Assembly: GCA_044228295.1 (NCBI GenBank) | Contig: JBGAVE010000008.1 | Span: forward strand, 15,235-79,234 | DNA: 64,000 bases | Origin: Nitrosomonas sp. | GTDB taxonomy: Bacteria; Pseudomonadota; Gammaproteobacteria; Burkholderiales; Nitrosomonadaceae | Direction: 5' to 3' | In this document: one piece after another, positions 1 through 64,000 of the stretch | How positions within the stretch are numbered: position 1 is the first letter of the stretch | Layout: the number at the start of each line of letters is the position of its first letter | Position numbers and translations under genes: made by a program | Notes under the pieces: model-generated | Seen by the model: only the letters and a program-made list of their open reading frames with translations | Told to the model about the DNA's origin: nothing | Databases searched by the model: none

Positions 1-85
1 ATACCGATTGAAATTTCAGAGGTTTCACATGGACACGATGGAAATAGTCATGTCCATACCCATATCAGTCCAAGGACTTAGAAAA

Positions 86-1321
86 CTACCATCCACTGAC
101 ATAAAGATTGATCAAAGTGGATGAGTTTTGATAGAGTTCCACAATACCGTGACGATCAAACCGTAAATCGTTTAATTTCACAGATTTTGCCGGCAAAACT
201 TCTTTTGTAGAAAAATTAAACTGCATCAACGGCGTGACATGGTGCGAATCGACATAGAGATTACCCGATTCATCTGCGTTTGCGATAGGATCGTGAATAT
301 CTGCGATAACATGAATCAATTCTGCTATTTTTTCCTTTGGAAGTGTAATCGTATAGGTATCAAAGAAGTGATCAGGAACCGGAGATGAATTGAATGCAAA
401 AGTTTCTAACCCGAGTGTTGCGCCGACAGCTTGTGCTAATCCCCCACCAATCGAGTGACCTGCAACGGTAATCTTGGCACCAGGATAGCGAGCGATTACG
501 TCACTTGCAAAATTAAAAGCGTCTTTAAATTGATCACTAACTATTCCTGTAGCAATTGCCGAATCTGCTGTGACATCAAGTGCAAGTTCCTCCGTTTCTC
601 TCAGAGAGCATGGAAAATTGCAGGTATCCGTACCACGAAAAACCAGCGCTAATTCTTTAGGATTGGTATTTTGATTTTCATAAAGACCTGCATCCATTCC
701 GGAACTTTTACCGTTAGATTGGATTAATTTCCAAGAACCCAGAACGGTGTTGTCGTAGTTGTACACTAAATCAGCTAATTGCATGTATGGTAATGATTTA
801 CCAAGTATATCGACTGCACGGCGTTCATTGGCTAAAAGCATGCCGTAAGGTTTCCAGTCCCTGCCTGCTAGATAGTCCGGTCGAATATAAACTGATACAT
901 TATTGAGTTGGAAAATGGATCCACTATCTGGTAGTAGATTTAAGCTTACGTTATAGCGTTCGGTACCGAATTGTTTAGGAATATCAACTTTGGGAATATT
1001 TAAAATTCTTGTCGCGGAAGTATAAGTGGGGCCGCTGGGATCTGCAGCGGTATCCAATTCGATACTAGTCAGTTGAAATAGATTGCTTTGGTCTGGATTG
1101 CTAGTGCCAAGCCACTGTAAGGTTCCTTTGTATATGCTGGTATCAGCCGGATCAATCATTGTTACCTTTTGTAAGCACACCAATCCAGTGGTATCAAGAT
1201 ATGTCGCGGGGGAAGTAAATGTTGAGCATTCTTTGGGTAACGCATGGGATGCTGATGTGATCAAAAGCATACTGATAAAACTAATGGAGCTGAGCAATGG
1301 GGTCGTGAAGTGATATTTCAT
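86..1321 (-). CDS. Secreted lipase/phospholipase-like alpha/beta hydrolase (lipase class 3/Mbeg1-like) with two N-terminal beta-rich repeats
   Basis: Signal peptide ending ASHA; LVFRGT and nucleophile elbow GHSIGG; candidate catalytic D (DIHDPI) and H (DRHG). Confidence 0.7.
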   Translation of the reverse strand: MKYHFTTPLLSSISFISMLLITSASHALPKECSTFTSPATYLDTTGLVCLQKVTMIDPADTSIYKGTLQWLGTSNPDQSNLFQLTSIELDTAADPSGPTYTSATRILNIPKVDIPKQFGTERYNVSLNLLPDSGSIFQLNNVSVYIRPDYLAGRDWKPYGMLLANERRAVDILGKSLPYMQLADLVYNYDNTVLGSWKLIQSNGKSSGMDAGLYENQNTNPKELALVFRGTDTCNFPCSLRETEELALDVTADSAIATGIVSDQFKDAFNFASDVIARYPGAKITVAGHSIGGGLAQAVGATLGLETFAFNSSPVPDHFFDTYTITLPKEKIAELIHVIADIHDPIANADESGNLYVDSHHVTPLMQFNFSTKEVLPAKSVKLNDLRFDRHGIVELYQNSSTLINLYVSGW

Positions 1322-1425
1322 AATTGAATTAAATGATTGGTGGGTAAGAGTGCACGGTTAGACATAACGCGTTGATGAACGTTCTATTTGAAACGTAATA
1401 ATACTGCGTATGCGGTTTTGTTGTA

Positions 1426-1941
1426 TCAACGCGGCATGCTCGGATGATAACCAGATTTTAATGCGCGAATAGCATCTTCGTTGTTGCGGACGATTTGTCT
1501 ATTGGGACAGAAAATATTTTTGGCGAGCTCACGCTGTGCAAAAAACTGTCGAACAAGGGTCAGCTTTTCCCATTCTGATACGCGTGGTTGTGCCCATGTT
1601 TTGTCATCACGACCCAGTGCATACAGTTTTCTTTCAGTTGTTGAGCAACGTATACCTTCATAGCTAATATTTAATGCACCAGAAGAGGATTTAACGACCA
1701 GAGTAAAGCGAATTACGCCATCTTCACCGACACTAATGGAAGCAGGATCGATGAGATACTGATTATCAGTAATGGCGCCACCACTCACATCAAATTCCAA
1801 CAAGCTTCGGGTATCAGGATACGTGGGTAACTGTGTTGCACGCTCAGCCCAAGTTTTTTCGTCTTCAAACTGATCTTTGAAAGTTTTGTTGGCGCAGCCC
1901 GTCAGAATGAGAATGCCGATTAGTATGACCAGTGATTTCAT
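1426..1941 (-). CDS. CNP1-like family lipoprotein
   Basis: Lipobox LTGC; IDPASISVGEDGVIRFTLV...YEGIRC motif; start overlaps the stop of the upstream DUF3501 gene. Confidence 0.7.
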   Translation of the reverse strand: MKSLVILIGILILTGCANKTFKDQFEDEKTWAERATQLPTYPDTRSLLEFDVSGGAITDNQYLIDPASISVGEDGVIRFTLVVKSSSGALNISYEGIRCSTTERKLYALGRDDKTWAQPRVSEWEKLTLVRQFFAQRELAKNIFCPNRQIVRNNEDAIRALKSGYHPSMPR

Positions 1942-2528
1942 GCTTCGGTAAAGTCATTTAACAGTGATGTCCGGGTATCGGAATGGATGCTATCAACCGA
2001 TACGGAATAAGCCGGATGATCGATGCCCATGCGTAACGTGGCATTTTGGCGTAATGCTTGAATCATTTCGGGCATCAGTTCAAAACGTAAAAAATGCACC
2101 GACGAAGTTTTATCAGAATTTTCACGTTCGATATCTTCATCAGCGATTGCAAAAACACTTTCGAATTCACCGATCTGAACCCATACCCGGTCTTCAATCC
2201 CTAACAGAAGCGCTAGTTTTTTTGCACGTTCCTCCGGATCGGGATATTCAATCATCATCGTTACTTTCCAATTGCACCCGTCTGGAACCAGTGGCGTATA
2301 AGTTTGGAGTTCATGAATGATTTCTGTTTCTTTGAAAATTCGTTCAGCATGTAACATTTCTTGAATTTGATAACGAATTGTCAACTCATCTTCAAAAATT
2401 AAGGTTACATTGTTTCCTAGCGCAACTTTTCGTGGTTTCTTATGTGCTATCAATTGCTTACGAAAATTATCACGTATTTTTGCGTAGGCTTCGAGTGTTA
2501 ACAGGCTATCACGCGTAATACGCTTCAT
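1938..2528 (-). CDS. DUF3501 family protein
   Basis: LLTLEAYAKIR...YQIQEMLHAE...KTSSVHFLRF; lies next to an Fe-S oxidoreductase and rubrerythrin. Confidence 0.85.
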   Translation of the reverse strand: MKRITRDSLLTLEAYAKIRDNFRKQLIAHKKPRKVALGNNVTLIFEDELTIRYQIQEMLHAERIFKETEIIHELQTYTPLVPDGCNWKVTMMIEYPDPEERAKKLALLLGIEDRVWVQIGEFESVFAIADEDIERENSDKTSSVHFLRFELMPEMIQALRQNATLRMGIDHPAYSVSVDSIHSDTRTSLLNDFTEA

Positions 2529-3937
2529 GCTTTGTCCTCTAAATCAACGGAATTAGTCGGTAAAACCTGCAAATTTGGAATGCTGCATTGATGGTCATCA
2601 TAGCCATACGCTAAACGTAATAAGCTCAATGGATGTAACTTTTTCGCTTTGCTGCCGGAATGATTTTCACAAATACCTTGCTCTATATGGCGTGCGGCGA
2701 TAGCACAATCCGAGCTAATATAATCTGGATTTGGCGCACTCATTTGTTTGAAGACCGGGCGTCCGATTTTCATCGAATCGGCAAAGTATTCACTTTTGAC
2801 GCCCCAAGTGCCGTCATGTCCGGAACAACGTTCGACGCTATTCACGCTTGTTCCCGGTATTAATTGCATCACATCGCGTGTTTTTTTGCCAATATTTTGG
2901 ACACGTTGATGGCAGGGAATGTGATACGAAACATTCCCTAACGATTGTTTGAAATCTGTTTTGAGCAAATTATCTTGATTCCTAAGCCACAAATATTCAA
3001 ACGGATCAAACATTGCGGCTGCGACAGTTTGAACGGCGACATCTTCAGGAAACAATAATGGCAGCTCCTGTTTGTACATCAAAACACAGGACGGAATCGC
3101 GGAAATAATGGCATAACCTTGCTGAGCCAATGTTAACAAATGTGGAATGTTTTGATTTTTCAAAGCTTCCACAGCTTGCAGATCACCTAATTCGAGCTTG
3201 GGCATGCCGCAGCATACTTCTTGCTCAACTAAGCGGGTTGGAATCTCGTTATGCTTAAGGATTTGTAATAAATCGTGACCAATGCCGGGTTCGTTGTAAT
3301 TGACATAGCATGTTGCGTAAATGGCTACTTTCCCGGGCGTTTTATTGCCATCTTTTACCGTGAAGCGATCGTTCAATTGCGCATGGGAACGAAATTGATG
3401 TGCAGTATATTCCGGAAGTTTTCGTTCGGAATGTATGCCCAGTGTGCTATCCAGTACTTTACGAGCCTGTGGCGTTTTATTTAATGTATTGATCGTTGGC
3501 GCGATAACGGGATTGGCTGCGACTTTGCCCATCAAATCGGTACTAGAAAGTAATTTGTCGCGAAAACCGGCACCCGATTGTTGATACTTAACGGCTTTGG
3601 CACGTAACATCAGATGCGGAAAATCAACGTTCCATTCGTGAGGCGGTACATAAGGACATTTGGTCATGAAGCACATATCGCACAGATAACAGCGATCGAC
3701 TACTTCTTGGAAGCGATTTTTTTCTACGCCATCGATTTCACCGGTAGAACCGTCATCGATCAAATCAAAAAGTCGTGGGAAAGCGGTGCAGAGATTGACG
3801 CATCGGCGACAGCCATGACATATGTCAAAGACACGTTCCATTTCTTGTTGTAATTTTTCTGGATTGTAAAAATCTGCATTTTTCCAATCGACCGGATGAC
3901 GTTTGGGGGCTTCGAGACTACCTTCGCGAGATGCCAT
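2525..3937 (-). CDS. Fe-S oxidoreductase (GlpC/heterodisulfide-reductase-like, CCG domains)
   Basis: CHGCRRCVNLC and CYLCDMCFMTKC ferredoxin motifs; CCG motif VCCGMP. Confidence 0.88.
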   Translation of the reverse strand: MASREGSLEAPKRHPVDWKNADFYNPEKLQQEMERVFDICHGCRRCVNLCTAFPRLFDLIDDGSTGEIDGVEKNRFQEVVDRCYLCDMCFMTKCPYVPPHEWNVDFPHLMLRAKAVKYQQSGAGFRDKLLSSTDLMGKVAANPVIAPTINTLNKTPQARKVLDSTLGIHSERKLPEYTAHQFRSHAQLNDRFTVKDGNKTPGKVAIYATCYVNYNEPGIGHDLLQILKHNEIPTRLVEQEVCCGMPKLELGDLQAVEALKNQNIPHLLTLAQQGYAIISAIPSCVLMYKQELPLLFPEDVAVQTVAAAMFDPFEYLWLRNQDNLLKTDFKQSLGNVSYHIPCHQRVQNIGKKTRDVMQLIPGTSVNSVERCSGHDGTWGVKSEYFADSMKIGRPVFKQMSAPNPDYISSDCAIAARHIEQGICENHSGSKAKKLHPLSLLRLAYGYDDHQCSIPNLQVLPTNSVDLEDKA

Positions 3938-4036
3938 AGTTCATTATCTTTTTGGCAAAAATTATCCTACTTGAAAGATTCGTTGCAAACGATGCAACGA
4001 ATCTTTCTTGGTTTGAATATGTTGGAATGGATTTAT

Positions 4037-4456
4037 TTAATCAGCTAAACCATCCAATGCACGTTGGAAACGATTGGCATGCGAGCGTTCCGCTTTGGCC
4101 AGAGTTTCAAACCAATCGGCGATTTCATCAAAACCTTCTTCACGTGCAATTTTCGTCATGCCAGGATACATGTCGGTATACTCGTGCGTTTCGCCAGCGA
4201 TCGCTGTTTTCAGATTGTCTCGTGTCGAACCGAATGGTAGGCCGGTTGCTGGATCGCCACAAGTTTCGAGATATTCCAAATGACCATGCGCGTGTCCGGT
4301 TTCGCCTTCTGCCGTGGAGCGGAATACTGACGCGACATCGTTCTGTCCTTCTACATCGGCTTTAGCTGCAAAATACAGATAACGGCGATTTGCTTGAGAT
4401 TCACCCGCAAACGCGGCTTTCAGATTTCCTTCAGTTTTTGATCCTTTGAGTTGCAT
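4037..4456 (-). CDS. Short rubrerythrin (no rubredoxin domain)
   Basis: [23 protein letters not shown] and [10 protein letters not shown] di-iron motifs. Confidence 0.93.
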
Positions 4457-4784
4457 ATATTTCTCCTTTTTATGTTGATGCGATTTCTTTTTGTTGTTAG
4501 TGCTAAATTGATGCTGATAAATTTACTTATGACAGTTGAAAAACGAAACGACCTATTGAATTCGGAAACCGTTGTGGTTTTCCAGTTTTTACTTAGCAGA
4601 GCGCAATTAGTGTTTCGTAAATGTACGCCCACATGTTAATCATGTAGAAAAAGACTATCGAAGGGCTTAACGATTGTCAACACCTGCATGCTTTGAGAAA
4701 CTCAGCCGGTAGATGTTGAAGAGACTATTATGTCATGATAAATCTGTTAGTCTATCGAATTGTTACAATTTATTCATAAAGCTT

Positions 4785-5558
4785 ATGAAGATCGCGACTT
4801 GGAACGTCAATTCATTAAAAGTGAGATTGCCTCATGTAATCGATTGGTTGAACAATCATCAGCCTGACATTTTATGTTTGCAAGAAACTAAATTGATTGA
4901 CGATCATTTTCCATTAAATGACATTAACGCGTTGGGTTATCACTGTTTATTTAGCGGTCAGAAAACCTATAACGGCGTAGCGATTCTTAGCAAATTAGCA
5001 GGAAATGATAGGATTTTAGATATCCCACAGTTTTCTGACGAACAAAAAAGAGTGATTTCTGCGACCTATGGAGATTTACGTGTGGTGTGTGTTTACGTGC
5101 CAAACGGTGAATCGGTGGAATCAGCTAAATATCAGTATAAATTGCAATGGCTAACCGCGCTTAAACAATGGTTGCAGCAGGAGCTGATACGTTATGAGCG
5201 ATTGATTGTATTGGGTGATTTTAATATCGCTCCAGAAGATCGTGATGTGTATGACCCTGATGCTTGGCGTGACAAAGTGCTGTGCAGTCAACCTGAACGA
5301 GATGCGCTGAATGGTTTGATTGGTTTAGGGTTAAAGGACAGTTTTCGTTTGTTTGAACAACCTGAGAAATCCTATACTTGGTGGGATTATCGCATGATGG
5401 CTTTTCGATTGAACCGAGGTTTGCGCATTGATCACATATTAATTAGTGATGAGCTGACGAAAGATTGTTCGGCATGCAGTATCGATAAACAACCGCGAAA
5501 ATTGGAGCGTCCTTCAGATCACGCACCCGTCATTGTGGAGTTTAAAGTTAAGGGGTAA
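4785..5558 (+). CDS. xth: Exodeoxyribonuclease III
   Basis: MKIATWNVNS, LQETK, GDFN and SDHAP motifs; start moved from 4713 to the ATG at 4785. Confidence 0.95.
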   Translation: MKIATWNVNSLKVRLPHVIDWLNNHQPDILCLQETKLIDDHFPLNDINALGYHCLFSGQKTYNGVAILSKLAGNDRILDIPQFSDEQKRVISATYGDLRVVCVYVPNGESVESAKYQYKLQWLTALKQWLQQELIRYERLIVLGDFNIAPEDRDVYDPDAWRDKVLCSQPERDALNGLIGLGLKDSFRLFEQPEKSYTWWDYRMMAFRLNRGLRIDHILISDELTKDCSACSIDKQPRKLERPSDHAPVIVEFKVKG

Positions 5559-6042
5559 CTTTTGACGGTTCAGATTTCTTCTCGGTTAGAGTCTGCATTT
5601 CAGCGCGTAATGCGCCGAGATTTTTTTCGCGTTCTTGTATTTCTTGTCTTAGACGTTCGACCCGATCGATATAACGTTGATAATTACGCTCGCTGCCCAA
5701 TCGATCAGGAACCCCGTCTTTATATTCTTCTCTGACTTCATTCAGGCGTTTTTCTTCTTCCGTAATCTTAGTCGCTAATTGACTGCGCTGTTCTTCGAAT
5801 TTCATCGATTCTCTGCGCTGGATAATACGCTCTTCTGCGCCGCTCGAATTGGTTGAAGGCGGCATGACAACAATGGGGGGCAGATTCAATTGTTTTGCAT
5901 TTGCAGAAGGCACATTGGAGTAGGTAACTTTGCCGTCTTTATCGACGTGTTTGTAAATAGTGGCTTGTGCTGAGTTAATCGAAAATAGGGTACTTATCGA
6001 CAAAAAAAACAAGGAGGATTTGATTTTTTTCATGACACTCAT
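5548..6042 (-). CDS. DUF4124 domain secreted protein with coiled-coil C-terminus
   Basis: Signal peptide followed by IYKHVDKDGKVTYSNVP. Confidence 0.85.
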   Translation of the reverse strand: MSVMKKIKSSLFFLSISTLFSINSAQATIYKHVDKDGKVTYSNVPSANAKQLNLPPIVVMPPSTNSSGAEERIIQRRESMKFEEQRSQLATKITEEEKRLNEVREEYKDGVPDRLGSERNYQRYIDRVERLRQEIQEREKNLGALRAEMQTLTEKKSEPSKVTP

Positions 6043-6067
6043 GGACTATAAGAAACTTTTTAAACTA

Positions 6068-6535
6068 TCACTTAGAAAGTTCTTTTTTTAGGGCAGAAAT
6101 ATTTCGTTGATGCAGGTAGAGCTTATTTTTGAGCTGGACAACTTTGTCATCTTGGAAATTTTCGTCATTTTTACTCATTTGTGACAATGATTGTTGCGTA
6201 TCAAAAAGCAATTTGTTTTCGCTATGTAATTCTTTTTCCAAAATTTGGCGCCGCGTGCCATCACGTTCTTTTTGAGTATTGTTTTTAACACTCGGCGCTG
6301 ATGCGGTAGACGCTGATGCGGTAGAGGATCTTTGTGTGATAACCGTGCCCGTATTCCTAGAGTAAGATGCAATATTAATTCTTTGCGCATTGCGAACGGG
6401 ACGGTTGGTAAAAGTAATATTACCGTCTTTGTCGACAAACTTATAGATATCTTTCCCAGCTACTGCGCTGGATAAGAATCCTAGCAACATTGTTACGAAA
6501 ATGAGAGATAATTTTCTAATTTTCATATCGCGCAT
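6068..6535 (-). CDS. DUF4124 domain secreted protein
   Basis: Signal peptide followed by IYKFVDKDGNITFTNRP. Confidence 0.85.
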   Translation of the reverse strand: MRDMKIRKLSLIFVTMLLGFLSSAVAGKDIYKFVDKDGNITFTNRPVRNAQRINIASYSRNTGTVITQRSSTASASTASAPSVKNNTQKERDGTRRQILEKELHSENKLLFDTQQSLSQMSKNDENFQDDKVVQLKNKLYLHQRNISALKKELSK

Positions 6536-6639
6536 ATTATCGTTACTATCGTTAATAAAGATATTGTAGAAATAAATGCAACCGTCTAATTAATATACCA
6601 TTCATCTTAGATATAAAGTAAAAATTGTTAACCGAATTA

Positions 6640-8049
6640 TTACAAACTGTAATAAAGCTCAAATTCAACAGGGTGCGTTGTCATCCGTAACCGGGTGACT
6701 TCTTCCATTTTTAATTGGATGTATGCATCAATCATGTCATTGGAAAAAACACCGCCTCGTATCAGGAAATCACGATCCTTATCCAAACAATCGAGTGCTT
6801 CATCCAGTGAAGCGCAGACATTAGGTACTTTTGCCGCTTCCTCAGGGGGTAAGTCATATAAATTTTTATCCATTGGATCACCAGGATGGATTTTATTTTG
6901 TATGCCATCCAATCCAGCCATCATTAATGCAGTAAAAGCCAAATAAGGATTGGCCATCGGATCAGGGAAACGTACTTCGATTCGACGTCCTTTGGGACTA
7001 TTGGCATGCGGAATGCGAATAGCAGCGGAACGGTTACTGGCGGAATAGGCAAGATTAACCGGTGCTTCAAATCCAGGTACCAGGCGTTTGTAAGAATTAG
7101 TGCCAGGATTGGTGATCGCGTTTAGCGCTTTGGCATGTTTGAGAATCCCACCAATATAATAAAGCGCTAATTCGGATAAGCCGGCGTAACCGTTTCCAGA
7201 AAAAAGATTTTTGTCATCTTTCCAAATCGATTGATGTACATGCATGCCAGATCCATTATCACCGACGATCGGTTTGGGCATGAAAGTAGCCGTTTTGCCA
7301 TAGGAATGCGCCACATTATGCACGACATACTTAAGAGCTTGACTCCAATCGGCGCGTCTGACCAAAGTACTATAATTAGTACCGATTTCGCATTGTCCGG
7401 CAGTTGCAACTTCATGATGATGCACTTCTACCCCAATACCCATTTCTTCTAATGCGAGACACATCGCAGAGCGAATATCTTGCAGTGAATCAACGGGAGG
7501 TACAGGAAGATAACCACCTTTTATCACTGGACGATGTCCAGTATTGCCGCTGTCATATTTATTTCTGGCGCTCCAAGCAGCCTCCTCCGAATCGATTCTC
7601 ACCGAGCATCCTGACATATCAATGTGCCAACGAACCGAATCGAAAATAAAAAATTCTGGTTCAGGGCCGAAATAAGCGACATCACCAATACCAGTTGATT
7701 TTAAATAAATTTCTGCGCGTTTAGCGAGCGAACGAGGATCGCGGTTATACCCTTTACCATCGGCGGGTTCCACTACATCACAGGTAATGAATAAGGTCGG
7801 TTCATCCATAAAAGGATCCATGTTGGCTGTTTCAGGATCTGGAATCAGCAACATATCGGAAGCCTGGATGCCTTTCCAGCCACCGATTGATGAACCATCG
7901 AATGGGTGACCATCTTCAAATTTGTCCGCATCAAACGTATGTGAAGGTACCGTGATATGGTGTTCTTTACCATTGGTGTCGGTAAAACGTAGATCAACAA
8001 ACTTAACGTCATTGTCTTGAATGAGTTTCAAAACATCAGCTACAGCCAT
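6640..8049 (-). CDS. glnA: Glutamine synthetase type I
   Basis: [41 protein letters not shown] and adenylylation motif NLYDLP; start taken at MAVADV. Confidence 0.97.
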
Positions 8050-8101
8050 TATTTTCTCCAAAGAGCTTTATGATTCATCAATAAAAAACTAAAAGCACAG
8101 A

Positions 8102-8110
8102 ATTATACCA
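8102..8110 (-). promoter_or_regulatory. Extended -10 sigma70 promoter candidate for glnA
   Basis: Minus strand reads TGGTATAAT (TGn-TATAAT), about 50 nt upstream of the glnA start. Confidence 0.5.
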
Positions 8111-8313
8111 GCACAACAGGGTAAATGATTTGCATGCGTATCATTCTGCACAATAACGTCATGAAAATAACCTTTTTATTATAATAAACGCGTGCTGCAA
8201 GGAATGTAGTCATGTATGCTGTAATATCCATCGAATAATGCAGGAATTCAAAAATAGCAATCGAATGCATTGATGAATTGTTACATTGAAAAAGCTGTTT
8301 GACTATTAACTGA

Positions 8314-9912
8314 ATGCCCCAAGCACTTGCTACTCTTAAGAAAGTATTTGGCTATTCCGCTTTTCGCGGACAACAAGCTGAAGTGATCGACCACCTTGTT
8401 GCAGGTGGCGATTGCCTGGTTTTAATGCCAACCGGCGGTGGAAAATCCTTATGCTATCAAATTCCGGCGCTGCTGCGTCCTGGTGTGGCTATCGTTGTTT
8501 CCCCTTTAATTGCATTGATGCACAATCAAGTTGCTGCGCTTAACCAAATGGGTGTGCGTGCTGCGACATTGAACTCGTCTTTATCGTTCGAAGCAGCAGC
8601 GTTGGTCGAGCAAAATTTGCTGATGCAACAATATGATCTGTTATACGTTGCGCCAGAACGGCTTTTGACTCCTCGCTTTATGCGTTTCTTGGGGCAAATA
8701 CCGATTGCATTGTTTGCTATTGATGAAGCACACTGTGTATCACAATGGGGCCATGATTTTCGTCCTGAATATAGCCAATTATCCGTGCTGCAGCAACGCT
8801 TTCTTCGAGTACCGCGCATTGCGTTAACCGCAACAGCCGATATCGATACACGTCGAGAAATCGTTGAAAAATTGCAGTTGGCCGATGCAAAAATTTTTAT
8901 CGATAGTTTTGATCGCCCCAATATTCGCTATCAGGTTATCGACAAAGCCAATAGCCGTATGCAGCTATTGAATTTTATTCACACCCATCATGCTGGAGAG
9001 GCGGGCATTGTCTATTGCGCTTCGCGCAAAAAAGTTGAAGATCTGACGGAATGGTTACTGAGTCAAGGGATACCAGCCGTTGCTTATCATGCAGGCATGG
9101 AAATGCAGCAGCGTCAATTCAACCAGGAAAAATTTTTACTCGAAGAGGGTGTCATCATGGTGGCTACCATCGCTTTTGGTATGGGGATCGATAAACCCAA
9201 CGTACGGTTTGTCGCGCATCTTGATCTACCAAAAAGTATTGAAGGTTATTATCAGGAGACGGGTAGGGCAGGTCGCGATGGACGCATGGCTAACGCCTGG
9301 ATGGCGTATGGTTTAAACGATGTGATTCAACATCGACGTGTGATTGAAGGATCTCCAACGCACATTGAATTTAAGCGGGTTTCGATCAAGAAGCTCGAAG
9401 CCCTGCTATCACTTTGTGAAACGACTACGTGCCGTCGGATACAAATGTTGCATTATCTTGGAGAACAGACAGATATTGAACCGTGTGGAAATTGCGATAT
9501 TTGTTTGCACCCACCGCAAACCTGGGATGCAAGCATTGAAGTACAGAAAGCGCTTTCATGTGTATATCGAACCGGACAGATGTTTGGAGTGGGACATTTG
9601 ATTGACGTGCTACGTGGAAACTTGACTGTGCGTGTCAAAGAGTGGCAACACGACCGCTTGAGCACCTTTGCAATCGGTCAAGAGTTATCTGAAAAAGCAT
9701 GGCGATTAATATTTCGCCAACTCATCGCATTAAAGTTGCTGACTACGGATGGCGAAGGGCGCGGTGCCTTGCATTTGACTGAAGCGAGCCGCGCTGTATT
9801 GAAAGGATTGCAAACGGTGCATTTACGCGAACATGCATTGATATTATCAGGTCAGACAGTTTCTCATTCAATGCGACCTATTTCCAACAAATCTAAATAC
9901 ACTGTTTTGTAA
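8314..9912 (+). CDS. recQ: DNA helicase RecQ, apparently lacking the HRDC domain
   Basis: [23 protein letters not shown], Zn-binding CRR..CGNCDIC and RQC domain; ends at 532 aa. Confidence 0.93.
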
Positions 9913-9930
9913 GGTATTGAATGAAAATGG

Positions 9931-10314
9931 TTATTTAATTTTCGTCTCTTCAATGATCTGTGCGTCTTCTATGACATTTGACCGCTTAGAATGCGGGGAC
10001 GGTGTTGTGTCGTTCCAATCTTCGTCCGGATAATGGGTTTGGTGAGCCGTGCGGTTAGCTTGCTGATATTTCCGCCGTAACCACCAGAATCTGGTCCCAA
10101 TAACTGTTGCGGCTACCGCTAGTAAAGCCATAAATGCTGCAAAAAAGAAAAAACCAACCATGGTCATCACAATGACCACTGGGATAAGCAGTGCAATGGT
10201 GAGCCAGTTATTGATCGGAAAAATCGACGTGCGTTTCGTTGTGCGGGGATCGGCTCCGTGTGTATCACTCTGCAAAATTCTTTGGATAATGATTCTTTTT
10301 TGTTCGTGATTCAT
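9931..10314 (-). CDS. Hypothetical membrane protein
   Basis: Two hydrophobic segments; start overlaps the pepP stop. Confidence 0.65.
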   Translation of the reverse strand: MNHEQKRIIIQRILQSDTHGADPRTTKRTSIFPINNWLTIALLIPVVIVMTMVGFFFFAAFMALLAVAATVIGTRFWWLRRKYQQANRTAHQTHYPDEDWNDTTPSPHSKRSNVIEDAQIIEETKIK

Positions 10315-11648
10315 TGCATTAGCTCCTCTATGTCAACAATGGATTTAGGTGCCGAAGCGGTTAACAGTTGATTACCGTTTTCAGTCACTATCACATCATC
10401 TTCTATTCGGATTCCAATATTCCAGAAATGTTCCGCAACATTCTCACCCGCGCGAATATAACACCCCGGTTCGACTGTGAGTACCATGCCAGGCTGGAAA
10501 CGCCGCCACTCACCCTGTTGTTTATATTGACCGGCATCGTGTACATCCATGCCCAACCAATGACCAGTACGATGCATATAAAACCGTTTGTAATCTTCGG
10601 ATTCTAGCACGCTATCGAGACTTCCCTGGCATAAGCCAAGGTCGATGAATCCTTGTGCGAGAATTTTTAATGCAGCTTGATGCGGTTCGTCCCAGCGATT
10701 ATCAGGTTTTACTTTTGCGATAGCAGCAGCTTGCGCATTCAAAACTAATTGATAAATATCTTTTTGCGCCGATGAAAATTTTCCGTTGATAGGAAAAGTG
10801 CGGGTAATATCCGAAGCGTAACCTTGCAATTCACAGCCGGCATCGATTAGCAGCAAATCTCCCGATTTTAATACGGCATTGTTTTCGACATAGTGCAGCA
10901 CGCAAGCGTTTGAACCTCCCGCTACAATCGATGTATAAGCCGGTGACCGAGCGCCGTGACGGTTGAAGGTATGCAGTAATTCGGCTTCGATTTCGTATTC
11001 ATATTGGCCTGGTTTGGTCATTTGCATCGCATTTCGATGGGCTTGCACGGAAATATTGGCCGCTTGCTGCATCACATCGAGTTCTTGATTACTTTTGATC
11101 AAACGCATTTCATCTAAAATGCCGCGACAGTCATTGATTTTTTCTGGAGCCATGATGCCCGTGCGAACTTGCTCGCGAACCTGATTCAACCACTGCATGA
11201 TGCGCTGATCCCAAGCGGAGTCATGCCCAAGCATGGTATAAATAATGGGTTGATTCGCAAGTAAGGTAGGGATGATGTCGTCAAGTCGATTAATAGGGTA
11301 AGTTTCATCCAGCAGAAAAGTTTCTTTGGCGGCTTCCGGGCCATAGCGGTACCCGTCCCAAATTTCACGTTCCTTATCTTTAGCACGACAAAACAGAATA
11401 TGTTTTTCGGGTGCTTGATCAGTTTTTGCAACGATAACCAATACAGCTTCAGGTTCGGTAAAGCCACTCAAATAATAGAAATAGCTATCAAAACGATAAG
11501 GATAGTGTGCATCGCGGTTGCGTATCCGCTCTGGAGCCGTGGGAATAATCGCGATTCCGGCTTGCATGTGTTGTGCAAAAGTATGGCGCCGTTTGAGATA
11601 GGATTCCATGGGGATGATCAATGATTGCATAGAAGTTATTCTTTCCAA
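10311..11648 (-). CDS. pepP: Xaa-Pro aminopeptidase
   Basis: DAGCE, ASDITRT, HRTGHWLGMDVHD, TVEPG and GIRIEDD motifs. Confidence 0.95.
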   Translation of the reverse strand: MERITSMQSLIIPMESYLKRRHTFAQHMQAGIAIIPTAPERIRNRDAHYPYRFDSYFYYLSGFTEPEAVLVIVAKTDQAPEKHILFCRAKDKEREIWDGYRYGPEAAKETFLLDETYPINRLDDIIPTLLANQPIIYTMLGHDSAWDQRIMQWLNQVREQVRTGIMAPEKINDCRGILDEMRLIKSNQELDVMQQAANISVQAHRNAMQMTKPGQYEYEIEAELLHTFNRHGARSPAYTSIVAGGSNACVLHYVENNAVLKSGDLLLIDAGCELQGYASDITRTFPINGKFSSAQKDIYQLVLNAQAAAIAKVKPDNRWDEPHQAALKILAQGFIDLGLCQGSLDSVLESEDYKRFYMHRTGHWLGMDVHDAGQYKQQGEWRRFQPGMVLTVEPGCYIRAGENVAEHFWNIGIRIEDDVIVTENGNQLLTASAPKSIVDIEELMQ

Positions 11649-11657
11649 TGAGTTTTA

Positions 11658-12395
11658 TTAGGATTGCGCGCGTCGCTTTAATTGATTGTCCAATTGTTGT
11701 AGACGCTCAGGCGTGCCGACATCGATCCATTCACCGGAAAAATATTCACCAGTCACTTTGTTTTCTTGCATGGCTCGACGCAGTATTGGCGCTAATTTTG
11801 CAGCTTCTCCGGGCATGATGGATTGAAATAGTTGCGGATGATAAATACCGATGCCACTAAACGTGAATTTCTGCTCACCTTCCAATCGAAGGTAGCCATC
11901 TTGCAATGAAAAGTCACCTTCGGGATGATGTTCTGGATTATCAACCAGCACGAGGTGTGCTAGGCATTGATTTTCCGGTGCTAGCATGGCATCCAAAGTA
12001 GCTCGCAAAGAAAGGTAATCGAACCCGCAATAAATATCTCCATTGACTACCAAGAATGGGATTGCTTTATGTGTGTCGGTCAGCAAGTTCATCGCATTGG
12101 CAATCCCACCGGCTGTTTCTAGCACGATTTTTTCAGGCGAATAATGAATCTGAACGCCGTATCGATCGCCGTTTCCCAAAGCATTCTCAATCATGGCACC
12201 GAGGTAAGCATGATTGATGACAATTTCAGTGAAACCCGCCTGTGCCAGGTTATAAATTTGATATTCAATGAGTGCATGCTGACCGGCTTTCAGCAGCGGC
12301 TTGGGCAGATTGTCCGTGAGCGGGCGCATGCGCTTTCCTTGGCCAGCGGCAAGGATCATGGCCCGGTACGGATTATTGCTAGAAAGAATAGCCAA
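11658..12395 (-). CDS. murU: N-acetylmuramate alpha-1-phosphate uridylyltransferase
   Basis: AMILAAGQGKRMRPLT, LETAGGI; directly downstream of amgK. Confidence 0.9.
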   Translation of the reverse strand: MAILSSNNPYRAMILAAGQGKRMRPLTDNLPKPLLKAGQHALIEYQIYNLAQAGFTEIVINHAYLGAMIENALGNGDRYGVQIHYSPEKIVLETAGGIANAMNLLTDTHKAIPFLVVNGDIYCGFDYLSLRATLDAMLAPENQCLAHLVLVDNPEHHPEGDFSLQDGYLRLEGEQKFTFSGIGIYHPQLFQSIMPGEAAKLAPILRRAMQENKVTGEYFSGEWIDVGTPERLQQLDNQLKRRAQS

Positions 12396-13383
12396 TTTTC
12401 GAATCAGGAGTTACGTCATGCAACTCGTCGAACAGATTAAGCAACGGCGAGAGTTCTCTATATCGATCACAGGTTTTTTGCAGATATTCCATTACAAGCG
12501 GCATATCGTTGAGATAATTGGATTTTCCATCGCGATAATTGAGTCGTGCAAAAATACCTAAAATTTTCAGATGCCGCTGTACTCCCATCCATTCAAAATC
12601 ACGGTAAAAAACGCCAAAGTCAGTGGCTACCGGCAGATTTGCCTGACGGGCTTTTTCCCAATAACGAATCGTCCAATCGAGAATCCGTTCTTCATCCCAA
12701 CGAATATAGGCATCTTTAAACAAAGAAACTAAATCATAGGTTATCGGACCGTAGACCGCATCTTGGAAATCAATAATGCCGGGGTTGGGTGACGACACCA
12801 TTAAATTGCGCGAATGATAATCGCGATGAACAAACACTTTGGGTTGATTGAGGTTATTTTGTAAAATTTGATCAAAGACGTTTTCTAATAGTGTTTTTTG
12901 GTTTTGAGTTAATTCAGCTTGCAGGTGTTTAGCAATATACCAATCAGGAAACAAATTTAATTCTCTACGCAACAAGGCTTCGTCATATTCAGGTAATTGC
13001 TTTGCTTGCGCGGATAATTGCATTTTAATGAGCGCATCGGTAGCATCGTTATACAATCGATTGGCTTGCTCGTGATGCTGGCTAAGCACCTGTAGGTAAG
13101 TGGTATTCCCCAAATCTGAAAGCAGCAAAAACCCTTGTTCTAAGTTTTGCGAAATTACTTTAGGTACATGAACTCCTGTATTGGCAAGCATTTCTGCTAC
13201 TTGTATAAAGGGCTTGCAATCTTCTTGTTGGGGTGGCGCATCCATCACGATCCATGTTTGATCGTCAATAAAAATGCGAAAATAGCTTCGGAAACTCGCA
13301 TCAGCGGAAGCGGTCTTGAGGGTAAAGTGTTTACCTGGAAATTGGGTTTTAAGCCAACTTTCTAATAATTGTTGACGTTCCAT
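12379..13383 (-). CDS. amgK: Anomeric MurNAc/GlcNAc kinase (APH family)
   Basis: DASFRSYFR, HRDYHSRN, IIDFQDA and QRHLKILGIF motifs. Confidence 0.9.
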   Translation of the reverse strand: MERQQLLESWLKTQFPGKHFTLKTASADASFRSYFRIFIDDQTWIVMDAPPQQEDCKPFIQVAEMLANTGVHVPKVISQNLEQGFLLLSDLGNTTYLQVLSQHHEQANRLYNDATDALIKMQLSAQAKQLPEYDEALLRRELNLFPDWYIAKHLQAELTQNQKTLLENVFDQILQNNLNQPKVFVHRDYHSRNLMVSSPNPGIIDFQDAVYGPITYDLVSLFKDAYIRWDEERILDWTIRYWEKARQANLPVATDFGVFYRDFEWMGVQRHLKILGIFARLNYRDGKSNYLNDMPLVMEYLQKTCDRYRELSPLLNLFDELHDVTPDSKIGYSF

Positions 13384-13568
13384 AAGTGTATCTTATTGGA
13401 GAATAAAGCATTGGAAAGTTAAAAAAATATCAAATAAATTTTAATGTTAAAAACTGACATGGCAGAATAGACCATCCATAACAATAGATTATGGGATTTT
13501 ATCACGGTGATTTATAACGGGTGTGTGATATCAGTGATGTCAGTGTGATAACCGTAAAGGAGAAATGA

Positions 13569-13853
13569 ATGATTAGCAAAAATATGATCGATGAAATCAA
13601 CGCCAAAGTAAACGAAATTTTTCATAACAGTCCGGTTAAGGATATCGAAAAAAACGTCAAGGTTTTATTGTCCGGTGCGTTTACTCGCCTTGATTTAGTA
13701 ACACGTGATGAATTTGAAATTCAACAAGAAGTATTACAACGCACGCGTGAGAAGTTAATGATTCTTGAGGCTAAAGTTGCGGAACTGGAAGCGCGTTCTC
13801 AACCTGCTGCTATCCGCGCTGTCGATAACGTCACTGAATTGCATCCGCATTAA
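13569..13853 (+). CDS. ubiK: Ubiquinone biosynthesis accessory factor UbiK (YqiC)
   Basis: LDLVTRDEFEIQQEVL..TREKL..LE motif; upstream of comM. Confidence 0.88.
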   Translation: MISKNMIDEINAKVNEIFHNSPVKDIEKNVKVLLSGAFTRLDLVTRDEFEIQQEVLQRTREKLMILEAKVAELEARSQPAAIRAVDNVTELHPH

Positions 13854-13931
13854 TAACAATCACATTGAAACACTGATTGCAAAATTTAGGATAAACCTGT
13901 TGGTGTCCAGATATCTACGGGTTTAAACAGT

Positions 13932-15443
13932 ATGTCACTTGCAGTGTTGTATAGCCGTGCTTTGTCAGGCATGGAAGCGCCGTTAGTGACTGTCGAAACG
14001 CATATCGCTAACGGATTACCTAGTTTTACGATCGTCGGACTTCCCGATACTGAAGTTCGGGAAAGTAAAGATCGCGTTAGATCCGCCTTGCAAAATTCCC
14101 ATTTTAAAATTCCTGCGCAACGAATTACGGTCAATTTAGCGCCTGCTGATTTGCCCAAAGAAAGTGGACGATTCGATCTTCCGATCGCGCTCGGTATCTT
14201 GGCTGCTACAGGACAAGTTCCTAAGGAAGAATTAGAGCAATATGAATGGGCGGGAGAGTTAGCCCTAACCGGAGAATTACGGCCGATTCGGGGCGCATTG
14301 GCAATGACGTATCATGCTGCTCAATCCGGGCGTCGTTTCGTGTTGCCCGAGCAAAATGCTACTGAAGCTGCGTTAGTAAAAAAAGCTACCATCTATGCGG
14401 CAAAATCGTTGCTGCAAATATGTGCACATCTCACAAAGCAAGCACGATTACCAGTTTTTCAGAGTAATTTGCCTCAGGATGTTGGCGATGAAAACAAAGG
14501 CTACCCAGATTTTGAAGATGTTAAAGGGCAAGGACATGCCAAGCGCGCTTTAGAAATCGCTGCCGCCGGAAAACATAGTATTTTGATGGTGGGGCCGCCA
14601 GGAACAGGGAAGTCGATGTTAGCAGCACGTTTTCCTGGAATTTTACCGCCAATGACCGAAGATGAGGCGCTGGAATCGGCTGCAATTCAATCACTGAGTC
14701 AGGGCAGTTTCAATATTTCCGAATGGAAACGCCGACCCTTTCGCGCACCGCATCATACGGCTTCTGGTATTGCACTGGTTGGAGGCGGTAGTTATCCACG
14801 GCCTGGGGAAATTTCTTTAGCACTGCACGGAATATTATTTTTAGACGAATTACCTGAATTCGATCGAAAAGTATTGGAAGTGTTGCGTGAACCATTGGAG
14901 TCAGGAAAAATAACGATTTCTCGAGCCGCTCGTCAAGCCGAGTTTCCTGCCCATTTTCAGTTGGTATCGGCGATGAATCCATGTCCCTGCGGCTACTTGG
15001 GGCACCCCTCTGGCAAATGCCATTGCACCCCCGACCAAATCGCCCGCTATCGCGGCCGAATCTCCGGCCCGTTACTGGATCGCATCGATATGCAGATCGA
15101 AGTCCCCGCCGTACCGCAACAGGAATTGATGAAACAACAAACAACAAGCGAGAAAAGCAGCACCATCCGCCAGCGTGTCGAGAAAGCGCACCAATTGCAG
15201 CTTGATCGGCAAGGAAAAACCAATAGCCGCTTGGGCGTGAAAGAAATCGACCAATTCTGTGCAATCGACAGCGCGAGCGAGAATCTGCTTAAACAAGCCA
15301 TCAGCCGTTTGAATCTATCGGCGCGTGCATATCACCGCATTCTGAAAGTCGCGAGAACGATTGCGGATTTGGCTGGGATCGAGAAAATCAACAATCAACA
15401 CATCGCGGAAGCGATTCAATATCGCAGACTAGACAAGCACTAG
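13932..15443 (+). CDS. comM: YifB/ComM Mg-chelatase-like AAA+ ATPase
   Basis: IVGLPDTEVRES, GPPGTGKS, FLDELPEF, NPCPCG and LSARAYHRILKVARTIAD motifs. Confidence 0.95.
   Translation: MSLAVLYSRALSGMEAPLVTVETHIANGLPSFTIVGLPDTEVRESKDRVRSALQNSHFKIPAQRITVNLAPADLPKESGRFDLPIALGILAATGQVPKEELEQYEWAGELALTGELRPIRGALAMTYHAAQSGRRFVLPEQNATEAALVKKATIYAAKSLLQICAHLTKQARLPVFQSNLPQDVGDENKGYPDFEDVKGQGHAKRALEIAAAGKHSILMVGPPGTGKSMLAARFPGILPPMTEDEALESAAIQSLSQGSFNISEWKRRPFRAPHHTASGIALVGGGSYPRPGEISLALHGILFLDELPEFDRKVLEVLREPLESGKITISRAARQAEFPAHFQLVSAMNPCPCGYLGHPSGKCHCTPDQIARYRGRISGPLLDRIDMQIEVPAVPQQELMKQQTTSEKSSTIRQRVEKAHQLQLDRQGKTNSRLGVKEIDQFCAIDSASENLLKQAISRLNLSARAYHRILKVARTIADLAGIEKINNQHIAEAIQYRRLDKH
14982..15443 (+). 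repeat. comM 3' segment duplicated at 33116-33574 (left island boundary)
   Basis: Homology starts at TGTCC (CPCG codons); 38-bp exact match between 14991-15028 and 33125-33162. Confidence 0.9.
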
Positions 15444-15500
15444 AATTATTACGCCCACTGCTGATATGTAGCGTGAATTTATCTGGAAAATCTTCCTTTC

Positions 15501-15520
15501 AATGTGATATTTCTCACATT
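15501..15520. promoter_or_regulatory. CRP-family consensus box
   Basis: AATGTGA-TATTTC-TCACATT, a perfect TGTGA-N6-TCACA. Confidence 0.65.
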
Positions 15521-15550
15521 TATTTTGAATAAGCTCAATATAAAATTCAG

Positions 15551-15566
15551 ATGTCCAATTAGACAT
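15551..15566. promoter_or_regulatory. Palindromic operator candidate
   Basis: ATGTC-CAATTA-GACAT. Confidence 0.4.
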
Positions 15567-15585
15567 AAATTACTCAACATTCTCA

Positions 15586-15599
15586 TTGATCTACATCAA
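15586..15599. promoter_or_regulatory. FNR-family consensus box
   Basis: TTGAT-CTAC-ATCAA, a perfect TTGAT-N4-ATCAA, about 75 nt upstream of the 15675 start. Confidence 0.65.
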
Positions 15600-15674
15600 C
15601 ATCTAAAATCAGAAACATACGATATGTTGCCAGTTACAGATCATAAGATGACTCAATTTTATTAGGAAGAAATT

Positions 15675-16529
15675 ATGGCACTTATACCCGATGCAAATGT
15701 AGAAGGACCAATTGCCCAACTTCCAAACTTGAATGGTGATCAACTTACGCTAATAGTAGCTGGCGTTACAGTAATCGCTGATTTGAATACGATTATCCGA
15801 ACACCAACCCGACAACTTAATCTTGTAGAAGTCGTAGACCCAACTCCATTCCCAGGACGAGCAGATCCGGGATTTGTTAACGGTTCTGCACAAGCCGATG
15901 GTTCTTACGATACGATAAATGGTATTTTGCGTGCGAACAGGCTTTTTCTTGAACCAGGCGAGCATGTACTGGTAGGGCCAATTGCAAATCCAACCGAGAC
16001 AGGTGCCGTCGTTAATGGTGTCAATGCAGAGCTTACCAATGACACTAGAATTCCTTCCTATCAAATACTCAATGAATTTGGATTCCCTATTCAACCAGCT
16101 TCTATCCCAGTGGACTCAACAACAGCAGCTGAAGGGTATTATGACGGGAATATACTCCGTGCTTTCGCAATTTCAGTGGATGCGCCAGATGCAATATTGA
16201 AAATAAATCCTATTATTCAACCACAGATCTCGCTCTTGCGCGCACGGACCGTTGAAAAAGATAGCACGTACCGGTTAGATATTCGCGGGGCTGTGACGTT
16301 GCATCACTCTCCAGGATTTCAGCCACAAGAGATTGATGTTTATCGATTGGATGATAACAATGTAACAGCATTTCTTGGCAGGGCAAGAACAAGGAGAGCT
16401 CCAGGTACTTCTTTTGGAAAATACGATCAAGAATTCCGTAATCTTCCTGGAGAGCCACCTACACGCATACGAGTAATAAATACTACTGCAATGAATCAGC
16501 CTAGTGCTGATCTCTATGTTGATTTGTGA
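15675..16529 (+). CDS. Hypothetical beta-rich protein, first gene of the multicopper oxidase cluster
   Basis: 284-aa ORF with AGGAAG RBS; no recognisable family. Confidence 0.75.
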   Translation: MALIPDANVEGPIAQLPNLNGDQLTLIVAGVTVIADLNTIIRTPTRQLNLVEVVDPTPFPGRADPGFVNGSAQADGSYDTINGILRANRLFLEPGEHVLVGPIANPTETGAVVNGVNAELTNDTRIPSYQILNEFGFPIQPASIPVDSTTAAEGYYDGNILRAFAISVDAPDAILKINPIIQPQISLLRARTVEKDSTYRLDIRGAVTLHHSPGFQPQEIDVYRLDDNNVTAFLGRARTRRAPGTSFGKYDQEFRNLPGEPPTRIRVINTTAMNQPSADLYVDL

Positions 16530-16603
16530 TTATTGTAAAGATTGTTTGTTAAATTATGGTGTTAGCATGTTTTCTGGTGAATTGGGAGAGGCTTTAACCA
16601 TGC

Positions 16604-16631
16604 TTGACATAATGTTTTTATCAATTAGAAT
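16604..16631 (+). promoter_or_regulatory. Sigma70 promoter candidate for the giant multicopper oxidase
   Basis: TTGACA-N16-TAGAAT, about 85 nt upstream of the ATG at 16715. Confidence 0.5.
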
Positions 16632-16714
16632 TACTATAAGTATCAAAAAAATATCTTTGATCTTCTAACGCAATATTTACATATTGAAGATCAAGAAAAA
16701 TGAGGGGGGTGGCC

Positions 16715-19700
16715 ATGAAGTTCAAACATAAGTTTCTACGGATAGTGATTTCATTGTTAAGCTTTTTTGTTGTTGGTTCTATATCGGCACAAATGCCACA
16801 ATTAAAAGGCAGTTCGAATTCTCTAGTTAAACAACCAGGTTTTCAGAAGCTCGAAAGCTGTCGGAATGCTTTAGTAGCCGATGTGGTGGCAATTGACCAT
16901 CCAATGGTTTTCAATCGACTTGGTGCGCAGAATGTGAACTGGATGATGTATGCGTTGCGTCATGACATCATTGATGTGGCAAGCAATAAAACATTGGATT
17001 ACACAATTGTAGGTGATCAATTATTTGCAAGTGCCAAAGCAAACAATACCAGTCGCGGCATTGCATTAAGACCCGATTTGCGTCCTCGTCCATTGGTACT
17101 TCGTGTGGCAGCAGGGGGTTATCTAAAAGTAAATTTTACTAATTTACTGCATGCGGCATCTAATCCTTTTGATTATCCTGATCAATTTTTAGGTATTCAG
17201 CATCCAACAGAACATTCTCCAATAGACCAACTGGGATTAAGTGCAAGTAATTTGCATAAAACCTATACCCTGGATGATCAAGTGGCGAGTCGTACAGTAG
17301 GATTTCACCCACAGGGACTAGAGTTAGTTAATAGTATGAATGATGACAGCTCTTATGTTGGAAAAAATAGTAACAGCATGGTTGCTCCCGGGCAAACTAA
17401 AACATATTGTTTCTATGCTCCAAAAGAGGGTGCCTACCTGGTTAGTAGTGATGGTGCTGTTTTTGGTGGTGAAGGTACTTCAGGCAATAGTGGCGTTGGG
17501 TTATTCGGTGCTGTAACAGTGCAACCAAGTAGCGGGAAAAATAATAAAAATGGGAATCTAGGAACACGATTTTATCGTGCCCAAGTAACAGAAGAAGAAT
17601 TACGGTTAGCAACTACCGGAACAACGCCAAGCGGACAACCGATCATTAATTACGAGGCAATCTATCCTAATGACTGTCCAACAGGTCCCTTGTGTAAAGA
17701 AGGTAAATCTGGAAAACCTATTCTCAATATGGTGCATAACAATCGTATTATTCACGGAGATATCAATGCATTGATTGTTGGTCCCCATAAGGATGGTAGT
17801 TTTTCAAAAGATACTTATCCGCTAGAATCGCTAGGTGCGAAGAACCCGGCTTTACCTAATCGTCTAGAACCTTTTCGTGAATTTGTATCTATTTTTCACG
17901 ATGAAAATGCTGCAACTCAGGCTTTTCCCTACTTCTTCGAGCATCCTGAATTAAAGCACACGCTTCATGGAGTTCGGGATGCATTTATGATTAATTATGG
18001 TTCTGGGGGTGTTGGTGCAGAAATCATAGCCAATCGATTAAAAGCTGGACCTATGCAGGATTGCCTAGATTGCGCGTATGAAGAGTTCTTTTTGTCATCG
18101 TTTGCGGTCGGCGATGCTGCTATGCTGGTTGATAAACCGACCAATTTGCGAATCAGCCAGTGCCAACCTGAATATCTACCAGGCTCAACAGAATTTAATA
18201 CTTTTTGCGTTCAGCCTCCGGATCAAAAAGCAATGGAAGCTTATTACCCGCATGATCCAGCGAATGTACACCATAGCTACATCGGCGATTTCGTAAAGTT
18301 TCGTAATTTACATTCTGGTAAAGAACAGCACATTTTTCATTTGCACAATCACCAGTGGTTGTTTAATCCCAATGACGATAACTCCAATTATATTGATGCT
18401 CAGGGCATAGGTCCGGGTTCTGGCTACACCTATGAAATTGCCTATGGCGGTTCGGGTAATCGCAATAAGACCGTTGGTGATGCTATTTTCCATTGTCACT
18501 TCTATCCGCATTTTGCACAAGGTATGTGGTATATGTGGCGCAATCATGATGTCTTTGAAGGAGGAACACCACTTGAAGTGAGTCAAACACCTACAGGTTT
18601 TCACAAGGAACCTTTTGGCTTAATGCATGGAAAACCCGCATCAAAATCGAGAGCATTACCTGATGGTGAAATCATTTCAGGAACACCTATCCCTGCTATC
18701 GTGCCATTGCCAGGAAAAGGTATGGCACCAATGCCAGAACCGGTTCATATCACGCAAAAAGTAAATGGATTGGGTTCAAAAGCTGAGTTGGTAAATTCAT
18801 TTAGTGAAAAAACGAAAAATCCAGGTTATCCTTTTTGGGTTGCTGGTGTTACTGAACATGGTAGTCATCAATCATCGATTGGGTCACGCCCAACAACTCC
18901 ACCACTGGATATGTCAAGTATACCTGGCGTAGTCGATGGATGGGATGGGGGATTGCCTCGACATGCGTTAGCAGGCTATCTGGCGGGTGGAGATGCGGAG
19001 TCCAAAATAAGCCGGTTCACAGCTGAAAAGCATCTTAAAAAAGCAAAACCGATTTATTACCCGGAAAAAGGTACTGCTCTTGAGCAAATAGCAATGGAAT
19101 TTCATGCAAAACCTAGACCAGGTCACACAACGAGTGCTATAGACATGGCAGGTAGCGTTTTTGCTTCTTTTTTCGCTACAAATGGTGCAAAAGCGGTTCC
19201 TGGCGCACCCTATAATGAACCTTGTATTGATGATCGGGGAGAATTACTAAAAACTGGGGGAAATGGCCAATTCTTTGGTGGCACACCGGGAACTTATATT
19301 GATGTTGATCCAGCGCTTTTACCTATGGGAATTGAGTTTGGTGCTGACAAACCCCGTGTATACAAAGGCGCTAATCTCCAGCTCGATGTAATATTTAACA
19401 AATTGGGATATCACTATCCGCAGCAACGCATATTGACACTTTGGCAAGATGTGGCCTCACTACTCAATGAAACGCGCCCTCCGGAACCCTTAGTGATACG
19501 AATGAATACATTTGATTGCGCGATGTATGCACACACTAATCTTGTTCCTCATTTTTTCTATGGCGACGATTACCAAATCACAACGCCTACCGACGTTATT
19601 GGGCAACATATTCATTTGCCGAAATGGGATCTGACTTCTGCAGATGGTGGGGCGAATGGATGGAATTATGAGGATGGTACTTTCTCACCGGGTATGGTTC

Positions 19701-22700
19701 GTGAGCGCATTTATGCTATTAATAGCTGGAATGACTCTAACCCAGGAAATACGGTTTCTACACTTGATGGAGTTCTTAAGTTAGAACCATTGGTACATCC
19801 TTATTTCAATGCAACTAATATCCCTAACTTTCAGCAGCCCGATTGTACAAACTTATGGCAAAGTGTGGGGGGCGATGCACACGAATTTGAGGTTCATTAC
19901 GGTATGCGTTACAAATGTGATTGGTTAGGCGCTCGAACCACCCTACAACGCTGGTTTTCTGACCCGCTGGTCAATAAAGAAGGCATACATAGAGGACTAG
20001 GTGTTACTTTTACACACGATCACCTAGGGCCATCAACGCATCAGCAATTAGGGCTTTATGCCACAATGCTGACAGAACCGCCTGGATCTGAATGGCGACA
20101 CAATGAAACTGGCGAGAAGCTTTATAATGCGGCGGTGCGTATGGATGGTGGCCCCACTTCCTGGCAAGCAGTGATAACTGCAAAAAATGGAACTTTGATC
20201 GATTTGGATAAGAATGGAAGCGATGATTCACATCGCGAATTTTTCCTTCAATTTGGTGATTTTCAGCATGCATATGTGAAAGGTGCTTATTATGGCGTGA
20301 CTGAGAAGAAGGGTTATGGCTGGATGTGGGATCCAGCTCAAACAGCTAAACCTACTCCAGACAGTTTTCGCGCAGCAATCAATCCCTCGTTCAGGAAACC
20401 TGCTCAACCGGTGTTCCCAGATATCATTGCTTTTGAGCCCTATTGCCCAGGAGGTAAGGGCACTAGTCCGAATAGCTTACTACCCGGTTCGGTGTATCTC
20501 ACGGCAACGGATTTCAGTAATACGCAATTATATGATGCGTCAGGTAGACCTAACCGTCCCTGCGCTGAAGCGATCTCGGCTGATGATGTCGGTATGATGG
20601 TTGTTAATTATCGCAATGAGCCGATCGGTGCGCGCGTGTACGATCCCATTCAAAACAAACAAGTTACTGGAATTCAAGGAGACCTAGCATTTGCAATGCA
20701 TAATATGAATCGTGCATGGTCACCTCTTAATACTACTAAAGGCCTTGCACCGTATCCCACAGATTTAACTTTTCACATGATTCCCACTGATCCGTTCACT
20801 CCCATTATGCGAGCTTATTCGGGTGATCGAGTACGTGTAAAAGTTCAAGGGGGGTCCCATGAACATGAGCACAATGGTTCCATTAACGCAATGGCTTGGT
20901 TACAAGGGGGGTCTGGTTTCGGACGAGCTCCTCATTCTGGCTGGAAAAATTCCCAGAATACCGGTTTGTCTGAACAATTTACATTTGATGTATCGATTAC
21001 GGACTATTGGAGTGACACCTATTTACATGATCGTATGTATACGGTTGATTCCAGTCAAGACGGTTTATGGAATGGCGTATGGGGTATTTTACGCAGTAAA
21101 AATACTCGAGATGCTGGAGATGATTCACTGGTTACGCTACCTAGTAATCCTATTCCAACAGTGCTTTTGCCAGGACAAGGAATCGGCTCAGATAATGTTT
21201 GCCCAGCAAATGCTAGGGTTCGTTCATATGAAGTTGTCGCTGTACTAGCCAATCGTGCTCTTGATAATTCTCTAGGTGTCACGATTCCTTCAGCACGTAA
21301 TACACAAAATGCTACTCCGGGTTCTTCCAAGCTTAATCCGGGTGGAGGCACGCTTGTCTATAACCCGCGTGCAACAAACATAACCATGATGGTTGATGAT
21401 GGTATGGGAGGGAAAAAACAGGAAGTTTTCGGCGTTGGTCCCCTTCATGATCCTACGGCCATACTTCTTGTGCGTAAGGGAGATTTGGATCTGGCAAACA
21501 AAATTAAACCAGGAAAGCCGGTAGAACCTATCGTGTTAAGAGCTGCGGCTGGGGAATGTATTCAAGTGATTTTGCATAATAAATTACCGGAAAATCCCGA
21601 AGAAATGCCTGATCTTGATGGTTATACTTCGGTTTCTGGGATTATTCACCGTGATACGAACGATCCAAATGGTTCTGTGACATCATTCAATAACAATTTG
21701 ATACGTCCGTCCAACGAGATAGGGCTACATCCTCAACTGGTCCATTATAACGTCCAAACTTATGATGGTAATAACGTTGGTGTCAATAAGCGCAGCACTA
21801 TTAAGCCCGGAGAAACCATCGTTTATCAGTGGTACGCTGGTGCGGTCGAGCTTTCTTCAAATGGAGGATTGGTGTGTGATGATATTGCTAATGATTCGAA
21901 CGCATATGAGAAATTAAGTCTTTTTGCACAGCTTTCCAAAGAATTTAATGGCTTACCGACGCGTTCTCCATTGATAACTTTGCCAGAAGAGCCTCGAAAA
22001 GTTTTTCAAAGGATTATATTTTCATTGTCGAATGAAGATGAAATAAGATTTGATCCAAAAATAGAAGAGCGACTATTTGATATAGTGGTTCAGCAAGGTT
22101 TTTTTAATATCTATGCTGATGCTCTGCAAAATAAAGTAAATACTCTCGACGTAAGTAATCCATCAGATAATGTTAAGCCTGAAGCTTTATTTAGAGAGTT
22201 ATTAGCTACAAAATCTGATAACCAAACGCAATTAATTCAGCGTAGTGCGGATAATGAATCATTATTTGACAGTACGAAATACGTTGATCCAATTAAAGAT
22301 CTTACTTTTGGAAAGATTCAGGAGATTCGAAAAAGTTTGGCAAATAGCTTGATAAGTGGACTTGCCAACGAAACTCAAGCTGAGAGAATTGCTTTAAAAA
22401 TAGCTGATAAGCTTGTGATTAATTATTTTTATGAATCCATAGATTATCTTGCTAAAACTAGTCCCTATGCATGGAGAAGGGATTTTTTCAACGAGAAATT
22501 TAAGCCAGAATTAAATAGAGAAAAAATACGCTTAGTTAGATTAGATAATGCTTGTCGGTATGAACCTATTGAATTTGGCGGCACTAATTTGACACCTCCC
22601 GATCGGATCAAACAAGGACAAAAAGGTGCAGTAGGCGCATTGATTGTTGAACCAGAAGGCGCTTCTTGGTTTAGTAGTTCTATGGATAATGCAATTGATC

Positions 22701-23560
22701 GTCAGAATCCGGGCATGAATCAGTCTAATACACGTAAAACACGAGCTACGGCTACAGTGTTTTATCCTACGAACCAAATTGCCCCTCCTTTTAATTCCAA
22801 ATGGCGGTTTTTCAGAGATCTGGTGATGGTTCATCAGAAAGGGCTTAATTTTCGCTATGGAACAGGACTGCCAGTGCCTAATTTAGCTGCCGAAAAAGAA
22901 AATGCTAATCAAGATCCTATGCAAGTTGCTCCTGAAGATGCTCATGATTCTGGGCATATGGCAATCAATTATGGGTCTGAGCCAATGTGGTTTCGCTTTG
23001 GCTTACCGCCCGATGCTCCTTTTGGCAAGGAAGGATTTGGCGGCGCGCTTAATGCATGGCAAGCATTTAGTAATATTGGCTGTTGTGATAACGGCGGTAC
23101 CGTAGTGAGTGCGGACAAGCTCGCCGCTATAGGTCAGCCAGAACCTTATATTCCGATAATGAAAGTATATACTGGGCAAGAGATGCGGATTCGTTCCTTA
23201 TTACCCACTGGCGTTGGTCGAGCTTCAACCGTAGAGTTGCATGGACATAGCTGGGCACGGGATCCTTATTTGCCTGACCCGACAACGTCGTCTAAATGTA
23301 TCGGTGGAAATCCAATGTCGATGTATTTGAGTGGCCAAGAAAGCATTTCTCCAATGGCGCATTTTGACATGGTATTTCCACGTGCCGGTGGACCGTCATC
23401 TCCGGATCGGAAAAAAGGTGTGTCAGGGGATTATCTCTGGCGCGATCATGGCGGGTTTGGCATTACCAATGGCCTATGGGCATTAGTGAGAGCCGAGCCG
23501 CTTATGTTTGGCATTTTCCCTTTAGCAAAAGATTCTTCTCGGGCGAGTTGTCACCTTTAA
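16715..23560 (+). CDS. Giant secreted multicopper oxidase, MnxG-like (putative Mn(II) oxidase family)
   Basis: Signal peptide; Cu motifs FHPQG, HIFHLHNH, HCHFYPHFAQGM (type 1 site), HIHLP, THDH, HEHEH, LHPQL and LHGH; GAGGGGG RBS before the ATG at 16715. Confidence 0.85.
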   Translation: MKFKHKFLRIVISLLSFFVVGSISAQMPQLKGSSNSLVKQPGFQKLESCRNALVADVVAIDHPMVFNRLGAQNVNWMMYALRHDIIDVASNKTLDYTIVGDQLFASAKANNTSRGIALRPDLRPRPLVLRVAAGGYLKVNFTNLLHAASNPFDYPDQFLGIQHPTEHSPIDQLGLSASNLHKTYTLDDQVASRTVGFHPQGLELVNSMNDDSSYVGKNSNSMVAPGQTKTYCFYAPKEGAYLVSSDGAVFGGEGTSGNSGVGLFGAVTVQPSSGKNNKNGNLGTRFYRAQVTEEELRLATTGTTPSGQPIINYEAIYPNDCPTGPLCKEGKSGKPILNMVHNNRIIHGDINALIVGPHKDGSFSKDTYPLESLGAKNPALPNRLEPFREFVSIFHDENAATQAFPYFFEHPELKHTLHGVRDAFMINYGSGGVGAEIIANRLKAGPMQDCLDCAYEEFFLSSFAVGDAAMLVDKPTNLRISQCQPEYLPGSTEFNTFCVQPPDQKAMEAYYPHDPANVHHSYIGDFVKFRNLHSGKEQHIFHLHNHQWLFNPNDDNSNYIDAQGIGPGSGYTYEIAYGGSGNRNKTVGDAIFHCHFYPHFAQGMWYMWRNHDVFEGGTPLEVSQTPTGFHKEPFGLMHGKPASKSRALPDGEIISGTPIPAIVPLPGKGMAPMPEPVHITQKVNGLGSKAELVNSFSEKTKNPGYPFWVAGVTEHGSHQSSIGSRPTTPPLDMSSIPGVVDGWDGGLPRHALAGYLAGGDAESKISRFTAEKHLKKAKPIYYPEKGTALEQIAMEFHAKPRPGHTTSAIDMAGSVFASFFATNGAKAVPGAPYNEPCIDDRGELLKTGGNGQFFGGTPGTYIDVDPALLPMGIEFGADKPRVYKGANLQLDVIFNKLGYHYPQQRILTLWQDVASLLNETRPPEPLVIRMNTFDCAMYAHTNLVPHFFYGDDYQITTPTDVIGQHIHLPKWDLTSADGGANGWNYEDGTFSPGMVRERIYAINSWNDSNPGNTVSTLDGVLKLEPLVHPYFNATNIPNFQQPDCTNLWQSVGGDAHEFEVHYGMRYKCDWLGARTTLQRWFSDPLVNKEGIHRGLGVTFTHDHLGPSTHQQLGLYATMLTEPPGSEWRHNETGEKLYNAAVRMDGGPTSWQAVITAKNGTLIDLDKNGSDDSHREFFLQFGDFQHAYVKGAYYGVTEKKGYGWMWDPAQTAKPTPDSFRAAINPSFRKPAQPVFPDIIAFEPYCPGGKGTSPNSLLPGSVYLTATDFSNTQLYDASGRPNRPCAEAISADDVGMMVVNYRNEPIGARVYDPIQNKQVTGIQGDLAFAMHNMNRAWSPLNTTKGLAPYPTDLTFHMIPTDPFTPIMRAYSGDRVRVKVQGGSHEHEHNGSINAMAWLQGGSGFGRAPHSGWKNSQNTGLSEQFTFDVSITDYWSDTYLHDRMYTVDSSQDGLWNGVWGILRSKNTRDAGDDSLVTLPSNPIPTVLLPGQGIGSDNVCPANARVRSYEVVAVLANRALDNSLGVTIPSARNTQNATPGSSKLNPGGGTLVYNPRATNITMMVDDGMGGKKQEVFGVGPLHDPTAILLVRKGDLDLANKIKPGKPVEPIVLRAAAGECIQVILHNKLPENPEEMPDLDGYTSVSGIIHRDTNDPNGSVTSFNNNLIRPSNEIGLHPQLVHYNVQTYDGNNVGVNKRSTIKPGETIVYQWYAGAVELSSNGGLVCDDIANDSNAYEKLSLFAQLSKEFNGLPTRSPLITLPEEPRKVFQRIIFSLSNEDEIRFDPKIEERLFDIVVQQGFFNIYADALQNKVNTLDVSNPSDNVKPEALFRELLATKSDNQTQLIQRSADNESLFDSTKYVDPIKDLTFGKIQEIRKSLANSLISGLANETQAERIALKIADKLVINYFYESIDYLAKTSPYAWRRDFFNEKFKPELNREKIRLVRLDNACRYEPIEFGGTNLTPPDRIKQGQKGAVGALIVEPEGASWFSSSMDNAIDRQNPGMNQSNTRKTRATATVFYPTNQIAPPFNSKWRFFRDLVMVHQKGLNFRYGTGLPVPNLAAEKENANQDPMQVAPEDAHDSGHMAINYGSEPMWFRFGLPPDAPFGKEGFGGALNAWQAFSNIGCCDNGGTVVSADKLAAIGQPEPYIPIMKVYTGQEMRIRSLLPTGVGRASTVELHGHSWARDPYLPDPTTSSKCIGGNPMSMYLSGQESISPMAHFDMVFPRAGGPSSPDRKKGVSGDYLWRDHGGFGITNGLWALVRAEPLMFGIFPLAKDSSRASCHL

Positions 23561-25450
23561 ATGAAGTGGAAACTATGTCTGCTTAGTATAATGTTTGCTG
23601 TACCTGTTAAGGCTGAACCTGTTCGGTATGTGGACAAGATTATAGAACGAGAAGGTATTATTATTCGTTTTCGGGTCGAAGCTGTTGAAGATAGCGCAAC
23701 ACCATCTTTGCAAATCGGTCAGAAGGTTCGATTATGGCTTGAAGGTAAGCGTTTAGCTGATGATCAGCCAATCAACAATTGGCAGTTGGGAGCTTGGCTT
23801 GATCGGGAAACTGATGTTATGTCGGGGGCTGTGCCGGTTTGCGGTCAAAGGGTCTCGCGGTATCTGAGTGGCAACCTAATTGAACGCCCATTGCTGGATC
23901 TGACAGGATACTATGTGCTGAGCTTGGATGCTGAATCCAGCGTTTCAGTGTTGGATCCATCGGTTAGTTTTAGCGGACGTAGCAGCTTATACAGTGCGAT
24001 GAAGCTCGATGGAAAAGGATTCGATTGGGTCAAAACCAGTGATGATATGCGATTATATGTGGCATTACCGAATGAAAACAAGCTGGTGATTGCCGATTTG
24101 CAAACACTCAGTGTATTGGATCACTTGGTTTTGTCTGGACAACCTACGCGCCTAGCATTACAGCCTGATGAGCGCTTGCTGTGGGTGGGTTTAACTGGAA
24201 CAAGTCCGCAGGAAAGTGCCATTGAAATCATCGATACCATTCATGATAAATCTGTAACAAGAATTCCTTTATCACCCGGCTATCACGAAATCGCTTTTTC
24301 TAGTGATGGTCGCCATGCTTTTATCAGCAATCGACAAAGCAAATCGATGACTATCGTCGATGCAATCACATTAAAAGTGGTGCGTGAAGTTGATCTGGGT
24401 TTTGAGCCACTTGGTTTGGTTTTTGTAGATAAGCAGTCATTGCTGTGGGTAGTCAATGCCAAGGCTGGGCGCATTCATCGCTTTGACACCAAGGGCAATC
24501 CAATCGACAATCTAGTATTGGAACCCGGTCTAGGACCAATCAAGCTGACGCCGGACGCACGCTATGCTTTGGTAGTCAATCCAAGTCAGCATTGGATTCA
24601 TGTACTGGATGTTGAAACCGGTAAAGAAAAGCATCGCGTTACCCTTTCCGGTCAACCTTACGATATTTTGTTTTCCGACAAATATGCGTACATCCGAACA
24701 TTGCAAAGCGAACAGATTGGAATGTTGTCGCTCAGCAGCCTCGAAAGTGAACAACCGATTATGAAGTTGGTTCCAGCCGGCGCTGGTGCATTATCGGAAA
24801 CGCAGAATCTTCCACGCGCTTCCAGTATGTCACTGACGCTGGATCGTTCCGGCGCCTTCTTCGCAACACCATCCGAACGCACACTCTATCATTATATGGA
24901 GGGGATGAATGCGCCCAATTCCGGTTTAAAAACATTTGGGCATACTCCCATGTCGGCGATGGTGGTACGACGTGGATTGCGTGAGGTTAAACCCGGTCAA
25001 TATTCCGCAGTGATCCGACTGCCATCTGCGGGAAAAATGGTATTGGCTTTAGCAAGCGAAGCTCCGGTATTGAGAGAATGTTTGGGATTGAAGATTGATA
25101 CAACGGTTAACACGAGTAGCGATGATGACATTGTCGTGCACTGGCTCAGTGATGGGATACAAAAAACGAGCACCAATTTACCTGTAGATTTTCGCGTCAA
25201 AGTTAAAGAACAGTCTAAAGACACGGGATCGCCCATCAGTCAATTAAGATTGCGAATTGTTCCGGTAAAAGGTGGTACTGCAGCAATCTGGCCTATGCAA
25301 GCCGACCCCGAAAAACCAGGTGAATGGTTTACTCGCGGTAAGCTCACGCAGAGCGGCGGTTATTACGTTCATATCGAAGGAAATAGACCTGTAAAATCAT
25401 CTTTTTCGACCGTGTTAGTAGAAAAACCAAAAAATCCTTTGGAGAACTAA
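23561..25450 (+). CDS. YncE/YVTN-type beta-propeller secreted protein
   Basis: Signal peptide; repeated propeller blades (QPTRLALQPDERLLWV, IAFSSDGRHAFISN, LTPDARYALVVN); starts immediately after the oxidase stop. Confidence 0.8.
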   Translation: MKWKLCLLSIMFAVPVKAEPVRYVDKIIEREGIIIRFRVEAVEDSATPSLQIGQKVRLWLEGKRLADDQPINNWQLGAWLDRETDVMSGAVPVCGQRVSRYLSGNLIERPLLDLTGYYVLSLDAESSVSVLDPSVSFSGRSSLYSAMKLDGKGFDWVKTSDDMRLYVALPNENKLVIADLQTLSVLDHLVLSGQPTRLALQPDERLLWVGLTGTSPQESAIEIIDTIHDKSVTRIPLSPGYHEIAFSSDGRHAFISNRQSKSMTIVDAITLKVVREVDLGFEPLGLVFVDKQSLLWVVNAKAGRIHRFDTKGNPIDNLVLEPGLGPIKLTPDARYALVVNPSQHWIHVLDVETGKEKHRVTLSGQPYDILFSDKYAYIRTLQSEQIGMLSLSSLESEQPIMKLVPAGAGALSETQNLPRASSMSLTLDRSGAFFATPSERTLYHYMEGMNAPNSGLKTFGHTPMSAMVVRRGLREVKPGQYSAVIRLPSAGKMVLALASEAPVLRECLGLKIDTTVNTSSDDDIVVHWLSDGIQKTSTNLPVDFRVKVKEQSKDTGSPISQLRLRIVPVKGGTAAIWPMQADPEKPGEWFTRGKLTQSGGYYVHIEGNRPVKSSFSTVLVEKPKNPLEN

Positions 25451-26037
25451 TGTACGCGAAATTTAGCGTTATTTTGATCTCGCTGATAGCAACCATAGGG
25501 TGGGCTCAACCGCCTGAAAATTTAAAAAAACACACGAAAATAAGCAACGCACATCAAACACAACTTGTTTTGCCGAATATCATCGTTGTAGACAGTCAGA
25601 ATCGTGAACATCGACTGTTGAATTTATTGCAAGATCAAGTTGCAATTGTTAATTTTGTCTTTACTTCCTGCACGACAATTTGTCCTGTGCTTAGTATGAC
25701 CATGCAAGCTATCGAAAAGCAGTTGCAGAATCAATTGGGGAAAGGTGTTATTTTGATTTCTATTTCTGTCGATCCAACAAGGGATACACCGGAGAAATTA
25801 CGCATATATGCAGAAAAATTAGGTGCAGGGCAGCACTGGTATTGGTTGACCGGAAGAGTGTCAGAGATTAATCAAGTGTTGAAAGCATTTGGAATTCCAG
25901 TCGGACGTCCCGAAGATCATCCGCCGGTTATTCTGGTAGGTAATACAAATTCTGATCATTGGTTACGTTGGGTTGGCATCCCATCCCCAGAAACCATCAT
26001 TGACGCAATTGATGTGGTTGCCAGAGAAAACTTGTAG
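25450..26037 (+). CDS. SCO1/SenC copper chaperone
   Basis: FTSCTTICP CxxxC motif, ISVDPTRDT and a conserved His (EDHPP). Confidence 0.9.
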   Translation: MYAKFSVILISLIATIGWAQPPENLKKHTKISNAHQTQLVLPNIIVVDSQNREHRLLNLLQDQVAIVNFVFTSCTTICPVLSMTMQAIEKQLQNQLGKGVILISISVDPTRDTPEKLRIYAEKLGAGQHWYWLTGRVSEINQVLKAFGIPVGRPEDHPPVILVGNTNSDHWLRWVGIPSPETIIDAIDVVARENL

Positions 26038-26042
26038 AGGAA

Positions 26043-26630
26043 ATGATGAAAAAAGTCACTCTATCACTAGTACTGATATTGGTTAGCTTGATATCAACAA
26101 CCATTCAAGCTTCGGCAACTAATGCACAACCAGAGAATCGACTGGAGCGTGCACGCAATTATTTTGGTGATGATCTTTTAATCGATCAGAATGGGGTGTC
26201 ACATCGATTTGTCAGCGATTTGCTGAGTCAGCATGTGGTATTAATTAATGTTATTTTTACTCACTGCCAGGATGCCTGCCCGATGCAAACTCAAAAACTG
26301 CAAGTCGTTCGGAAACAACTTGGAAAGCATTTTGGCTCTCAGATTGCTTTCTTATCATTATCCGTGGATCCCAAACGTGATGATTCTACTGCACTAAAAG
26401 CTTTTGCAGAGAAGCAGCAGGCTAATGTTCCTGGGTGGTCGTTTCTTACGGCGGATGAAACAACCATGGCAAAAATTTTGGGTCGCCTAAATCAGTGGAC
26501 GGATGATCCTAACAATCATAGTACGTTATTGATTGCTGGCAACGCACGCAATGCGCACTGGGTAAAATTACGACCAGATTCACCGCCTGAACGCATTGTG
26601 GCTGATTTACTTCGTTTGATTGGACAGTAA
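26043..26630 (+). CDS. SCO1/SenC copper chaperone (second copy)
   Basis: FTHCQDACP CxxxC motif, LSVDPKRDD and NNHST. Confidence 0.9.
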   Translation: MMKKVTLSLVLILVSLISTTIQASATNAQPENRLERARNYFGDDLLIDQNGVSHRFVSDLLSQHVVLINVIFTHCQDACPMQTQKLQVVRKQLGKHFGSQIAFLSLSVDPKRDDSTALKAFAEKQQANVPGWSFLTADETTMAKILGRLNQWTDDPNNHSTLLIAGNARNAHWVKLRPDSPPERIVADLLRLIGQ

Positions 26631-26632
26631 AA

Positions 26633-27991
26633 GTGCTGCGATTGCACTATGTTTTTTTTCTATTTAGTTTCTGCTTAATTAGTCCTATTAACCTTGCACT
26701 GGCAACTAGTTCAATAGACCTTGGACGTTCAATCTATGAAAAAGGCGTCGGTCGAGATGGCAGAGAAATCGGTGCAATAGGACATGGCAGTGTTTCCTTG
26801 AAAGGTGCTGCTATAGCGTGTATCGGTTGTCACGGTATTGATGCGCGTGGCGGTGGCGAAGCCTTTGTTCAAGTGCCCGATATTCGTTGGATGAATCTCA
26901 GTAAACAATACCCAGCAAGGCGTATGGGGGCTACCGAAACATCCTACGATCAATCAAGTTTCTCCACGGCAGTGCGAACCGGCATAACGGCGACTGAGAG
27001 AAAATTAGATCCGGTAATGCCACGTTTTGATTTGGCAGACGATGAAATCAATGGCTTGATCGTATATCTTAGCTCCATTGATCAATTAAAAAATGCAGAA
27101 CAAGCTCGGTTAGTTATTCTTGGTTTGCTTCCCAAGCCAGGTCGGAACGCTCTCGCTGATGCGTTGGATTCGAAACTTAAAAATTGTTCTCCGAATGAAA
27201 ATGGTTTTCCGATTGCAGCCATCGACACGATTTATTTTGATACGCCAGAAGATGCAATTATTAAGTTAATGGAGCGTTTGAAAGAAAATCCAAATGCGCT
27301 GATTCTCGCGCCTTTCTTGCTGGGTTGGGAACATCAATATGCTAAAGCGATGCAACAATACAATGATGTGCCAACAGTTCTACCATTCTCCCTGTTAAAT
27401 CCACCCGATGAGAACAACTGGATTTTCTCCTTCCCAGGTCTCGAATCTCAAATATTAGCTTTACTAAAATCTGCAAAAGCAGAAGGCTATACGCAATTAC
27501 GCATTTACTCTGAGCCAGAAAATACCCTTGGCGTAAAACTCGCTACAGTCGCTATTGAAATGGCTAATGCGCATGGAATGTCGACCATAGCAGATGTATC
27601 AGAAAGAACGCATAAACAAGGAAAGATTGCTTCATTATGGCTAAAACAATTTAACCCAAATCAGGTAGAACAGAGCTTACTAAAAGATGAGCTGATGCTT
27701 GTACCGGTTCTGTTTTTCAAACCTAATCAATCGAACGAAAACTCTCAAAAGAATCTGCTGCCACAACGGCACATAGCTTACCCATATAATCCAAAAGTTG
27801 GTGAAAATGGAACATGGCGTAAGCCAGTCGATGTTTGGGCTGGGGCGGGTTGTAAATTTTTGTCACTCATTGGCGAAAAATCGCTAAGTCTCAATAAACT
27901 ACCAGAAATCTTAAAATGGGAGGATCATCTCTTTTTATATAACAGGCCCAATCTTGATTTACTCTCAGATCAGGTGTTTATTTATAAGTGA
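26633..27991 (+). CDS. Cytochrome c fused to a periplasmic-binding-protein-like domain
   Basis: Signal peptide, CIGCH heme motif, MPRF axial Met; C-terminal alpha/beta region. Confidence 0.8.
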   Translation: MLRLHYVFFLFSFCLISPINLALATSSIDLGRSIYEKGVGRDGREIGAIGHGSVSLKGAAIACIGCHGIDARGGGEAFVQVPDIRWMNLSKQYPARRMGATETSYDQSSFSTAVRTGITATERKLDPVMPRFDLADDEINGLIVYLSSIDQLKNAEQARLVILGLLPKPGRNALADALDSKLKNCSPNENGFPIAAIDTIYFDTPEDAIIKLMERLKENPNALILAPFLLGWEHQYAKAMQQYNDVPTVLPFSLLNPPDENNWIFSFPGLESQILALLKSAKAEGYTQLRIYSEPENTLGVKLATVAIEMANAHGMSTIADVSERTHKQGKIASLWLKQFNPNQVEQSLLKDELMLVPVLFFKPNQSNENSQKNLLPQRHIAYPYNPKVGENGTWRKPVDVWAGAGCKFLSLIGEKSLSLNKLPEILKWEDHLFLYNRPNLDLLSDQVFIYK

Positions 27992-28042
27992 ACATAGTTA
28001 CCATGATTAAAATTAGGGCCTGTTAACACTATTTGATATAAT

Positions 28043-28456
28043 ATGGTGATGGAAATCACCGAAACTCAATATCAACAGATCGAACACTGCATGCCGCGCC
28101 AGCGTGGCAATGTCAGTCATTCCAATCTACAAATTCTCAATGCTATTCTGTATGTTACCGAACATGGTTGCAAATGGCGCGGACTACCCAAACGCTTCGG
28201 TAACTGGCATACCATCTATACCCGAATGAATCGATGGACAAAGAGTGGCGTGCTGCAAAAAGTTTTTGAGCAGTTGCAGCAACAACAAATCATTCGCATC
28301 AAAATTGAAGCCGTTTCGATAGATAGCACCAGCATCAAAGTGCATCCTGATGGTATTGGTGCATTAAAAAAAACGGCCCGCAATCCATCGGTAAGTCCAG
28401 ATGCGGTTGGACCACCAAAATTCATCTGGTTGCCGCAGATTCCAGAGCAGCCATAA
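28043..28456 (+). CDS. IS5 transposase OrfA
   Basis: GCKWRGLPKRFGNWHTIYTRMNRW and IDSTSIKVH. Confidence 0.88.
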   Translation: MVMEITETQYQQIEHCMPRQRGNVSHSNLQILNAILYVTEHGCKWRGLPKRFGNWHTIYTRMNRWTKSGVLQKVFEQLQQQQIIRIKIEAVSIDSTSIKVHPDGIGALKKTARNPSVSPDAVGPPKFIWLPQIPEQP

Positions 28457-28479
28457 TCTTTGCCTTATCTCCGGGGCAT

Positions 28480-28806
28480 GTGCATGATGCGCCGGAAGGA
28501 CGGCAACTCCTCCTGGCGCTTGGCCCCGTCACTTCACCTACTCATCTACTGATGGATCGCGCTTATGAAGGTGATCAAACCAGACAACTTGCACTGGAGC
28601 TCGGTTATATCCCGGTTGTCCCGCCCAAAACTAATCGGTTGGAGCCCTGGGAATATGACCGCGCCATGTACAAAAAACGCAATGAAATCGAAAGATTATT
28701 CCGCAGACTCAAAGGATTTCGTCGAATATTCTCCAGATTCGACAAACCGGATGTCATCTTTCTCTCTTTCATCCATTTCGCTCTTATCGTTGAAGCACTT
28801 AGGTAG
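28480..28806 (+). CDS. IS5 transposase OrfB (joined to OrfA by a probable -1 frameshift)
   Basis: MDRAYE and YKKRNEIERLFRRLKGFRRI DDE motifs. Confidence 0.85.
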   Translation: MHDAPEGRQLLLALGPVTSPTHLLMDRAYEGDQTRQLALELGYIPVVPPKTNRLEPWEYDRAMYKKRNEIERLFRRLKGFRRIFSRFDKPDVIFLSFIHFALIVEALR

Positions 28807-29024
28807 TGTTAACAGGTCCTAGTTTGAAGTAAGTTACTTAAACCAAAGGAACTCTACGATGAAGAAGTCGGAATAGAGCCCAGCAACGGAGCGTCCTAGA
28901 TTTTGTGTAAACGGTGATTAATAATGCTGAGACATTCTTTCTAAAAACAACAGTGATCATTGTTGCGGTTAGGCGTGACACTGTACAATCCTTTTACCTG
29001 GATTCCTCAATGCTTGATCGATAA

Positions 29025-30794
29025 TTAATTACTTTGGGATAATTCCAATAACTTCTGAATGCCCACTGGCTCTTCTTTGAGCAAAGGCACGACGGCATAA
29101 CGTTTTGCATGCATGGTGGATACTGTCTTTATATCAGCAAGCTCATTACTAGCGCGCTGACATAATAAGGGTGACTGCACAGTAGTTGCTGCTATGCTGT
29201 TATTGATGATCCATGCCCACGGTTCAATTCCAGCGCGGCGCAAATCAGCTTGCAGGTTGGCAGCTTCCAGTACTGGTGTCGTTTCCGCCAATGTGACCAG
29301 TAGTATTTTGGTTTGCTTGGGATTTTGCAGTTGCATCATCGGCGTGGTGTAGTGCGCGATAGATTGATTATCCATTTGTTTGGCAACTTCGCGATGATAA
29401 GCGCCGGTGGCATCCAGTAACAATAATGTATGTCCTGTCGGTGCGGTATCCATCACCACGAATTTCTTTCCCGCCTCACGGATAATACGTGAGAATGCCT
29501 GAAATACCGCAATTTCTTCGGTGCAAGGCGAACGTAAATCTTCTTCCAGCAATGCTCTGCCTTGTGCATCCAGATGCGAGCCCTTGGTTTTCAGAACATG
29601 CTGCCGGTAGCGTTCGGTTTCCACGTGCGGATCAATCCGGTCAACCAGTAGATTATCCATAGCATCGCTGAGCGTTTCGTTTAAATGCGCTGCTGGGTCT
29701 GAAGTGGTTAAGTGTACTGATAAGCCTTGATGTGCAAGATTGACCGCGATGGCCGCGGCCAGCGTGGTTTTGCCAACACCGCCTTTTCCCATCAACATGA
29801 TCAAACCACAATCATCTTTGGCAATATCATCCGTTAAACTGGATAAGCTGGGAAATGGGATGGCAGGATGGTTTGATTTATTTTCACCATCGACAGACAG
29901 ATCATCAACCAATAGTTTCCGCAAAGCTGTCAATCCGACCAGGTTAAACGGTTTTAGTACAATATGATCGCAAGGCAATTGGCCGATGACTTCCGGTATA
30001 GTTGCCAAAGTTCTTTGCTCGCGCTGGAAAATTGCGGTTGCTAATGGATCCTGTGCTGTTTCCGCCTGTGGAAACAATCCATTGATGACTAAAAATTGTT
30101 TCTTCAATCCAATGGCTGCTAATTCTTCGTGTGTCCGCGCTACTTCGCGTAACGTGGATTGTTGCGCGCGAGCTACCAATACCAGCCGGGTGCGCTGCGA
30201 ATCGGCGAGCGCATCTACCGCCGCTTTGTATTGTGTGCGTTGCTTCTCCAAACCGGCCAGCGGGCCAAGACATGACGCATTACCTTTGCCTTCCTCAAGG
30301 AAATCACTCCATGCGCCGGGTAGTTGCAGCAATCTTATGGTATGTCCGGTTGGCGCGGTATCGAAAATAATATGATCGTAATCCGCTGTCAACGCCGAAT
30401 CGACCAACAAAGCGGTAAATTCATCGAAAGCTGCAATTTCGGTGGTGCATGCGCCCGACAGTTGTTCTTCGATGCCTTTGACAACCGTGTCCGGCAATAC
30501 ACCGCGTACCGGATTGACAATACGATCACGATAGATTTGCGCTGCTGCCTGCGGGTCGATTTCCAAGGCAGCTAATCCAGGTACTGCGGTAATCGCTGTC
30601 ATCTTATTGCCAATCGTCATACCGAACACCTGACCCACGTTGGAAGCCGGATCGGTGCTGACTAATAATACCCGCTGACCGGCATCGGCCAGCGTTATCG
30701 CCGTAGCGCAAGCTAACGAAGTTTTGCCGATACCGCCCTTGCCAGTAAAGAATAGAAATCGCGGCGGTTGATCAAGGAATTTGAGTTGTGCCAT
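29025..30794 (-). CDS. arsA: Arsenical pump-driving ATPase
   Basis: Two GKGG(I/V)GKT P-loops and two DTAPTGHT motifs; start taken at MAQLKFL. Confidence 0.96.
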   Translation of the reverse strand: MAQLKFLDQPPRFLFFTGKGGIGKTSLACATAITLADAGQRVLLVSTDPASNVGQVFGMTIGNKMTAITAVPGLAALEIDPQAAAQIYRDRIVNPVRGVLPDTVVKGIEEQLSGACTTEIAAFDEFTALLVDSALTADYDHIIFDTAPTGHTIRLLQLPGAWSDFLEEGKGNASCLGPLAGLEKQRTQYKAAVDALADSQRTRLVLVARAQQSTLREVARTHEELAAIGLKKQFLVINGLFPQAETAQDPLATAIFQREQRTLATIPEVIGQLPCDHIVLKPFNLVGLTALRKLLVDDLSVDGENKSNHPAIPFPSLSSLTDDIAKDDCGLIMLMGKGGVGKTTLAAAIAVNLAHQGLSVHLTTSDPAAHLNETLSDAMDNLLVDRIDPHVETERYRQHVLKTKGSHLDAQGRALLEEDLRSPCTEEIAVFQAFSRIIREAGKKFVVMDTAPTGHTLLLLDATGAYHREVAKQMDNQSIAHYTTPMMQLQNPKQTKILLVTLAETTPVLEAANLQADLRRAGIEPWAWIINNSIAATTVQSPLLCQRASNELADIKTVSTMHAKRYAVVPLLKEEPVGIQKLLELSQSN

Positions 30795-30814
30795 GCAGTT
30801 GGCTCTAGTTTGCG

Positions 30815-31165
30815 TTAGCAACAACCGCCGCAGCAGCTGGATTCTTCGGTTTCTTCCTCCACAGCAACGCCAGTCCAGCGTGCAAGTTCATTGCGATTTG
30901 GATAGCGGCCTGCCAATGCCACTTCTCCATCGACGAGAATCAATGGCAGCGCTTCAGCACCGGAACGTTCCAAGAATGCTTTTACTGTGTAATTATCCGC
31001 AAAAGCCATCGGCTGTTGTGCCAGATTAAAGCGCTCAATGGTAGCACCTTGTTGTTTGGCCCAGTCGACATCAGCGGAAAAGCTGACCAATTCTTGGTCT
31101 ACATCGGAACCGCAAACGCCTGAGCTACAGCATGAAGCAGGGTCAAATATTTGTATGGTTGTCAT
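30815..31165 (-). CDS. arsD: Arsenite metallochaperone
   Basis: FDPASCCSSGVCG, RFNLAQQP and C-terminal CCGGCC. Confidence 0.95.
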   Translation of the reverse strand: MTTIQIFDPASCCSSGVCGSDVDQELVSFSADVDWAKQQGATIERFNLAQQPMAFADNYTVKAFLERSGAEALPLILVDGEVALAGRYPNRNELARWTGVAVEEETEESSCCGGCC

Positions 31166-31244
31166 TTTGATTCTCCAATAGTTAAATTACAAAGACTCGA
31201 TAAACTAAATAATCAATTTAAGGCTATCGCTATTATCTGGTGTG

Positions 31245-31730
31245 TTACTGCTTGAATATCAAGGTTCCAATGTAGTCCAGCTTAGTCCTAAAAGCGGAAG
31301 GATTTTGCTGCCAATCATCGAGCGGTAGTGATAAAAAAGTCTCGATACCTTCACGCAAGGCTTGATAAGCCTGTGCGAATGCCGTGTTGATTTCTTCCTC
31401 GGTTCCCGTTGCTTCAGCAGGATCATCGACACCCCAGTGCGAGCGCAGTGCGGGCCCAAGATATGCCGGACAGGTTTCACCGGCGGCGTTGCCGCACACA
31501 GTAATTACAATATCTGGTGTAGCTGGCAAGTTATCCCACGATTTGCTGCAAAGTCCTTCGGTTGCAATACCTTCGCGTTCGAGTAAGGCGAGTGAACGCG
31601 GATGAACTTGGCCAGTCGGTTTACTGCCTGCGCTCATCGCTTGCCAGTCTTTTGGTGCAAGATGATTAAAAGTAGCTTCCGCAAGAATGGAGCGGCAGGA
31701 ATTTCCGGTGCAAAGAAACAATACATTCAT
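31245..31730 (-). CDS. arsC: Arsenate reductase (LMW-PTP fold)
   Basis: LCTGNSCRS, ITVCGNAAGETCP and HWGVDDP; start taken at MNVLFL. Confidence 0.93.
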   Translation of the reverse strand: MNVLFLCTGNSCRSILAEATFNHLAPKDWQAMSAGSKPTGQVHPRSLALLEREGIATEGLCSKSWDNLPATPDIVITVCGNAAGETCPAYLGPALRSHWGVDDPAEATGTEEEINTAFAQAYQALREGIETFLSLPLDDWQQNPSAFRTKLDYIGTLIFKQ

Positions 31731-31732
31731 GA

Positions 31733-32152
31733 TCAGGCCGCGCAGCAAGTTTCGGTTCTAGTGGGAATGGCGATATCCTGTCCAAATACCGGGATTGCGG
31801 TCAGTGAATGAAACGCTTCCCAGGCGGTGCTTTGCGGCTCAACTGTCCAGTATTTATTTGACGATGCGTAGCAACTTTGTATATTCTGCTGTTCTATAGT
31901 AGGCAAACCGGCTTGCATCAAACGCTGACTTACTTCGGTTAAGGTATCGTCAAAATCAATCTGGATTCCCACATGATCCAAACCCGGTTTTGCACCTCGC
32001 GCTGATACGGCGAAATTGATATATGGATCGTGCATCCATTTTGCGTAATCCAGTTTGCTGACGGATGTTTCGACACCGAATAATGCTGAGTAAAAGCGGA
32101 TACCATCCTGTAGGCTATCGACGGCAATATGGACATGAAAGCGTTTTATCAT
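31733..32152 (-). CDS. arsI: ArsI/CadI-like VOC metalloenzyme, degenerate (SCYA in place of CCYA)
   Basis: RFHVH, LDHVG and WEAF; AGGAGA RBS before the ATG at 32152. Confidence 0.75.
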   Translation of the reverse strand: MIKRFHVHIAVDSLQDGIRFYSALFGVETSVSKLDYAKWMHDPYINFAVSARGAKPGLDHVGIQIDFDDTLTEVSQRLMQAGLPTIEQQNIQSCYASSNKYWTVEPQSTAWEAFHSLTAIPVFGQDIAIPTRTETCCAA

Positions 32153-32174
32153 TGTCTCCTTCGTTAAGTTATAT

Positions 32175-32504
32175 TTAGCTGTTTTTTTCATCGCAACAAA
32201 CTTCAACAATGCCACAAGATGTACCGGCGCAACAATTCTCGGTGAAATAACTCATTAGTGCATTCATGGTTGCAAAATTTGCTGAATAATAAATGAAGCG
32301 GCTTTCCTGCCGGGCGATCACCAGTTCCGCATGCGTTAATTCTTTTAGATGAAAAGACAGCGTTGCATTGGGAATGCCCAATTCCTTGGCAAGTTGACCG
32401 GCCGGAACGCCGAATTCGCCAGCCTGAACCAGTGTTCGGAATATCGTCAGGCGAGTTTCTTGAGCCAGAGCCACAAGAGCTTTAATTGCAATATTCATTT
32501 CCAT
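32175..32504 (-). CDS. arsR: ArsR-family repressor
   Basis: ALAQETRLTIFRTLV, TLSFHLKEL and TENCC. Confidence 0.92.
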   Translation of the reverse strand: MEMNIAIKALVALAQETRLTIFRTLVQAGEFGVPAGQLAKELGIPNATLSFHLKELTHAELVIARQESRFIYYSANFATMNALMSYFTENCCAGTSCGIVEVCCDEKNS

Positions 32505-32506
32505 GC

Positions 32507-32522
32507 TTCCATTATCATGGAA
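32507..32522. promoter_or_regulatory. ArsR operator candidate
   Basis: TTCCAT-TATC-ATGGAA inverted repeat just upstream of the arsR start; related site at 53159-53174. Confidence 0.55.
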
Positions 32523-32646
32523 ATCAATATTTTCTGTCAATACTTCTTGAGCCTAGTATATGAATACACAAATCCATAATTTTTTTACACCCACCAGCAT
32601 TAAGTGAATAGATTAGTTGGATTTATTTGCTATGCCGTTCATTCCA

Positions 32647-33099
32647 TTACCTTCTCATATCTTCAAAAACCACTTTCGCATCTATACCCAGAAATGAAGC
32701 AATTAATCGCCGATGTTCATGCTTCATAATCGTCCCACCACACTCCCAACTTGACCAGGTACAAGGATCAACACCTGGATTCTTGGCCGCAACTTTCTGC
32801 GACCACCCCAAGGATCTCCGCTTGGTCAACAACAACTCAGCAATCGAACTTGGATTGGGTAATGTAGGATCATAACCAAGAAACTGAATTAATTTTCCAG
32901 TGTGGTTAATACTTGGTTTCCGGTAATTCAATTCCCAGTTCAGAACTGTTTCGGCAGCAACTCCTAATAGCTTGGCTAATTGGGGTTGGGGCAATTTAAG
33001 AAAAAGTCTACGTTTTAATACATGCTCACCAAGGGTTTTAGGCGCAAAATCATAAGGCTTAGGAATGAATGACTTAAGAGAAATCCGGGTATATTGCAA
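32647..33099 (-). CDS. Tandem XRE helix-turn-helix protein
   Basis: Two HTH-like units (TLGEHVLKRR..QLAKLLGV..TVLNWE and LLTKRRSLGWSQ..TWSSWE). Confidence 0.75.
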   Translation of the reverse strand: MQYTRISLKSFIPKPYDFAPKTLGEHVLKRRLFLKLPQPQLAKLLGVAAETVLNWELNYRKPSINHTGKLIQFLGYDPTLPNPSSIAELLLTKRRSLGWSQKVAAKNPGVDPCTWSSWECGGTIMKHEHRRLIASFLGIDAKVVFEDMRR

Positions 33100-33115
33100 A
33101 AAGGCAACGCAACTC

Positions 33116-33574
33116 TGTCCTTGTGGCTACTTGGGGCACCCCTCTGGCAAATGCCATTGCACGCCCGATCAAATCGCCTGCTATCGCTGCCGAATCTCCG
33201 TTCCGTTACTGGATCGGATTGATATTCAAATTGAAGTACCTGCAATTCCACAGCAAGAACTTATCCGTCAAAATACCAAAGGAGAGAAAAGCGCCGCCAT
33301 TCGTAAGCGTGTTGAGAAAGCGTATCAACGACAGCTTGATCGTCAGGGAAAAAGTAATAATCAGTTAAGCGTCAAAGAAATAGAGCAGTTTTGCACGATT
33401 GATAGCATCAGTGAAAATTTATTGAAGCAAGCAATCAGTCGCTTGAATCTATCCGCGCGAGCATATCATCGTATCCTGAAAGTCGAGAGAACGATTGCAG
33501 ATTTAGCGGGGTCCGAGAAAATTACTAACCAGCATATTGCAGAAGCAATTCAGTATCGTAGGCTGAATAGGTAA
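33116..33574 (+). pseudogene. comM: Displaced 3' fragment of comM (right island boundary)
   Basis: CPCGYLGHPSGKCHC...IAEAIQYRRL with no 5' part; substitutions at residues conserved in the intact copy (IACY, RCR, KVER). Confidence 0.92.
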
Positions 33575-33789
33575 TAAGTTTCTTTTTGTATCATTTTTAG
33601 AACTAAATTGGAGAATTTGATTTTGGTCTTTGATTTTTTATTCTGGGCTTGGCACCGACTCATCACTTAACATACTGCTCAATCGACTGTTTTGATATTT
33701 TCTCTGTCTAAAGTTCTGATGCTTGCAATTAAACATTGATGAGCTAGTTCGACTAGAGCCATCTTAGTCACTGACTAAAATTGGTTAAA

Positions 33790-35232
33790 TCAGATCGGCT
33801 GGTCCGGCTTTGACTGCAATGGGATCCACCGATCTCTCTCATACCATGCTCTTGCTCTTACATCGATTTGTAATAGAGACGAATCAGGAGATATTCCTTC
33901 CGGTAAAGTCATACCAAGAAGCACGAAGATCACTCGTTCCAGCAGAATCGCTAAGTGTCTCTCAGCAACCATAATAACGTTCGGCGATACGAAAGAGTTG
34001 CTCCCGTGTGTCAATGCATTGCGAACCTCTCTCAAGCCGCGCTTTTTGCCCGACCCTAGAACCGGCCAGAGATCTGCACAATATTGATTCATTGCGGGGT
34101 ACACGCGAAGGAATGATTCGAACTTATCTCGAATACTAGGCCGATTTACGACACCGATAAGTCCTTCCAGTCGTGCTGAGATTTCATAAACGTTCTCGCC
34201 ACCCTCCACGACTACGGTTTTTTTCAGCTGTTCGAGAAGCTGAATCAACGCATGGGTTGTGACAGCAGGACTTCTTGGCGTTTGGTCCTGAGCCCAAGCA
34301 AACTCGATCACCCTTTCCAGTGCGGAAAACATAAATAAAAAGCGATCTTTGGTTCTCAAGTTGTTATGAGGGTTGATCGCCACTGAAAGATGCCGCACCA
34401 GCGATTGAGTTTTTGCATCGGCGTTTCCATACGCGTGGGCCAAGCACGTAGCGCACTCCACAAAGACTTGAGGTCTAGCGACAAATTTGCCACGATGCTC
34501 ACGCGCGGAATGTGTCACATTCGGCTCAAGGGAGTCGATCCAGGTGGAGACGGTCAGATCGTCGGTGTATCTCCAGCCGTGCAGGGTAACTGCTTGCCGA
34601 AACAGAACCGACAGAATCTCAAGCGAACTTCTGAATTTTGCAACCATTTGATCGACATTGATTGAACTTTCCGATGGCAGATCTACTATCGCATCGAAAC
34701 CGGCGATCACCGTTGCACCAGGAATCTCTGTGTCTTGGTGGTGAATTGTCGTCCACGCTGCGACGAATCTCGTTGTGCCGAGGTTCGGTAGATTCAGCAC
34801 AAAAAGATCTTCTGTATGGGATCTGTCTCCGAAAAAAATAAGGTTTGATTCCGACCTTAGGTAGGAAATGGGAGCTAGATGGAAGCGGATCTCTCTTCTG
34901 GTGTCCATTGGAGGATACCGGATTGTCAGCCTTCCGACATGGAGCAGCTCTATGGTTTTCAGTCCGAGAGTGCTTTGCGAAGACATAGGAAAGCGGTGCC
35001 AATGAACTTCCTGCATAGTAATCGTGAATGCACCACATTTCCCCGACAGCTCACACGGATTGCGAGGCGGGGTTTTAGTGATATGCTGGGCAGGCATTGC
35101 AACGTGGATCAGTGACTTTTGGCCGCCTACGTTAGGCGGCTGGATTTCGCAATAGACAGGAAGCACGGCTCCGTCAGCGCCTCCCAACTCGGCGTCAAAA
35201 TCGAACTTAATCATTCGAATCCTCAGAACCAA
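33790..35232 (-). CDS. ApeA-like HEPN-domain protein (candidate antiphage RNase)
   Basis: C-terminal FMFSALE helix and RNALTH (Rx4H) motif; GC visibly higher than the flanks; probable start at 35214. Confidence 0.6.
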   Translation of the reverse strand: MVLRIRMIKFDFDAELGGADGAVLPVYCEIQPPNVGGQKSLIHVAMPAQHITKTPPRNPCELSGKCGAFTITMQEVHWHRFPMSSQSTLGLKTIELLHVGRLTIRYPPMDTRREIRFHLAPISYLRSESNLIFFGDRSHTEDLFVLNLPNLGTTRFVAAWTTIHHQDTEIPGATVIAGFDAIVDLPSESSINVDQMVAKFRSSLEILSVLFRQAVTLHGWRYTDDLTVSTWIDSLEPNVTHSAREHRGKFVARPQVFVECATCLAHAYGNADAKTQSLVRHLSVAINPHNNLRTKDRFLFMFSALERVIEFAWAQDQTPRSPAVTTHALIQLLEQLKKTVVVEGGENVYEISARLEGLIGVVNRPSIRDKFESFLRVYPAMNQYCADLWPVLGSGKKRGLREVRNALTHGSNSFVSPNVIMVAERHLAILLERVIFVLLGMTLPEGISPDSSLLQIDVRARAWYERDRWIPLQSKPDQPI

Positions 35233-35264
35233 TTTTGTATCGTTTAAGTATAAGAATCCTCAGG

Positions 35265-36116
35265 GTTGTTTACAGAGTAGTTGATTAAAATAAGCGGTGA
35301 GTATTTCATAAGGAGTAGCATTATTCAAACCTTTATGGGGTTTGACAGTATTGTAGGAGTTAATGAACCGCACTAGCTTAATACGCCGATCGGCGCTGTC
35401 TTTAAAGGAAATCTGACGGTGCCACATGTCCATTAGTGTGCGGATAACGTGCTACGCTTTACTGTTCGTATGCGGGTGATTGACGCGTGCAAATTTCTAT
35501 CCGATGCCGTTTTGCCTGCAACCTCTGACGACAGCATGGTCGCTGGTTCCCTTAAATTCGGTGTCGTTGTTGGAGTAAGCGCAGTCGATCAGATAAGGGT
35601 ATTGGGGCGATGACTATGCCGATGAGAAAACGAGCAGTGCTGTGCAGGGGGGTATCGGGAAAAATATTGGCATACAAAACTCCCGGGAGAAATCATCGAT
35701 AGCCACAAACAGATACTCGCGAGGCTTATTGACAGATTGACCTTTCAGGAAGGGGGCTCTCTGTTTGGTATCGAAATGAATCAGCTCACCCGGATAAGAT
35801 TTGTTATAGCGCTTAGCTTCGTGCTCGAGATGTTCCTGGATGGTTTGTCTCGATCTTACCAGGCGTTTGAGGCCGTACTGCAATGTCTTACACGTTGATT
35901 GGTTACTTCACGCGGAGTAAATTCCTGTCGTCTAATGCGTTTCAGTAAATCATCAATCTCTGATCGGTTCATCCTGAAGCGTTCCGCCCGGTGCGTTACC
36001 TTCCACAACCAGGTTTGATAAAGTCGCTAGCTTTCCTGGTGGTTTAATAAAGTTAAGCAAGTGCGTTTGTGTATCTGCATCATATACAGTATTTTCCGAA
36101 AAATACTGTAAACAAC
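35265..36116 (-). mobile_element. Degraded IS481-family element
   Basis: IRs GTTGTTTACAG (35265) and CTGTAAACAAC (36106); broken frames YPGELIHFDTK, LFVAIDDFSRE and YNTVKPHKGLNNATPYE. Confidence 0.82.
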
Positions 36117-36120
36117 GCTA

Positions 36121-36237
36121 GGAATTCTTACAGTGCTGCTGACAATCGGATTATCGACGACGCTGATATGCGTACTTGTCATTCTTCCAGCGTTGTTACA
36201 ATGGAATGAATCACAAAAAAACCAATTAACGATCTAA
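36121..36237 (+). pseudogene. 3' remnant (39 codons) of an MMPL/RND (HpnN-like) transporter gene
   Basis: Reads GILTVLLTIGLSTTLICVLVILPALLQW...*, resembling the last MMPL transmembrane helix; cut on the left by the IS481 end. Confidence 0.5.
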
Positions 36238-37490
36238 GTATTACGTTGCAAAGCAGCCGCAAAAAAACCATCGGTTTGGTGTTGTTGTGGATTGATTTGC
36301 AAAAACTCTCCGGTATCTAAGGCGATCTTTTGTTGCGAAAGCAATTCAGTCGCATTTAACACCGTAAATTGAGGATTTTTTTCAAGAAAGCTATTGATGA
36401 TGTCCTGATTTTCTTCACGGAGGAAACTACATGTGGCATAAACCAAACGTCCGCCCGGCTTCAACAATCTTGCGGCAGAAGCGAGAATATCACGTTGCTT
36501 AACTTTCAGTTCTTCGATACTTTGCGGAGACTGGCGCCATTTTAAATCAGGATTGCGACGTAGCGTACCAATACCACTACACGGGGCATCGACCAGCACG
36601 CGATCGATTTTTCCCGATAAGCGTTTTACTTTACTATCATTTTCGTCATTAATACGTTGCACATGTAAATTCGATAGGCCCGAACGTTTAAAACGTGGCG
36701 TTAAATTACTCAAGCGTTTTTCAGAAACATCGAACGCATATAAACGTCCTTTTGAGTTCATTAAGGCACCGAGTAATAGCGCCTTGCCACCAGCGCCAGT
36801 ACAAAAATCCACTACCATTTCTCCGCGTTTTGGCGCCAGTAAATAACCGAGCAGTTGACTACCTTCGTCCTGCACTTCAATTTTTCCAGATAAAAATAAC
36901 GCGTGGCGGTTAATCATCGGCTTTCCAACAAGACGAATACCGCAAGGCGAATACGGGGTGACTTGTGCTTCAATGCCTTCTTGCTGCAACGCATCCATCA
37001 CTTCCTCTCGTTTCGACAAAAATGTGTTGACGCGCAAATCAAGTGGAGCAGGTTTTTGCAGTGCAAGACCTAGCTCTAAAATTTGTTCATCTGATAAAGT
37101 ATTTTTCAGCTTTTCTACCAACCAGTCTGGAAATTCCGCTTGTACCGCCAATGGAAATGAATCAATTTTGATGGCTTTGATTTCCGCTAACCATTTCTTT
37201 TCGGATTCGCTCGCTAGCGTGTCGAATTCTCTCAAATTTAACCCATGAAATTTAACCAGGTATGCCAGAACAAGCGCCCGTGGCGTAATGGGATTCGCCA
37301 AATGTTCAAGAAAGAAACGATGACGCAAAACACCAAACACCACTTCGGCAATGAAAGCACGATCTTGCACGCCAAGGATAGCATTGTCACGGAAGAAGCG
37401 CCGTATAATTGCGTCGGCAGGATATTCGAGCGGCAACAATGCGCGCATTGCAGCAATGGCTGCACTCAATTGAGAAGAAATCAATGGCAT
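36234..37490 (-). CDS. RsmB/NOP-family SAM-dependent RNA methyltransferase
   Basis: VQDEGSQL, GAGGK, VDAPCSG and YATCS motifs. Confidence 0.92.
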   Translation of the reverse strand: MPLISSQLSAAIAAMRALLPLEYPADAIIRRFFRDNAILGVQDRAFIAEVVFGVLRHRFFLEHLANPITPRALVLAYLVKFHGLNLREFDTLASESEKKWLAEIKAIKIDSFPLAVQAEFPDWLVEKLKNTLSDEQILELGLALQKPAPLDLRVNTFLSKREEVMDALQQEGIEAQVTPYSPCGIRLVGKPMINRHALFLSGKIEVQDEGSQLLGYLLAPKRGEMVVDFCTGAGGKALLLGALMNSKGRLYAFDVSEKRLSNLTPRFKRSGLSNLHVQRINDENDSKVKRLSGKIDRVLVDAPCSGIGTLRRNPDLKWRQSPQSIEELKVKQRDILASAARLLKPGGRLVYATCSFLREENQDIINSFLEKNPQFTVLNATELLSQQKIALDTGEFLQINPQQHQTDGFFAAALQRNT

Positions 37491-38248
37491 CGTCGTCTCT
37501 GAGTCGTTTCAGGTTTAGAAGCTTTTTCAGAGCAATGGCCATTACTGTAACGTATGTGAATTTGAGTGATGATTTTGTCGATTTCCCTACCGTTTTCCTC
37601 AACCGAAACAATTCGCACGGGAACCATATTGTAGTCCGGTGCAAGCCAAATCTTTCTTTTCAATTTAGATCCTTGTTCTTCTTGCCGCGTAACGACAATG
37701 GTATGGAGTTCCCCAATCGCTGTTTTTAAGGGTTCTTGGGTAATTTTATAGTGTGACAATCTGACTTGATCATTATGCACGACAGTTCGTTCCAATGAAT
37801 CTTTTGGAGGTGGTACAAAAATAAAGCTATAAGACATGCTCAAGCGATCCATCGCCCCGGCAGGGAGTTTTTCTTTGATTTCTTCCCCTTTATGTTTCAA
37901 GGTAACGTGCATATTCTCCCAATCGAATGTTACCGAATTGGGTTCTTTTTTTCCGTGTCTTTCATAAGCCCTCAAGGGACGCAATCCCTGTTTGGTCAAA
38001 ATACCTTCACTATGACGCACCAAGCTGCTGGGCTCTACGATTTTAAAAACCCCAGTTGCTTGTGCTTCGCTATTGATCACGTAACTGCTACCTTTTTTAT
38101 TGTGTTTGATTTCCATTACTTCTTGAATTTCACCATCCCCAATATCAGTCGAAACTTGGTAGTTCAATTCGATATGAATAGGAATATTGGCTGCGGATAC
38201 CGAAATACTTAATGCGAATAAGCCAAAAAAGAATGTTAAGAACCTCAT
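37481..38248 (-). CDS. DUF3108 domain protein
   Basis: Signal peptide; GAMDRLS and IWLAPDYNMVPVRI; typical position next to purN. Confidence 0.8.
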   Translation of the reverse strand: MRFLTFFFGLFALSISVSAANIPIHIELNYQVSTDIGDGEIQEVMEIKHNKKGSSYVINSEAQATGVFKIVEPSSLVRHSEGILTKQGLRPLRAYERHGKKEPNSVTFDWENMHVTLKHKGEEIKEKLPAGAMDRLSMSYSFIFVPPPKDSLERTVVHNDQVRLSHYKITQEPLKTAIGELHTIVVTRQEEQGSKLKRKIWLAPDYNMVPVRIVSVEENGREIDKIITQIHIRYSNGHCSEKASKPETTQRRRCH

Positions 38249-38883
38249 TCAACGAGCCCCGGAGAATAAAGGGTTATGTTACTGGTGCTGGCATTGTTTA
38301 TTGTAACCACACCGTTTGTTAATTTGAGCTGCCCATCTATGAACCAGCGCACTGCTTGCGGAAAAATCCGGTGTTCTTGCTGTAGAACGCGCTGTGACAG
38401 TGATGCTTCAGTATCTTGTGGTAACACTGAAATAGCCGCTTGAATAATAATAGGACCATGATCCAGTTGTGGCGTTACAAAATGCACCGTGCAACCGTGG
38501 ATTTTAACACCTTCACGCAAGGCACGAGCATGTGTCGATAATCCAGGAAAAGCCGGTAATAATGATGGATGAATATTGATCAACCGATCCTGGTAACGTT
38601 GCACAAATTCATCGGTTAAAACACGCATGAACCCTGCCAAAGCAATCAATTTCGGCTGAAATATTGCTATTTTCTCTGCAAGCGCCGCATCGAAAGTTTG
38701 CCGATCTGGAAACTGACGATGATTGATTACAAAAGTTTCGACACCGTATCGTTGCGCGATTCGCAGGCCTTCTGCATCGGGATTATTGCTGATGACCACT
38801 CGACGATCCACATTCAAATCGGCATCCAACAATGATTGCATGTTACTTCCGCGACCGGAGATTAAAATCACCAGTGTTTTCAT
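38245..38883 (-). CDS. purN: Phosphoribosylglycinamide formyltransferase
   Basis: ISGRGSN, LAGFMR, NIHPSLLP and GCTVH motifs. Confidence 0.96.
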   Translation of the reverse strand: MKTLVILISGRGSNMQSLLDADLNVDRRVVISNNPDAEGLRIAQRYGVETFVINHRQFPDRQTFDAALAEKIAIFQPKLIALAGFMRVLTDEFVQRYQDRLINIHPSLLPAFPGLSTHARALREGVKIHGCTVHFVTPQLDHGPIIIQAAISVLPQDTEASLSQRVLQQEHRIFPQAVRWFIDGQLKLTNGVVTINNASTSNITLYSPGLVE

Positions 38884-38899
38884 GGGTGTTTTGCAACCA

Positions 38900-39964
38900 C
38901 TATCCGAATCTTACAGGCGAATGTGATTCGCGCGGCTCAACACGGCCAATTTGCCAAACCGTTTCACCCAAATCCTGTAGTATCTGAATGGCTTTTTCCA
39001 CGAACTCAGGTGCAAGAATAATGACCATCCCGATCCCGCAATTAAAAACCCGTGCCATTTCATGATCTGCCACATTGCCGGTTTTTTGTAACCACTCAAA
39101 CAGAGCCGGCATAGGCCAGGAATCCTTTTTTAATACTACCGCCATTTTTTCGGGCAAAATTCGTGGCACATTTTCAACCAGGCCTCCTCCGGTGATATGC
39201 GCCAAACCTTTAACGGGAATATATTTAAGTAATTCCAACACCGATTTCACATAAATTCGCGTCGGTGCCATGATAACCTCTGCCAGCGTTCGTTTATCCA
39301 ATGCTTGTTGTAAATCTATTTGGTGATTACTGATAATTTTACGAATCAACGAGTAACCGTTGGAATGCGCACCACTCGATGCAAGACCCAACACGATGTC
39401 ACCCGTATGAATCGTCGCACCACTAATGATCTGTTGTTTCTCTACGACACCCACAGCAAACCCAGCCAGATCATATTCACCCGCAGGATACATACCGGGC
39501 ATTTCTGCTGTTTCTCCGCCAATCAATGCGCAACCAGCCAATTCACAACCCCTGGCAATACCTCCGATTACTTGTGTGGCAGTTGCCACGTCCAACTGAC
39601 CACACGCGAAATAATCAAGAAAAAATAATGGCTCAGCCCCTTGTACCAGAATATCATTCACGCTCATGGCAACGAGATCAATGCCGATTGTGTCATGCTG
39701 ATTGAGTTCAAAAGCCAATTTAAGTTTGGTGCCAACGCCATCCGTACCGGAAACTAATACAGGATCGCGATATTTTTTTGAAATTTCAAATAAAGCGCCA
39801 AATCCTCCGATTCCAGTTAATACTTCCGGACGCAAAGTTTTTTTCGCCAGCGGTTTGATATTTTCCACTAAACGGTCACCCGCATCGATATCGACGCCGG
39901 CATCCCGATAAGAAAGTGGTGATTTATGCGAATGTTCGGGCTGCTGAGAATCAAATGAAGACAA
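38900..39964 (-). CDS. purM: Phosphoribosylformylglycinamidine cyclo-ligase
   Basis: [24 protein letters not shown] and AHITGGG motifs. Confidence 0.97.
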
Positions 39965-40291
39965 GTTTTATTCCTAAATTTTAAAAATGTAGTGTAAAGC
40001 TAAAAATTACCAGTGCTTATTTTAATCGTAATGCTGTTTTATTTGGATAAATAGCAAGTTAGAAAAAATATCGGCCCAAAATTCAATCTGGGATAATAAA
40101 GGTGATATCTATTCACAACAGTTAATATACGATTTGCTAAAGAATCATTTGTTACACACAGCGCGATATGTTGTAATTCAACTTACTTTAGCTCAAAATT
40201 CTACCCAACATGATGGCATCAATTTTTAAATCGTTCTATGTTCGGAATGGTACATACTACACAAAATCCTTAGCATTTCTCAACTCAAAAC

Positions 40292-40311
40292 ACTGATACA
40301 TACTGATACAT
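40292..40311. repeat. 10-bp tandem direct repeat (ACTGATACAT x2) upstream of the hpnO-like gene
   Basis: Read directly from the sequence. Confidence 0.6.
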
Positions 40312-40432
40312 ATTTTGGGAATCAATTCTATTTTGTGCCTAGCTATGCTTTTTATTGCCCAATACTATCATTTTTCTTGAAATACCAATTCAAGGATTCT
40401 GCAATGCTGCGTTTTTCCATTAGAGGTCTTAC

Positions 40433-41821
40433 ATGTCTTTCAGTATAACGAACTTGTTATCACAGCACCGTTCCGACAAGTTTGAGTTGCACGAACGCTA
40501 TTTAAATGCTCAGATGGTCAGGGTTCTTAAAACCATCGGTTACGATCGTAACTATCAACGTGCGGTAGGTCAGTATTTATATGATGAACACGATAACGAA
40601 TACTTGGATCTATTAAGCGGCTTCGGTGTGTATGCGTTCGGTCGAAATCATCCGACCATTATCAATGCGTTAAAAGAAGTTTTATCGCTGGAAATGCCGG
40701 ATTTAGTGCAGTTGGATGTATCGGTTTTGAGTGGACTGCTGGCAAAAGAAATTTTAACCACCACGCCGGATAATTTATCGCGGGTCTTCTTTTGCAATTC
40801 GGGCACTGAAGCCGTTGAAGCCGCAATAAAATTCGCGCGCTACCAAACCAAACGCAATCGCATTATTTGTTGTGACCATGCCTATCACGGTTTAACGATG
40901 GGTGCGCTCTCTTTAAACGGTGAGCAAATTTTCAAGGATGGTTTTGGACCACTTCTTCTTGACTGCGGCTCAGTTCCTTTTAATGATCTCGAAGCTCTAG
41001 AAAAGGCTTTGTGTAATAAAGACGTCGCCGCCTTTATCGTAGAACCGGTGCAAGGCAAAGGAGTCAACATTCCTGATGATCACTACTTGCCGGAAGTTGA
41101 GCGATTATGCAAGCAATATGGCACTTTGTTCGTTGCGGACGAAATACAAACGGGGATGGGACGCACTGGAAAATTTTGGGCCGTCGAACACTGGGGGGTT
41201 AAACCCGATATGATTTGTATGGCAAAAGCACTATCGGGTGGGTTCGTTCCCGTTGGAGCGGTCGCGTTAACGCAAAAAATCATGGATAGCGTGTTTAATC
41301 GCATGGATCGGGCAGTCGTGCATGGATCGACTTTCTCAAAAAACAATATGGCAATGGCAGCCGGTTTAGCCGGTCTGGAAATTATCAAAACTGAAAAGTT
41401 GGTGGAAAACAGCGCCAAAATTGGTTCCGAAATCATCGATCGACTCAACCTGCTCCAAGGACAATTTGAGTTTTTCAAAGAAGCACGGGGCAAAGGTTCA
41501 ATGATCGCAGTAGAATTTAAGCCACCCAGCAGCTTGTCCCTCAAAGCCGCTTGGATGATGTTAGAAGCAGCTAATAAGGGATTATTTTGTCAGATGATCA
41601 CTATTCCGTTGTTTAAAGAACATCGCATTCTCACACAAGTGGCTGGACACGGTATGAATGTCGTCAAATTGCTACCGCCATTGATCCTAACGCAAAAAGA
41701 CGTCGATCATATTATCGCCGCTTTTACCAAAACGATTGCCGACACCCATCAAGTTCCTGGTTCCATTTGGGATTTAGGAAAAAACCTCGCGACGCATGCA
41801 TTAAAAGCCAAAGCGGGATAA
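40433..41821 (+). CDS. hpnO: Class III aminotransferase, HpnO-like (aminobacteriohopanetriol synthesis)
   Basis: NSGTEAVEAAIK, DEIQTGMGRTG and AKALSGG; N-terminus HERYLNAQMVRVLKTIGYD recalled as HpnO-type. Confidence 0.7.
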   Translation: MSFSITNLLSQHRSDKFELHERYLNAQMVRVLKTIGYDRNYQRAVGQYLYDEHDNEYLDLLSGFGVYAFGRNHPTIINALKEVLSLEMPDLVQLDVSVLSGLLAKEILTTTPDNLSRVFFCNSGTEAVEAAIKFARYQTKRNRIICCDHAYHGLTMGALSLNGEQIFKDGFGPLLLDCGSVPFNDLEALEKALCNKDVAAFIVEPVQGKGVNIPDDHYLPEVERLCKQYGTLFVADEIQTGMGRTGKFWAVEHWGVKPDMICMAKALSGGFVPVGAVALTQKIMDSVFNRMDRAVVHGSTFSKNNMAMAAGLAGLEIIKTEKLVENSAKIGSEIIDRLNLLQGQFEFFKEARGKGSMIAVEFKPPSSLSLKAAWMMLEAANKGLFCQMITIPLFKEHRILTQVAGHGMNVVKLLPPLILTQKDVDHIIAAFTKTIADTHQVPGSIWDLGKNLATHALKAKAG

Positions 41822-41831
41822 TGAAGTATTC

Positions 41832-42911
41832 ATGACCAATAGCACGAACAAGAATAATTCGAATTATCTCTGGTGGCTGCTGCTTGCTTGCGTGTCGGGC
41901 GGTTTAGTGTATCTGCTCAGCCCTATATTGACGCCTTTTTTATTAGCTGCGGTAATTGCTTATATTTGCAATCCCATAGTTACCTGCTTAGAAAACTATA
42001 AAGTCCCGCGCGCATTGGGCACTATTTTGGTGATGGTATTGCTCACAGGACTATTGGCCTCCTTGATACTCATCATGGTGCCATTGATCGAAAAAGAAAT
42101 TCGTCAATTAAGCAACAAAATACCCATTTATATCGATATCATCAAAACCCATGTGATACCGCTCATCGAAACGCGTTTGGATGTCAATTTGCAACTCGAC
42201 CTGAATGCGCTAAAACAGGCTATAACAGATCATTGGAGAAGTGCTGGGGGGGTTGCTGCTAGAATTTTGCCCTCCTTAACTGTCGGTGGCATGGCAATTG
42301 TTGAATTCATGGTCAATTTACTGCTCGTTCCGGTTGTGTTGTTTTACATGCTGCGAGATTGGGATCAACTGGTCAAGTTGATTGATGAAATGATTCCACG
42401 GTATTGGCACGACAAAATTTCAGTGTTGGCCTATGAAACCGATAAAATATTGGCCGAATTTTTACGCGGGCAGCTGGCCGTAATCGTATTGATGAGTATT
42501 TTCTACATCACCGGATTATGGTTTGTCGGCTTGGAATTTGCTCTTCCAATCGGTCTGATCGCTGGTATTTTGGTATTTGTACCTTATCTTGGCATGATTG
42601 TTGGATTAACTTTAGCAACGCTAGCCGCCCTCATGCAATTTCAAGACTGGACTGGGCTTATCTATGTTTGGGTCGTATTTGGCATGGGTCAATTGATTGA
42701 AGGCATGGTGATCACTCCTTGGCTAGTGGGAGATCGCATTGGATTGCATCCTGTGATGGTCATTTTTTCCTTGCTTGCCTTTGGGCAATTATTTGGTTTT
42801 TTTGGAATTCTTCTGGCCTTGCCAGTCAGCGCCGTGCTTCTGGTATGGTGGCGACATTTGCATCAGCATTACCTGGAAAGCGGCCTTTATGTCGATAATC
42901 GCAATCAATAA
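41832..42911 (+). CDS. AI-2E family transporter (PerM-like)
   Basis: Multi-TM protein; LVGDRIGLHPV motif; precedes hda. Confidence 0.9.
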   Translation: MTNSTNKNNSNYLWWLLLACVSGGLVYLLSPILTPFLLAAVIAYICNPIVTCLENYKVPRALGTILVMVLLTGLLASLILIMVPLIEKEIRQLSNKIPIYIDIIKTHVIPLIETRLDVNLQLDLNALKQAITDHWRSAGGVAARILPSLTVGGMAIVEFMVNLLLVPVVLFYMLRDWDQLVKLIDEMIPRYWHDKISVLAYETDKILAEFLRGQLAVIVLMSIFYITGLWFVGLEFALPIGLIAGILVFVPYLGMIVGLTLATLAALMQFQDWTGLIYVWVVFGMGQLIEGMVITPWLVGDRIGLHPVMVIFSLLAFGQLFGFFGILLALPVSAVLLVWWRHLHQHYLESGLYVDNRNQ

Positions 42912-42916
42912 TACCA

Positions 42917-43618
42917 ATGAATTCCGCATACGCTGATTTAGGCAAACAACTACCGCTCGATATCCAAGCGCCATCTGCGCCTACTTTGGATAATTTTCTG
43001 ATTGGGCGCAATGCAGAACTGCTGCAATTGTTAAGAGCCGTCCTTGCGCGAAAAGAAAAAGAACGTTTTGTCTATATCTGGGGTGATGCCGGATGTGGCA
43101 AAAGCCATTTACTGCAAGCGATGGTTGCTGCCTTTAAAACGAACAATCAAGTTGCGGTATTTTTTTCTGCTGGTAAGCATCATGAATTTGTAACCCCAAA
43201 TGACGTTATTTGCGTAGCCATTGATGACATCGACGAACTCAATGCTTCGGGTCAAGCCGAATTATTTAAATTGTATAATCAATTGCGCGATGAAAGTGAC
43301 GCTGTTCTCTTAGTCAGCGGATCATCTGCGCCCAAATATTTAGATATGCGGCAAGATTTAGTGACGCGACTAGGCTGGGGGTTGGTGTATCAGATTCATG
43401 AATTAAGCGAAGAAGAAAAAATACACGCACTCAAACAGCACGCCACCAGTAGCGGCTTTCATTTGTCACAAGACGTATGCCTCTATTTGTTGCGGCACGG
43501 CCGACGCGATCTGTCTTCGCTGATGTTGATCATTGATGCGCTTGATCGCTATTCGCTCGCCAATCAACGACATATTACCGTTCCTTTGTTACGAGAATTA
43601 TTACAGGTGTCTGCATGA
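42917..43618 (+). CDS. hda: DnaA regulatory inactivator Hda
   Basis: TLDNF..GRN, WGDAGCGKSHLL and DLVTRLGWGLVY. Confidence 0.93.
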   Translation: MNSAYADLGKQLPLDIQAPSAPTLDNFLIGRNAELLQLLRAVLARKEKERFVYIWGDAGCGKSHLLQAMVAAFKTNNQVAVFFSAGKHHEFVTPNDVICVAIDDIDELNASGQAELFKLYNQLRDESDAVLLVSGSSAPKYLDMRQDLVTRLGWGLVYQIHELSEEEKIHALKQHATSSGFHLSQDVCLYLLRHGRRDLSSLMLIIDALDRYSLANQRHITVPLLRELLQVSA

Positions 43619-44277
43619 ATTTAGCATTATTTGATTTGGATAACACATTAATTGCGGGTGACAGTGATTTCCAATGGGCGCAATTTCTGATTGAGAAAAA
43701 AGCACTCGATCGTGAGCTGCATGAAACAAAAAATATTGAGTTTTACGAGCAATACAAAGACGGTACCTTAGATATTTATGAATTTCTGGATTTTCAGCTC
43801 AAACCATTGGCACGGCACTCACGTTTGCAATTGGAAACATGGCGGACGGAATTCGTACAGAAAAAAATCGTGCCCATCATCGCGCCAGGCGCGCGCGCAC
43901 TGATTGAGCGGCATCAATTAGATGGTGATTTGTGTATTATCATCACTGCCACTAATAGCTTTGTCACCGCACCGATTGCACAATTACTAGGAATTGAACA
44001 TTTGATCGCCACAGAGCCAGAGCAGAAAAAAGGCGAATTTACTGGAAAAGTTACTGGCATACCCTCGTTTCGTGAGGGCAAAATAGACCGATTAGAACAA
44101 TGGCTTGATGCCCACAACTTGACTTGGCTATCCTTTCTGCGCAGTTGGTTTTACAGTGATTCACTGAACGATTTGCCTTTATTGGGCAAAGTCACGCATC
44201 CGGTTGCGGTAGATCCAGACGCTACCTTAAAAAATCATGCCGAACAAAATAACTGGTCTATTATCAGTCTGCGGTAA
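43615..44277 (+). CDS. HAD-IB family phosphatase (histidinol-phosphatase-like)
   Basis: LFDLDNTL and FYSDSLNDLPLL motifs. Confidence 0.9.
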   Translation: MNLALFDLDNTLIAGDSDFQWAQFLIEKKALDRELHETKNIEFYEQYKDGTLDIYEFLDFQLKPLARHSRLQLETWRTEFVQKKIVPIIAPGARALIERHQLDGDLCIIITATNSFVTAPIAQLLGIEHLIATEPEQKKGEFTGKVTGIPSFREGKIDRLEQWLDAHNLTWLSFLRSWFYSDSLNDLPLLGKVTHPVAVDPDATLKNHAEQNNWSIISLR

Positions 44278-44315
44278 TACTTTTAAGGTAACGCTGGCGA
44301 ATGTTGTTAATGTTG

Positions 44316-45824
44316 TTAATCTTCTTTTCTTAGTTGCGGAAACAAGATAACGTCACGAATACTCGGACTGTCAGTCAATAGCATCACCAAACGATCAATA
44401 CCGATACCTTCTCCCGCTGTTGGAGGTAGTCCATACTCCAATGCTCGAATGTAATCAGCATCATAATGCATGGCTTCTGCATCACCAGCATCTTTGGCCT
44501 TGACTTGCTCCTGAAAGCGTCTTGCTTGATCTTCCGGATCGTTCAATTCTGAGAATCCGTTGGCTATTTCACGTCCCGCAATATAAAGTTCAAAACGATC
44601 GGTAATGTCTGCATTGTTATCATTGCGACGTGCCAACGGCGAAACTTCCGCCGGATAGTCAACAATGAAGGTGGGCTCGAACAATAAATGCTCGGTCGTT
44701 TCGTCAAATAGCGATAACTGCAACCCGCCAATACCGTCTTGAGTGCTGTAATGAACTTTGAGTGATTCCAACGTGTCGATCAGAAAACCACGATCGCATA
44801 ATTGCGCATCGGTATAAGTTGGGTGAAATTTCTGAATAGCTTGCGTAATCGTCAATCGCAGGAAAGGTTTTGCCAAATCAATGTCTTTGCCCTGATAAGT
44901 AACTATTGTCGTACCAAGAACTTTCTGCGCCACATCAACGAACATTTTTTCAGTCAAATCCATCAAATAAGTAAAATCTTGATAGGCTTCATAAAATTCC
45001 AACATGGTAAATTCAGGATTATGCCGCGTGGAAATACCTTCATTGCGAAAATTCCGGTTGATTTCAAAAACTTTTTCCATACCGCCTACGACCAAACGCT
45101 TGAGATACAATTCAGGCGCAATGCGCAAGTAAAGTTCCATGTCTAAAGCATTGTGATGTGTGGCAAAAGGCCGGGCAGAAGCGCCACCCGGAATAGGATG
45201 CATCATCGGGGTTTCGACTTCCAGATAATCTCGCGCAACCAAAAATTCACGAATGCCCTGAATGACTTTCGAGCGTGTGATAAATGTTTTGCGTGCTTCT
45301 TCATTCGTAATCAAATCCAAATATCGTTGCCGATACTTTTGCTCTTGGTCGGTCAAGCCGTGAAATTTTTCTGGCAAGGGACGCAACGATTTTGTCAGAA
45401 GCTCCAAATGAGTGACACGGATCGATAATTCTCCGGTTTTGGTCTTGAATAAGTTACCATGCGCCCCCAAAATATCACCCAGATCATGTTGCTTAAAGGC
45501 CGAATGAACACTTGCTCCCGTAAGATCATCGGAAATATATAACTGAATCCGTCCACTCATGTCTTGAATGGTTGCAAAACTGGCTTTGCCCATTACCCGC
45601 TTAAGAACCATCCGTCCTGCCACTTTCACAGCAATAACATCAGCTTCAAGCTGTTCTTTGGAGAGCTTATCGAATTGCTGATGCAATTTTTCCGCTAAAT
45701 GTTCACGCCGAAAGGAATTGGGAAACGCATTACCAGCACAACGCAATTCACTTAATTTAGTACGCCGTTCGGCAATAATCTGGTTCTCGTCCTGAATGAC
45801 GAGTGAAGAATCTTCCTGAGTCAT
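44316..45824 (-). CDS. lysS: Lysine--tRNA ligase (class II)
   Basis: [26 protein letters not shown] and GEGIGIDRL. Confidence 0.97.
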
Positions 45825-46158
45825 AAAATAATATTTTTAATTGTTTTTATCTAAAAAAATCGGTTATTTAGGTCTGCAAACGATTATACGCTGGATTATA
45901 TTGCAGATTAATCAAAACAACACACAAGTGTAAATCTGCCCACAAAGAGGAATACGTTAATTGATGATAAAATGCTTGTGCATTGCTCCCGGCATGGTGC
46001 AACGCACATTCTCGACGTGACTAAGCATCAAAATAGGGCAATAGAACGTCACTCTTAAACACCGGTAAAAAGAAAGCAGAAAATAGAATTTATAACCAAT
46101 TTTCGTCCTCTGAATCATTGACGAGCAGCTATTGTCGATAGCTGTTCACTAGGGTTAC

Positions 46159-47304
46159 ATGCTTACAATCACTCGCAAACAAATTATCTTACTGGTATTA
46201 TTTTTCTCTGCGTTAGCAGGCTATTGGTATTTTACGGATAGCAAAAAGGTGGGCAAAAGCATTTATAAGACTCGCACGGTTGAACGCGGTGACGTTACCC
46301 AAACCATTTCAGCCAATGGCACGGTAACACCCGTTGTCGTCGTTAATGTCGGTACGCAAGTTTCAGGTACTGTGTTGCGCTTGTATGCGGATCATAATGA
46401 TCAAGTACAAACCAACCAGATATTGGCTGAGCTTGATCCAGCTCTACTTAAAGCACAATTTCAACAAGCTAAAGCTAATTTGAATAATGCTCAGGTTGGA
46501 CTCAGAATGGCTGAAAGCAAGCTAAAACGTCAACGTCTTTTAAATCAACAAGGCTTTATTTCTCCTGAAGCATTAGAAATTGCGGAACAAGAAGTCGAAG
46601 CGGCGCGTGCGCAAGTTTCGATCAATAAAGCGCAAGTCACGCGAGACGAAGCTAATCTCAATTACACTGTCATTCGTTCACCGATTTCAGGTGTAGTTAT
46701 TGCGCGCGATGTTGATATTGGTCAAACTGTTGCGGCCAGCTTCCAAACACCGACGCTATTTAAAATCGCCAAAGATCTGCGGCAAATGCAGATCAACATC
46801 AGCGTAGCAGAAGCCGATATCGGTCAACTGCATGTCGATCAAGTCATACAATTTACGGTTGATGCGTTTCCAACTCGTAAATTCAATGGAACGGTGAAAC
46901 AAGTGCGGTTGAATCCCACCATTCAAGAAAACGTCGTGACTTATAACGTCGTGGCGATGGTGGATAATGAAGATGGTACGTTACTACCAGGCATGACCGC
47001 CAATATTCATTTTGTGGTCACCCAGCGCAAAGCCGTTCTACGTGTACCGAACGCCGCCTTACGTTTTCAACCCAAAGGATCGGAAGAAGCTGAGAAATCT
47101 AATAAACCCACATCATCGAGTACATCACGCGTTTACCGCTTGATGCAAGAGCAGGCTGAAGCTGTTTCTATCACCACAGGAATCACTGATGGTAATTTCA
47201 CCGAAATTATCAATGGAGAAATTGCTGAGGGTGACGTCGTCATTATTAGCGAAATCGTCGATAAAAAAGAAGCTGAGAGCAAATTCAAATTGCGTGTTTT
47301 CTAA
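46159..47304 (+). CDS. MacA-like membrane fusion protein
   Basis: N-terminal TM; VGTQVSG, GQTVAASFQTP and LLPGMTA. Confidence 0.9.
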   Translation: MLTITRKQIILLVLFFSALAGYWYFTDSKKVGKSIYKTRTVERGDVTQTISANGTVTPVVVVNVGTQVSGTVLRLYADHNDQVQTNQILAELDPALLKAQFQQAKANLNNAQVGLRMAESKLKRQRLLNQQGFISPEALEIAEQEVEAARAQVSINKAQVTRDEANLNYTVIRSPISGVVIARDVDIGQTVAASFQTPTLFKIAKDLRQMQINISVAEADIGQLHVDQVIQFTVDAFPTRKFNGTVKQVRLNPTIQENVVTYNVVAMVDNEDGTLLPGMTANIHFVVTQRKAVLRVPNAALRFQPKGSEEAEKSNKPTSSSTSRVYRLMQEQAEAVSITTGITDGNFTEIINGEIAEGDVVIISEIVDKKEAESKFKLRVF

Positions 47305-48035
47305 TGACATCGATAGCGATGAATAACTCTATCGATTCATTGATTCGCATCGAACATTTAGGCAAAAGCTACAGCTTGCAAGACGCGCATGGACAGACCA
47401 TCACCAATCCGGTTTTGTTTGATGTCAATTTATCGATTCGATACGGTGAGTTTGTCGCGATCATGGGACAATCCGGCTCCGGGAAATCGACATTAATGAA
47501 CATTTTGGGATGCCTTGATACTCCTAGTGAGGGTTCTTATTGGTTATCTGGCGAAAATATCTCCACCTTATCCAACGATCAACTCGCGCATATTCGTAAT
47601 CAGCGCATCGGCTTTGTATTTCAAGGGTTTAATTTACTCAAGCGCATGACCGCTTTGGATAATGTTGCAATGCCGCTGCTTTATGCTGGCATCAATCGCA
47701 CGCAAAGCCGCCAGCGTGCGTTAGAACTATTACGACGTACTGGTCTAGAGAAATTTGCTCAACATCAACCCAATCAACTTTCAGGCGGACAACAACAACG
47801 TGTTGCGATCAGCCGCGCGTTAATTAACAATCCACCATTGATTTTGGCTGATGAACCTACCGGCAATTTGGATTCGCAAACTAGCCAGGAAATTATGCAG
47901 TTGTTTCAGAAGCTTAACCAGGAACAAGGAATGACCATTGTGTTGGTGACGCACGAAGATGATATCGCTGCTTATGCGAAACGGTTAATTATCCTAAAAG
48001 ATGGTCGTGTTATCGTTGATAAAAACAATATTTAG
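47304..48035 (+). CDS. MacB-type ABC transporter ATP-binding protein
   Basis: [17 protein letters not shown] and ADEPTGNLD. Confidence 0.93.
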
Positions 48036-48086
48036 ATCGCGCTATTTAAATACTAAATCCTTTTCAATTTCGTTGAGGCTTGAGTA

Positions 48087-49310
48087 ATGAATCTATTTGC
48101 GATCTTCTCTGAAGCTTTGGGTGCTTTGCGTCAGAATCGACTGCGCACCGGATTAACCATGCTAGGAATGATCATTGGCGTTGCCGCCGTGGTATTAATG
48201 CTGTCGATTGGCCAAGGCGCGCGGACCAAAATCACTGAAACGATTGCGGCGATGGGAAGTAATCTGTTTATTGTTGTCCCTGGCGCAACGTCATCGGGCG
48301 GATTCAGTTTTGGAAGTGGTAGCGTGCGCACGCTTACCATCAACGATGCCCATGCCATTGCTGAATTAGCGTCAGTCAGTGCAACGGCCCCGGTTACTTC
48401 TGGTACGGTGCAACTCAATTATGCAGCAAAAAACTGGAGCACAATAGTCACAGGCACAACGCCCGACTATTTCACAGTCGGTAATTGGAAAATGGATTCC
48501 GGCACTATCTTCACCGATTCGGATATGCGCTCAGCCGCTCGCGTCGTGGTTCTTGGATCCATAACCGCAAAAAATCTTTTCGGTGAAGAAGATCCTATCG
48601 GAAAAACCATTCGCATCACCAATCGACCTTTTTTGGTCGCTGGCGTATTAATGGCGAAGGGGCAAAGCCTAAGCGGGCGCGATCAAGATGACAACATTTT
48701 TATTCCCATCACCACCAGTGAACGACAAATCATCGGCAATCCTTTTCCTGGTTCGATACGTTATATGTTAGTGCAGGGAAAATCCGCTGATGACATGGAT
48801 ATTGCCGAAATCGAAATTACCCAATTGTTACGACAGCGCCATCGAATCGGCAAAGGCAAGGAAAACGATTTTACCGTGCGCAATTTAACAGCAATCGCCG
48901 ATGTCGCCACCGACGCCGCAAAAATCATGTCCATCGTCTTGGGAGCGATTGCTTCGGTATCGCTATTAGTTGGGGGCATCGGCATTATGAACATCATGCT
49001 GGTATCGGTTACCGAACGTACTCGTGAAATCGGCATCCGCATGGCTATTGGCGCAAATCAACGAGCGATTCTCACGCAATTTTTACTAGAAGCAATGATG
49101 ATTTGCATCATGGGGGGATTGCTGGGGCTATTGATCGGCATCGGCGGCGCCTGGGTCATCAGTCAGGTCGCTGATATGCTGATTGTCATTACGTTAGGAA
49201 TGGTGGGGCTTGCTTTTTTATTTGCCTCTGCGGTAGGCATTTTCTTCGGCTTTTATCCGGCAAAAAAAGCAGCCTCATTAAAACCCGTCGATGCGTTTCG
49301 CTATGAATAA
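48087..49310 (+). CDS. MacB-type ABC transporter permease
   Basis: RTGLTMLGMIIG, GGIGIMNIMLVSVTERTREIG and GFYPA. Confidence 0.93.
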   Translation: MNLFAIFSEALGALRQNRLRTGLTMLGMIIGVAAVVLMLSIGQGARTKITETIAAMGSNLFIVVPGATSSGGFSFGSGSVRTLTINDAHAIAELASVSATAPVTSGTVQLNYAAKNWSTIVTGTTPDYFTVGNWKMDSGTIFTDSDMRSAARVVVLGSITAKNLFGEEDPIGKTIRITNRPFLVAGVLMAKGQSLSGRDQDDNIFIPITTSERQIIGNPFPGSIRYMLVQGKSADDMDIAEIEITQLLRQRHRIGKGKENDFTVRNLTAIADVATDAAKIMSIVLGAIASVSLLVGGIGIMNIMLVSVTERTREIGIRMAIGANQRAILTQFLLEAMMICIMGGLLGLLIGIGGAWVISQVADMLIVITLGMVGLAFLFASAVGIFFGFYPAKKAASLKPVDAFRYE

Positions 49311-49349
49311 TATAACAAAAGTTATCCGTAATCCTCCGAAGTTCACGTT

Positions 49350-49979
49350 ATGACTCTTCAAGATAATCAAGACAATAAAGAAAAACCCACTTCGGAATAT
49401 CTGGCACAAGTGGTTATGGAGCAGAAAAATGCATCGATCTCCGTTGGAGAGATCAAAAACGCCTTGCATGAACGGGGATTTGGCATTTTGATGGCGATCG
49501 CCGCCATACCGATTTGCTTGCCCATACCGACACCACCAGGCTACACGACCCTATTTTCAGTACCCTTATTTATTTTTTCGCTACAAATGATTTTCGCTAT
49601 GCGCGCACCTTGGTTGCCTGCCTGGTTGGAGTGCAAAAGGATAGAGAAATCGACTCTGGAAAAAGCGCTCACCAAAGCTGATCCTTGGCTGAAAAAGATA
49701 GAAAAATACATGCAGCCGCGCTTGATTAATATTAGGGCAGAAACTTGGGAAAGATTTATTGGTTTTTTTGCTTTCGTATTTGCAATATCCATTGCGATAC
49801 CATTACCGCTGACCAATTTCCTCCCCGGTATGGGAATTTTGGTCATGTCTTTAGGACTAGTCAACCGTGATGGCATGACAATCCTCTTCGGCATGCTGAT
49901 TGGCACCATTGGAATTGGTATCGCCATGATTTTCTTGTTGATGTTATGGCTGGGAATTAGGATGCCCGAGTTTTTTTAG
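49350..49979 (+). CDS. ExoD-family exopolysaccharide biosynthesis membrane protein
   Basis: ERGFG..LPIPTPPG, PWLP and LPLTNFLP..RDG. Confidence 0.85.
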   Translation: MTLQDNQDNKEKPTSEYLAQVVMEQKNASISVGEIKNALHERGFGILMAIAAIPICLPIPTPPGYTTLFSVPLFIFSLQMIFAMRAPWLPAWLECKRIEKSTLEKALTKADPWLKKIEKYMQPRLINIRAETWERFIGFFAFVFAISIAIPLPLTNFLPGMGILVMSLGLVNRDGMTILFGMLIGTIGIGIAMIFLLMLWLGIRMPEFF

Positions 49980-50093
49980 AGCGATACTCAGTTCTGCATT
50001 AAAAATCATTGATTCGAATTCTTACAGTGCGCAATCGAACCTTGTGTTTCTTACATCAGCGCTTGCAAAACGGGGGGCCATGCAAGTGTTTCC

Positions 50094-50444
50094 TTAGCAA
50101 CAACCACCACAGCAACTGGATTCTTCGGTTTTTTCTTCCACAGCCGCGCCAGTCCAGCGTGCAAGCTCGTTGCGATTCGGATAGCGGCCTGCCAACGCCA
50201 CTTCTCCATCCACGAGAATCAATGGTAACGCTTCAGCACCGGAGCGTTCCAAGAATGCCTTCACTGTCGAATTATCCGCAAAAGCCATCGGCTGTTGCGC
50301 CAGATTAAAGCGCTCAATAGCAGCGCCTTGTTGTTTGGTCCACTCGACATCAGCGGAAAAGTTGATTTGCTCACGATCAGCATCTGCACCGCAAGCGCCT
50401 GAGCTACAGCATGAAGCAGGGTCAAATATCTGTATGGTTGTCAT
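50094..50444 (-). CDS. arsD: Arsenite metallochaperone (second copy)
   Basis: Close paralog of 30815-31165. Confidence 0.93.
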   Translation of the reverse strand: MTTIQIFDPASCCSSGACGADADREQINFSADVEWTKQQGAAIERFNLAQQPMAFADNSTVKAFLERSGAEALPLILVDGEVALAGRYPNRNELARWTGAAVEEKTEESSCCGGCC

Positions 50445-50540
50445 TTTGATTCTCCTATCAAGTTACTCTAACAAAGTTAAGATACAATTTAATTCTCTTT
50501 CAGGCTTTCGCGATTACGTTGAATTTTTTGCAATGTTATC

Positions 50541-51827
50541 TCATTGAATACTCAGCCACATAGCGAGGGCAGCTAGTGTGACAAGCAATACTGGCACAGT
50601 CAACACAATCCCCACCTGGAAATAATATCCCCACGTGATAACCATATTCTTCCGCACCAATACATGCAACCACAACAAAGTTGCTAGGCTGCCAATCGGC
50701 GTGATTTTTGGTCCCAGATCACAACCGATTACGTTGGCGTAAATCATTGCTTCCTTGATTGCACCGGTAGTGCTGGTTGAGTCGATCGACAATGCGCCGA
50801 TCAACACCGTCGGCAAATTGTTCATGATGGACGATAAGAAGGCGGCCAGAAAACCGGTGCCGAGCGTGGCTCCCCACACGCCATAACTGGCGAAAACATC
50901 AAGCAGACCGGTAATATATCCGGTCAAGCCTTCATTGCGCAAACCATACACCACCAAATACATGCCCAGTGAAAAAATAACGATTTGCCACGGCGCTTCG
51001 CGTACTACCTTACGCGTATTAATCACATGACCATGCGCTGCCACCGCGAACAATATGAGCGAGCCGACAGCGGCAACAAGACTGATGGGCACCCCCAAAG
51101 ATTCGAGACCAAAAAAGCCGATTAGCAGCAATGCCAGCACCACCCAGCCAGCACGAAACGTTGCCAAATCTCGTATTGCTTCACTGGGTGCCTTGAGTTG
51201 ACTGACATCATAGCCAGCCGGAACACTGCGGCGAAAGTAAAGGAAAAGCACGCCCAAACTTCCTACTACCGAAGCGATGTTGACCGGAATCATTACCCCA
51301 GCATATTCGGCAAACCCGATCCTGAAATAATCAACCGAGACGATGTTAACCAAATTAGATACCACAAACGGCAAGCTGGCCGTATCGGCAATAAAACCCG
51401 CTGCCATGACGAAAGCAAGCGTAGCCGCTGGACTAAACCCAAGTGCGAGTAACATCGCCATGACAATTGGCGTTAGAATCAAGGCTGCGCCATCGTTAGC
51501 AAACAATGCGGAAACCGCTGCACCCAGTAATACAATGTAGGCGAATAATAAATGCCCATTACCACGCCCCCAGCGGGCTACATGCAATGCTGCCCACTCA
51601 AAGAACCCCGCTTCGTCGAGTATCAGGCTGATAATAATGATAGCAATGAAAGCTGCTGTCGCGTTCCAGACAATATGCCACACCACCAGAATGTCACTGA
51701 GTTGCACCACGCCAAAAAGTAATGCAGCGGTAGCACCAAGCAGAGCACTCCAACCAATACCGAGGCCGCGCGGCTGCCAGATAACCAACGTAAGGGTTAA
51801 GATGAAAATGAGTAGGGCAATTAGCAT
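50541..51827 (-). CDS. arsB: ArsB arsenite efflux permease
   Basis: [23 protein letters not shown] and [15 protein letters not shown]. Confidence 0.95.
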
Positions 51828-51869
51828 ATCAATATACGTCCATTGCTATCGTGTCTTGCTCCGTAGTGA

Positions 51870-52367
51870 TCATTTTGCGTGTGTTTGCTTAAATTTCATA
51901 ATGCCGATACTATCCAGTTTCGTCCTGAAGGCAGAAGGATTTTGCTGCAAATCATCAAGTGGCAGTGATAAAAAAGCCTCGATGCCCTCACGCAAAGTTC
52001 GATAAGCCTGCGTAAATGCCGCATTGATCTCTTCCTCGGATCCAGTGGCTTCGGCGGGATCATCGACCCCCCAATGCGAGCGTAGCGCCGGCCCCAGATA
52101 AGCGGGACAGGTTTCACCGGCCGCATTGCCGCACACGGTAATGACAATGCCCGGCGTAGCGGGCAAGTTATCCCACGATTTACTACAAAGCCCTTCGGTT
52201 GCAATACCTTCGCGTTCAAGCAGGGCAAGTGAGCGTGGATGAATTTTTCCGGTCGGTTTGCTGCCTGCGCTCATTGCTTTCCAACCTTCGGGTGCAAGAT
52301 GATTGAAAGTAGCTTCTGCAAGAATGGAACGGCAGGAATTTCCGGTGCAAAGGAATAGTACATCCAT
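51870..52367 (-). CDS. arsC: Arsenate reductase (second copy)
   Basis: MDVLFLCTGNSCRS; true start at 52367, not 52538. Confidence 0.93.
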   Translation of the reverse strand: MDVLFLCTGNSCRSILAEATFNHLAPEGWKAMSAGSKPTGKIHPRSLALLEREGIATEGLCSKSWDNLPATPGIVITVCGNAAGETCPAYLGPALRSHWGVDDPAEATGSEEEINAAFTQAYRTLREGIEAFLSLPLDDLQQNPSAFRTKLDSIGIMKFKQTHAK

Positions 52368-52369
52368 GA

Positions 52370-52788
52370 TTAGGCTCCACAACAGTTTTTGGTTGTAGTG
52401 GAAATGGCGGTATCTTGCCCAAATACCGGAATTGTCGTCAGCGTGTGGATGCTTCCCAAGCGATACCTTGCGGATCGACGGTCCAGTATTTGTTTGACGA
52501 TGCGTAACAACATTGCGCATTCTGCTGTGCCACAGCAAGCAAACCGGCCTGAGCCAATCGTTGATTCATTTCGTTTAATGCTTCTTCCGAGTCAACCTGA
52601 ATTCCCACATGATCCAACCCTGGTTTTGCGCCTCTTGCGGAAATCGCGAAATTTAGTAATGGATCATCCAGCATCCACTTGGCATAATCTTGCTTACTGA
52701 CCGATGGCGCGATGCCGAAAAGCGCCGAGTAAACGCGGATATTTTCCTGCAAGTTATCGACAGCGATATGGATATGAAAACGTTTCAT
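52370..52788 (-). pseudogene. arsI: ArsI/CadI-like VOC enzyme with a 1-nt deletion frameshift near the 3' end
   Basis: CCYA intact; GCA TCC ACA CGC TGA. Restoring one T gives AFHTLTTIPVFGQD...CCGA* like copy 1, stopping just before arsC. Confidence 0.8.
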
Positions 52789-53156
52789 TATGTTGTCTCC
52801 TGTGTTGAATCAATGGCAGTTGTTGTTGGCGCGTCGTTTTCAGCACAGCAAACTTCATGCGGGCTGCATGGAACTCCGGCACAACAATTCTCGGTGAGAT
52901 AGTGCAATAACCCATTCATGGTTGCGAAATTTGGCGAATAATAAATAAAGCGGCTTTCCTGCCGAGCAATGACCAGCTCTGCATGCGTCAACTCTTTCAG
53001 GTGAAAGGATAACGTTGCATTAGGGATATTCAATTCCTTGGCAAGTTGACTCGCCGCAAGCCCGGATTCGCCACCCTGTACTAGCGTCCGAAATATCGTC
53101 AAGCGAGTTTCTTGTGCTAGGGCGGTCAGTGCTTTAATCGCAATATTTATTTCCAT
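52788..53156 (-). CDS. arsR: ArsR-family repressor (second copy)
   Basis: MEINIAIKALTALAQETRL...TENCC. Confidence 0.92.
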   Translation of the reverse strand: MEINIAIKALTALAQETRLTIFRTLVQGGESGLAASQLAKELNIPNATLSFHLKELTHAELVIARQESRFIYYSPNFATMNGLLHYLTENCCAGVPCSPHEVCCAENDAPTTTAIDSTQETT

Positions 53157-53158
53157 AT

Positions 53159-53174
53159 TTCCATGATATTGGAA
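53159..53174. promoter_or_regulatory. ArsR operator candidate
   Basis: TTCCA-TGATAT-TGGAA, same position relative to the start as in copy 1. Confidence 0.5.
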
Positions 53175-53205
53175 ATAACAAATCCTATCAATTTTTTTGT
53201 TGCAA

Positions 53206-53324
53206 AGACCTCTGCACAACTGATTATCTCGATGGCACAAGATTGGTAAGTGTTTAATTTATCAATTCCGAAAGTACCGACAGTGATCTAAAAAACTCAA
53301 AAACACAGAGTTATTCAGAGGTCT
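53206..53324. mobile_element. MITE-like element, copy A (119 bp)
   Basis: Terminal IRs AGACCTCTGCACAAC / GTTATTCAGAGGTCT (13/15 match), non-coding interior. Confidence 0.65.
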
Positions 53325-53391
53325 TAATACTAAAACCCTTTAGTTCGTTCTCGCTGCAATAAAAGTGCATCGGCGAACATAATCTGGAATA

Positions 53392-54381
53392 ATGCGTGCA
53401 TTTTGTGAAACGCTGTTGACAGCTTGTATCTCAGGTATTCGGGTTATGTACTCAAAATTAAAATCGACTATTTGCGCACAATTCGCCAAAAAAAGATCAC
53501 TGTGCTCAACGCTTTCGAATTCTCCTTTTCCCGAACGACGCCAGCAAGACCGGCGGCAGCGACTGAATGACCGACGTAACTCTCAGACATGGTCCGGACG
53601 AGCTCGAAACGAACGACGCAGGCAGGATCGTCGCAATCCATTCACACTATTGCGCATAAATCCATTGTCCCATGTGGAATCCATGCGTTCGCAACAAACC
53701 TCGCCAGTGGACGTAACCTCTCAAGACACGCTGCAGTTGTGCGTCGTCACCAAACAGCAAGACTTGATTGAGCGATTGCGTGGTTATGTCGAGAAATCAT
53801 CCGTCATTGATACTTCTTGCTACACTCTCTTTCATGTCGCTGGAATCTCCCATGACAAACTAGAAGCAGTCGACTGTGATTTAATATTAATTGACACCGC
53901 TCCGATCGTCCTTTCGGCGCTTCAACAACAACTGCGCACAATACGAGACATCGCGCCTAACTGCAAAATTATCTTGCTGCACGACCATTGTCTGCCAGAT
54001 CTCAGCCGAGAAATTATCGAATGCCGCATAGTTGGACTACTGCCTACCAATGTTTCGCGGGAATTTTTCGTAAAAGCCATTACTACCATTCATCGAGGAG
54101 AACTCTGGTTGCCTCATCAGTTAATAAGCCGAATATTTGATTTTTATTCTGCTCAATATCCCTACATTAGTTCATTGTTGAATTGTCTCGATCTAACACC
54201 GAGTGAACAGAAAATCGTTACTCTGTTGATCAAAGGACTAGCCAACAAACAAATAGCGTTGCAACTCTCGGTCAGTCCAGAAACGGTTAAAAAACATATA
54301 AAAAATATCTTTCGGAAAACCGGTAGTCGTAACCGCGTTGAGTTGATTACGCGTTATTTTTCGCAAACAAATATGAGATAA
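53392..54381 (+). CDS. LuxR/NarL-type regulator (REC-like domain + HTH) with an N-terminal Arg-rich ERR/DRR repeat extension
   Basis: LTPSEQKIVTLLIKGLANKQIA..SPETVKKHIKNIFRK; DLILID; the start may be downstream (53446). Confidence 0.85.
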   Translation: MRAFCETLLTACISGIRVMYSKLKSTICAQFAKKRSLCSTLSNSPFPERRQQDRRQRLNDRRNSQTWSGRARNERRRQDRRNPFTLLRINPLSHVESMRSQQTSPVDVTSQDTLQLCVVTKQQDLIERLRGYVEKSSVIDTSCYTLFHVAGISHDKLEAVDCDLILIDTAPIVLSALQQQLRTIRDIAPNCKIILLHDHCLPDLSREIIECRIVGLLPTNVSREFFVKAITTIHRGELWLPHQLISRIFDFYSAQYPYISSLLNCLDLTPSEQKIVTLLIKGLANKQIALQLSVSPETVKKHIKNIFRKTGSRNRVELITRYFSQTNMR

Positions 54382-54440
54382 GCAGTCGGATAGCAACGTC
54401 ACATAAAATTTATCGAAATCAATTCATTAAATGATCTTCC

Positions 54441-54456
54441 TCCCCCTTTTGGGGAA
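54441..54456. promoter_or_regulatory. NarL-like 7-2-7 inverted site candidate
   Basis: TCCCCCT-TT-TGGGGAA between the luxR-type gene and the secreted-protein gene. Confidence 0.35.
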
Positions 54457-54748
54457 TGGCCTAAAACTTCTCACCGTAGGATTATGTTAGCAGTAATAAA
54501 GGAGGTGGTACTTCGAGTAAAAGCTAAGCAAGCACTCATTGGTTTGGCGCATGCGATGAAATGCAAGGCGAATGGCGCATAGGGAAACGAGGGATATTCA
54601 AAAATACACAAAAACTGAATTTCTGAACGCCACTCATTGCAACTATCGATTGTGCAAGCGATGTCAGTGTTTCCGTGGAGGGAGGCTTTACAGAAAGGCT
54701 ATCTATAATGAAGCAAGGTAAGTATGTTAAATTCTAAATGAGGAGGGA

Positions 54749-55708
54749 GTGATGAAACAACATAGTTTGAGAAAAGCGTTGCTAACGTCGGTATTGGCAT
54801 TGGCAATAAATGGTAGCGCAGTTGCTGAAATTCCTACTGGTGTGAATGGAACAGCAAGCACGCCAATTTCAGATAAAGGAATAACCCCGTATATTATCCA
54901 GGGTGCAAATCCAGGCGGAAATCGTACGTGTGGCGAGGTAGGGTTCGCGACTCTTCCCAATGCAACGCATTTTCAGTGTTATAGCCAAAGAGTAAGTTAT
55001 AACGGACTTTTTGCTACCTTCGTAGATATTAGTGGTAAAGAAGGTTGCGCCAATACGACAATCAATGTCACTGTCACAGACGGTACTTATGTTGAATGGT
55101 GGAGCACGGGAGGTCCCGTCGGCGCAGCAATCGTTAAAGGTAGCGCGGCAGCCAATGTATATTATTACTTTACTCCGCTTAATGGCGATTCCGGTCTTGC
55201 ATCGCCAGTAAATTCAAGTACGGGGAATGCGGGTCTCAGTAATCTTACTTTTTGCTGGAATCCTGATCCACAAGAACCGCCCGTATGTTATACAAGTGAT
55301 ACCGCATGGGGCGCAGGTAGTCGATATTTGACTAGAGGTAATTGGGGAACTTATACCGCTTACGAACCCAATAAAACAGTAAATTTCTATGCAGGTCAAA
55401 CTAAATTGGCCGGTACAGTGAACTTTTCAGCGATTGTCGATGGTAAAGTTACGATCACCATTACACTTAATGAAGGTTGGAGATTCCGCATGAAGCCAGT
55501 TAATGATGTGGAAGGTCAATACGCTAATAACGTTCATGTTAATGGCTACGATCTTGAACCGAAAGGAATCACGCCAATACCAGGTTCATTTCCTTGGGTA
55601 AAAGTCGCCGAGGGAAGTTCGACAACTATTGAAGTGCCTGCATATAATTTCTATGGTGTACATGCAGATGTTGAAAGTGTAGTTGCATGTCCAGTTACTA
55701 ATCAGTAA
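54749..55708 (+). CDS. Secreted two-domain hypothetical protein
   Basis: Signal peptide ending AVA; several Cys; Pro-rich linker PDPQEPP. Confidence 0.8.
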   Translation: MMKQHSLRKALLTSVLALAINGSAVAEIPTGVNGTASTPISDKGITPYIIQGANPGGNRTCGEVGFATLPNATHFQCYSQRVSYNGLFATFVDISGKEGCANTTINVTVTDGTYVEWWSTGGPVGAAIVKGSAAANVYYYFTPLNGDSGLASPVNSSTGNAGLSNLTFCWNPDPQEPPVCYTSDTAWGAGSRYLTRGNWGTYTAYEPNKTVNFYAGQTKLAGTVNFSAIVDGKVTITITLNEGWRFRMKPVNDVEGQYANNVHVNGYDLEPKGITPIPGSFPWVKVAEGSSTTIEVPAYNFYGVHADVESVVACPVTNQ

Positions 55709-55779
55709 TCAATTTGTTAGCAAATTGTTGTGGTCTTAATTAATACGGAACGCAACACCATTGATAAAAAACTTTAATA

Positions 55780-55814
55780 AAACAGGGCTCCAAGCGATAG
55801 CTGGAGTCCTGTTT
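55780..55814. terminator. Probable bidirectional intrinsic terminator
   Basis: AAACAGGGCTCCA / TGGAGTCCTGTTT stem between convergent genes, A- and T-rich flanks. Confidence 0.7.
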
Positions 55815-55842
55815 CTATTTTTAAACCCTTATTAAATTGATT

Positions 55843-57909
55843 TTACTTTCTTCCACCGCCCCCTTTACTGCCAGCAATGATAAGAATAGTGTTGGATGCC
55901 GATGATTTATTGCCTGCAGCATCGCGAGCGGTTACGACATATTCATAACTAACACCTGCTACGGCAGTGCTATCTGCAAAACTGTTGCTAGATGCCTCTC
56001 CAATTAACTCATTGTTGCGGTAGATCGAATAACCAGCGATACCTGAGAGTGCATCATTTGAAGCTTGCCAAGACAGCATGATTTTACCCTGTCTGTTAAC
56101 CGAACCACTCAAACTGGTAGGCACGCTTGGCGGTGTATTGTCGATGATCAGCGTCGCATTGCCTTGGCCATTGGTGAGATGTTGCGGTGCTTTACCATCG
56201 CTGTCAGTAACAATTACGGATAAAGAATAACTACCTTCGCTTAAAGAGGTGTTTGCGGTGAGAGTGCTACTGCCCGTTTGTGAAGGAGACAGCGTCAAAT
56301 TGGGGGTACTCAGCGAACCGCCAACGACCCCACCGGTATAATTAAGCGCGAAAGTGGTGTTGCCACAACCGCTGACATCCTTATTAGTTACGTTGATCGT
56401 GAAATTGGCGCTACTTCCAAGCGATGTGGCCAGTGTCGCAGGCGAAATGGATACGGCAGGTGTATTGACTGCGCAACCGTAACTGATTTGTACCGTTGCG
56501 AAACCATTACCTTGAGATACCTGCGTGAAAGAAATACCATTGGTGCTATCGGTAAACGTTTCTCCGTCAATTAGCGTCTTAATATGCGTGGTCGCCGCAT
56601 AGCCCGATCCTCTGTAGCGGTGAATATTAATTCCTTTGGTGTAAGTGGTCGATAATTGGTTGTAATTACCAATTGGTTGGCGGTAGGACAAATAATATAA
56701 ATCGCTGGTGTTCGGTTTGGCGATTTTAAGCATGAATGGTGTACCGATAACATTAGCCGGATCCTGTCCTATTGCAGCTAAATTGAAAGTGCCACTCGAT
56801 GTTATCGTTGATACGGCGTTCGGAATATTGGCGTACCAACTCATTTGGTCCATGTGACCTGCATTAAATAAATTCCAACTACGAGACGAACCCATTGTAT
56901 CTGAGTAGTCGCCGTAAGCATTATTGATGACACCATCATTTTCAGGATCGGTACCGGCATGCGCCATACCCAAATTGTGTCCTAGTTCATGTGCATAAAC
57001 CTGACCTGAGTTAGCTTCTGCAACCCAGGCTCGACAAAAAGTACCGCAGCCTACGTTGGCAACACCGGCCCAACCGCAAGCCGGTAATGAACTGTAACTT
57101 GGGAGCACAAAAACACGATGGCGGTACAGTGAAAGATCAATGCCGGCCAGTTGCGCAGCCGCTTCCGCAGCATAGGCCCAGCTATAGTAATCGCAGGTGG
57201 AGTTGTCATAACTGACTGTAAATGGTCCGAACACATCCGGACTGCCGTTTCCATCGGTATCTGCCGGAAAAGTGGTTTTTCCCAATGAAGCTTCACGATA
57301 TAAGCCATCGACTGAGCGGATATCGGTAAACATTTTTCCAGCCACTTGCGCTGGAGTCGTATAAGAACCGGTTTTCGCGTTGGATAAATCCACTAAAATA
57401 ACGACCGCTTTGCGTTCGTCAATCGCCATAGCATCCATCGCTGTAGCAGAGTCCGTTGTCGTGGAATAAGCTCCAGAGCTGTTACTTTTATCCTTATTAT
57501 TCGGGGGGCTTTGCTCTTCCAGACTTTCGACACGGAATTTTCGACCATTGACTTGACCTTTAACGCGAATACGCTGCCCACTTCGCAGATGACCCGGTGG
57601 TGAACGGTCAAAATGTAATTGATACCAATCTATACCGTTGTCATCGCGTAAAAAATAATCATTTTCGAGGTGCATATGACTTTCAAAATCATCCTTGTGA
57701 ATCACATCCAGCTCACCAGATAACTCATCCGACGCAACGGAATGAGTATTGAAGGATAACGTAATAAGAATAATCGCAAGAAAACCCAACATCCTGCGAT
57801 TTATATTTAAATAAAATGAAGTGAGCATAGTAAATTTCCCCTGTATCAGATTGCATATTGCTTGCTGAGTAACTGATTCCAGTTTTGCGAGCAGCAAGTT
57901 ATGAACCAA
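55843..57909 (-). CDS. Secreted metzincin protease (M11 gametolysin-like) with C-terminal Ig-like and fibronectin-III-like domains
   Basis: HELGHNLGMAH zinc motif followed by DTMG Met-turn; PSVPTSLSG..LSWQAS..GYSIYRN FN3 pattern; true start probably at or after 57828. Confidence 0.8.
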   Translation of the reverse strand: MVHNLLLAKLESVTQQAICNLIQGKFTMLTSFYLNINRRMLGFLAIILITLSFNTHSVASDELSGELDVIHKDDFESHMHLENDYFLRDDNGIDWYQLHFDRSPPGHLRSGQRIRVKGQVNGRKFRVESLEEQSPPNNKDKSNSSGAYSTTTDSATAMDAMAIDERKAVVILVDLSNAKTGSYTTPAQVAGKMFTDIRSVDGLYREASLGKTTFPADTDGNGSPDVFGPFTVSYDNSTCDYYSWAYAAEAAAQLAGIDLSLYRHRVFVLPSYSSLPACGWAGVANVGCGTFCRAWVAEANSGQVYAHELGHNLGMAHAGTDPENDGVINNAYGDYSDTMGSSRSWNLFNAGHMDQMSWYANIPNAVSTITSSGTFNLAAIGQDPANVIGTPFMLKIAKPNTSDLYYLSYRQPIGNYNQLSTTYTKGINIHRYRGSGYAATTHIKTLIDGETFTDSTNGISFTQVSQGNGFATVQISYGCAVNTPAVSISPATLATSLGSSANFTINVTNKDVSGCGNTTFALNYTGGVVGGSLSTPNLTLSPSQTGSSTLTANTSLSEGSYSLSVIVTDSDGKAPQHLTNGQGNATLIIDNTPPSVPTSLSGSVNRQGKIMLSWQASNDALSGIAGYSIYRNNELIGEASSNSFADSTAVAGVSYEYVVTARDAAGNKSSASNTILIIAGSKGGGGRK

Positions 57910-57979
57910 TGTCGACGGAATCTTTACTAGGAAACTTAATTAAAAGGGATTAATAGGTTATTTCAACAGATAACTATCA

Positions 57980-58089
57980 GAGACCTCTGCATAACTGGCT
58001 TTATCGAATACGCGAAGTCTCTAATCATTTGATTTAATTATTATAGAAATGAACAGAAAAGCTCAAAGAAACAGTGATGCAGAAGTCTC
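57980..58089. mobile_element. MITE-like element, copy B (110 bp)
   Basis: IRs GAGACCTCTGCATAAC / GTGATGCAGAAGTCTC (14/16 match); subterminal AAAAGCTCAAAGAAACAG resembles copy A. Confidence 0.65.
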
Positions 58090-58278
58090 TTCTACCAAAA
58101 TGACATGCAACAACTGTCATTTTGATATTTCTCACTACCACTACAGCTAAATTCTTGTTGAAGTAGCAAAACAATTATCGTTACCCAACTCAACACTAAA
58201 GAACTGGGTTAATGCCCACAAATAACGAGAGCTTTGCTAGAGTGACAAGCATCAGAAGCCGCTGACTAAGCTTGAGTT

Positions 58279-58383
58279 AGAGCTACTGCGGGCAAGGTTG
58301 CTGTGTTTGGCATATTGCAGCGTGGTGGCAAGATTTATACGAAAGTGGTTGGAGACACGAAGACAAAAACGTTGATACTTTAA
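58279..58383 (+). pseudogene. IS1595-family (IS1016-like) transposase remnant
   Basis: Translates as RATAGKVAVFGILQRGGKIYTKVV...*, matching the recalled IS1016 motif RGAAGKVAVFGLLKRxGKVYT. Confidence 0.65.
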
Positions 58384-58513
58384 AGTTACTCGTACTACAA
58401 CTTCAAATTGTGTGCAAAATTATTAGACCGCCACAAAGAAAAGATTATATTTCCTAACCTTCATTTTTTTGATAAAATTCGGACGCGAAATAATTATAAA
58501 GGAATAATTGATG

Positions 58514-58536
58514 ATGGGCTTTGTAGCCCATTTTTT
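58514..58536 (+). promoter_or_regulatory. rimP leader hairpin (terminator-like)
   Basis: ATGGGCT-TTGT-AGCCCAT followed by a T run, immediately before rimP. Confidence 0.65.
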
Positions 58537-58544
58537 ATTTGTAG

Positions 58545-58979
58545 TTGACCATGGAACTGGAAGCGTTAATAGCATCAACTCTTGAGGGAATGGGTTACGA
58601 GCTGGTTGAGTTGGAACAGTCTGGGCATAATAGATTGTTAAGAATATTCGTAGATAAAAGTGAAGGCATTAATATTGATGATTGTGTCACTATAAGCAAT
58701 CATTTGTCGAGGTTATTGACGGTTGAAAATATCGATTATGGTCGTCTGGAGGTATCGTCACCCGGATTAGATAGAGCGTTACGAAAGGAATCTGATTTCA
58801 TTCGTTTTAAAGAAGAAACCATCAAATTAAAACTGCGTATCCCAATTGAAGGGCAAAGAAATTTTATAGGAATCTTGCGGGAAGTGAATCATGGTGCAAT
58901 TAAACTTGAAGTAGAAGGGGAATTATTGGATTTTGAATTGAGCAACCTCATGAAAGCTCGCTTGGTCCCAAAACTTTAA
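58545..58979 (+). CDS. rimP: Ribosome maturation factor RimP
   Basis: LRIFVDK..GINIDDC and [10 protein letters not shown]. Confidence 0.95.
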
Positions 58980-59004
58980 CCGCATTAGCTTGGAATGGAG
59001 AACT

Positions 59005-60477
59005 ATGAGCCGAGAAATTTTACTGCTGGTAGATGCATTAGCACATGAAAAGGCGGTCGAAAAAGATATTATTTTTTTGGCGCTTGAGCTTGCATTAGCC
59101 TCTGCTACCAAAAAGCGCTTTCAAGAAGACATTGATACTCGTGTTTCCATCAACAAACAAACTGGCGATTATGAGTCTTTTCGCCGGTGGCTAGTCGTGG
59201 AAGATGGGGCGGTAGAAAATTCGATACGTCAGATTTCGCTCCTTGATGCACAAAAAATACATAAGGATATTCAATTAAATGATTATCTTGAAGAACCGCT
59301 GGAAGCAATTGAATTTGGTCGTATCGGGGCACAAGCCGCGAAACAAGTTATTTTCCAAAAAATTCGCGAAGCGGAGCGTGAGCAAACCCTCAATCAATTT
59401 TTAGAGCGAGGAGATTATTTAGTCAATGGCACGATAAAACGGATTGAGCGTGGCAACGCGATTATTGAATCGGGTAAGATTGAAGCAGAACTATCTCGTG
59501 ATCAAATGATTCCCAAAGAAAATTTACGCGTAGGTGACCGTGTTCGTGCTTACTTGCACAGAATTGATCGAGCATCAAGAGGTCCACAGTTGAAGCTTTC
59601 GCGTATTTCTCCAGAATTTCTGATGAAATTGTTTGAGAATGAGGTTCCGGAAATAGAAGAAAGGATGATCGAAATTAAGGTTGCTGCACGAGATCCCGGT
59701 TCACGCGCTAAAATTGCGGTTAAATCGAATGATGCGCGCATTGATCCTATTGGCACTTGTGTCGGAATGCGTGGTTCTAGAGTACAAGCCGTTATCAGCG
59801 AATTAGCAGGCGAGCGTATTGATATCATTTTATGGTCGGAAGATCCGGCTACTTTTATTATTAATGCGCTAGCACCTGCGGAAATTAGCAGTATCATGGT
59901 GGATGAAGAAAGGCACAGCATGGACATCGTTGTGGATGACGAGAATTTGGCGCAAGCTATTGGTCGAGGTGGACAAAATGTGCGACTTGCTTCCGAATTG
60001 ACGGGTTGGGAACTTAACATCATGACTGTTGATGAATCCCAAGCCAAGCATGAAAAGGAAGCCTCACAGATTAGTCAGCTTTTCATGGAAAAACTGGATG
60101 TAGACCAGGAGATTGCAGAAATTCTAGTACGAGAGGGTTTCGCTACGTTGGAGGAGGTCGCGTATATCCCAATAAACGAGATGCTGGAAATAGAATCTTT
60201 AGATGAAGAAACTATTCATGAGATCAGGAATCGAGCGCGCAATGTGTTATTGACGGATGCTATTGCCAATGAGGAAAAGGTTGAGCATGTCACCGAAGAT
60301 TTGTTAGAGTTAGAAGGCATGAATGACGATATCTTGCGTCAATTAACGGCACAAGGCATTCATACACAAGCTGATTTAGCCGATCTTGCTGCTGACGATC
60401 TCGTTGAAATGACGGGAATGGAAATAGAACGTGCCAGTCAACTCATTATGAGAGCGCGCGAACCATGGTTTTCTTAA
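59005..60477 (+). CDS. nusA: Transcription termination/antitermination factor NusA
   Basis: [28 protein letters not shown] and [12 protein letters not shown]. Confidence 0.97.
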
Positions 60478-60565
60478 ATCGAAGTGTCATCGATCAACAA
60501 ATCGTAATCATTGCTATTGGATTATTTACTGATAATATGGATTACAGAGAGGTTATAGATTACAA

Positions 60566-63238
60566 ATGGCTCAAATTAGTGTAGAACAATTTGCTCGTGA
60601 ACTTGGGTTGCAACCCACGATTTTACTCGAGCAACTTAAAGCCGCTGGCGTAAAAAAAGTAATGACTGAGGATGCTTTGACCGAGCAAGACAAAAATCAA
60701 CTTCTGGAATATCTTAGAAAAACGCATGGTGCTCCAGAATCGAAAAGTAAAATCACCTTAACGCATCGTCAAACGACTGAAATTAGAAAATCAGACAGCG
60801 CTGGACGTCCGCGAACCATTCAAATCGAAGTTAGAAAAAAACGCGTACTACAAAAACCTGCTGATCAAATCGTCCAGGAAGAGCCTAAGCCTGTTGAAGT
60901 TCCGCCACAAAATACTACAACGTCATTGCCCAGTAAAGAGAAATTTACTATCGATGCGGAAGAGTTAGCGTTACGTGAAGCGGAAGCGAAAAAGCAAGCA
61001 GAATTAATCGCTCGTCAAACAGAGGAAATCAAGTTAAAGCGAGCTCGTAAAAAAATCGATGTGCCAGAAGATAAGAAGAAAGATACTCAGGCAGTTGCTT
61101 CTGCGGCAGAAACGACTTCAAATGGTAAAAGTGAAATAATTCAAACAGATAAAACAGCGGTTCCTAGCACTCAAGTTGAAGCTGCATCAACCGTAGCGAC
61201 CGATACTTCGATAACTGCTAAAACTAAAGCTGTTCCATCAGGCAATCTTGCAGAAGGTACATTGCATAAGCCGGCCGTTGTAAGTGAAGAAAAAACAGAT
61301 AAAAAGAAAAAGCAGGTTAAAGAACAAAGTGTTTGGAAAGATGAAAGTGTCAAGAAGCGTGCGTTTAAAACTCGTAACGAAATTTCAAATACAGGCTGGC
61401 GTGCACCTCGTAAGGAAAAACATAGTAAACAAACCGTGGTGGAAGACACCAACCAGCATGCTTTTTCGGCACCCACTGAGCCTATCGTTCGTGAAATTAT
61501 GGTACCCGAGACGATTTCTGTCAGTGCTTTAGCGCAGAAGATGTCGATCAAAGCTGCCGACGTCATCAGAGTGCTGATGAAAATGGGTAGTATGGTCACC
61601 ATCAATCAGATGCTTGACCAAGATACGGCTATGATCGTTGTTACAGAGATGGGGCATACCGCAAAATACGCGGAAATCGATAATCCTGAAGCTTTCTTAA
61701 CGGATCAGGAAAGTTCTAATACTGAAGCGATATTAGAGTCCCGTGCACCCGTTGTTACGGTAATGGGGCATGTCGATCACGGTAAAACTTCGTTGTTAGA
61801 TTATATTCGTCGCACACGTGTTGCAACCGGTGAGGCAGGTGGCATTACACAGCATATCGGCGCATATCATGTCGAAACTAGCCACGGTATGATTACCTTC
61901 TTGGATACTCCAGGGCATGAAGCATTTACTGCTATGCGCGCGCGCGGTACTAGGATTACTGATATCGTAATTTTAGTAGTTGCTGCGGATGACGGTGTTA
62001 TGCCGCAAACTATTGAAGCGATTCACCACGCTAAAGCTGCAAAAATTCCAATCATTGTGGCCGTAAACAAAATTGATAAATCTGAAGCCAATCCAGAACG
62101 TATTCGTCATGAACTAGTAAGTCATGAGGTTGTTCCTGAAGATTGGGGGGGCGATACCATGTTTGTTGAAGTTTCTGCAAAGGCTGGTACGGGGATCGAT
62201 AGCTTACTTGAAAGCATTTTGTTGCAAGCGGAAGTGCTTGAACTGAAAGCACCTGCCAATACTCCAGCGAAAGGAGTGGTAATCGAATCACGATTAGATA
62301 AAGGGCGTGGCCCTGTTGCGACTATTTTGGTGCAATCCGGTATGCTAAATCGCGGTGACGTATTATTGGCGGGAGGCGTGTACGGAAAAGTGCGGGCCAT
62401 GAACGATGAAAATGGTAAAGCGATTAAAACAGCTGGCACGTCAATTCCTGTTGAGATTCAGGGGCTCGCCGAAGTTCCAGAGGCTGGAGAAACTGTAATC
62501 GTTCTTAACGATGAACGCAAAGCGCGTGAAATTGCGTTATTTCGGCAAGGTAAGTATCGCGATGTTAAACTGGCTAAACAGCAAGCCGCGAAGCTTGAAA
62601 ATATTTTCGATCAGCAAGCTGACGTTAAAATTTTGGCTTTGATTATCAAATCGGACGTACAAGGTTCGTGCGAGGCGCTGGCTTATGCACTGCAAAAGCT
62701 TTCTACTGACGAAGTCAAGGTCAACATTGTGCATAGCGGTGTAGGTGCCATTATCGAATCGGACATTAACTTATCGCTTGCTTCAAAAGCGGTGGTGATA
62801 GGCTTTAATGTTCGCGCTGATGCCAGCGCTCGGAAATTAATAGCGTCTAGTGGTGTTGACGTACGGTATTACAATATTATTTACGAAGCAGTTGACGAAG
62901 TTAAAGCGGCACTTTCGGGTATGATGTCACCTGATCGCAAAGAAAATATACAGGGTATGGTGGATATTCGCGAGATTTACCGTATTCCGAAAGTTGGTAC
63001 CGTCGCAGGATGCTATGTTCTCGATGGAATCGTAAAAAGAAGCTCAATGGTGAGAGTGATTCGTGATGGTTTGATTGTGCATAGTGGTGAATTGGATTCG
63101 CTAAAGCGGTTTAAAGACGATGCTAAAGAAGTGCGCGAAGGATTCGAATGTGGCATCTCTCTGAAAAACTTCAACGATATACAGGTTGGTGACCAACTTG
63201 AAGTGTACGAGATTGTCGAAACAGCGCGTACTTTATAA
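60566..63238 (+). CDS. infB: Translation initiation factor IF-2
   Basis: [20 protein letters not shown] and C-terminal ECGI motifs. Confidence 0.98.
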
Positions 63239-63266
63239 AATTTCCTTAAGCTGAGAGAATATAAAT

Positions 63267-63656
63267 GTGATTAAAAAACAAGAAAATTCACGCACTTTAC
63301 GTGTTGCTGATCAAATACAGCGGGAATTAGCCGACCTTTTACAACGCGAAATCAAGGATGCTCGCGCTAAAAGTATCACTATTACTGCGGTAGAAGTTAC
63401 TCGAGATTATAGTCATGCCAAAGTATTTTATTCAATACTGGGGAGTTCTGAAGAAATTTTTCTTGCACAAAACGGCTTGGATAATGCGAAGGGTTTTTTG
63501 CGCTCGCAGCTGTCGAGTCGCATGAAATTACGAATTACACCTGAATTAAATTTCGTTTACGATGAATCGATTGAGCGAGGTATGCGCTTATCGAAATTGA
63601 TCGACGATGCGGTCGCACAAGACAAAGTTTTGCAACAAAGCAACCCTGAGCAATGA
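63267..63656 (+). CDS. rbfA: Ribosome-binding factor A
   Basis: RVADQIQRELA and MKLRITPELNF.YDES. Confidence 0.95.
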   Translation: MIKKQENSRTLRVADQIQRELADLLQREIKDARAKSITITAVEVTRDYSHAKVFYSILGSSEEIFLAQNGLDNAKGFLRSQLSSRMKLRITPELNFVYDESIERGMRLSKLIDDAVAQDKVLQQSNPEQ

Positions 63657-63686
63657 TTTAAGAACTCTCGCTACTCGTTATTTCCT

Positions 63687-64000
63687 CTGAATAAACCGAT
63701 TCAAAAAATTGCACGACGGAACATAAGCGGCGTTTTATTATTGGATAAAGCTTTAGGCGCTTCTTCCAACCAAGCTGTCCAGTCAATTAAGCGGCTTTTT
63801 TCTGCTGCAAAGTGCGGACATACGGGGACGTTGGATCCTATGGCTACCGGATTACTGCCACTCTGTCTGGGCGAGGCCACCAAGTTTTCTTCCATGCTTT
63901 TAGGGGCAGATAAAACCTATCAAGCTACTCTTAAATTAGGTTATCTCAGTACCACAGGGGATATCGAGGGTGAGCTTTTTCAAGTTGCTGGACACACTGC
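63687..64000 (+). CDS. truB: tRNA pseudouridine(55) synthase, 5' part (runs off the window; start codon non-canonical)
   Basis: Frame reads [36 protein letters not shown]; not in the ORF track. Confidence 0.92.

Follow-up and report, generated by a model that had tools for sequence, protein, structure and literature searches.

Cis-mobilisable elements (CIMEs), such as those beside ICESt1 and ICESt3 of Streptococcus thermophilus, are bordered by att repeats, lack recombinase and transfer genes and accrete in tandem at one site, a recombinase being presumed to act in trans; ICEs with an integrase occur at that site too, and CIMEs are their decayed relatives. IMEX elements (CTX-phi, TLC-phi with its XafT protein, the gonococcal genetic island) are likewise integrase-less and exploit the host recombinase XerCD, integrating at dif through dif-like sites, and TLC-phi has a small HTH activation factor beside its attachment site. 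Integron cassettes are small, promiscuous cargo units with no recombinase of their own, stacked in single-site arrays in which the newest unit lies nearest the insertion point. Other islands carry their own integrase and restore the end of the gene that they enter, as SXT/R391 does in prfC. The comM gene is the classic target of AbaR/Tn6022 of Acinetobacter, Tn7-like transposons that disrupt it with a 5-bp duplication. The dusA-specific islands encode their own integrase and bring a substitute gene end into a conserved housekeeping gene (PMC4482086). In Acidithiobacillus ferrooxidans, comM holds a 95-kb Int + RitABC island with integrase genes and a 14-bp repeat (PMC10322971).

The window analysed here, a stretch of 64,000 nt from Nitrosomonas sp., contains an island of about 18 kb at comM that recalls several of these systems. 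Like classical integrated islands, it has target-derived direct repeats at both ends and a reconstituted target gene; like a CIME, it is flanked by att repeats and recombination and transfer genes are missing. As in the dusA and prfC islands, a substitute gene end is supplied so that function is kept, but the dedicated tyrosine integrase that those islands carry by the junction is absent here. The AbaR elements and the A. ferrooxidans island share its target gene, but the former disrupt comM, which is intact in the window, and the latter has integrase genes. We propose, with a probability of about one half, that the window island is one copy of a family of integrase-less cassettes inserted site-specifically at comM by a recombinase acting in trans. 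Its features are listed in Table 1.

Table 1. Features of the comM island and its borders in the window.
Feature	Position	Strand	Evidence
comM 5' two-thirds, codons 1-350, host-derived	13932-14981	+	GC3 0.37; 94-96% identity to L001/L032 up to the junction
DR-L, element-borne replacement comM 3' end, in frame from Cys351 to stop	14982-15443	+	GC3 0.62; N. oligotropha-type identity
Junction-proximal shared tract, putative crossover or gene-conversion zone	14982-15028	+	45/47 nt identical to 33116-33162, including a 38-nt exact run
284-aa hypothetical protein	15675-16529	+	No Pfam or NCBIfam match
2286-aa MnxG-like multicopper oxidase	16700-23560	+	NCBIfam NF041487 (manganese-oxidizing multicopper oxidase MnxG), 1981 bits, short of the equivalog cutoff of 3100 bits
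YVTN/cytochrome-D1-type beta-propeller protein	23561-25450	+	Pfam/NCBIfam domain matches
Two SCO1/SenC copper chaperone genes	25450-26037 and 26043-26630	+	PF02630, E 2e-19 and 3e-16
452-aa protein with cytochrome c domain	26633-27991	+	PF00034
IS5-family insertion sequence, 822 bp, 25-nt inverted repeats	28007-28828	+	DUF4096 and DDE_Tnp_1
Arsenic operon	29025-32540	-	arsR 32175-32540, arsI-like 31733-32215, arsC 31245-31748, arsD 30815-31165, arsA 29025-30824
Terminal tandem-HTH XRE-family gene, 150 aa, TTG start	32647-33099	-	HTH_3 and HTH_31; common to all islands of the family
16-nt spacer AAAGGCAACGCAACTC, element right end	33100-33115		XRE start codon to Cys codon; occurs once in the window
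DR-R, displaced native comM 3' end, decaying	33116-33574	+	GC3 0.42; L032 identity; 6 invariant-position changes; dN/dS

The intact comM (13932-15443, plus strand) encodes 503 aa, in which all three Mg-chelatase/ComM Pfam domains were found. Its terminal 462 nt, which begin with Cys351 of the CPCG motif and close with the stop codon, are present in two copies, the second covering the last 153 codons. A repeat search paired 14969-15268 with 33103-33402 at 77%, and identity is 76.6% over the full 462 nt. The sequence-only reading had placed the start of homology at the CPCG codons, and this was confirmed: homology extends exactly from TGT (Cys351) to the stop codons, with unrelated flanks. Metagenome contigs end at the 38-mer common to both copies, and contigs from four independent sludge metagenomes span the whole island at even depth. 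This coverage, together with the same architecture in unrelated assemblies, shows that the island is not an assembly artefact.

Analysis of codon usage and identity revealed different origins for the two copies. The completing copy shifts to C/G-ending codons, as had been noticed from the letters alone, with a GC3 of 0.62 against 0.37 in the 5' part and 0.42 in the displaced copy. The 5' part shows 94-96% identity to the sister strains L001 and L032 and about 71% to genomes of N. oligotropha type. For the left copy, identity is 84-86% with the N. oligotropha types and only 78% with the functional 3' end of L032; for the right copy, it is 72-75% and 92.4%, respectively. Judged by these affinities, the copy completing comM is foreign and the displaced one native, which upholds the earlier proposal that comM was restored with a foreign 3' end; the two copies do not both group with the host 5' part, and a local tandem duplication was rejected since their phylogenetic origins differ. 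At 87 positions invariant in 26 functional comM copies, the right copy has six substitutions (R>C, G>V, M>I, D>E, A>E, D>N) and the left copy none, and dN/dS is 0.11 in the right copy and 0.04 in the 5' part. By these measures the displaced copy is decaying, in agreement with its description as host-like and damaged. At the same junction L001 and L032 carry other cargo, so the cargo of the window is not ancestral at the locus. The XRE proteins of the three strains are more diverged (89% identity between the window and L032) than their ComM proteins (about 95-97%).

The earlier statement that no recombinase lies between the copies stands for tyrosine and serine recombinases, none of which was found among all island ORFs with Pfam and NCBIfam, but it overlooked an IS5-family DDE transposase at 28043-28806, split in two ORFs (28043-28456 and 28480-28806), the only such enzyme there. 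No integrase lies upstream of comM in the window either. The search was extended to about 130 ORFs from some 28 islands (the window ORFs and about 110 sister-island ORFs by Pfam/NCBIfam, precomputed Pfam for further loci) and gave no match to Phage_integrase (PF00589), Resolvase (PF00239) or Recombinase (PF07508); an integrase is missing from all 8 fully sequenced sister islands and from about 20 partial ones. As far as these annotations show, the missing integrase is a trait of the family and no defect of the window copy. With regard to the two possibilities raised before, a defective remnant or mobilisation in trans, this means that mobilisation in trans or recombinase-independent movement is the normal condition of the family. 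No integrase-bearing helper element was found at comM in about 60 loci, neither in 26 Nitrosomonas comM loci nor in about 45 XRE loci, hence none of the integrase-bearing relatives that CIMEs have at their site; a helper may sit elsewhere in the genome. Unlike CIMEs, all islands of this family share one conserved gene and a conserved end, which looks like dedicated design and not decay. Neither a circular junction nor an empty-site joint was found in Logan contigs of public runs, assemblies from which rare variants are dropped.

This shared organization was found at about 40 loci in genomes and metagenomes, where a tandem-HTH XRE-family gene, a 16-nt spacer and a comM fragment starting from the same codon follow one another; in the window, 32647-33574 comprises the XRE gene, the spacer AAAGGCAACGCnnCnn and a comM fragment at the Cys codon of CxCG, with intact comM upstream. 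These XRE-capped comM cassettes apparently constitute a widespread, undescribed family. Cargo is fully variable among the islands, tandem arrays occur at some loci (L047, L048, L070 and L072 hold divergent XRE copies), and the XRE gene, with orthologues at the same position in the roughly 40 loci, is the only gene common to all. Of 54 XRE copies, 41 adjoin a CxCG start. XRE homologues were not found in plasmid, phage or viral-contig collections. The hosts extend to comM fragments with 42-65% identity to the window ComM. Empty sites can be paired with occupied ones (L003 with L004; L013, L014 and L015 with L027), the downstream DNA matching at 88-95%. Across 46 distinct loci the spacer is near-invariant, even where XRE identity is 40-50%, and this non-coding segment is better conserved than the adjacent coding sequence, which argues for a function at the DNA level. 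The spacer is likely a protein-binding arm of the attachment site, a candidate role suggested by its conservation.

Every island has the same exact junction, at which the element end ...GCAAAAAGGCAACGCnnCnn adjoins TG[CT]CC of the Cys codon. Its finest mapping comes from a single array, L026, on one metagenome-derived chromosome, where two units of 2928 nt stand in tandem with no mismatch. Identity of the two units ends 1 nt left of the repeat start, and the unit matches the rightmost repeat over 8 nt only, runs of 27, 17 and 14 nt lying deeper inside. The crossover is thus confined to C followed by TGCCCCTG, at most 9 nt at the junction, which points to site-specific exchange by a trans-acting recombinase. 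Of the mismatches in the window, those at nt 6 and 9 are already foreign in the left copy and native in the right, a polarity given by two sites, with nt 10-47 of native type in both copies; at 77% identity these copies are a poor RecA substrate. Hosts differ freely at the synonymous sites of the target codons, a difficulty for any recombinase that requires an identical overlap region.

In the course of events that we favor, the element would form a circle in which the 3' end of comM, beginning with the Cys351 codon and running to the stop, is followed by variable cargo and then by a divergent tandem-HTH XRE gene whose start codon lies 16 nt from the junction. Site-specific exchange would place it at the opening bases of the chromosomal Cys351 codon (TGYCC), so that its own 3' end completes comM and the native 3' end is pushed downstream beside the XRE gene; further cassettes entering at the same point would build tandem arrays. 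The recombinase, not encoded by the element, would act in trans, supplied by the host or by an unseen helper, and the putative role of the XRE protein would be to bind the conserved end, whether as a regulator or as a factor for targeting or directionality. Once the element is in place, the 462-nt repeats would exchange sequence by RecA-type recombination and gene conversion, giving mosaic repeats, cargo swapping and deletion. The replacement end of the window would have come from a GC-richer Nitrosomonas lineage before the split from L001 and L032.

The present cargo appears to be composite, an L004-like ars cassette and a MnxG-like oxidase cluster joined through the IS5-family element, which stands between the oxidase and ars modules and also occurs in L021 at 94% identity. 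Positions 28942-33558 are 86.5% identical to the entire 4.7-kb island of L004, the host backbones being 68-75% identical. The ars operon of the window has no efflux pump gene. Metagenomes dating from 2017 to 2025 contain the island at full depth; with its decaying displaced copy, insertion sequence and composite appearance, it looks old and fixed.

Homologous recombination acts at these loci, as mosaic repeats and junction-anchored identity tracts indicate, and it could explain more than we have credited it with. In L032 the displaced copy is of foreign type to about nt 270 and then native, the switch points differ between the window strain, L001 and L032, and repeats within one locus are identical over 389 nt in L027 and 71 nt in SG_bin4. 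Homologous recombination alone, with the 462 nt of comM as a portable homology arm and no site-specific enzyme, is a serious though rather unlikely explanation of the family. A circle would integrate by a RecA-mediated Campbell event, or a double crossover would follow transformation or conjugation, the comM 5' part serving as left arm and the displaced fragment as right arm, and the sharp junction would be inherited from the first element. Besides the mosaics and identical tracts, this agrees with the lack of a recombinase in any island, with the reassortment of cargo and XRE (81-96% identity for the ars operon between the window and L004, only 61% for their XRE proteins) and with an intact comM, by which transformation is preserved. 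It has difficulty with the crossover of L026, placed in an 8-9-nt run at the edge of homology despite the longer inner runs, and with an entry of the window island at 77% copy identity with a polarity switch within the first 6 nt; moreover, it gives the strongly conserved 16-nt end no role, and comM fragments as divergent as those of the more distant hosts exceed what homology-only spread would allow. A vertically inherited fossil, that is, an ancient comM prophage or ICE decayed to its repressor gene and attR, with unrelated DNA filling the gap and nothing mobile now, appears improbable. The XRE protein does resemble phage repressors (P22 c2, DicA, RstR), the displaced copy of the window is decaying and insertion sequences are frequent in and around the islands, but in close relatives the site can be empty while the DNA downstream of it matches, arrays contain several divergent XRE-repeat modules and in one case a perfect duplicate, displaced copies of most islands have no change at invariant positions, the left copy has a phylogenetic origin outside its host, and sister strains differ in cargo and XRE alleles.

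The XRE protein might itself be the catalyst, or recruit a general host nuclease or resolvase to the junction, and so define a new kind of site-specific recombination system. It is encoded by the sole gene common to all islands, a gene invariably placed 16 nt away from the crossover, with near-invariant DNA at and next to its start codon; however, as confidently modelled (pLDDT 89) it contains nothing but two Cro/C1-type HTH domains, its best structural matches are repressors (weak, with E of at least 0.03), its invariant residues occupy the usual positions of the HTH_3 fold, and no nuclease or recombinase family of Pfam or NCBIfam matches it, which makes this role quite improbable. Even less credit goes to an IMEX-like element on whose dif-like junction site host XerC/XerD would act, with the XRE protein as activator in the manner of XafT of TLC-phi. 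IMEX are the known integrase-less integrators, and the XRE protein matches the VC1465 Xer recombination activation factor family (NF040522) weakly, at 27.8 bits against a cutoff of 70 and over the HTH part only (residues 30-58). The DUF3653-type part of XafT has no match in it, the best dif-consensus matches at attL, attR and a reconstructed attP (16-17/28) fall below the mean of 18.1 for random 140-nt windows, and the target lies within comM, a protein-coding gene with a replaced 3' end, away from the terminus. Local duplication, misassembly and an AbaR-type transposon together deserve next to no weight: comM is known as a target of such transposons, but neither tnsABC/tniQ nor a 5-bp target duplication was found, the repeats are 462-nt gene ends and comM is intact; even coverage in the four metagenomes and the different origins of the copies dispose of the other two.

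The sequence-only reading is supported and extended, with insertion in trans as the proposed mechanism. A small DNA-binding-type XRE protein at one end is the only gene product common to these comM cassettes. A bolder, tentative interpretation is that comM, a conserved competence gene, hosts an integron-like gene-capture system whose cassettes are stacked at one codon by an activity that none of them encodes, either a dedicated host or helper enzyme, as yet unrecognised, that the XRE protein and the 16-nt site would guide, or a new XRE-nucleated activity. With integron cassettes these units share small size, promiscuous cargo, the lack of a recombinase of their own and stacking at one site, the newest unit being closest to the point of insertion. 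Unlike integron cassettes, they have no IntI by the array, and to each unit belong a gene end of 462 nt and a gene for a regulator; inspection of the junction showed no attC hairpin, GTTRRRY core or R''/R' boxes (RYYYAAC ... GTTRRRY). If such a system exists, it would spread genes for metal resistance, toxins, defence and metabolism among ammonia oxidisers and other Proteobacteria.

The organism belongs to the oligotropha/ureae cluster of Nitrosomonas, and its closest relative is the MAG GW-Mt58 (sister strain L001), with 96% nucleotide identity upstream of comM. The last 462 nt of comM are repeated at the far end of the island with 77% identity. This homology spans from the first base of the TGT codon of Cys351 (CPCG motif) to the stop codons, and the flanking sequences are unrelated. 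Separate comparison of the comM 5′ part and the two 3′ copies with relatives, as proposed in the sequence-only reading, revealed that the copies differ in origin. The left copy has a GC3 of 0.62, compared with 0.37 for the 5′ part and 0.42 for the right copy. The 5′ part shares 94–96% identity with the sister strains L001 and L032 and about 71% with N. oligotropha-type genomes. The left copy is 92% identical to the 3′ end of L001, 84–86% to N. oligotropha-type genomes and 78% to the functional 3′ end of L032, while the right copy shares 92.4% identity with this L032 end and 72–75% with N. oligotropha-type genomes. Based on GC3 and identity, the right copy is the native comM end, now displaced, and the left copy an import. 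The claims that a foreign 3′ end completes comM and that the displaced copy is host-like and damaged are thus both borne out: the right copy carries 6 substitutions among 87 positions invariant across 26 functional copies, and, with L032 as reference, its dN/dS of 0.11 exceeds the 0.04 of the 5′ part.

Features of the window at and around the comM island
Feature	Position	Strand	Description
comM	13932-15443		intact, all domains present
Left copy	14982-15443		3′ end completing comM
Oxidase cluster	16700-27991		putative manganese or metal oxidase cluster
IS5-family element	28007-28828		822 bp, 25-nt inverted repeats, transposase split into two ORFs
L004-like part	28942-33558		right-hand 4.6 kb of the island
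XRE-family gene	32647-33099	-	tandem HTH, 150 aa, TTG start codon, 16-nt gap to the right copy
169-aa ORF	33065-33574	+	chance fusion over the displaced copy
Spacer	33100-33115		16 nt long, directly before the Cys codon of the right copy
Right copy	33116-33574		displaced comM 3′ end
480-aa orphan ORF	33790-35232	-	between displaced comM end and dead IS
rve-type IS transposase	35263-36080	-	dead, with a frameshift and 4 or more in-frame stops
Chromosomal ars operon	50094-53240	-	arsD, ACR3-type pump, arsC, arsI-like, arsR

The 169-aa ORF joins 17 codons antisense to the XRE start to the comM fragment, and annotation pipelines name it a Mg-chelatase-like gene in the sister genomes L027 and L072. 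Its candidacy as a conserved, translated ComM C-terminal gene was rejected, the upstream extension being interrupted in L004 and L025.

Between the two copies lie a 284-aa orphan, an MnxG-like multicopper oxidase of 2286 aa (NF041487, 1981 bits, under the equivalog cutoff), a beta-propeller protein, two SCO1/SenC genes, a cytochrome c protein, an arsR-arsI-arsC-arsD-arsA operon and the XRE gene, for which a simple promoter scan found no promoter. An ammonia oxidizer would thereby carry a metal oxidase cluster as island cargo. As the sequence-only reading had it, these genes include no tyrosine or serine recombinase; the IS5-family element is present, however, and a copy 94% identical to it directly follows comM in another locus (L021). 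The island ars operon has arsA and arsD and no pump, so that it may complement the chromosomal ars operon; the ArsD proteins of the two operons are nearly identical. The L004-like part is 86.5% identical to the whole island of the Nitrosomonas locus L004, against 68–75% for the host backbone, and the IS5-family element separates it from the oxidase cluster. The island thus resembles an ars cassette that either grew by addition of another module or merged with one.

Beyond the right copy, the 480-aa orphan and the dead IS transposase precede rsmB-purN-purM. Both were rejected as the island's recombinase: the orphan has no family match and no relative in any other fetched locus, and may be what is left of an earlier cassette, while the transposase is dead and lies outside the island. 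Fragments of the same rve-type IS adjoin the comM islands of L001, L006, L023 and L027, which is why contigs often end there. No tRNA, tmRNA or Rfam family was matched anywhere in the window, so the target is not of the tRNA type.

Comparison of 26 Nitrosomonas comM loci revealed an XRE gene and a comM fragment after an intact comM in L004, L006, L010/L024, L023, L025 and L026. XRE-homologue look-ups added L027, L030, L070 and L072, and a metagenome scan 38 more loci. In many of the latter, the comM fragment is only 42–65% identical to the window ComM and the XRE protein only 40–60%, which points to much more distant hosts. No XRE homologue was found in 72,556 plasmids, 50,697 phages or IMG/VR viral contigs. 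At E ≤ 1e-30, the wider XRE family counts 396 representatives, and the XRE profile also matches very long proteins with many tandem two-HTH units, for example 24 stretches in 4162 aa.

The cargo varies wholly between islands. It consists of the ars operon alone in L004 (4.7 kb), of Tc toxin genes and a Tle1 lipase in SG_bin4 (about 19 kb), and elsewhere of a tyrosinase with a LodA-type oxidase, an ABC transporter, or HerA/DUF87-type ATPases with RadC. In L071, a TIR-NACHT protein lies beside an XRE copy without a comM fragment, and the 0.85-kb cargo of L055 holds an ORF that we take to be a single YajD-like HNH gene. The SG_bin4 Tc complex (L010, 11681-19084; L024, 151-9416), unexpected in a nitrifier, comprises a TcB/TcC-like protein with SpvB and RHS domains and a TcA-like protein, next to the Tle1-type phospholipase. 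No integrase was found in the 8 islands sequenced end to end or in about 20 partial islands, IS transposases being the sole recombinases they encode. The site is empty in close relatives whose downstream DNA matches (L003 for L004; L013, L014 and L015 for L027), and two or three modules form arrays in L026, L033, L047, L048, L070 and L072. Among Nitrosomonas genomes, CP054179, CP091134 and the array-bearing OW818677 have an island, and CP091135, Nm45 and Nm75 an empty site.

At the XRE side, the element ends in ...GGCAACGCAACTC. Across 46 distinct loci, the DNA of the spacer AAAGGCAACGCnnCnn and of the first XRE codons is near-invariant and varies less than neighboring coding positions do, and a CxCG start directly follows the spacer in 41 of 54 XRE copies. 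In other copies (L033 10592, L072 19449, L037 9995, L071 9992, and copies in L048, L050, L052 and L054), the spacer and TG lead into non-comM sequence; in L037 and L071, comM-like sequence returns about 38 nt further on. Such copies may mark secondary targets sharing the TG, or IS or deletion damage. We consider the anatomy of the island and the family solid.

Homologous recombination also acts on the comM repeats. In a table of variable sites, the right copy of the window and the functional copy of L032 share the native type, the left copy and the functional copy of L001 share the foreign type over roughly nt 50–420, and the displaced copy of L032 is foreign to about nt 270 and native beyond. 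Within a genome, a stretch of identity between the repeats extends inward from the junction, and its length varies (L027, 389 nt; SG_bin4, 71 nt; window, nt 10–47); such tracts would fit Holliday-junction migration or gene conversion from a fixed point. Cargo and XRE genes are reassorted as well: the ars operons of the window and L004 share 81–96% amino-acid identity, but their XRE proteins only 61%. Given these mosaics and this reassortment, a purely RecA-driven life cycle is the main rival explanation, albeit one we judge rather unlikely, since the limits of exchange point elsewhere. The L026 array contains two 2928-nt units with 0 mismatches, whose identity stops 1 nt left of the repeat start; against the rightmost, host-like repeat, the unit matches over only 8 nt, with identical runs of 27, 17 and 14 nt further inside. 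These limits place the exchange that gave rise to the array within C|TGCCCCTG, the position expected for a site-specific recombinase and the least likely one for homologous recombination. In the window, where the repeats share just 77% identity, the foreign/native polarity is evident as early as the mismatches at nt 6 and 9.

The L026 crossover, this polarity, the conservation of the non-coding end and the occurrence in hosts with very different comM sequences lead us to favor site-specific insertion at the Cys351 codon catalyzed in trans, with a probability of about one half. The attachment site would be small and well defined, formed by the 16-nt conserved arm and TGYCC. The XRE protein would be the element's own putative DNA-binding factor: its predicted model (pLDDT 89) has two Cro/C1-type domains, phage repressors are the nearest structures, and neither the model nor family profiles revealed a catalytic domain. 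A Xer/dif mechanism was rejected by a dif consensus scan. Logan contigs of 8 sludge and wastewater runs, aligned to the island, cover it evenly, break at the shared 38-mer and contain no excision joints; loose contig ends at 14973, 14982 and 33129 corresponded to other strains' comM or an attR contig on DR-L.

The foreign 3′ end is common to the window and L001, and a patch of it persists in L032; its arrival therefore predates the divergence of the three strains (about 5% at the nucleotide level). Cargo differs in each sister strain, each having acquired its own after that arrival. Sludge metagenomes of many studies (2017 to 2025) contain the island at even depth; this and the decaying displaced copy suggest that the window island has become fixed, irrespective of how active its relatives are.

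An integrase-bearing comM island in Acidithiobacillus ferrooxidans (PMC10322971) confirms the earlier claim of comM as a recurrent target; the cassettes described here are unrelated to the Tn7-like AbaR islands in that gene. Islands at dusA and prfC likewise restore their target gene, but the comM cassettes have no integrase. CIMEs, IMEX elements and integron cassettes also lack their own recombinase; however, no cognate integrase-bearing element was seen at the comM site as for CIMEs, and the cassettes have neither the dif-like site of IMEX elements nor IntI or attC. Full-text literature searches turned up no account of integrase-less comM islands or the XRE module, nor is comM mentioned in a preprint on minimal 'hitcher' islands.

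For this genome, the result accounts for the completion of an essential-looking competence gene by a foreign end, an event that it dates to before the split of three sister strains. The family raises the question of which agent recombines a precise site if a repressor-like protein is all that the element supplies. Its cassettes carry arsenic resistance, an MnxG-like metal oxidase, Tc toxins, lipase effectors, defense-type ATPases and metabolic genes in wastewater nitrifiers found worldwide and in bacteria more distant from them. If our reading is true, a whole class of horizontally moving islands would have been missed by usual detection, because finders seek integrases or tRNA targets, both absent here.

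Follow-up and report, generated by a model that had tools for sequence, protein, structure and literature searches.

The class II CRP promoters of Escherichia coli (galP1, the melR type, and the synthetic CC(-41.5)), together with their Vfr, Clp, GlxR, and HcpR counterparts, are the closest described systems to the promoter reported here. CRP-type sites (GTGA...TCAC) are separated from FNR-type sites (TTGA...TCAA) by G versus T, and in FNR/ANR class II promoters the dyad TTGAT-N4-ATCAA is centred at -41.5. The mnxG operon of Pseudomonas putida GB-1 is under MnxS1/MnxS2/MnxR, sigma54, and FleQ control. An earlier sequence-only reading of the DNA studied here had stated that Pseudomonas mnx genes use the sigma54 activator MnxR, and a 2026 review bears this out: the P. 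putida mnxG and mcoA promoters carry sigma54 sites and depend on MnxR (PMC13689576).

The locus described here lies in a 64-kb stretch of Nitrosomonas DNA (the window, to which all coordinates refer). Like the E. coli class II CRP promoters, its putative promoter combines a poor -35 region with a 16-bp TGTGA-N6-TCACA site, centred some 41.5 to 42.5 bp upstream of the predicted start, and with a TAnnnT -10 hexamer at a fixed distance. It differs from them in its host, a betaproteobacterial ammonia oxidiser in which an Eco-type CRP is not expected (PMC12531629), and in its target, which is a metal-oxidase-like cluster and not a catabolic gene. With the P. putida GB-1 operon it shares a giant MnxG-type multicopper oxidase, SCO1/SenC, and accessory genes (PMC13689576), but it has no sigma54 -24/-12 element (TGGCAC-N5-TTGC), appearing to carry a CRP-type class II promoter instead, and it starts with an extra gene for a 284-aa protein that was detected only in Nitrosomonas-type sequences. 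The proposed mechanism, class II activation by a member of the CRP/FNR superfamily, is a textbook one; the novelty lies in the target and the host. On the comparisons given below, the control of MnxG appears to be rewired relative to Pseudomonas, and this across Nitrosomonas.

Materials and Methods

Palindromes were found by direct reading of the window and by pattern searches, and chance levels were taken from 300 dinucleotide-preserving shuffles of the window. Footprinting took in every homologue of the 284-aa protein with upstream DNA, all of which were fetched; the ten loci with this gene are the window, L001, L002, L003, L005, L007, L008, L009, L011, and L012, and the identity of the 284-aa protein across them goes from 95% down to about 50%. 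For the scan of MnxG, the N-terminal 700 residues were used as query, which gave 80 loci from many phyla.

Results

The sequence-only reading had placed its palindromes at the head of a putative metal oxidase cluster, and that this cluster is of the MnxG type was supported by an NF041487 match and by the SCO1/SenC, beta-propeller, and cytochrome c-domain genes. All three palindromes are housed in a spacer of 231 bp (15444-15674) between a yifB/comM-type AAA ATPase gene (13932-15443; TIGR00368, 658 bits) and the 284-aa ORF, which is the first gene of the cluster (15675-16529, + strand). The 284-aa protein has no Pfam or NCBIfam match and only 12 homologues among 5.8 billion proteins, the named ones being from Nitrosomonas MAGs. 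Its AF2 model is confident and all-beta (pLDDT 88), and Foldseek against the PDB with this model returned only generic Ig-like or beta-sandwich partial matches. The next gene on the + strand (16700-23560) encodes the MnxG-like giant multicopper oxidase of 2286 aa, which by its score is a relative of the NF041487 family and is not called an equivalog (1981 bits, below the cut-off of 3100). In the genome contigs database, 529 relatives were confirmed. The downstream genes (23561-27991), also on the + strand, encode a YVTN beta-propeller protein (23561-25450), two SCO1/SenC proteins (25450-26037 and 26043-26630), and a protein with a cytochrome c domain (26633-27991), with which the oxidase cluster ends. 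Nitrosomonas MAGs provide the nearest relatives of the locus. A duplicate of the comM 3' end is present at 33065-33574, and the oxidase cluster is read as lying on an island inserted in comM, with the CRP-type box at its left edge.

The spacer of 170 bp before mnxG carries a strong sigma70-like promoter sequence on the + strand (TTGACA-16-TAGAAT, 16604-16631) with 11 of 12 consensus matches, and its counterpart in L013 reads TTGGCA...TAGAAT. This may be a second mnxG promoter, independent of the box. Directly after the oxidase cluster, two consecutive ORFs of 137 and 108 aa (28043-28806) have the appearance of an IS5-type transposase gene in two pieces. At 28045, a GTGA-N6-TCAC with a perfect core was rejected as a further box, as it falls in the transposase ORF, at the start codon region.

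The three palindromes that had been reported are present at their positions and are all perfect. The CRP-type dyad AATGTGA-TATTTC-TCACATT (15501-15520) has its core TGTGA-N6-TCACA at 15503-15518; the third palindrome, ATGTC-CAATTA-GACAT, is at 15551-15566, and the FNR-type dyad TTGAT-CTAC-ATCAA at 15586-15599 (none is assigned to a strand). The centres of the CRP-like and FNR-like dyads (15510.5 and 15592.5) are indeed 82 bp apart. By chance, 64 kb should hold 0.067 exact copies of TGTGA-N6-TCACA and 0.25 of TTGAT-N4-ATCAA. None of the 300 shuffles contained the longer, 20-bp dyad AATGTGA-N6-TCACATT, and 21% of them had one or more exact TTGAT-N4-ATCAA. When arbitrary 5-N(4-8)-5 palindromes were counted in the spacer, 5 were observed against 2.45 +/- 1.8 expected, a number that was reached by 12% of the shuffles. 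Of the three palindromes, only the CRP-type box is statistically remarkable by itself. Across the window, TGTGA-N6-TCACA with up to two mismatches is at chance level (27 matches, 31.7 expected). For TTGAT-N4-ATCAA with up to one mismatch, 15 sites were counted in the whole window against 5.6 expected, and none of 100 shuffles reached 15; at least three of the 15 sites are intragenic, and the excess may be an effect of codon usage and not an FNR regulon. A hybrid FNR/CRP-type dyad, TTTGATATTTCTCACT, is present at 58121-58136 with the same spacer, TATTTC, as the main box; it lies in a non-coding stretch, adjoins a MITE-like element, and is about 420 bp upstream of rimP-nusA.

The CRP-type box was found, with at most one mismatch in TGTGA-N6-TCACA, upstream of the 284-aa gene in all ten loci, at 85-345 bp from the start codon (85-370 bp over all promoters compared) and behind upstream neighbours that vary (yifB, a SnoaL-like ORF, alanine dehydrogenase). 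In the five close relatives with alignable leaders, the box varies at its inner edge only. Seven promoter lineages too diverged to align were compared with the box as anchor: the ten arm positions were identical in six or seven of the seven and the flanks in three or four, the box being the sole conserved block across them. Its most constant core is GTGA...TCAC, and the G at the discriminating position was counted as support for a CRP-type box. The box is also found directly before mnxG in four Nitrosomonas/beta-proteobacterial loci that are without the 284-aa gene (L014, L015, L020, and L023), and it is perfect in L020, which is Nitrosomonas sp. JL21. Altogether, the promoters of seven of the nine Nitrosomonadaceae-type mnxG loci carry it, against about 0.85 matches expected in the same DNA; in other taxa, about 190 kb of DNA gave four matches, no more than chance would. 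By this comparison, the CRP-type box is a strongly conserved cis-element in activator position.

In L008 (3001-6855), no mnxG follows the homologue of the 284-aa gene (about 50% identity), which nevertheless retains a perfect box. Genes for a histidine kinase with a PAS domain and for a response regulator that combines GGDEF and EAL lie next to it on the other strand. The homology between the promoter of this stand-alone gene and those of mnxG in L020 and L023 is plain to see (ATGTGATTTTTnTCACAGCCCAT).

The other two palindromes behave differently from the box. None of the nine other promoters of the 284-aa gene has TTGAT-N4-ATCAA with up to one mismatch, and none of the nine has kept the ATGTC dyad. 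At the aligned FNR positions, the five close relatives read ATGTT..ATCAA, TGAGT..AGCAA, TTGGT..GTCAA, TTGGC..ATCAA, and TATCT..ATTTAC, so that the dyad, a perfect consensus in the window, is degenerate in every alignable relative. Both dyads are most likely recent, strain-specific features of the leader that arose by chance. Phylogenetic footprinting, which had been proposed with the sequence-only reading, thus gave a divided answer: the CRP-type box is conserved, and the FNR-like and ATGTC dyads are not. The stack of CRP, FNR, and third palindromes that had been described is not supported, since two of its three dyads are seen in no other promoter, the five alignable relatives included.

In 13 of the 14 promoters, the first base of a TAnnnT hexamer is found 22-23 nt past the box, a register that places the centre of the box at -41.5/-42.5, the class II position. 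In the window, the predicted -10 is TAAAAT (15541-15546, + strand), which overlaps TATAAA at 15539-15544; in L015 it is a perfect TATAAT in register with the box. The -35 region of the window, ATTTAT (15518-15523), was judged poor by reading the sequence, and it is poor in the other lineages too. The predicted start zone on the + strand is 15551-15568, with the start at about 15553 from geometry, for a leader of about 120 nt; the third palindrome would then extend from about -2 to +14 and the FNR-type dyad from about +34 to +47. A good Shine-Dalgarno sequence, AGGAAG (15664-15669, + strand), ends 5 nt before the ATG at 15675, in a region that is conserved in the alignment of close relatives (group A).

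No sigma54-type GG-N10-GC is present on the + strand of 15444-15674, and sigma54 control of this locus was rejected on this account. In the spacer before mnxG (16530-16699), the best sigma54 site carries five mismatches. A riboswitch or structured leader was also rejected, since the leader has no Rfam match and no stable fold (the fold is unremarkable, z-score +0.48). The 5' leader of the 284-aa gene in L003 (Nitrosomonas MAG JBEBHG010000006.1) is interrupted, after the promoter and ahead of the ribosome-binding site, by some 170 bp (790-960) whose ends are long inverted repeats (GCGGGGTGGACGGTTAGCTCCACC ... GGTGGAGCTAACCGTCCACCCCGC). With a copy of CAATTTTA on either side, this insert resembles a MITE that has duplicated 8 bp of its target.

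The exact sequence was found in many activated-sludge metagenomes and metatranscriptomes, and the 284-aa gene is transcribed in the activated-sludge metatranscriptomes. RNA contigs over the 5' part of this gene start at 15565-15627 in 9 of the 11 metatranscriptome/transcriptome runs. The earliest starts are at 15565 (X31), 15567 (X26), and 15568 (X27), followed by 15579 (X32), 15584 (X33), 15589 (X29), 15590 (X34), 15617 (X36), and 15627 (X35, limited by an adapter). In seven runs, the contigs thus begin at 15565-15590 against a predicted start of about 15553, these being assembled contigs of low depth and not mapped 5' ends. The contig of X28 starts at 15524 with 8 unmatched letters. Separate RNA contigs from yifB end at 15484, 15513, and 15557, and read-through from yifB occurs. 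In four DNA runs of similar depth, one unbroken, variant-free contig covers 15300-16100; the breaks in the RNA are therefore not due to strain variation. The RNA contigs fit a start at or shortly before 15565 and not a sole start near 15634. Those that begin at 15565-15584 contain the FNR-like box, which consequently lies inside the transcript. Two further RNA contigs, X30 (16325-16711) and X29 (16495-16681), span the spacer between the 284-aa gene and mnxG, which indicates read-through from upstream into mnxG.

With phmmer (E <= 1-10) and approximate E. coli CRP and FNR queries, no CRP/FNR-family ORF was found in the window or in the roughly 90 fetched loci; the regulator would thus act in trans and not be carried with the cluster. 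In two Nitrosomonas MAGs, a four-cysteine FNR was the only CRP/FNR homologue that a published survey found (PMC8510549, Table S4). Eco-type CRP is reportedly restricted to Gammaproteobacteria, with "CRP-like" proteins being widespread (PMC12531629), which makes membership of this promoter in an E. coli-type cAMP-CRP regulon doubtful. Our literature search on Nitrosomonas CRP, cAMP signalling, and the regulation of NE0315/mnxG found almost nothing.

Discussion

From the box, its conservation, its fixed distance to the -10 hexamer, the poor -35 region, the lack of a sigma54 element, and RNA contigs that start a little past the predicted start, we infer binding by a CRP/FNR-family protein, activation, and a sensed signal, which might be O2, NO, or a cyclic nucleotide. 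With a conserved CRP-type box in activator position, control by a member of the CRP/FNR superfamily is the best reading of this promoter. A dimeric regulator of this superfamily, encoded elsewhere in the genome, would bind the 15503-15518 dyad through its GTGA-N6-TCAC core. The bound box would stand in for the missing -35 of a sigma70 promoter with the -10 TAAAAT at 15541-15546, and the regulator, at about -41.5/-42.5, would activate in the class II manner. Transcripts would begin near 15553 with some 120 nt of leader and would extend across the 284-aa gene to the genes of the MnxG-like oxidase cluster, and the oxidase may have an additional promoter of its own at 16604-16631. We regard this model, class II activation of the promoter at the head of the cluster by a CRP/FNR-family protein via the CRP-type box, as probable though far from settled. 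The wiring to the CRP/FNR family proposed in the sequence-only reading is therefore retained for the CRP-type box, conserved at the class II position, and given up for the FNR part, whose dyad is strain-specific and within the transcript.

Several other explanations have to be weighed against this model. The box could be the operator of a repressor, the dimer at -50 to -33 occluding the -35 region of a promoter that would otherwise fire by itself. The box does overlap this region, a site centred at -41.5 could equally well block RNA polymerase, and the conservation data are compatible with activation and repression alike. A poor -35 (ATTTAT in the window, and poor in other lineages) is nevertheless usual for activator-dependent promoters, and the exact 22-23 nt register of the -10 hexamer (13/14) is required by class II activation and needless for a repressor, so that we hold repression to be unlikely. 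The box might also be bound by a dimer from outside the CRP/FNR superfamily, such as a Rex-type or other helix-turn-helix factor, and the failure to find a CRP/FNR-family ORF in the window or the roughly 90 fetched loci would agree with this. The Rex operator TTGTGAA-N4-TTCACAA does contain TGTGA-N6-TCACA. It needs, however, an A after TGTGA and a T before TCACA, where the boxes of the seven lineages have T/G/C and C/A/T/G, and a Rex-type operator was rejected on these flanking positions; moreover, Rex-type repressors are not known from Betaproteobacteria. The class II register also suits activators of the CRP/FNR type, and a dimer of another family seems to us distinctly improbable. That the box binds no protein at all, being a hairpin (a terminator or insulator of the upstream gene), the end of a mobile island, or a product of chance, is scarcely credible. 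A 7-bp stem can be drawn and the box is at the left edge of the comM island, but it is kept where the upstream gene is different and no island edge is nearby, in L007 and L011 mismatches disrupt the stem with no compensatory changes, and its place is always 85-370 bp ahead of a start codon, with a -10 hexamer in the fixed register. By its conservation, the stem-breaking mismatches, and the -10 register, this explanation appears close to refuted.

The sequence-only reading itself held that the three dyads cooperate, with CRP- and FNR-type proteins phased by 82 bp, a third factor between them, and an FNR-driven start near 15634. In its favour, and as in FNR/ANR class II promoters, the FNR dyad (15586-15599) is perfect and has a hexamer, TATGTT (15623-15628), in class II register; FNR homologues are moreover present in Nitrosomonas MAGs (PMC8510549). 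Against it, and unlike in those promoters, the dyad has no conserved counterpart and is itself transcribed as part of the leader: neither it nor the middle dyad is found in any of nine other promoters, including the five with alignable leaders, chance alone would supply 0.25 perfect FNR dyads per 64 kb, and the RNA contigs start upstream of the FNR-like box and continue through it. An FNR-driven start near 15634 is at odds with contigs that begin at 15565-15590, and the 82-bp phasing, correctly measured, is left without support as a meaningful distance when one of its two boxes is strain-specific and transcribed. We therefore consider such cooperation very unlikely; a second, weaker start near 15634 could exist. 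Perfect consensus matches such as this FNR box can be strain-level accidents.

Returning to class II activation through the CRP-type box, a more specific and rather doubtful possibility is that a "CRP-like" regulator of Nitrosomonas, with no orthology to Eco-CRP and perhaps sensing a cyclic nucleotide from envelope-linked cyclases, has a small class II regulon (TGTGA-N6-TCACA) and switches on extracellular or surface functions, among them the MnxG cluster and the 284-aa gene; the new FNR operator of this strain could then add an oxygen-dependent veto. If this were true, second-messenger signalling, and not sigma54/MnxR, would decide when nitrifiers deploy the oxidase. Homology is a poor guide to the substrate of MnxG-type oxidases, and a conserved, well-placed box offers an experimental handle. 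Knowledge of the binding protein and of its signal would reveal under which conditions the oxidase is expressed in Nitrosomonas. It would also show one operon under different control, by sigma54/MnxR in Pseudomonas, apparently in Aromatoleum, and in some Nitrospira, and by a CRP-type activator in Nitrosomonas.

Near-consensus sigma54 elements (TGGCAC-N5-TTGC, one mismatch) precede mnxG by a few hundred bp in loci from Nitrospira, Aromatoleum, and Zoogloeaceae (L029:2142, L030:2143, L068:2311, L069:1200, L078:2146, and L076:1897), which suggests Pseudomonas-like sigma54 control in the Aromatoleum and Zoogloeaceae loci and in some of those from Nitrospira. With such elements in some lineages and the CRP-type box in Nitrosomonas, the mnxG operon appears to be wired differently in different lineages. 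In two Methylomonas-type mnxG loci (L018:950-990 and L019:2095-2135), a TGTGA-N14-TCACA site (TGTGAATTTGATAnATAGTTCACA) is present about 200 bp upstream of mnxG; its arms are the same as those of the Nitrosomonas box and its spacing differs.
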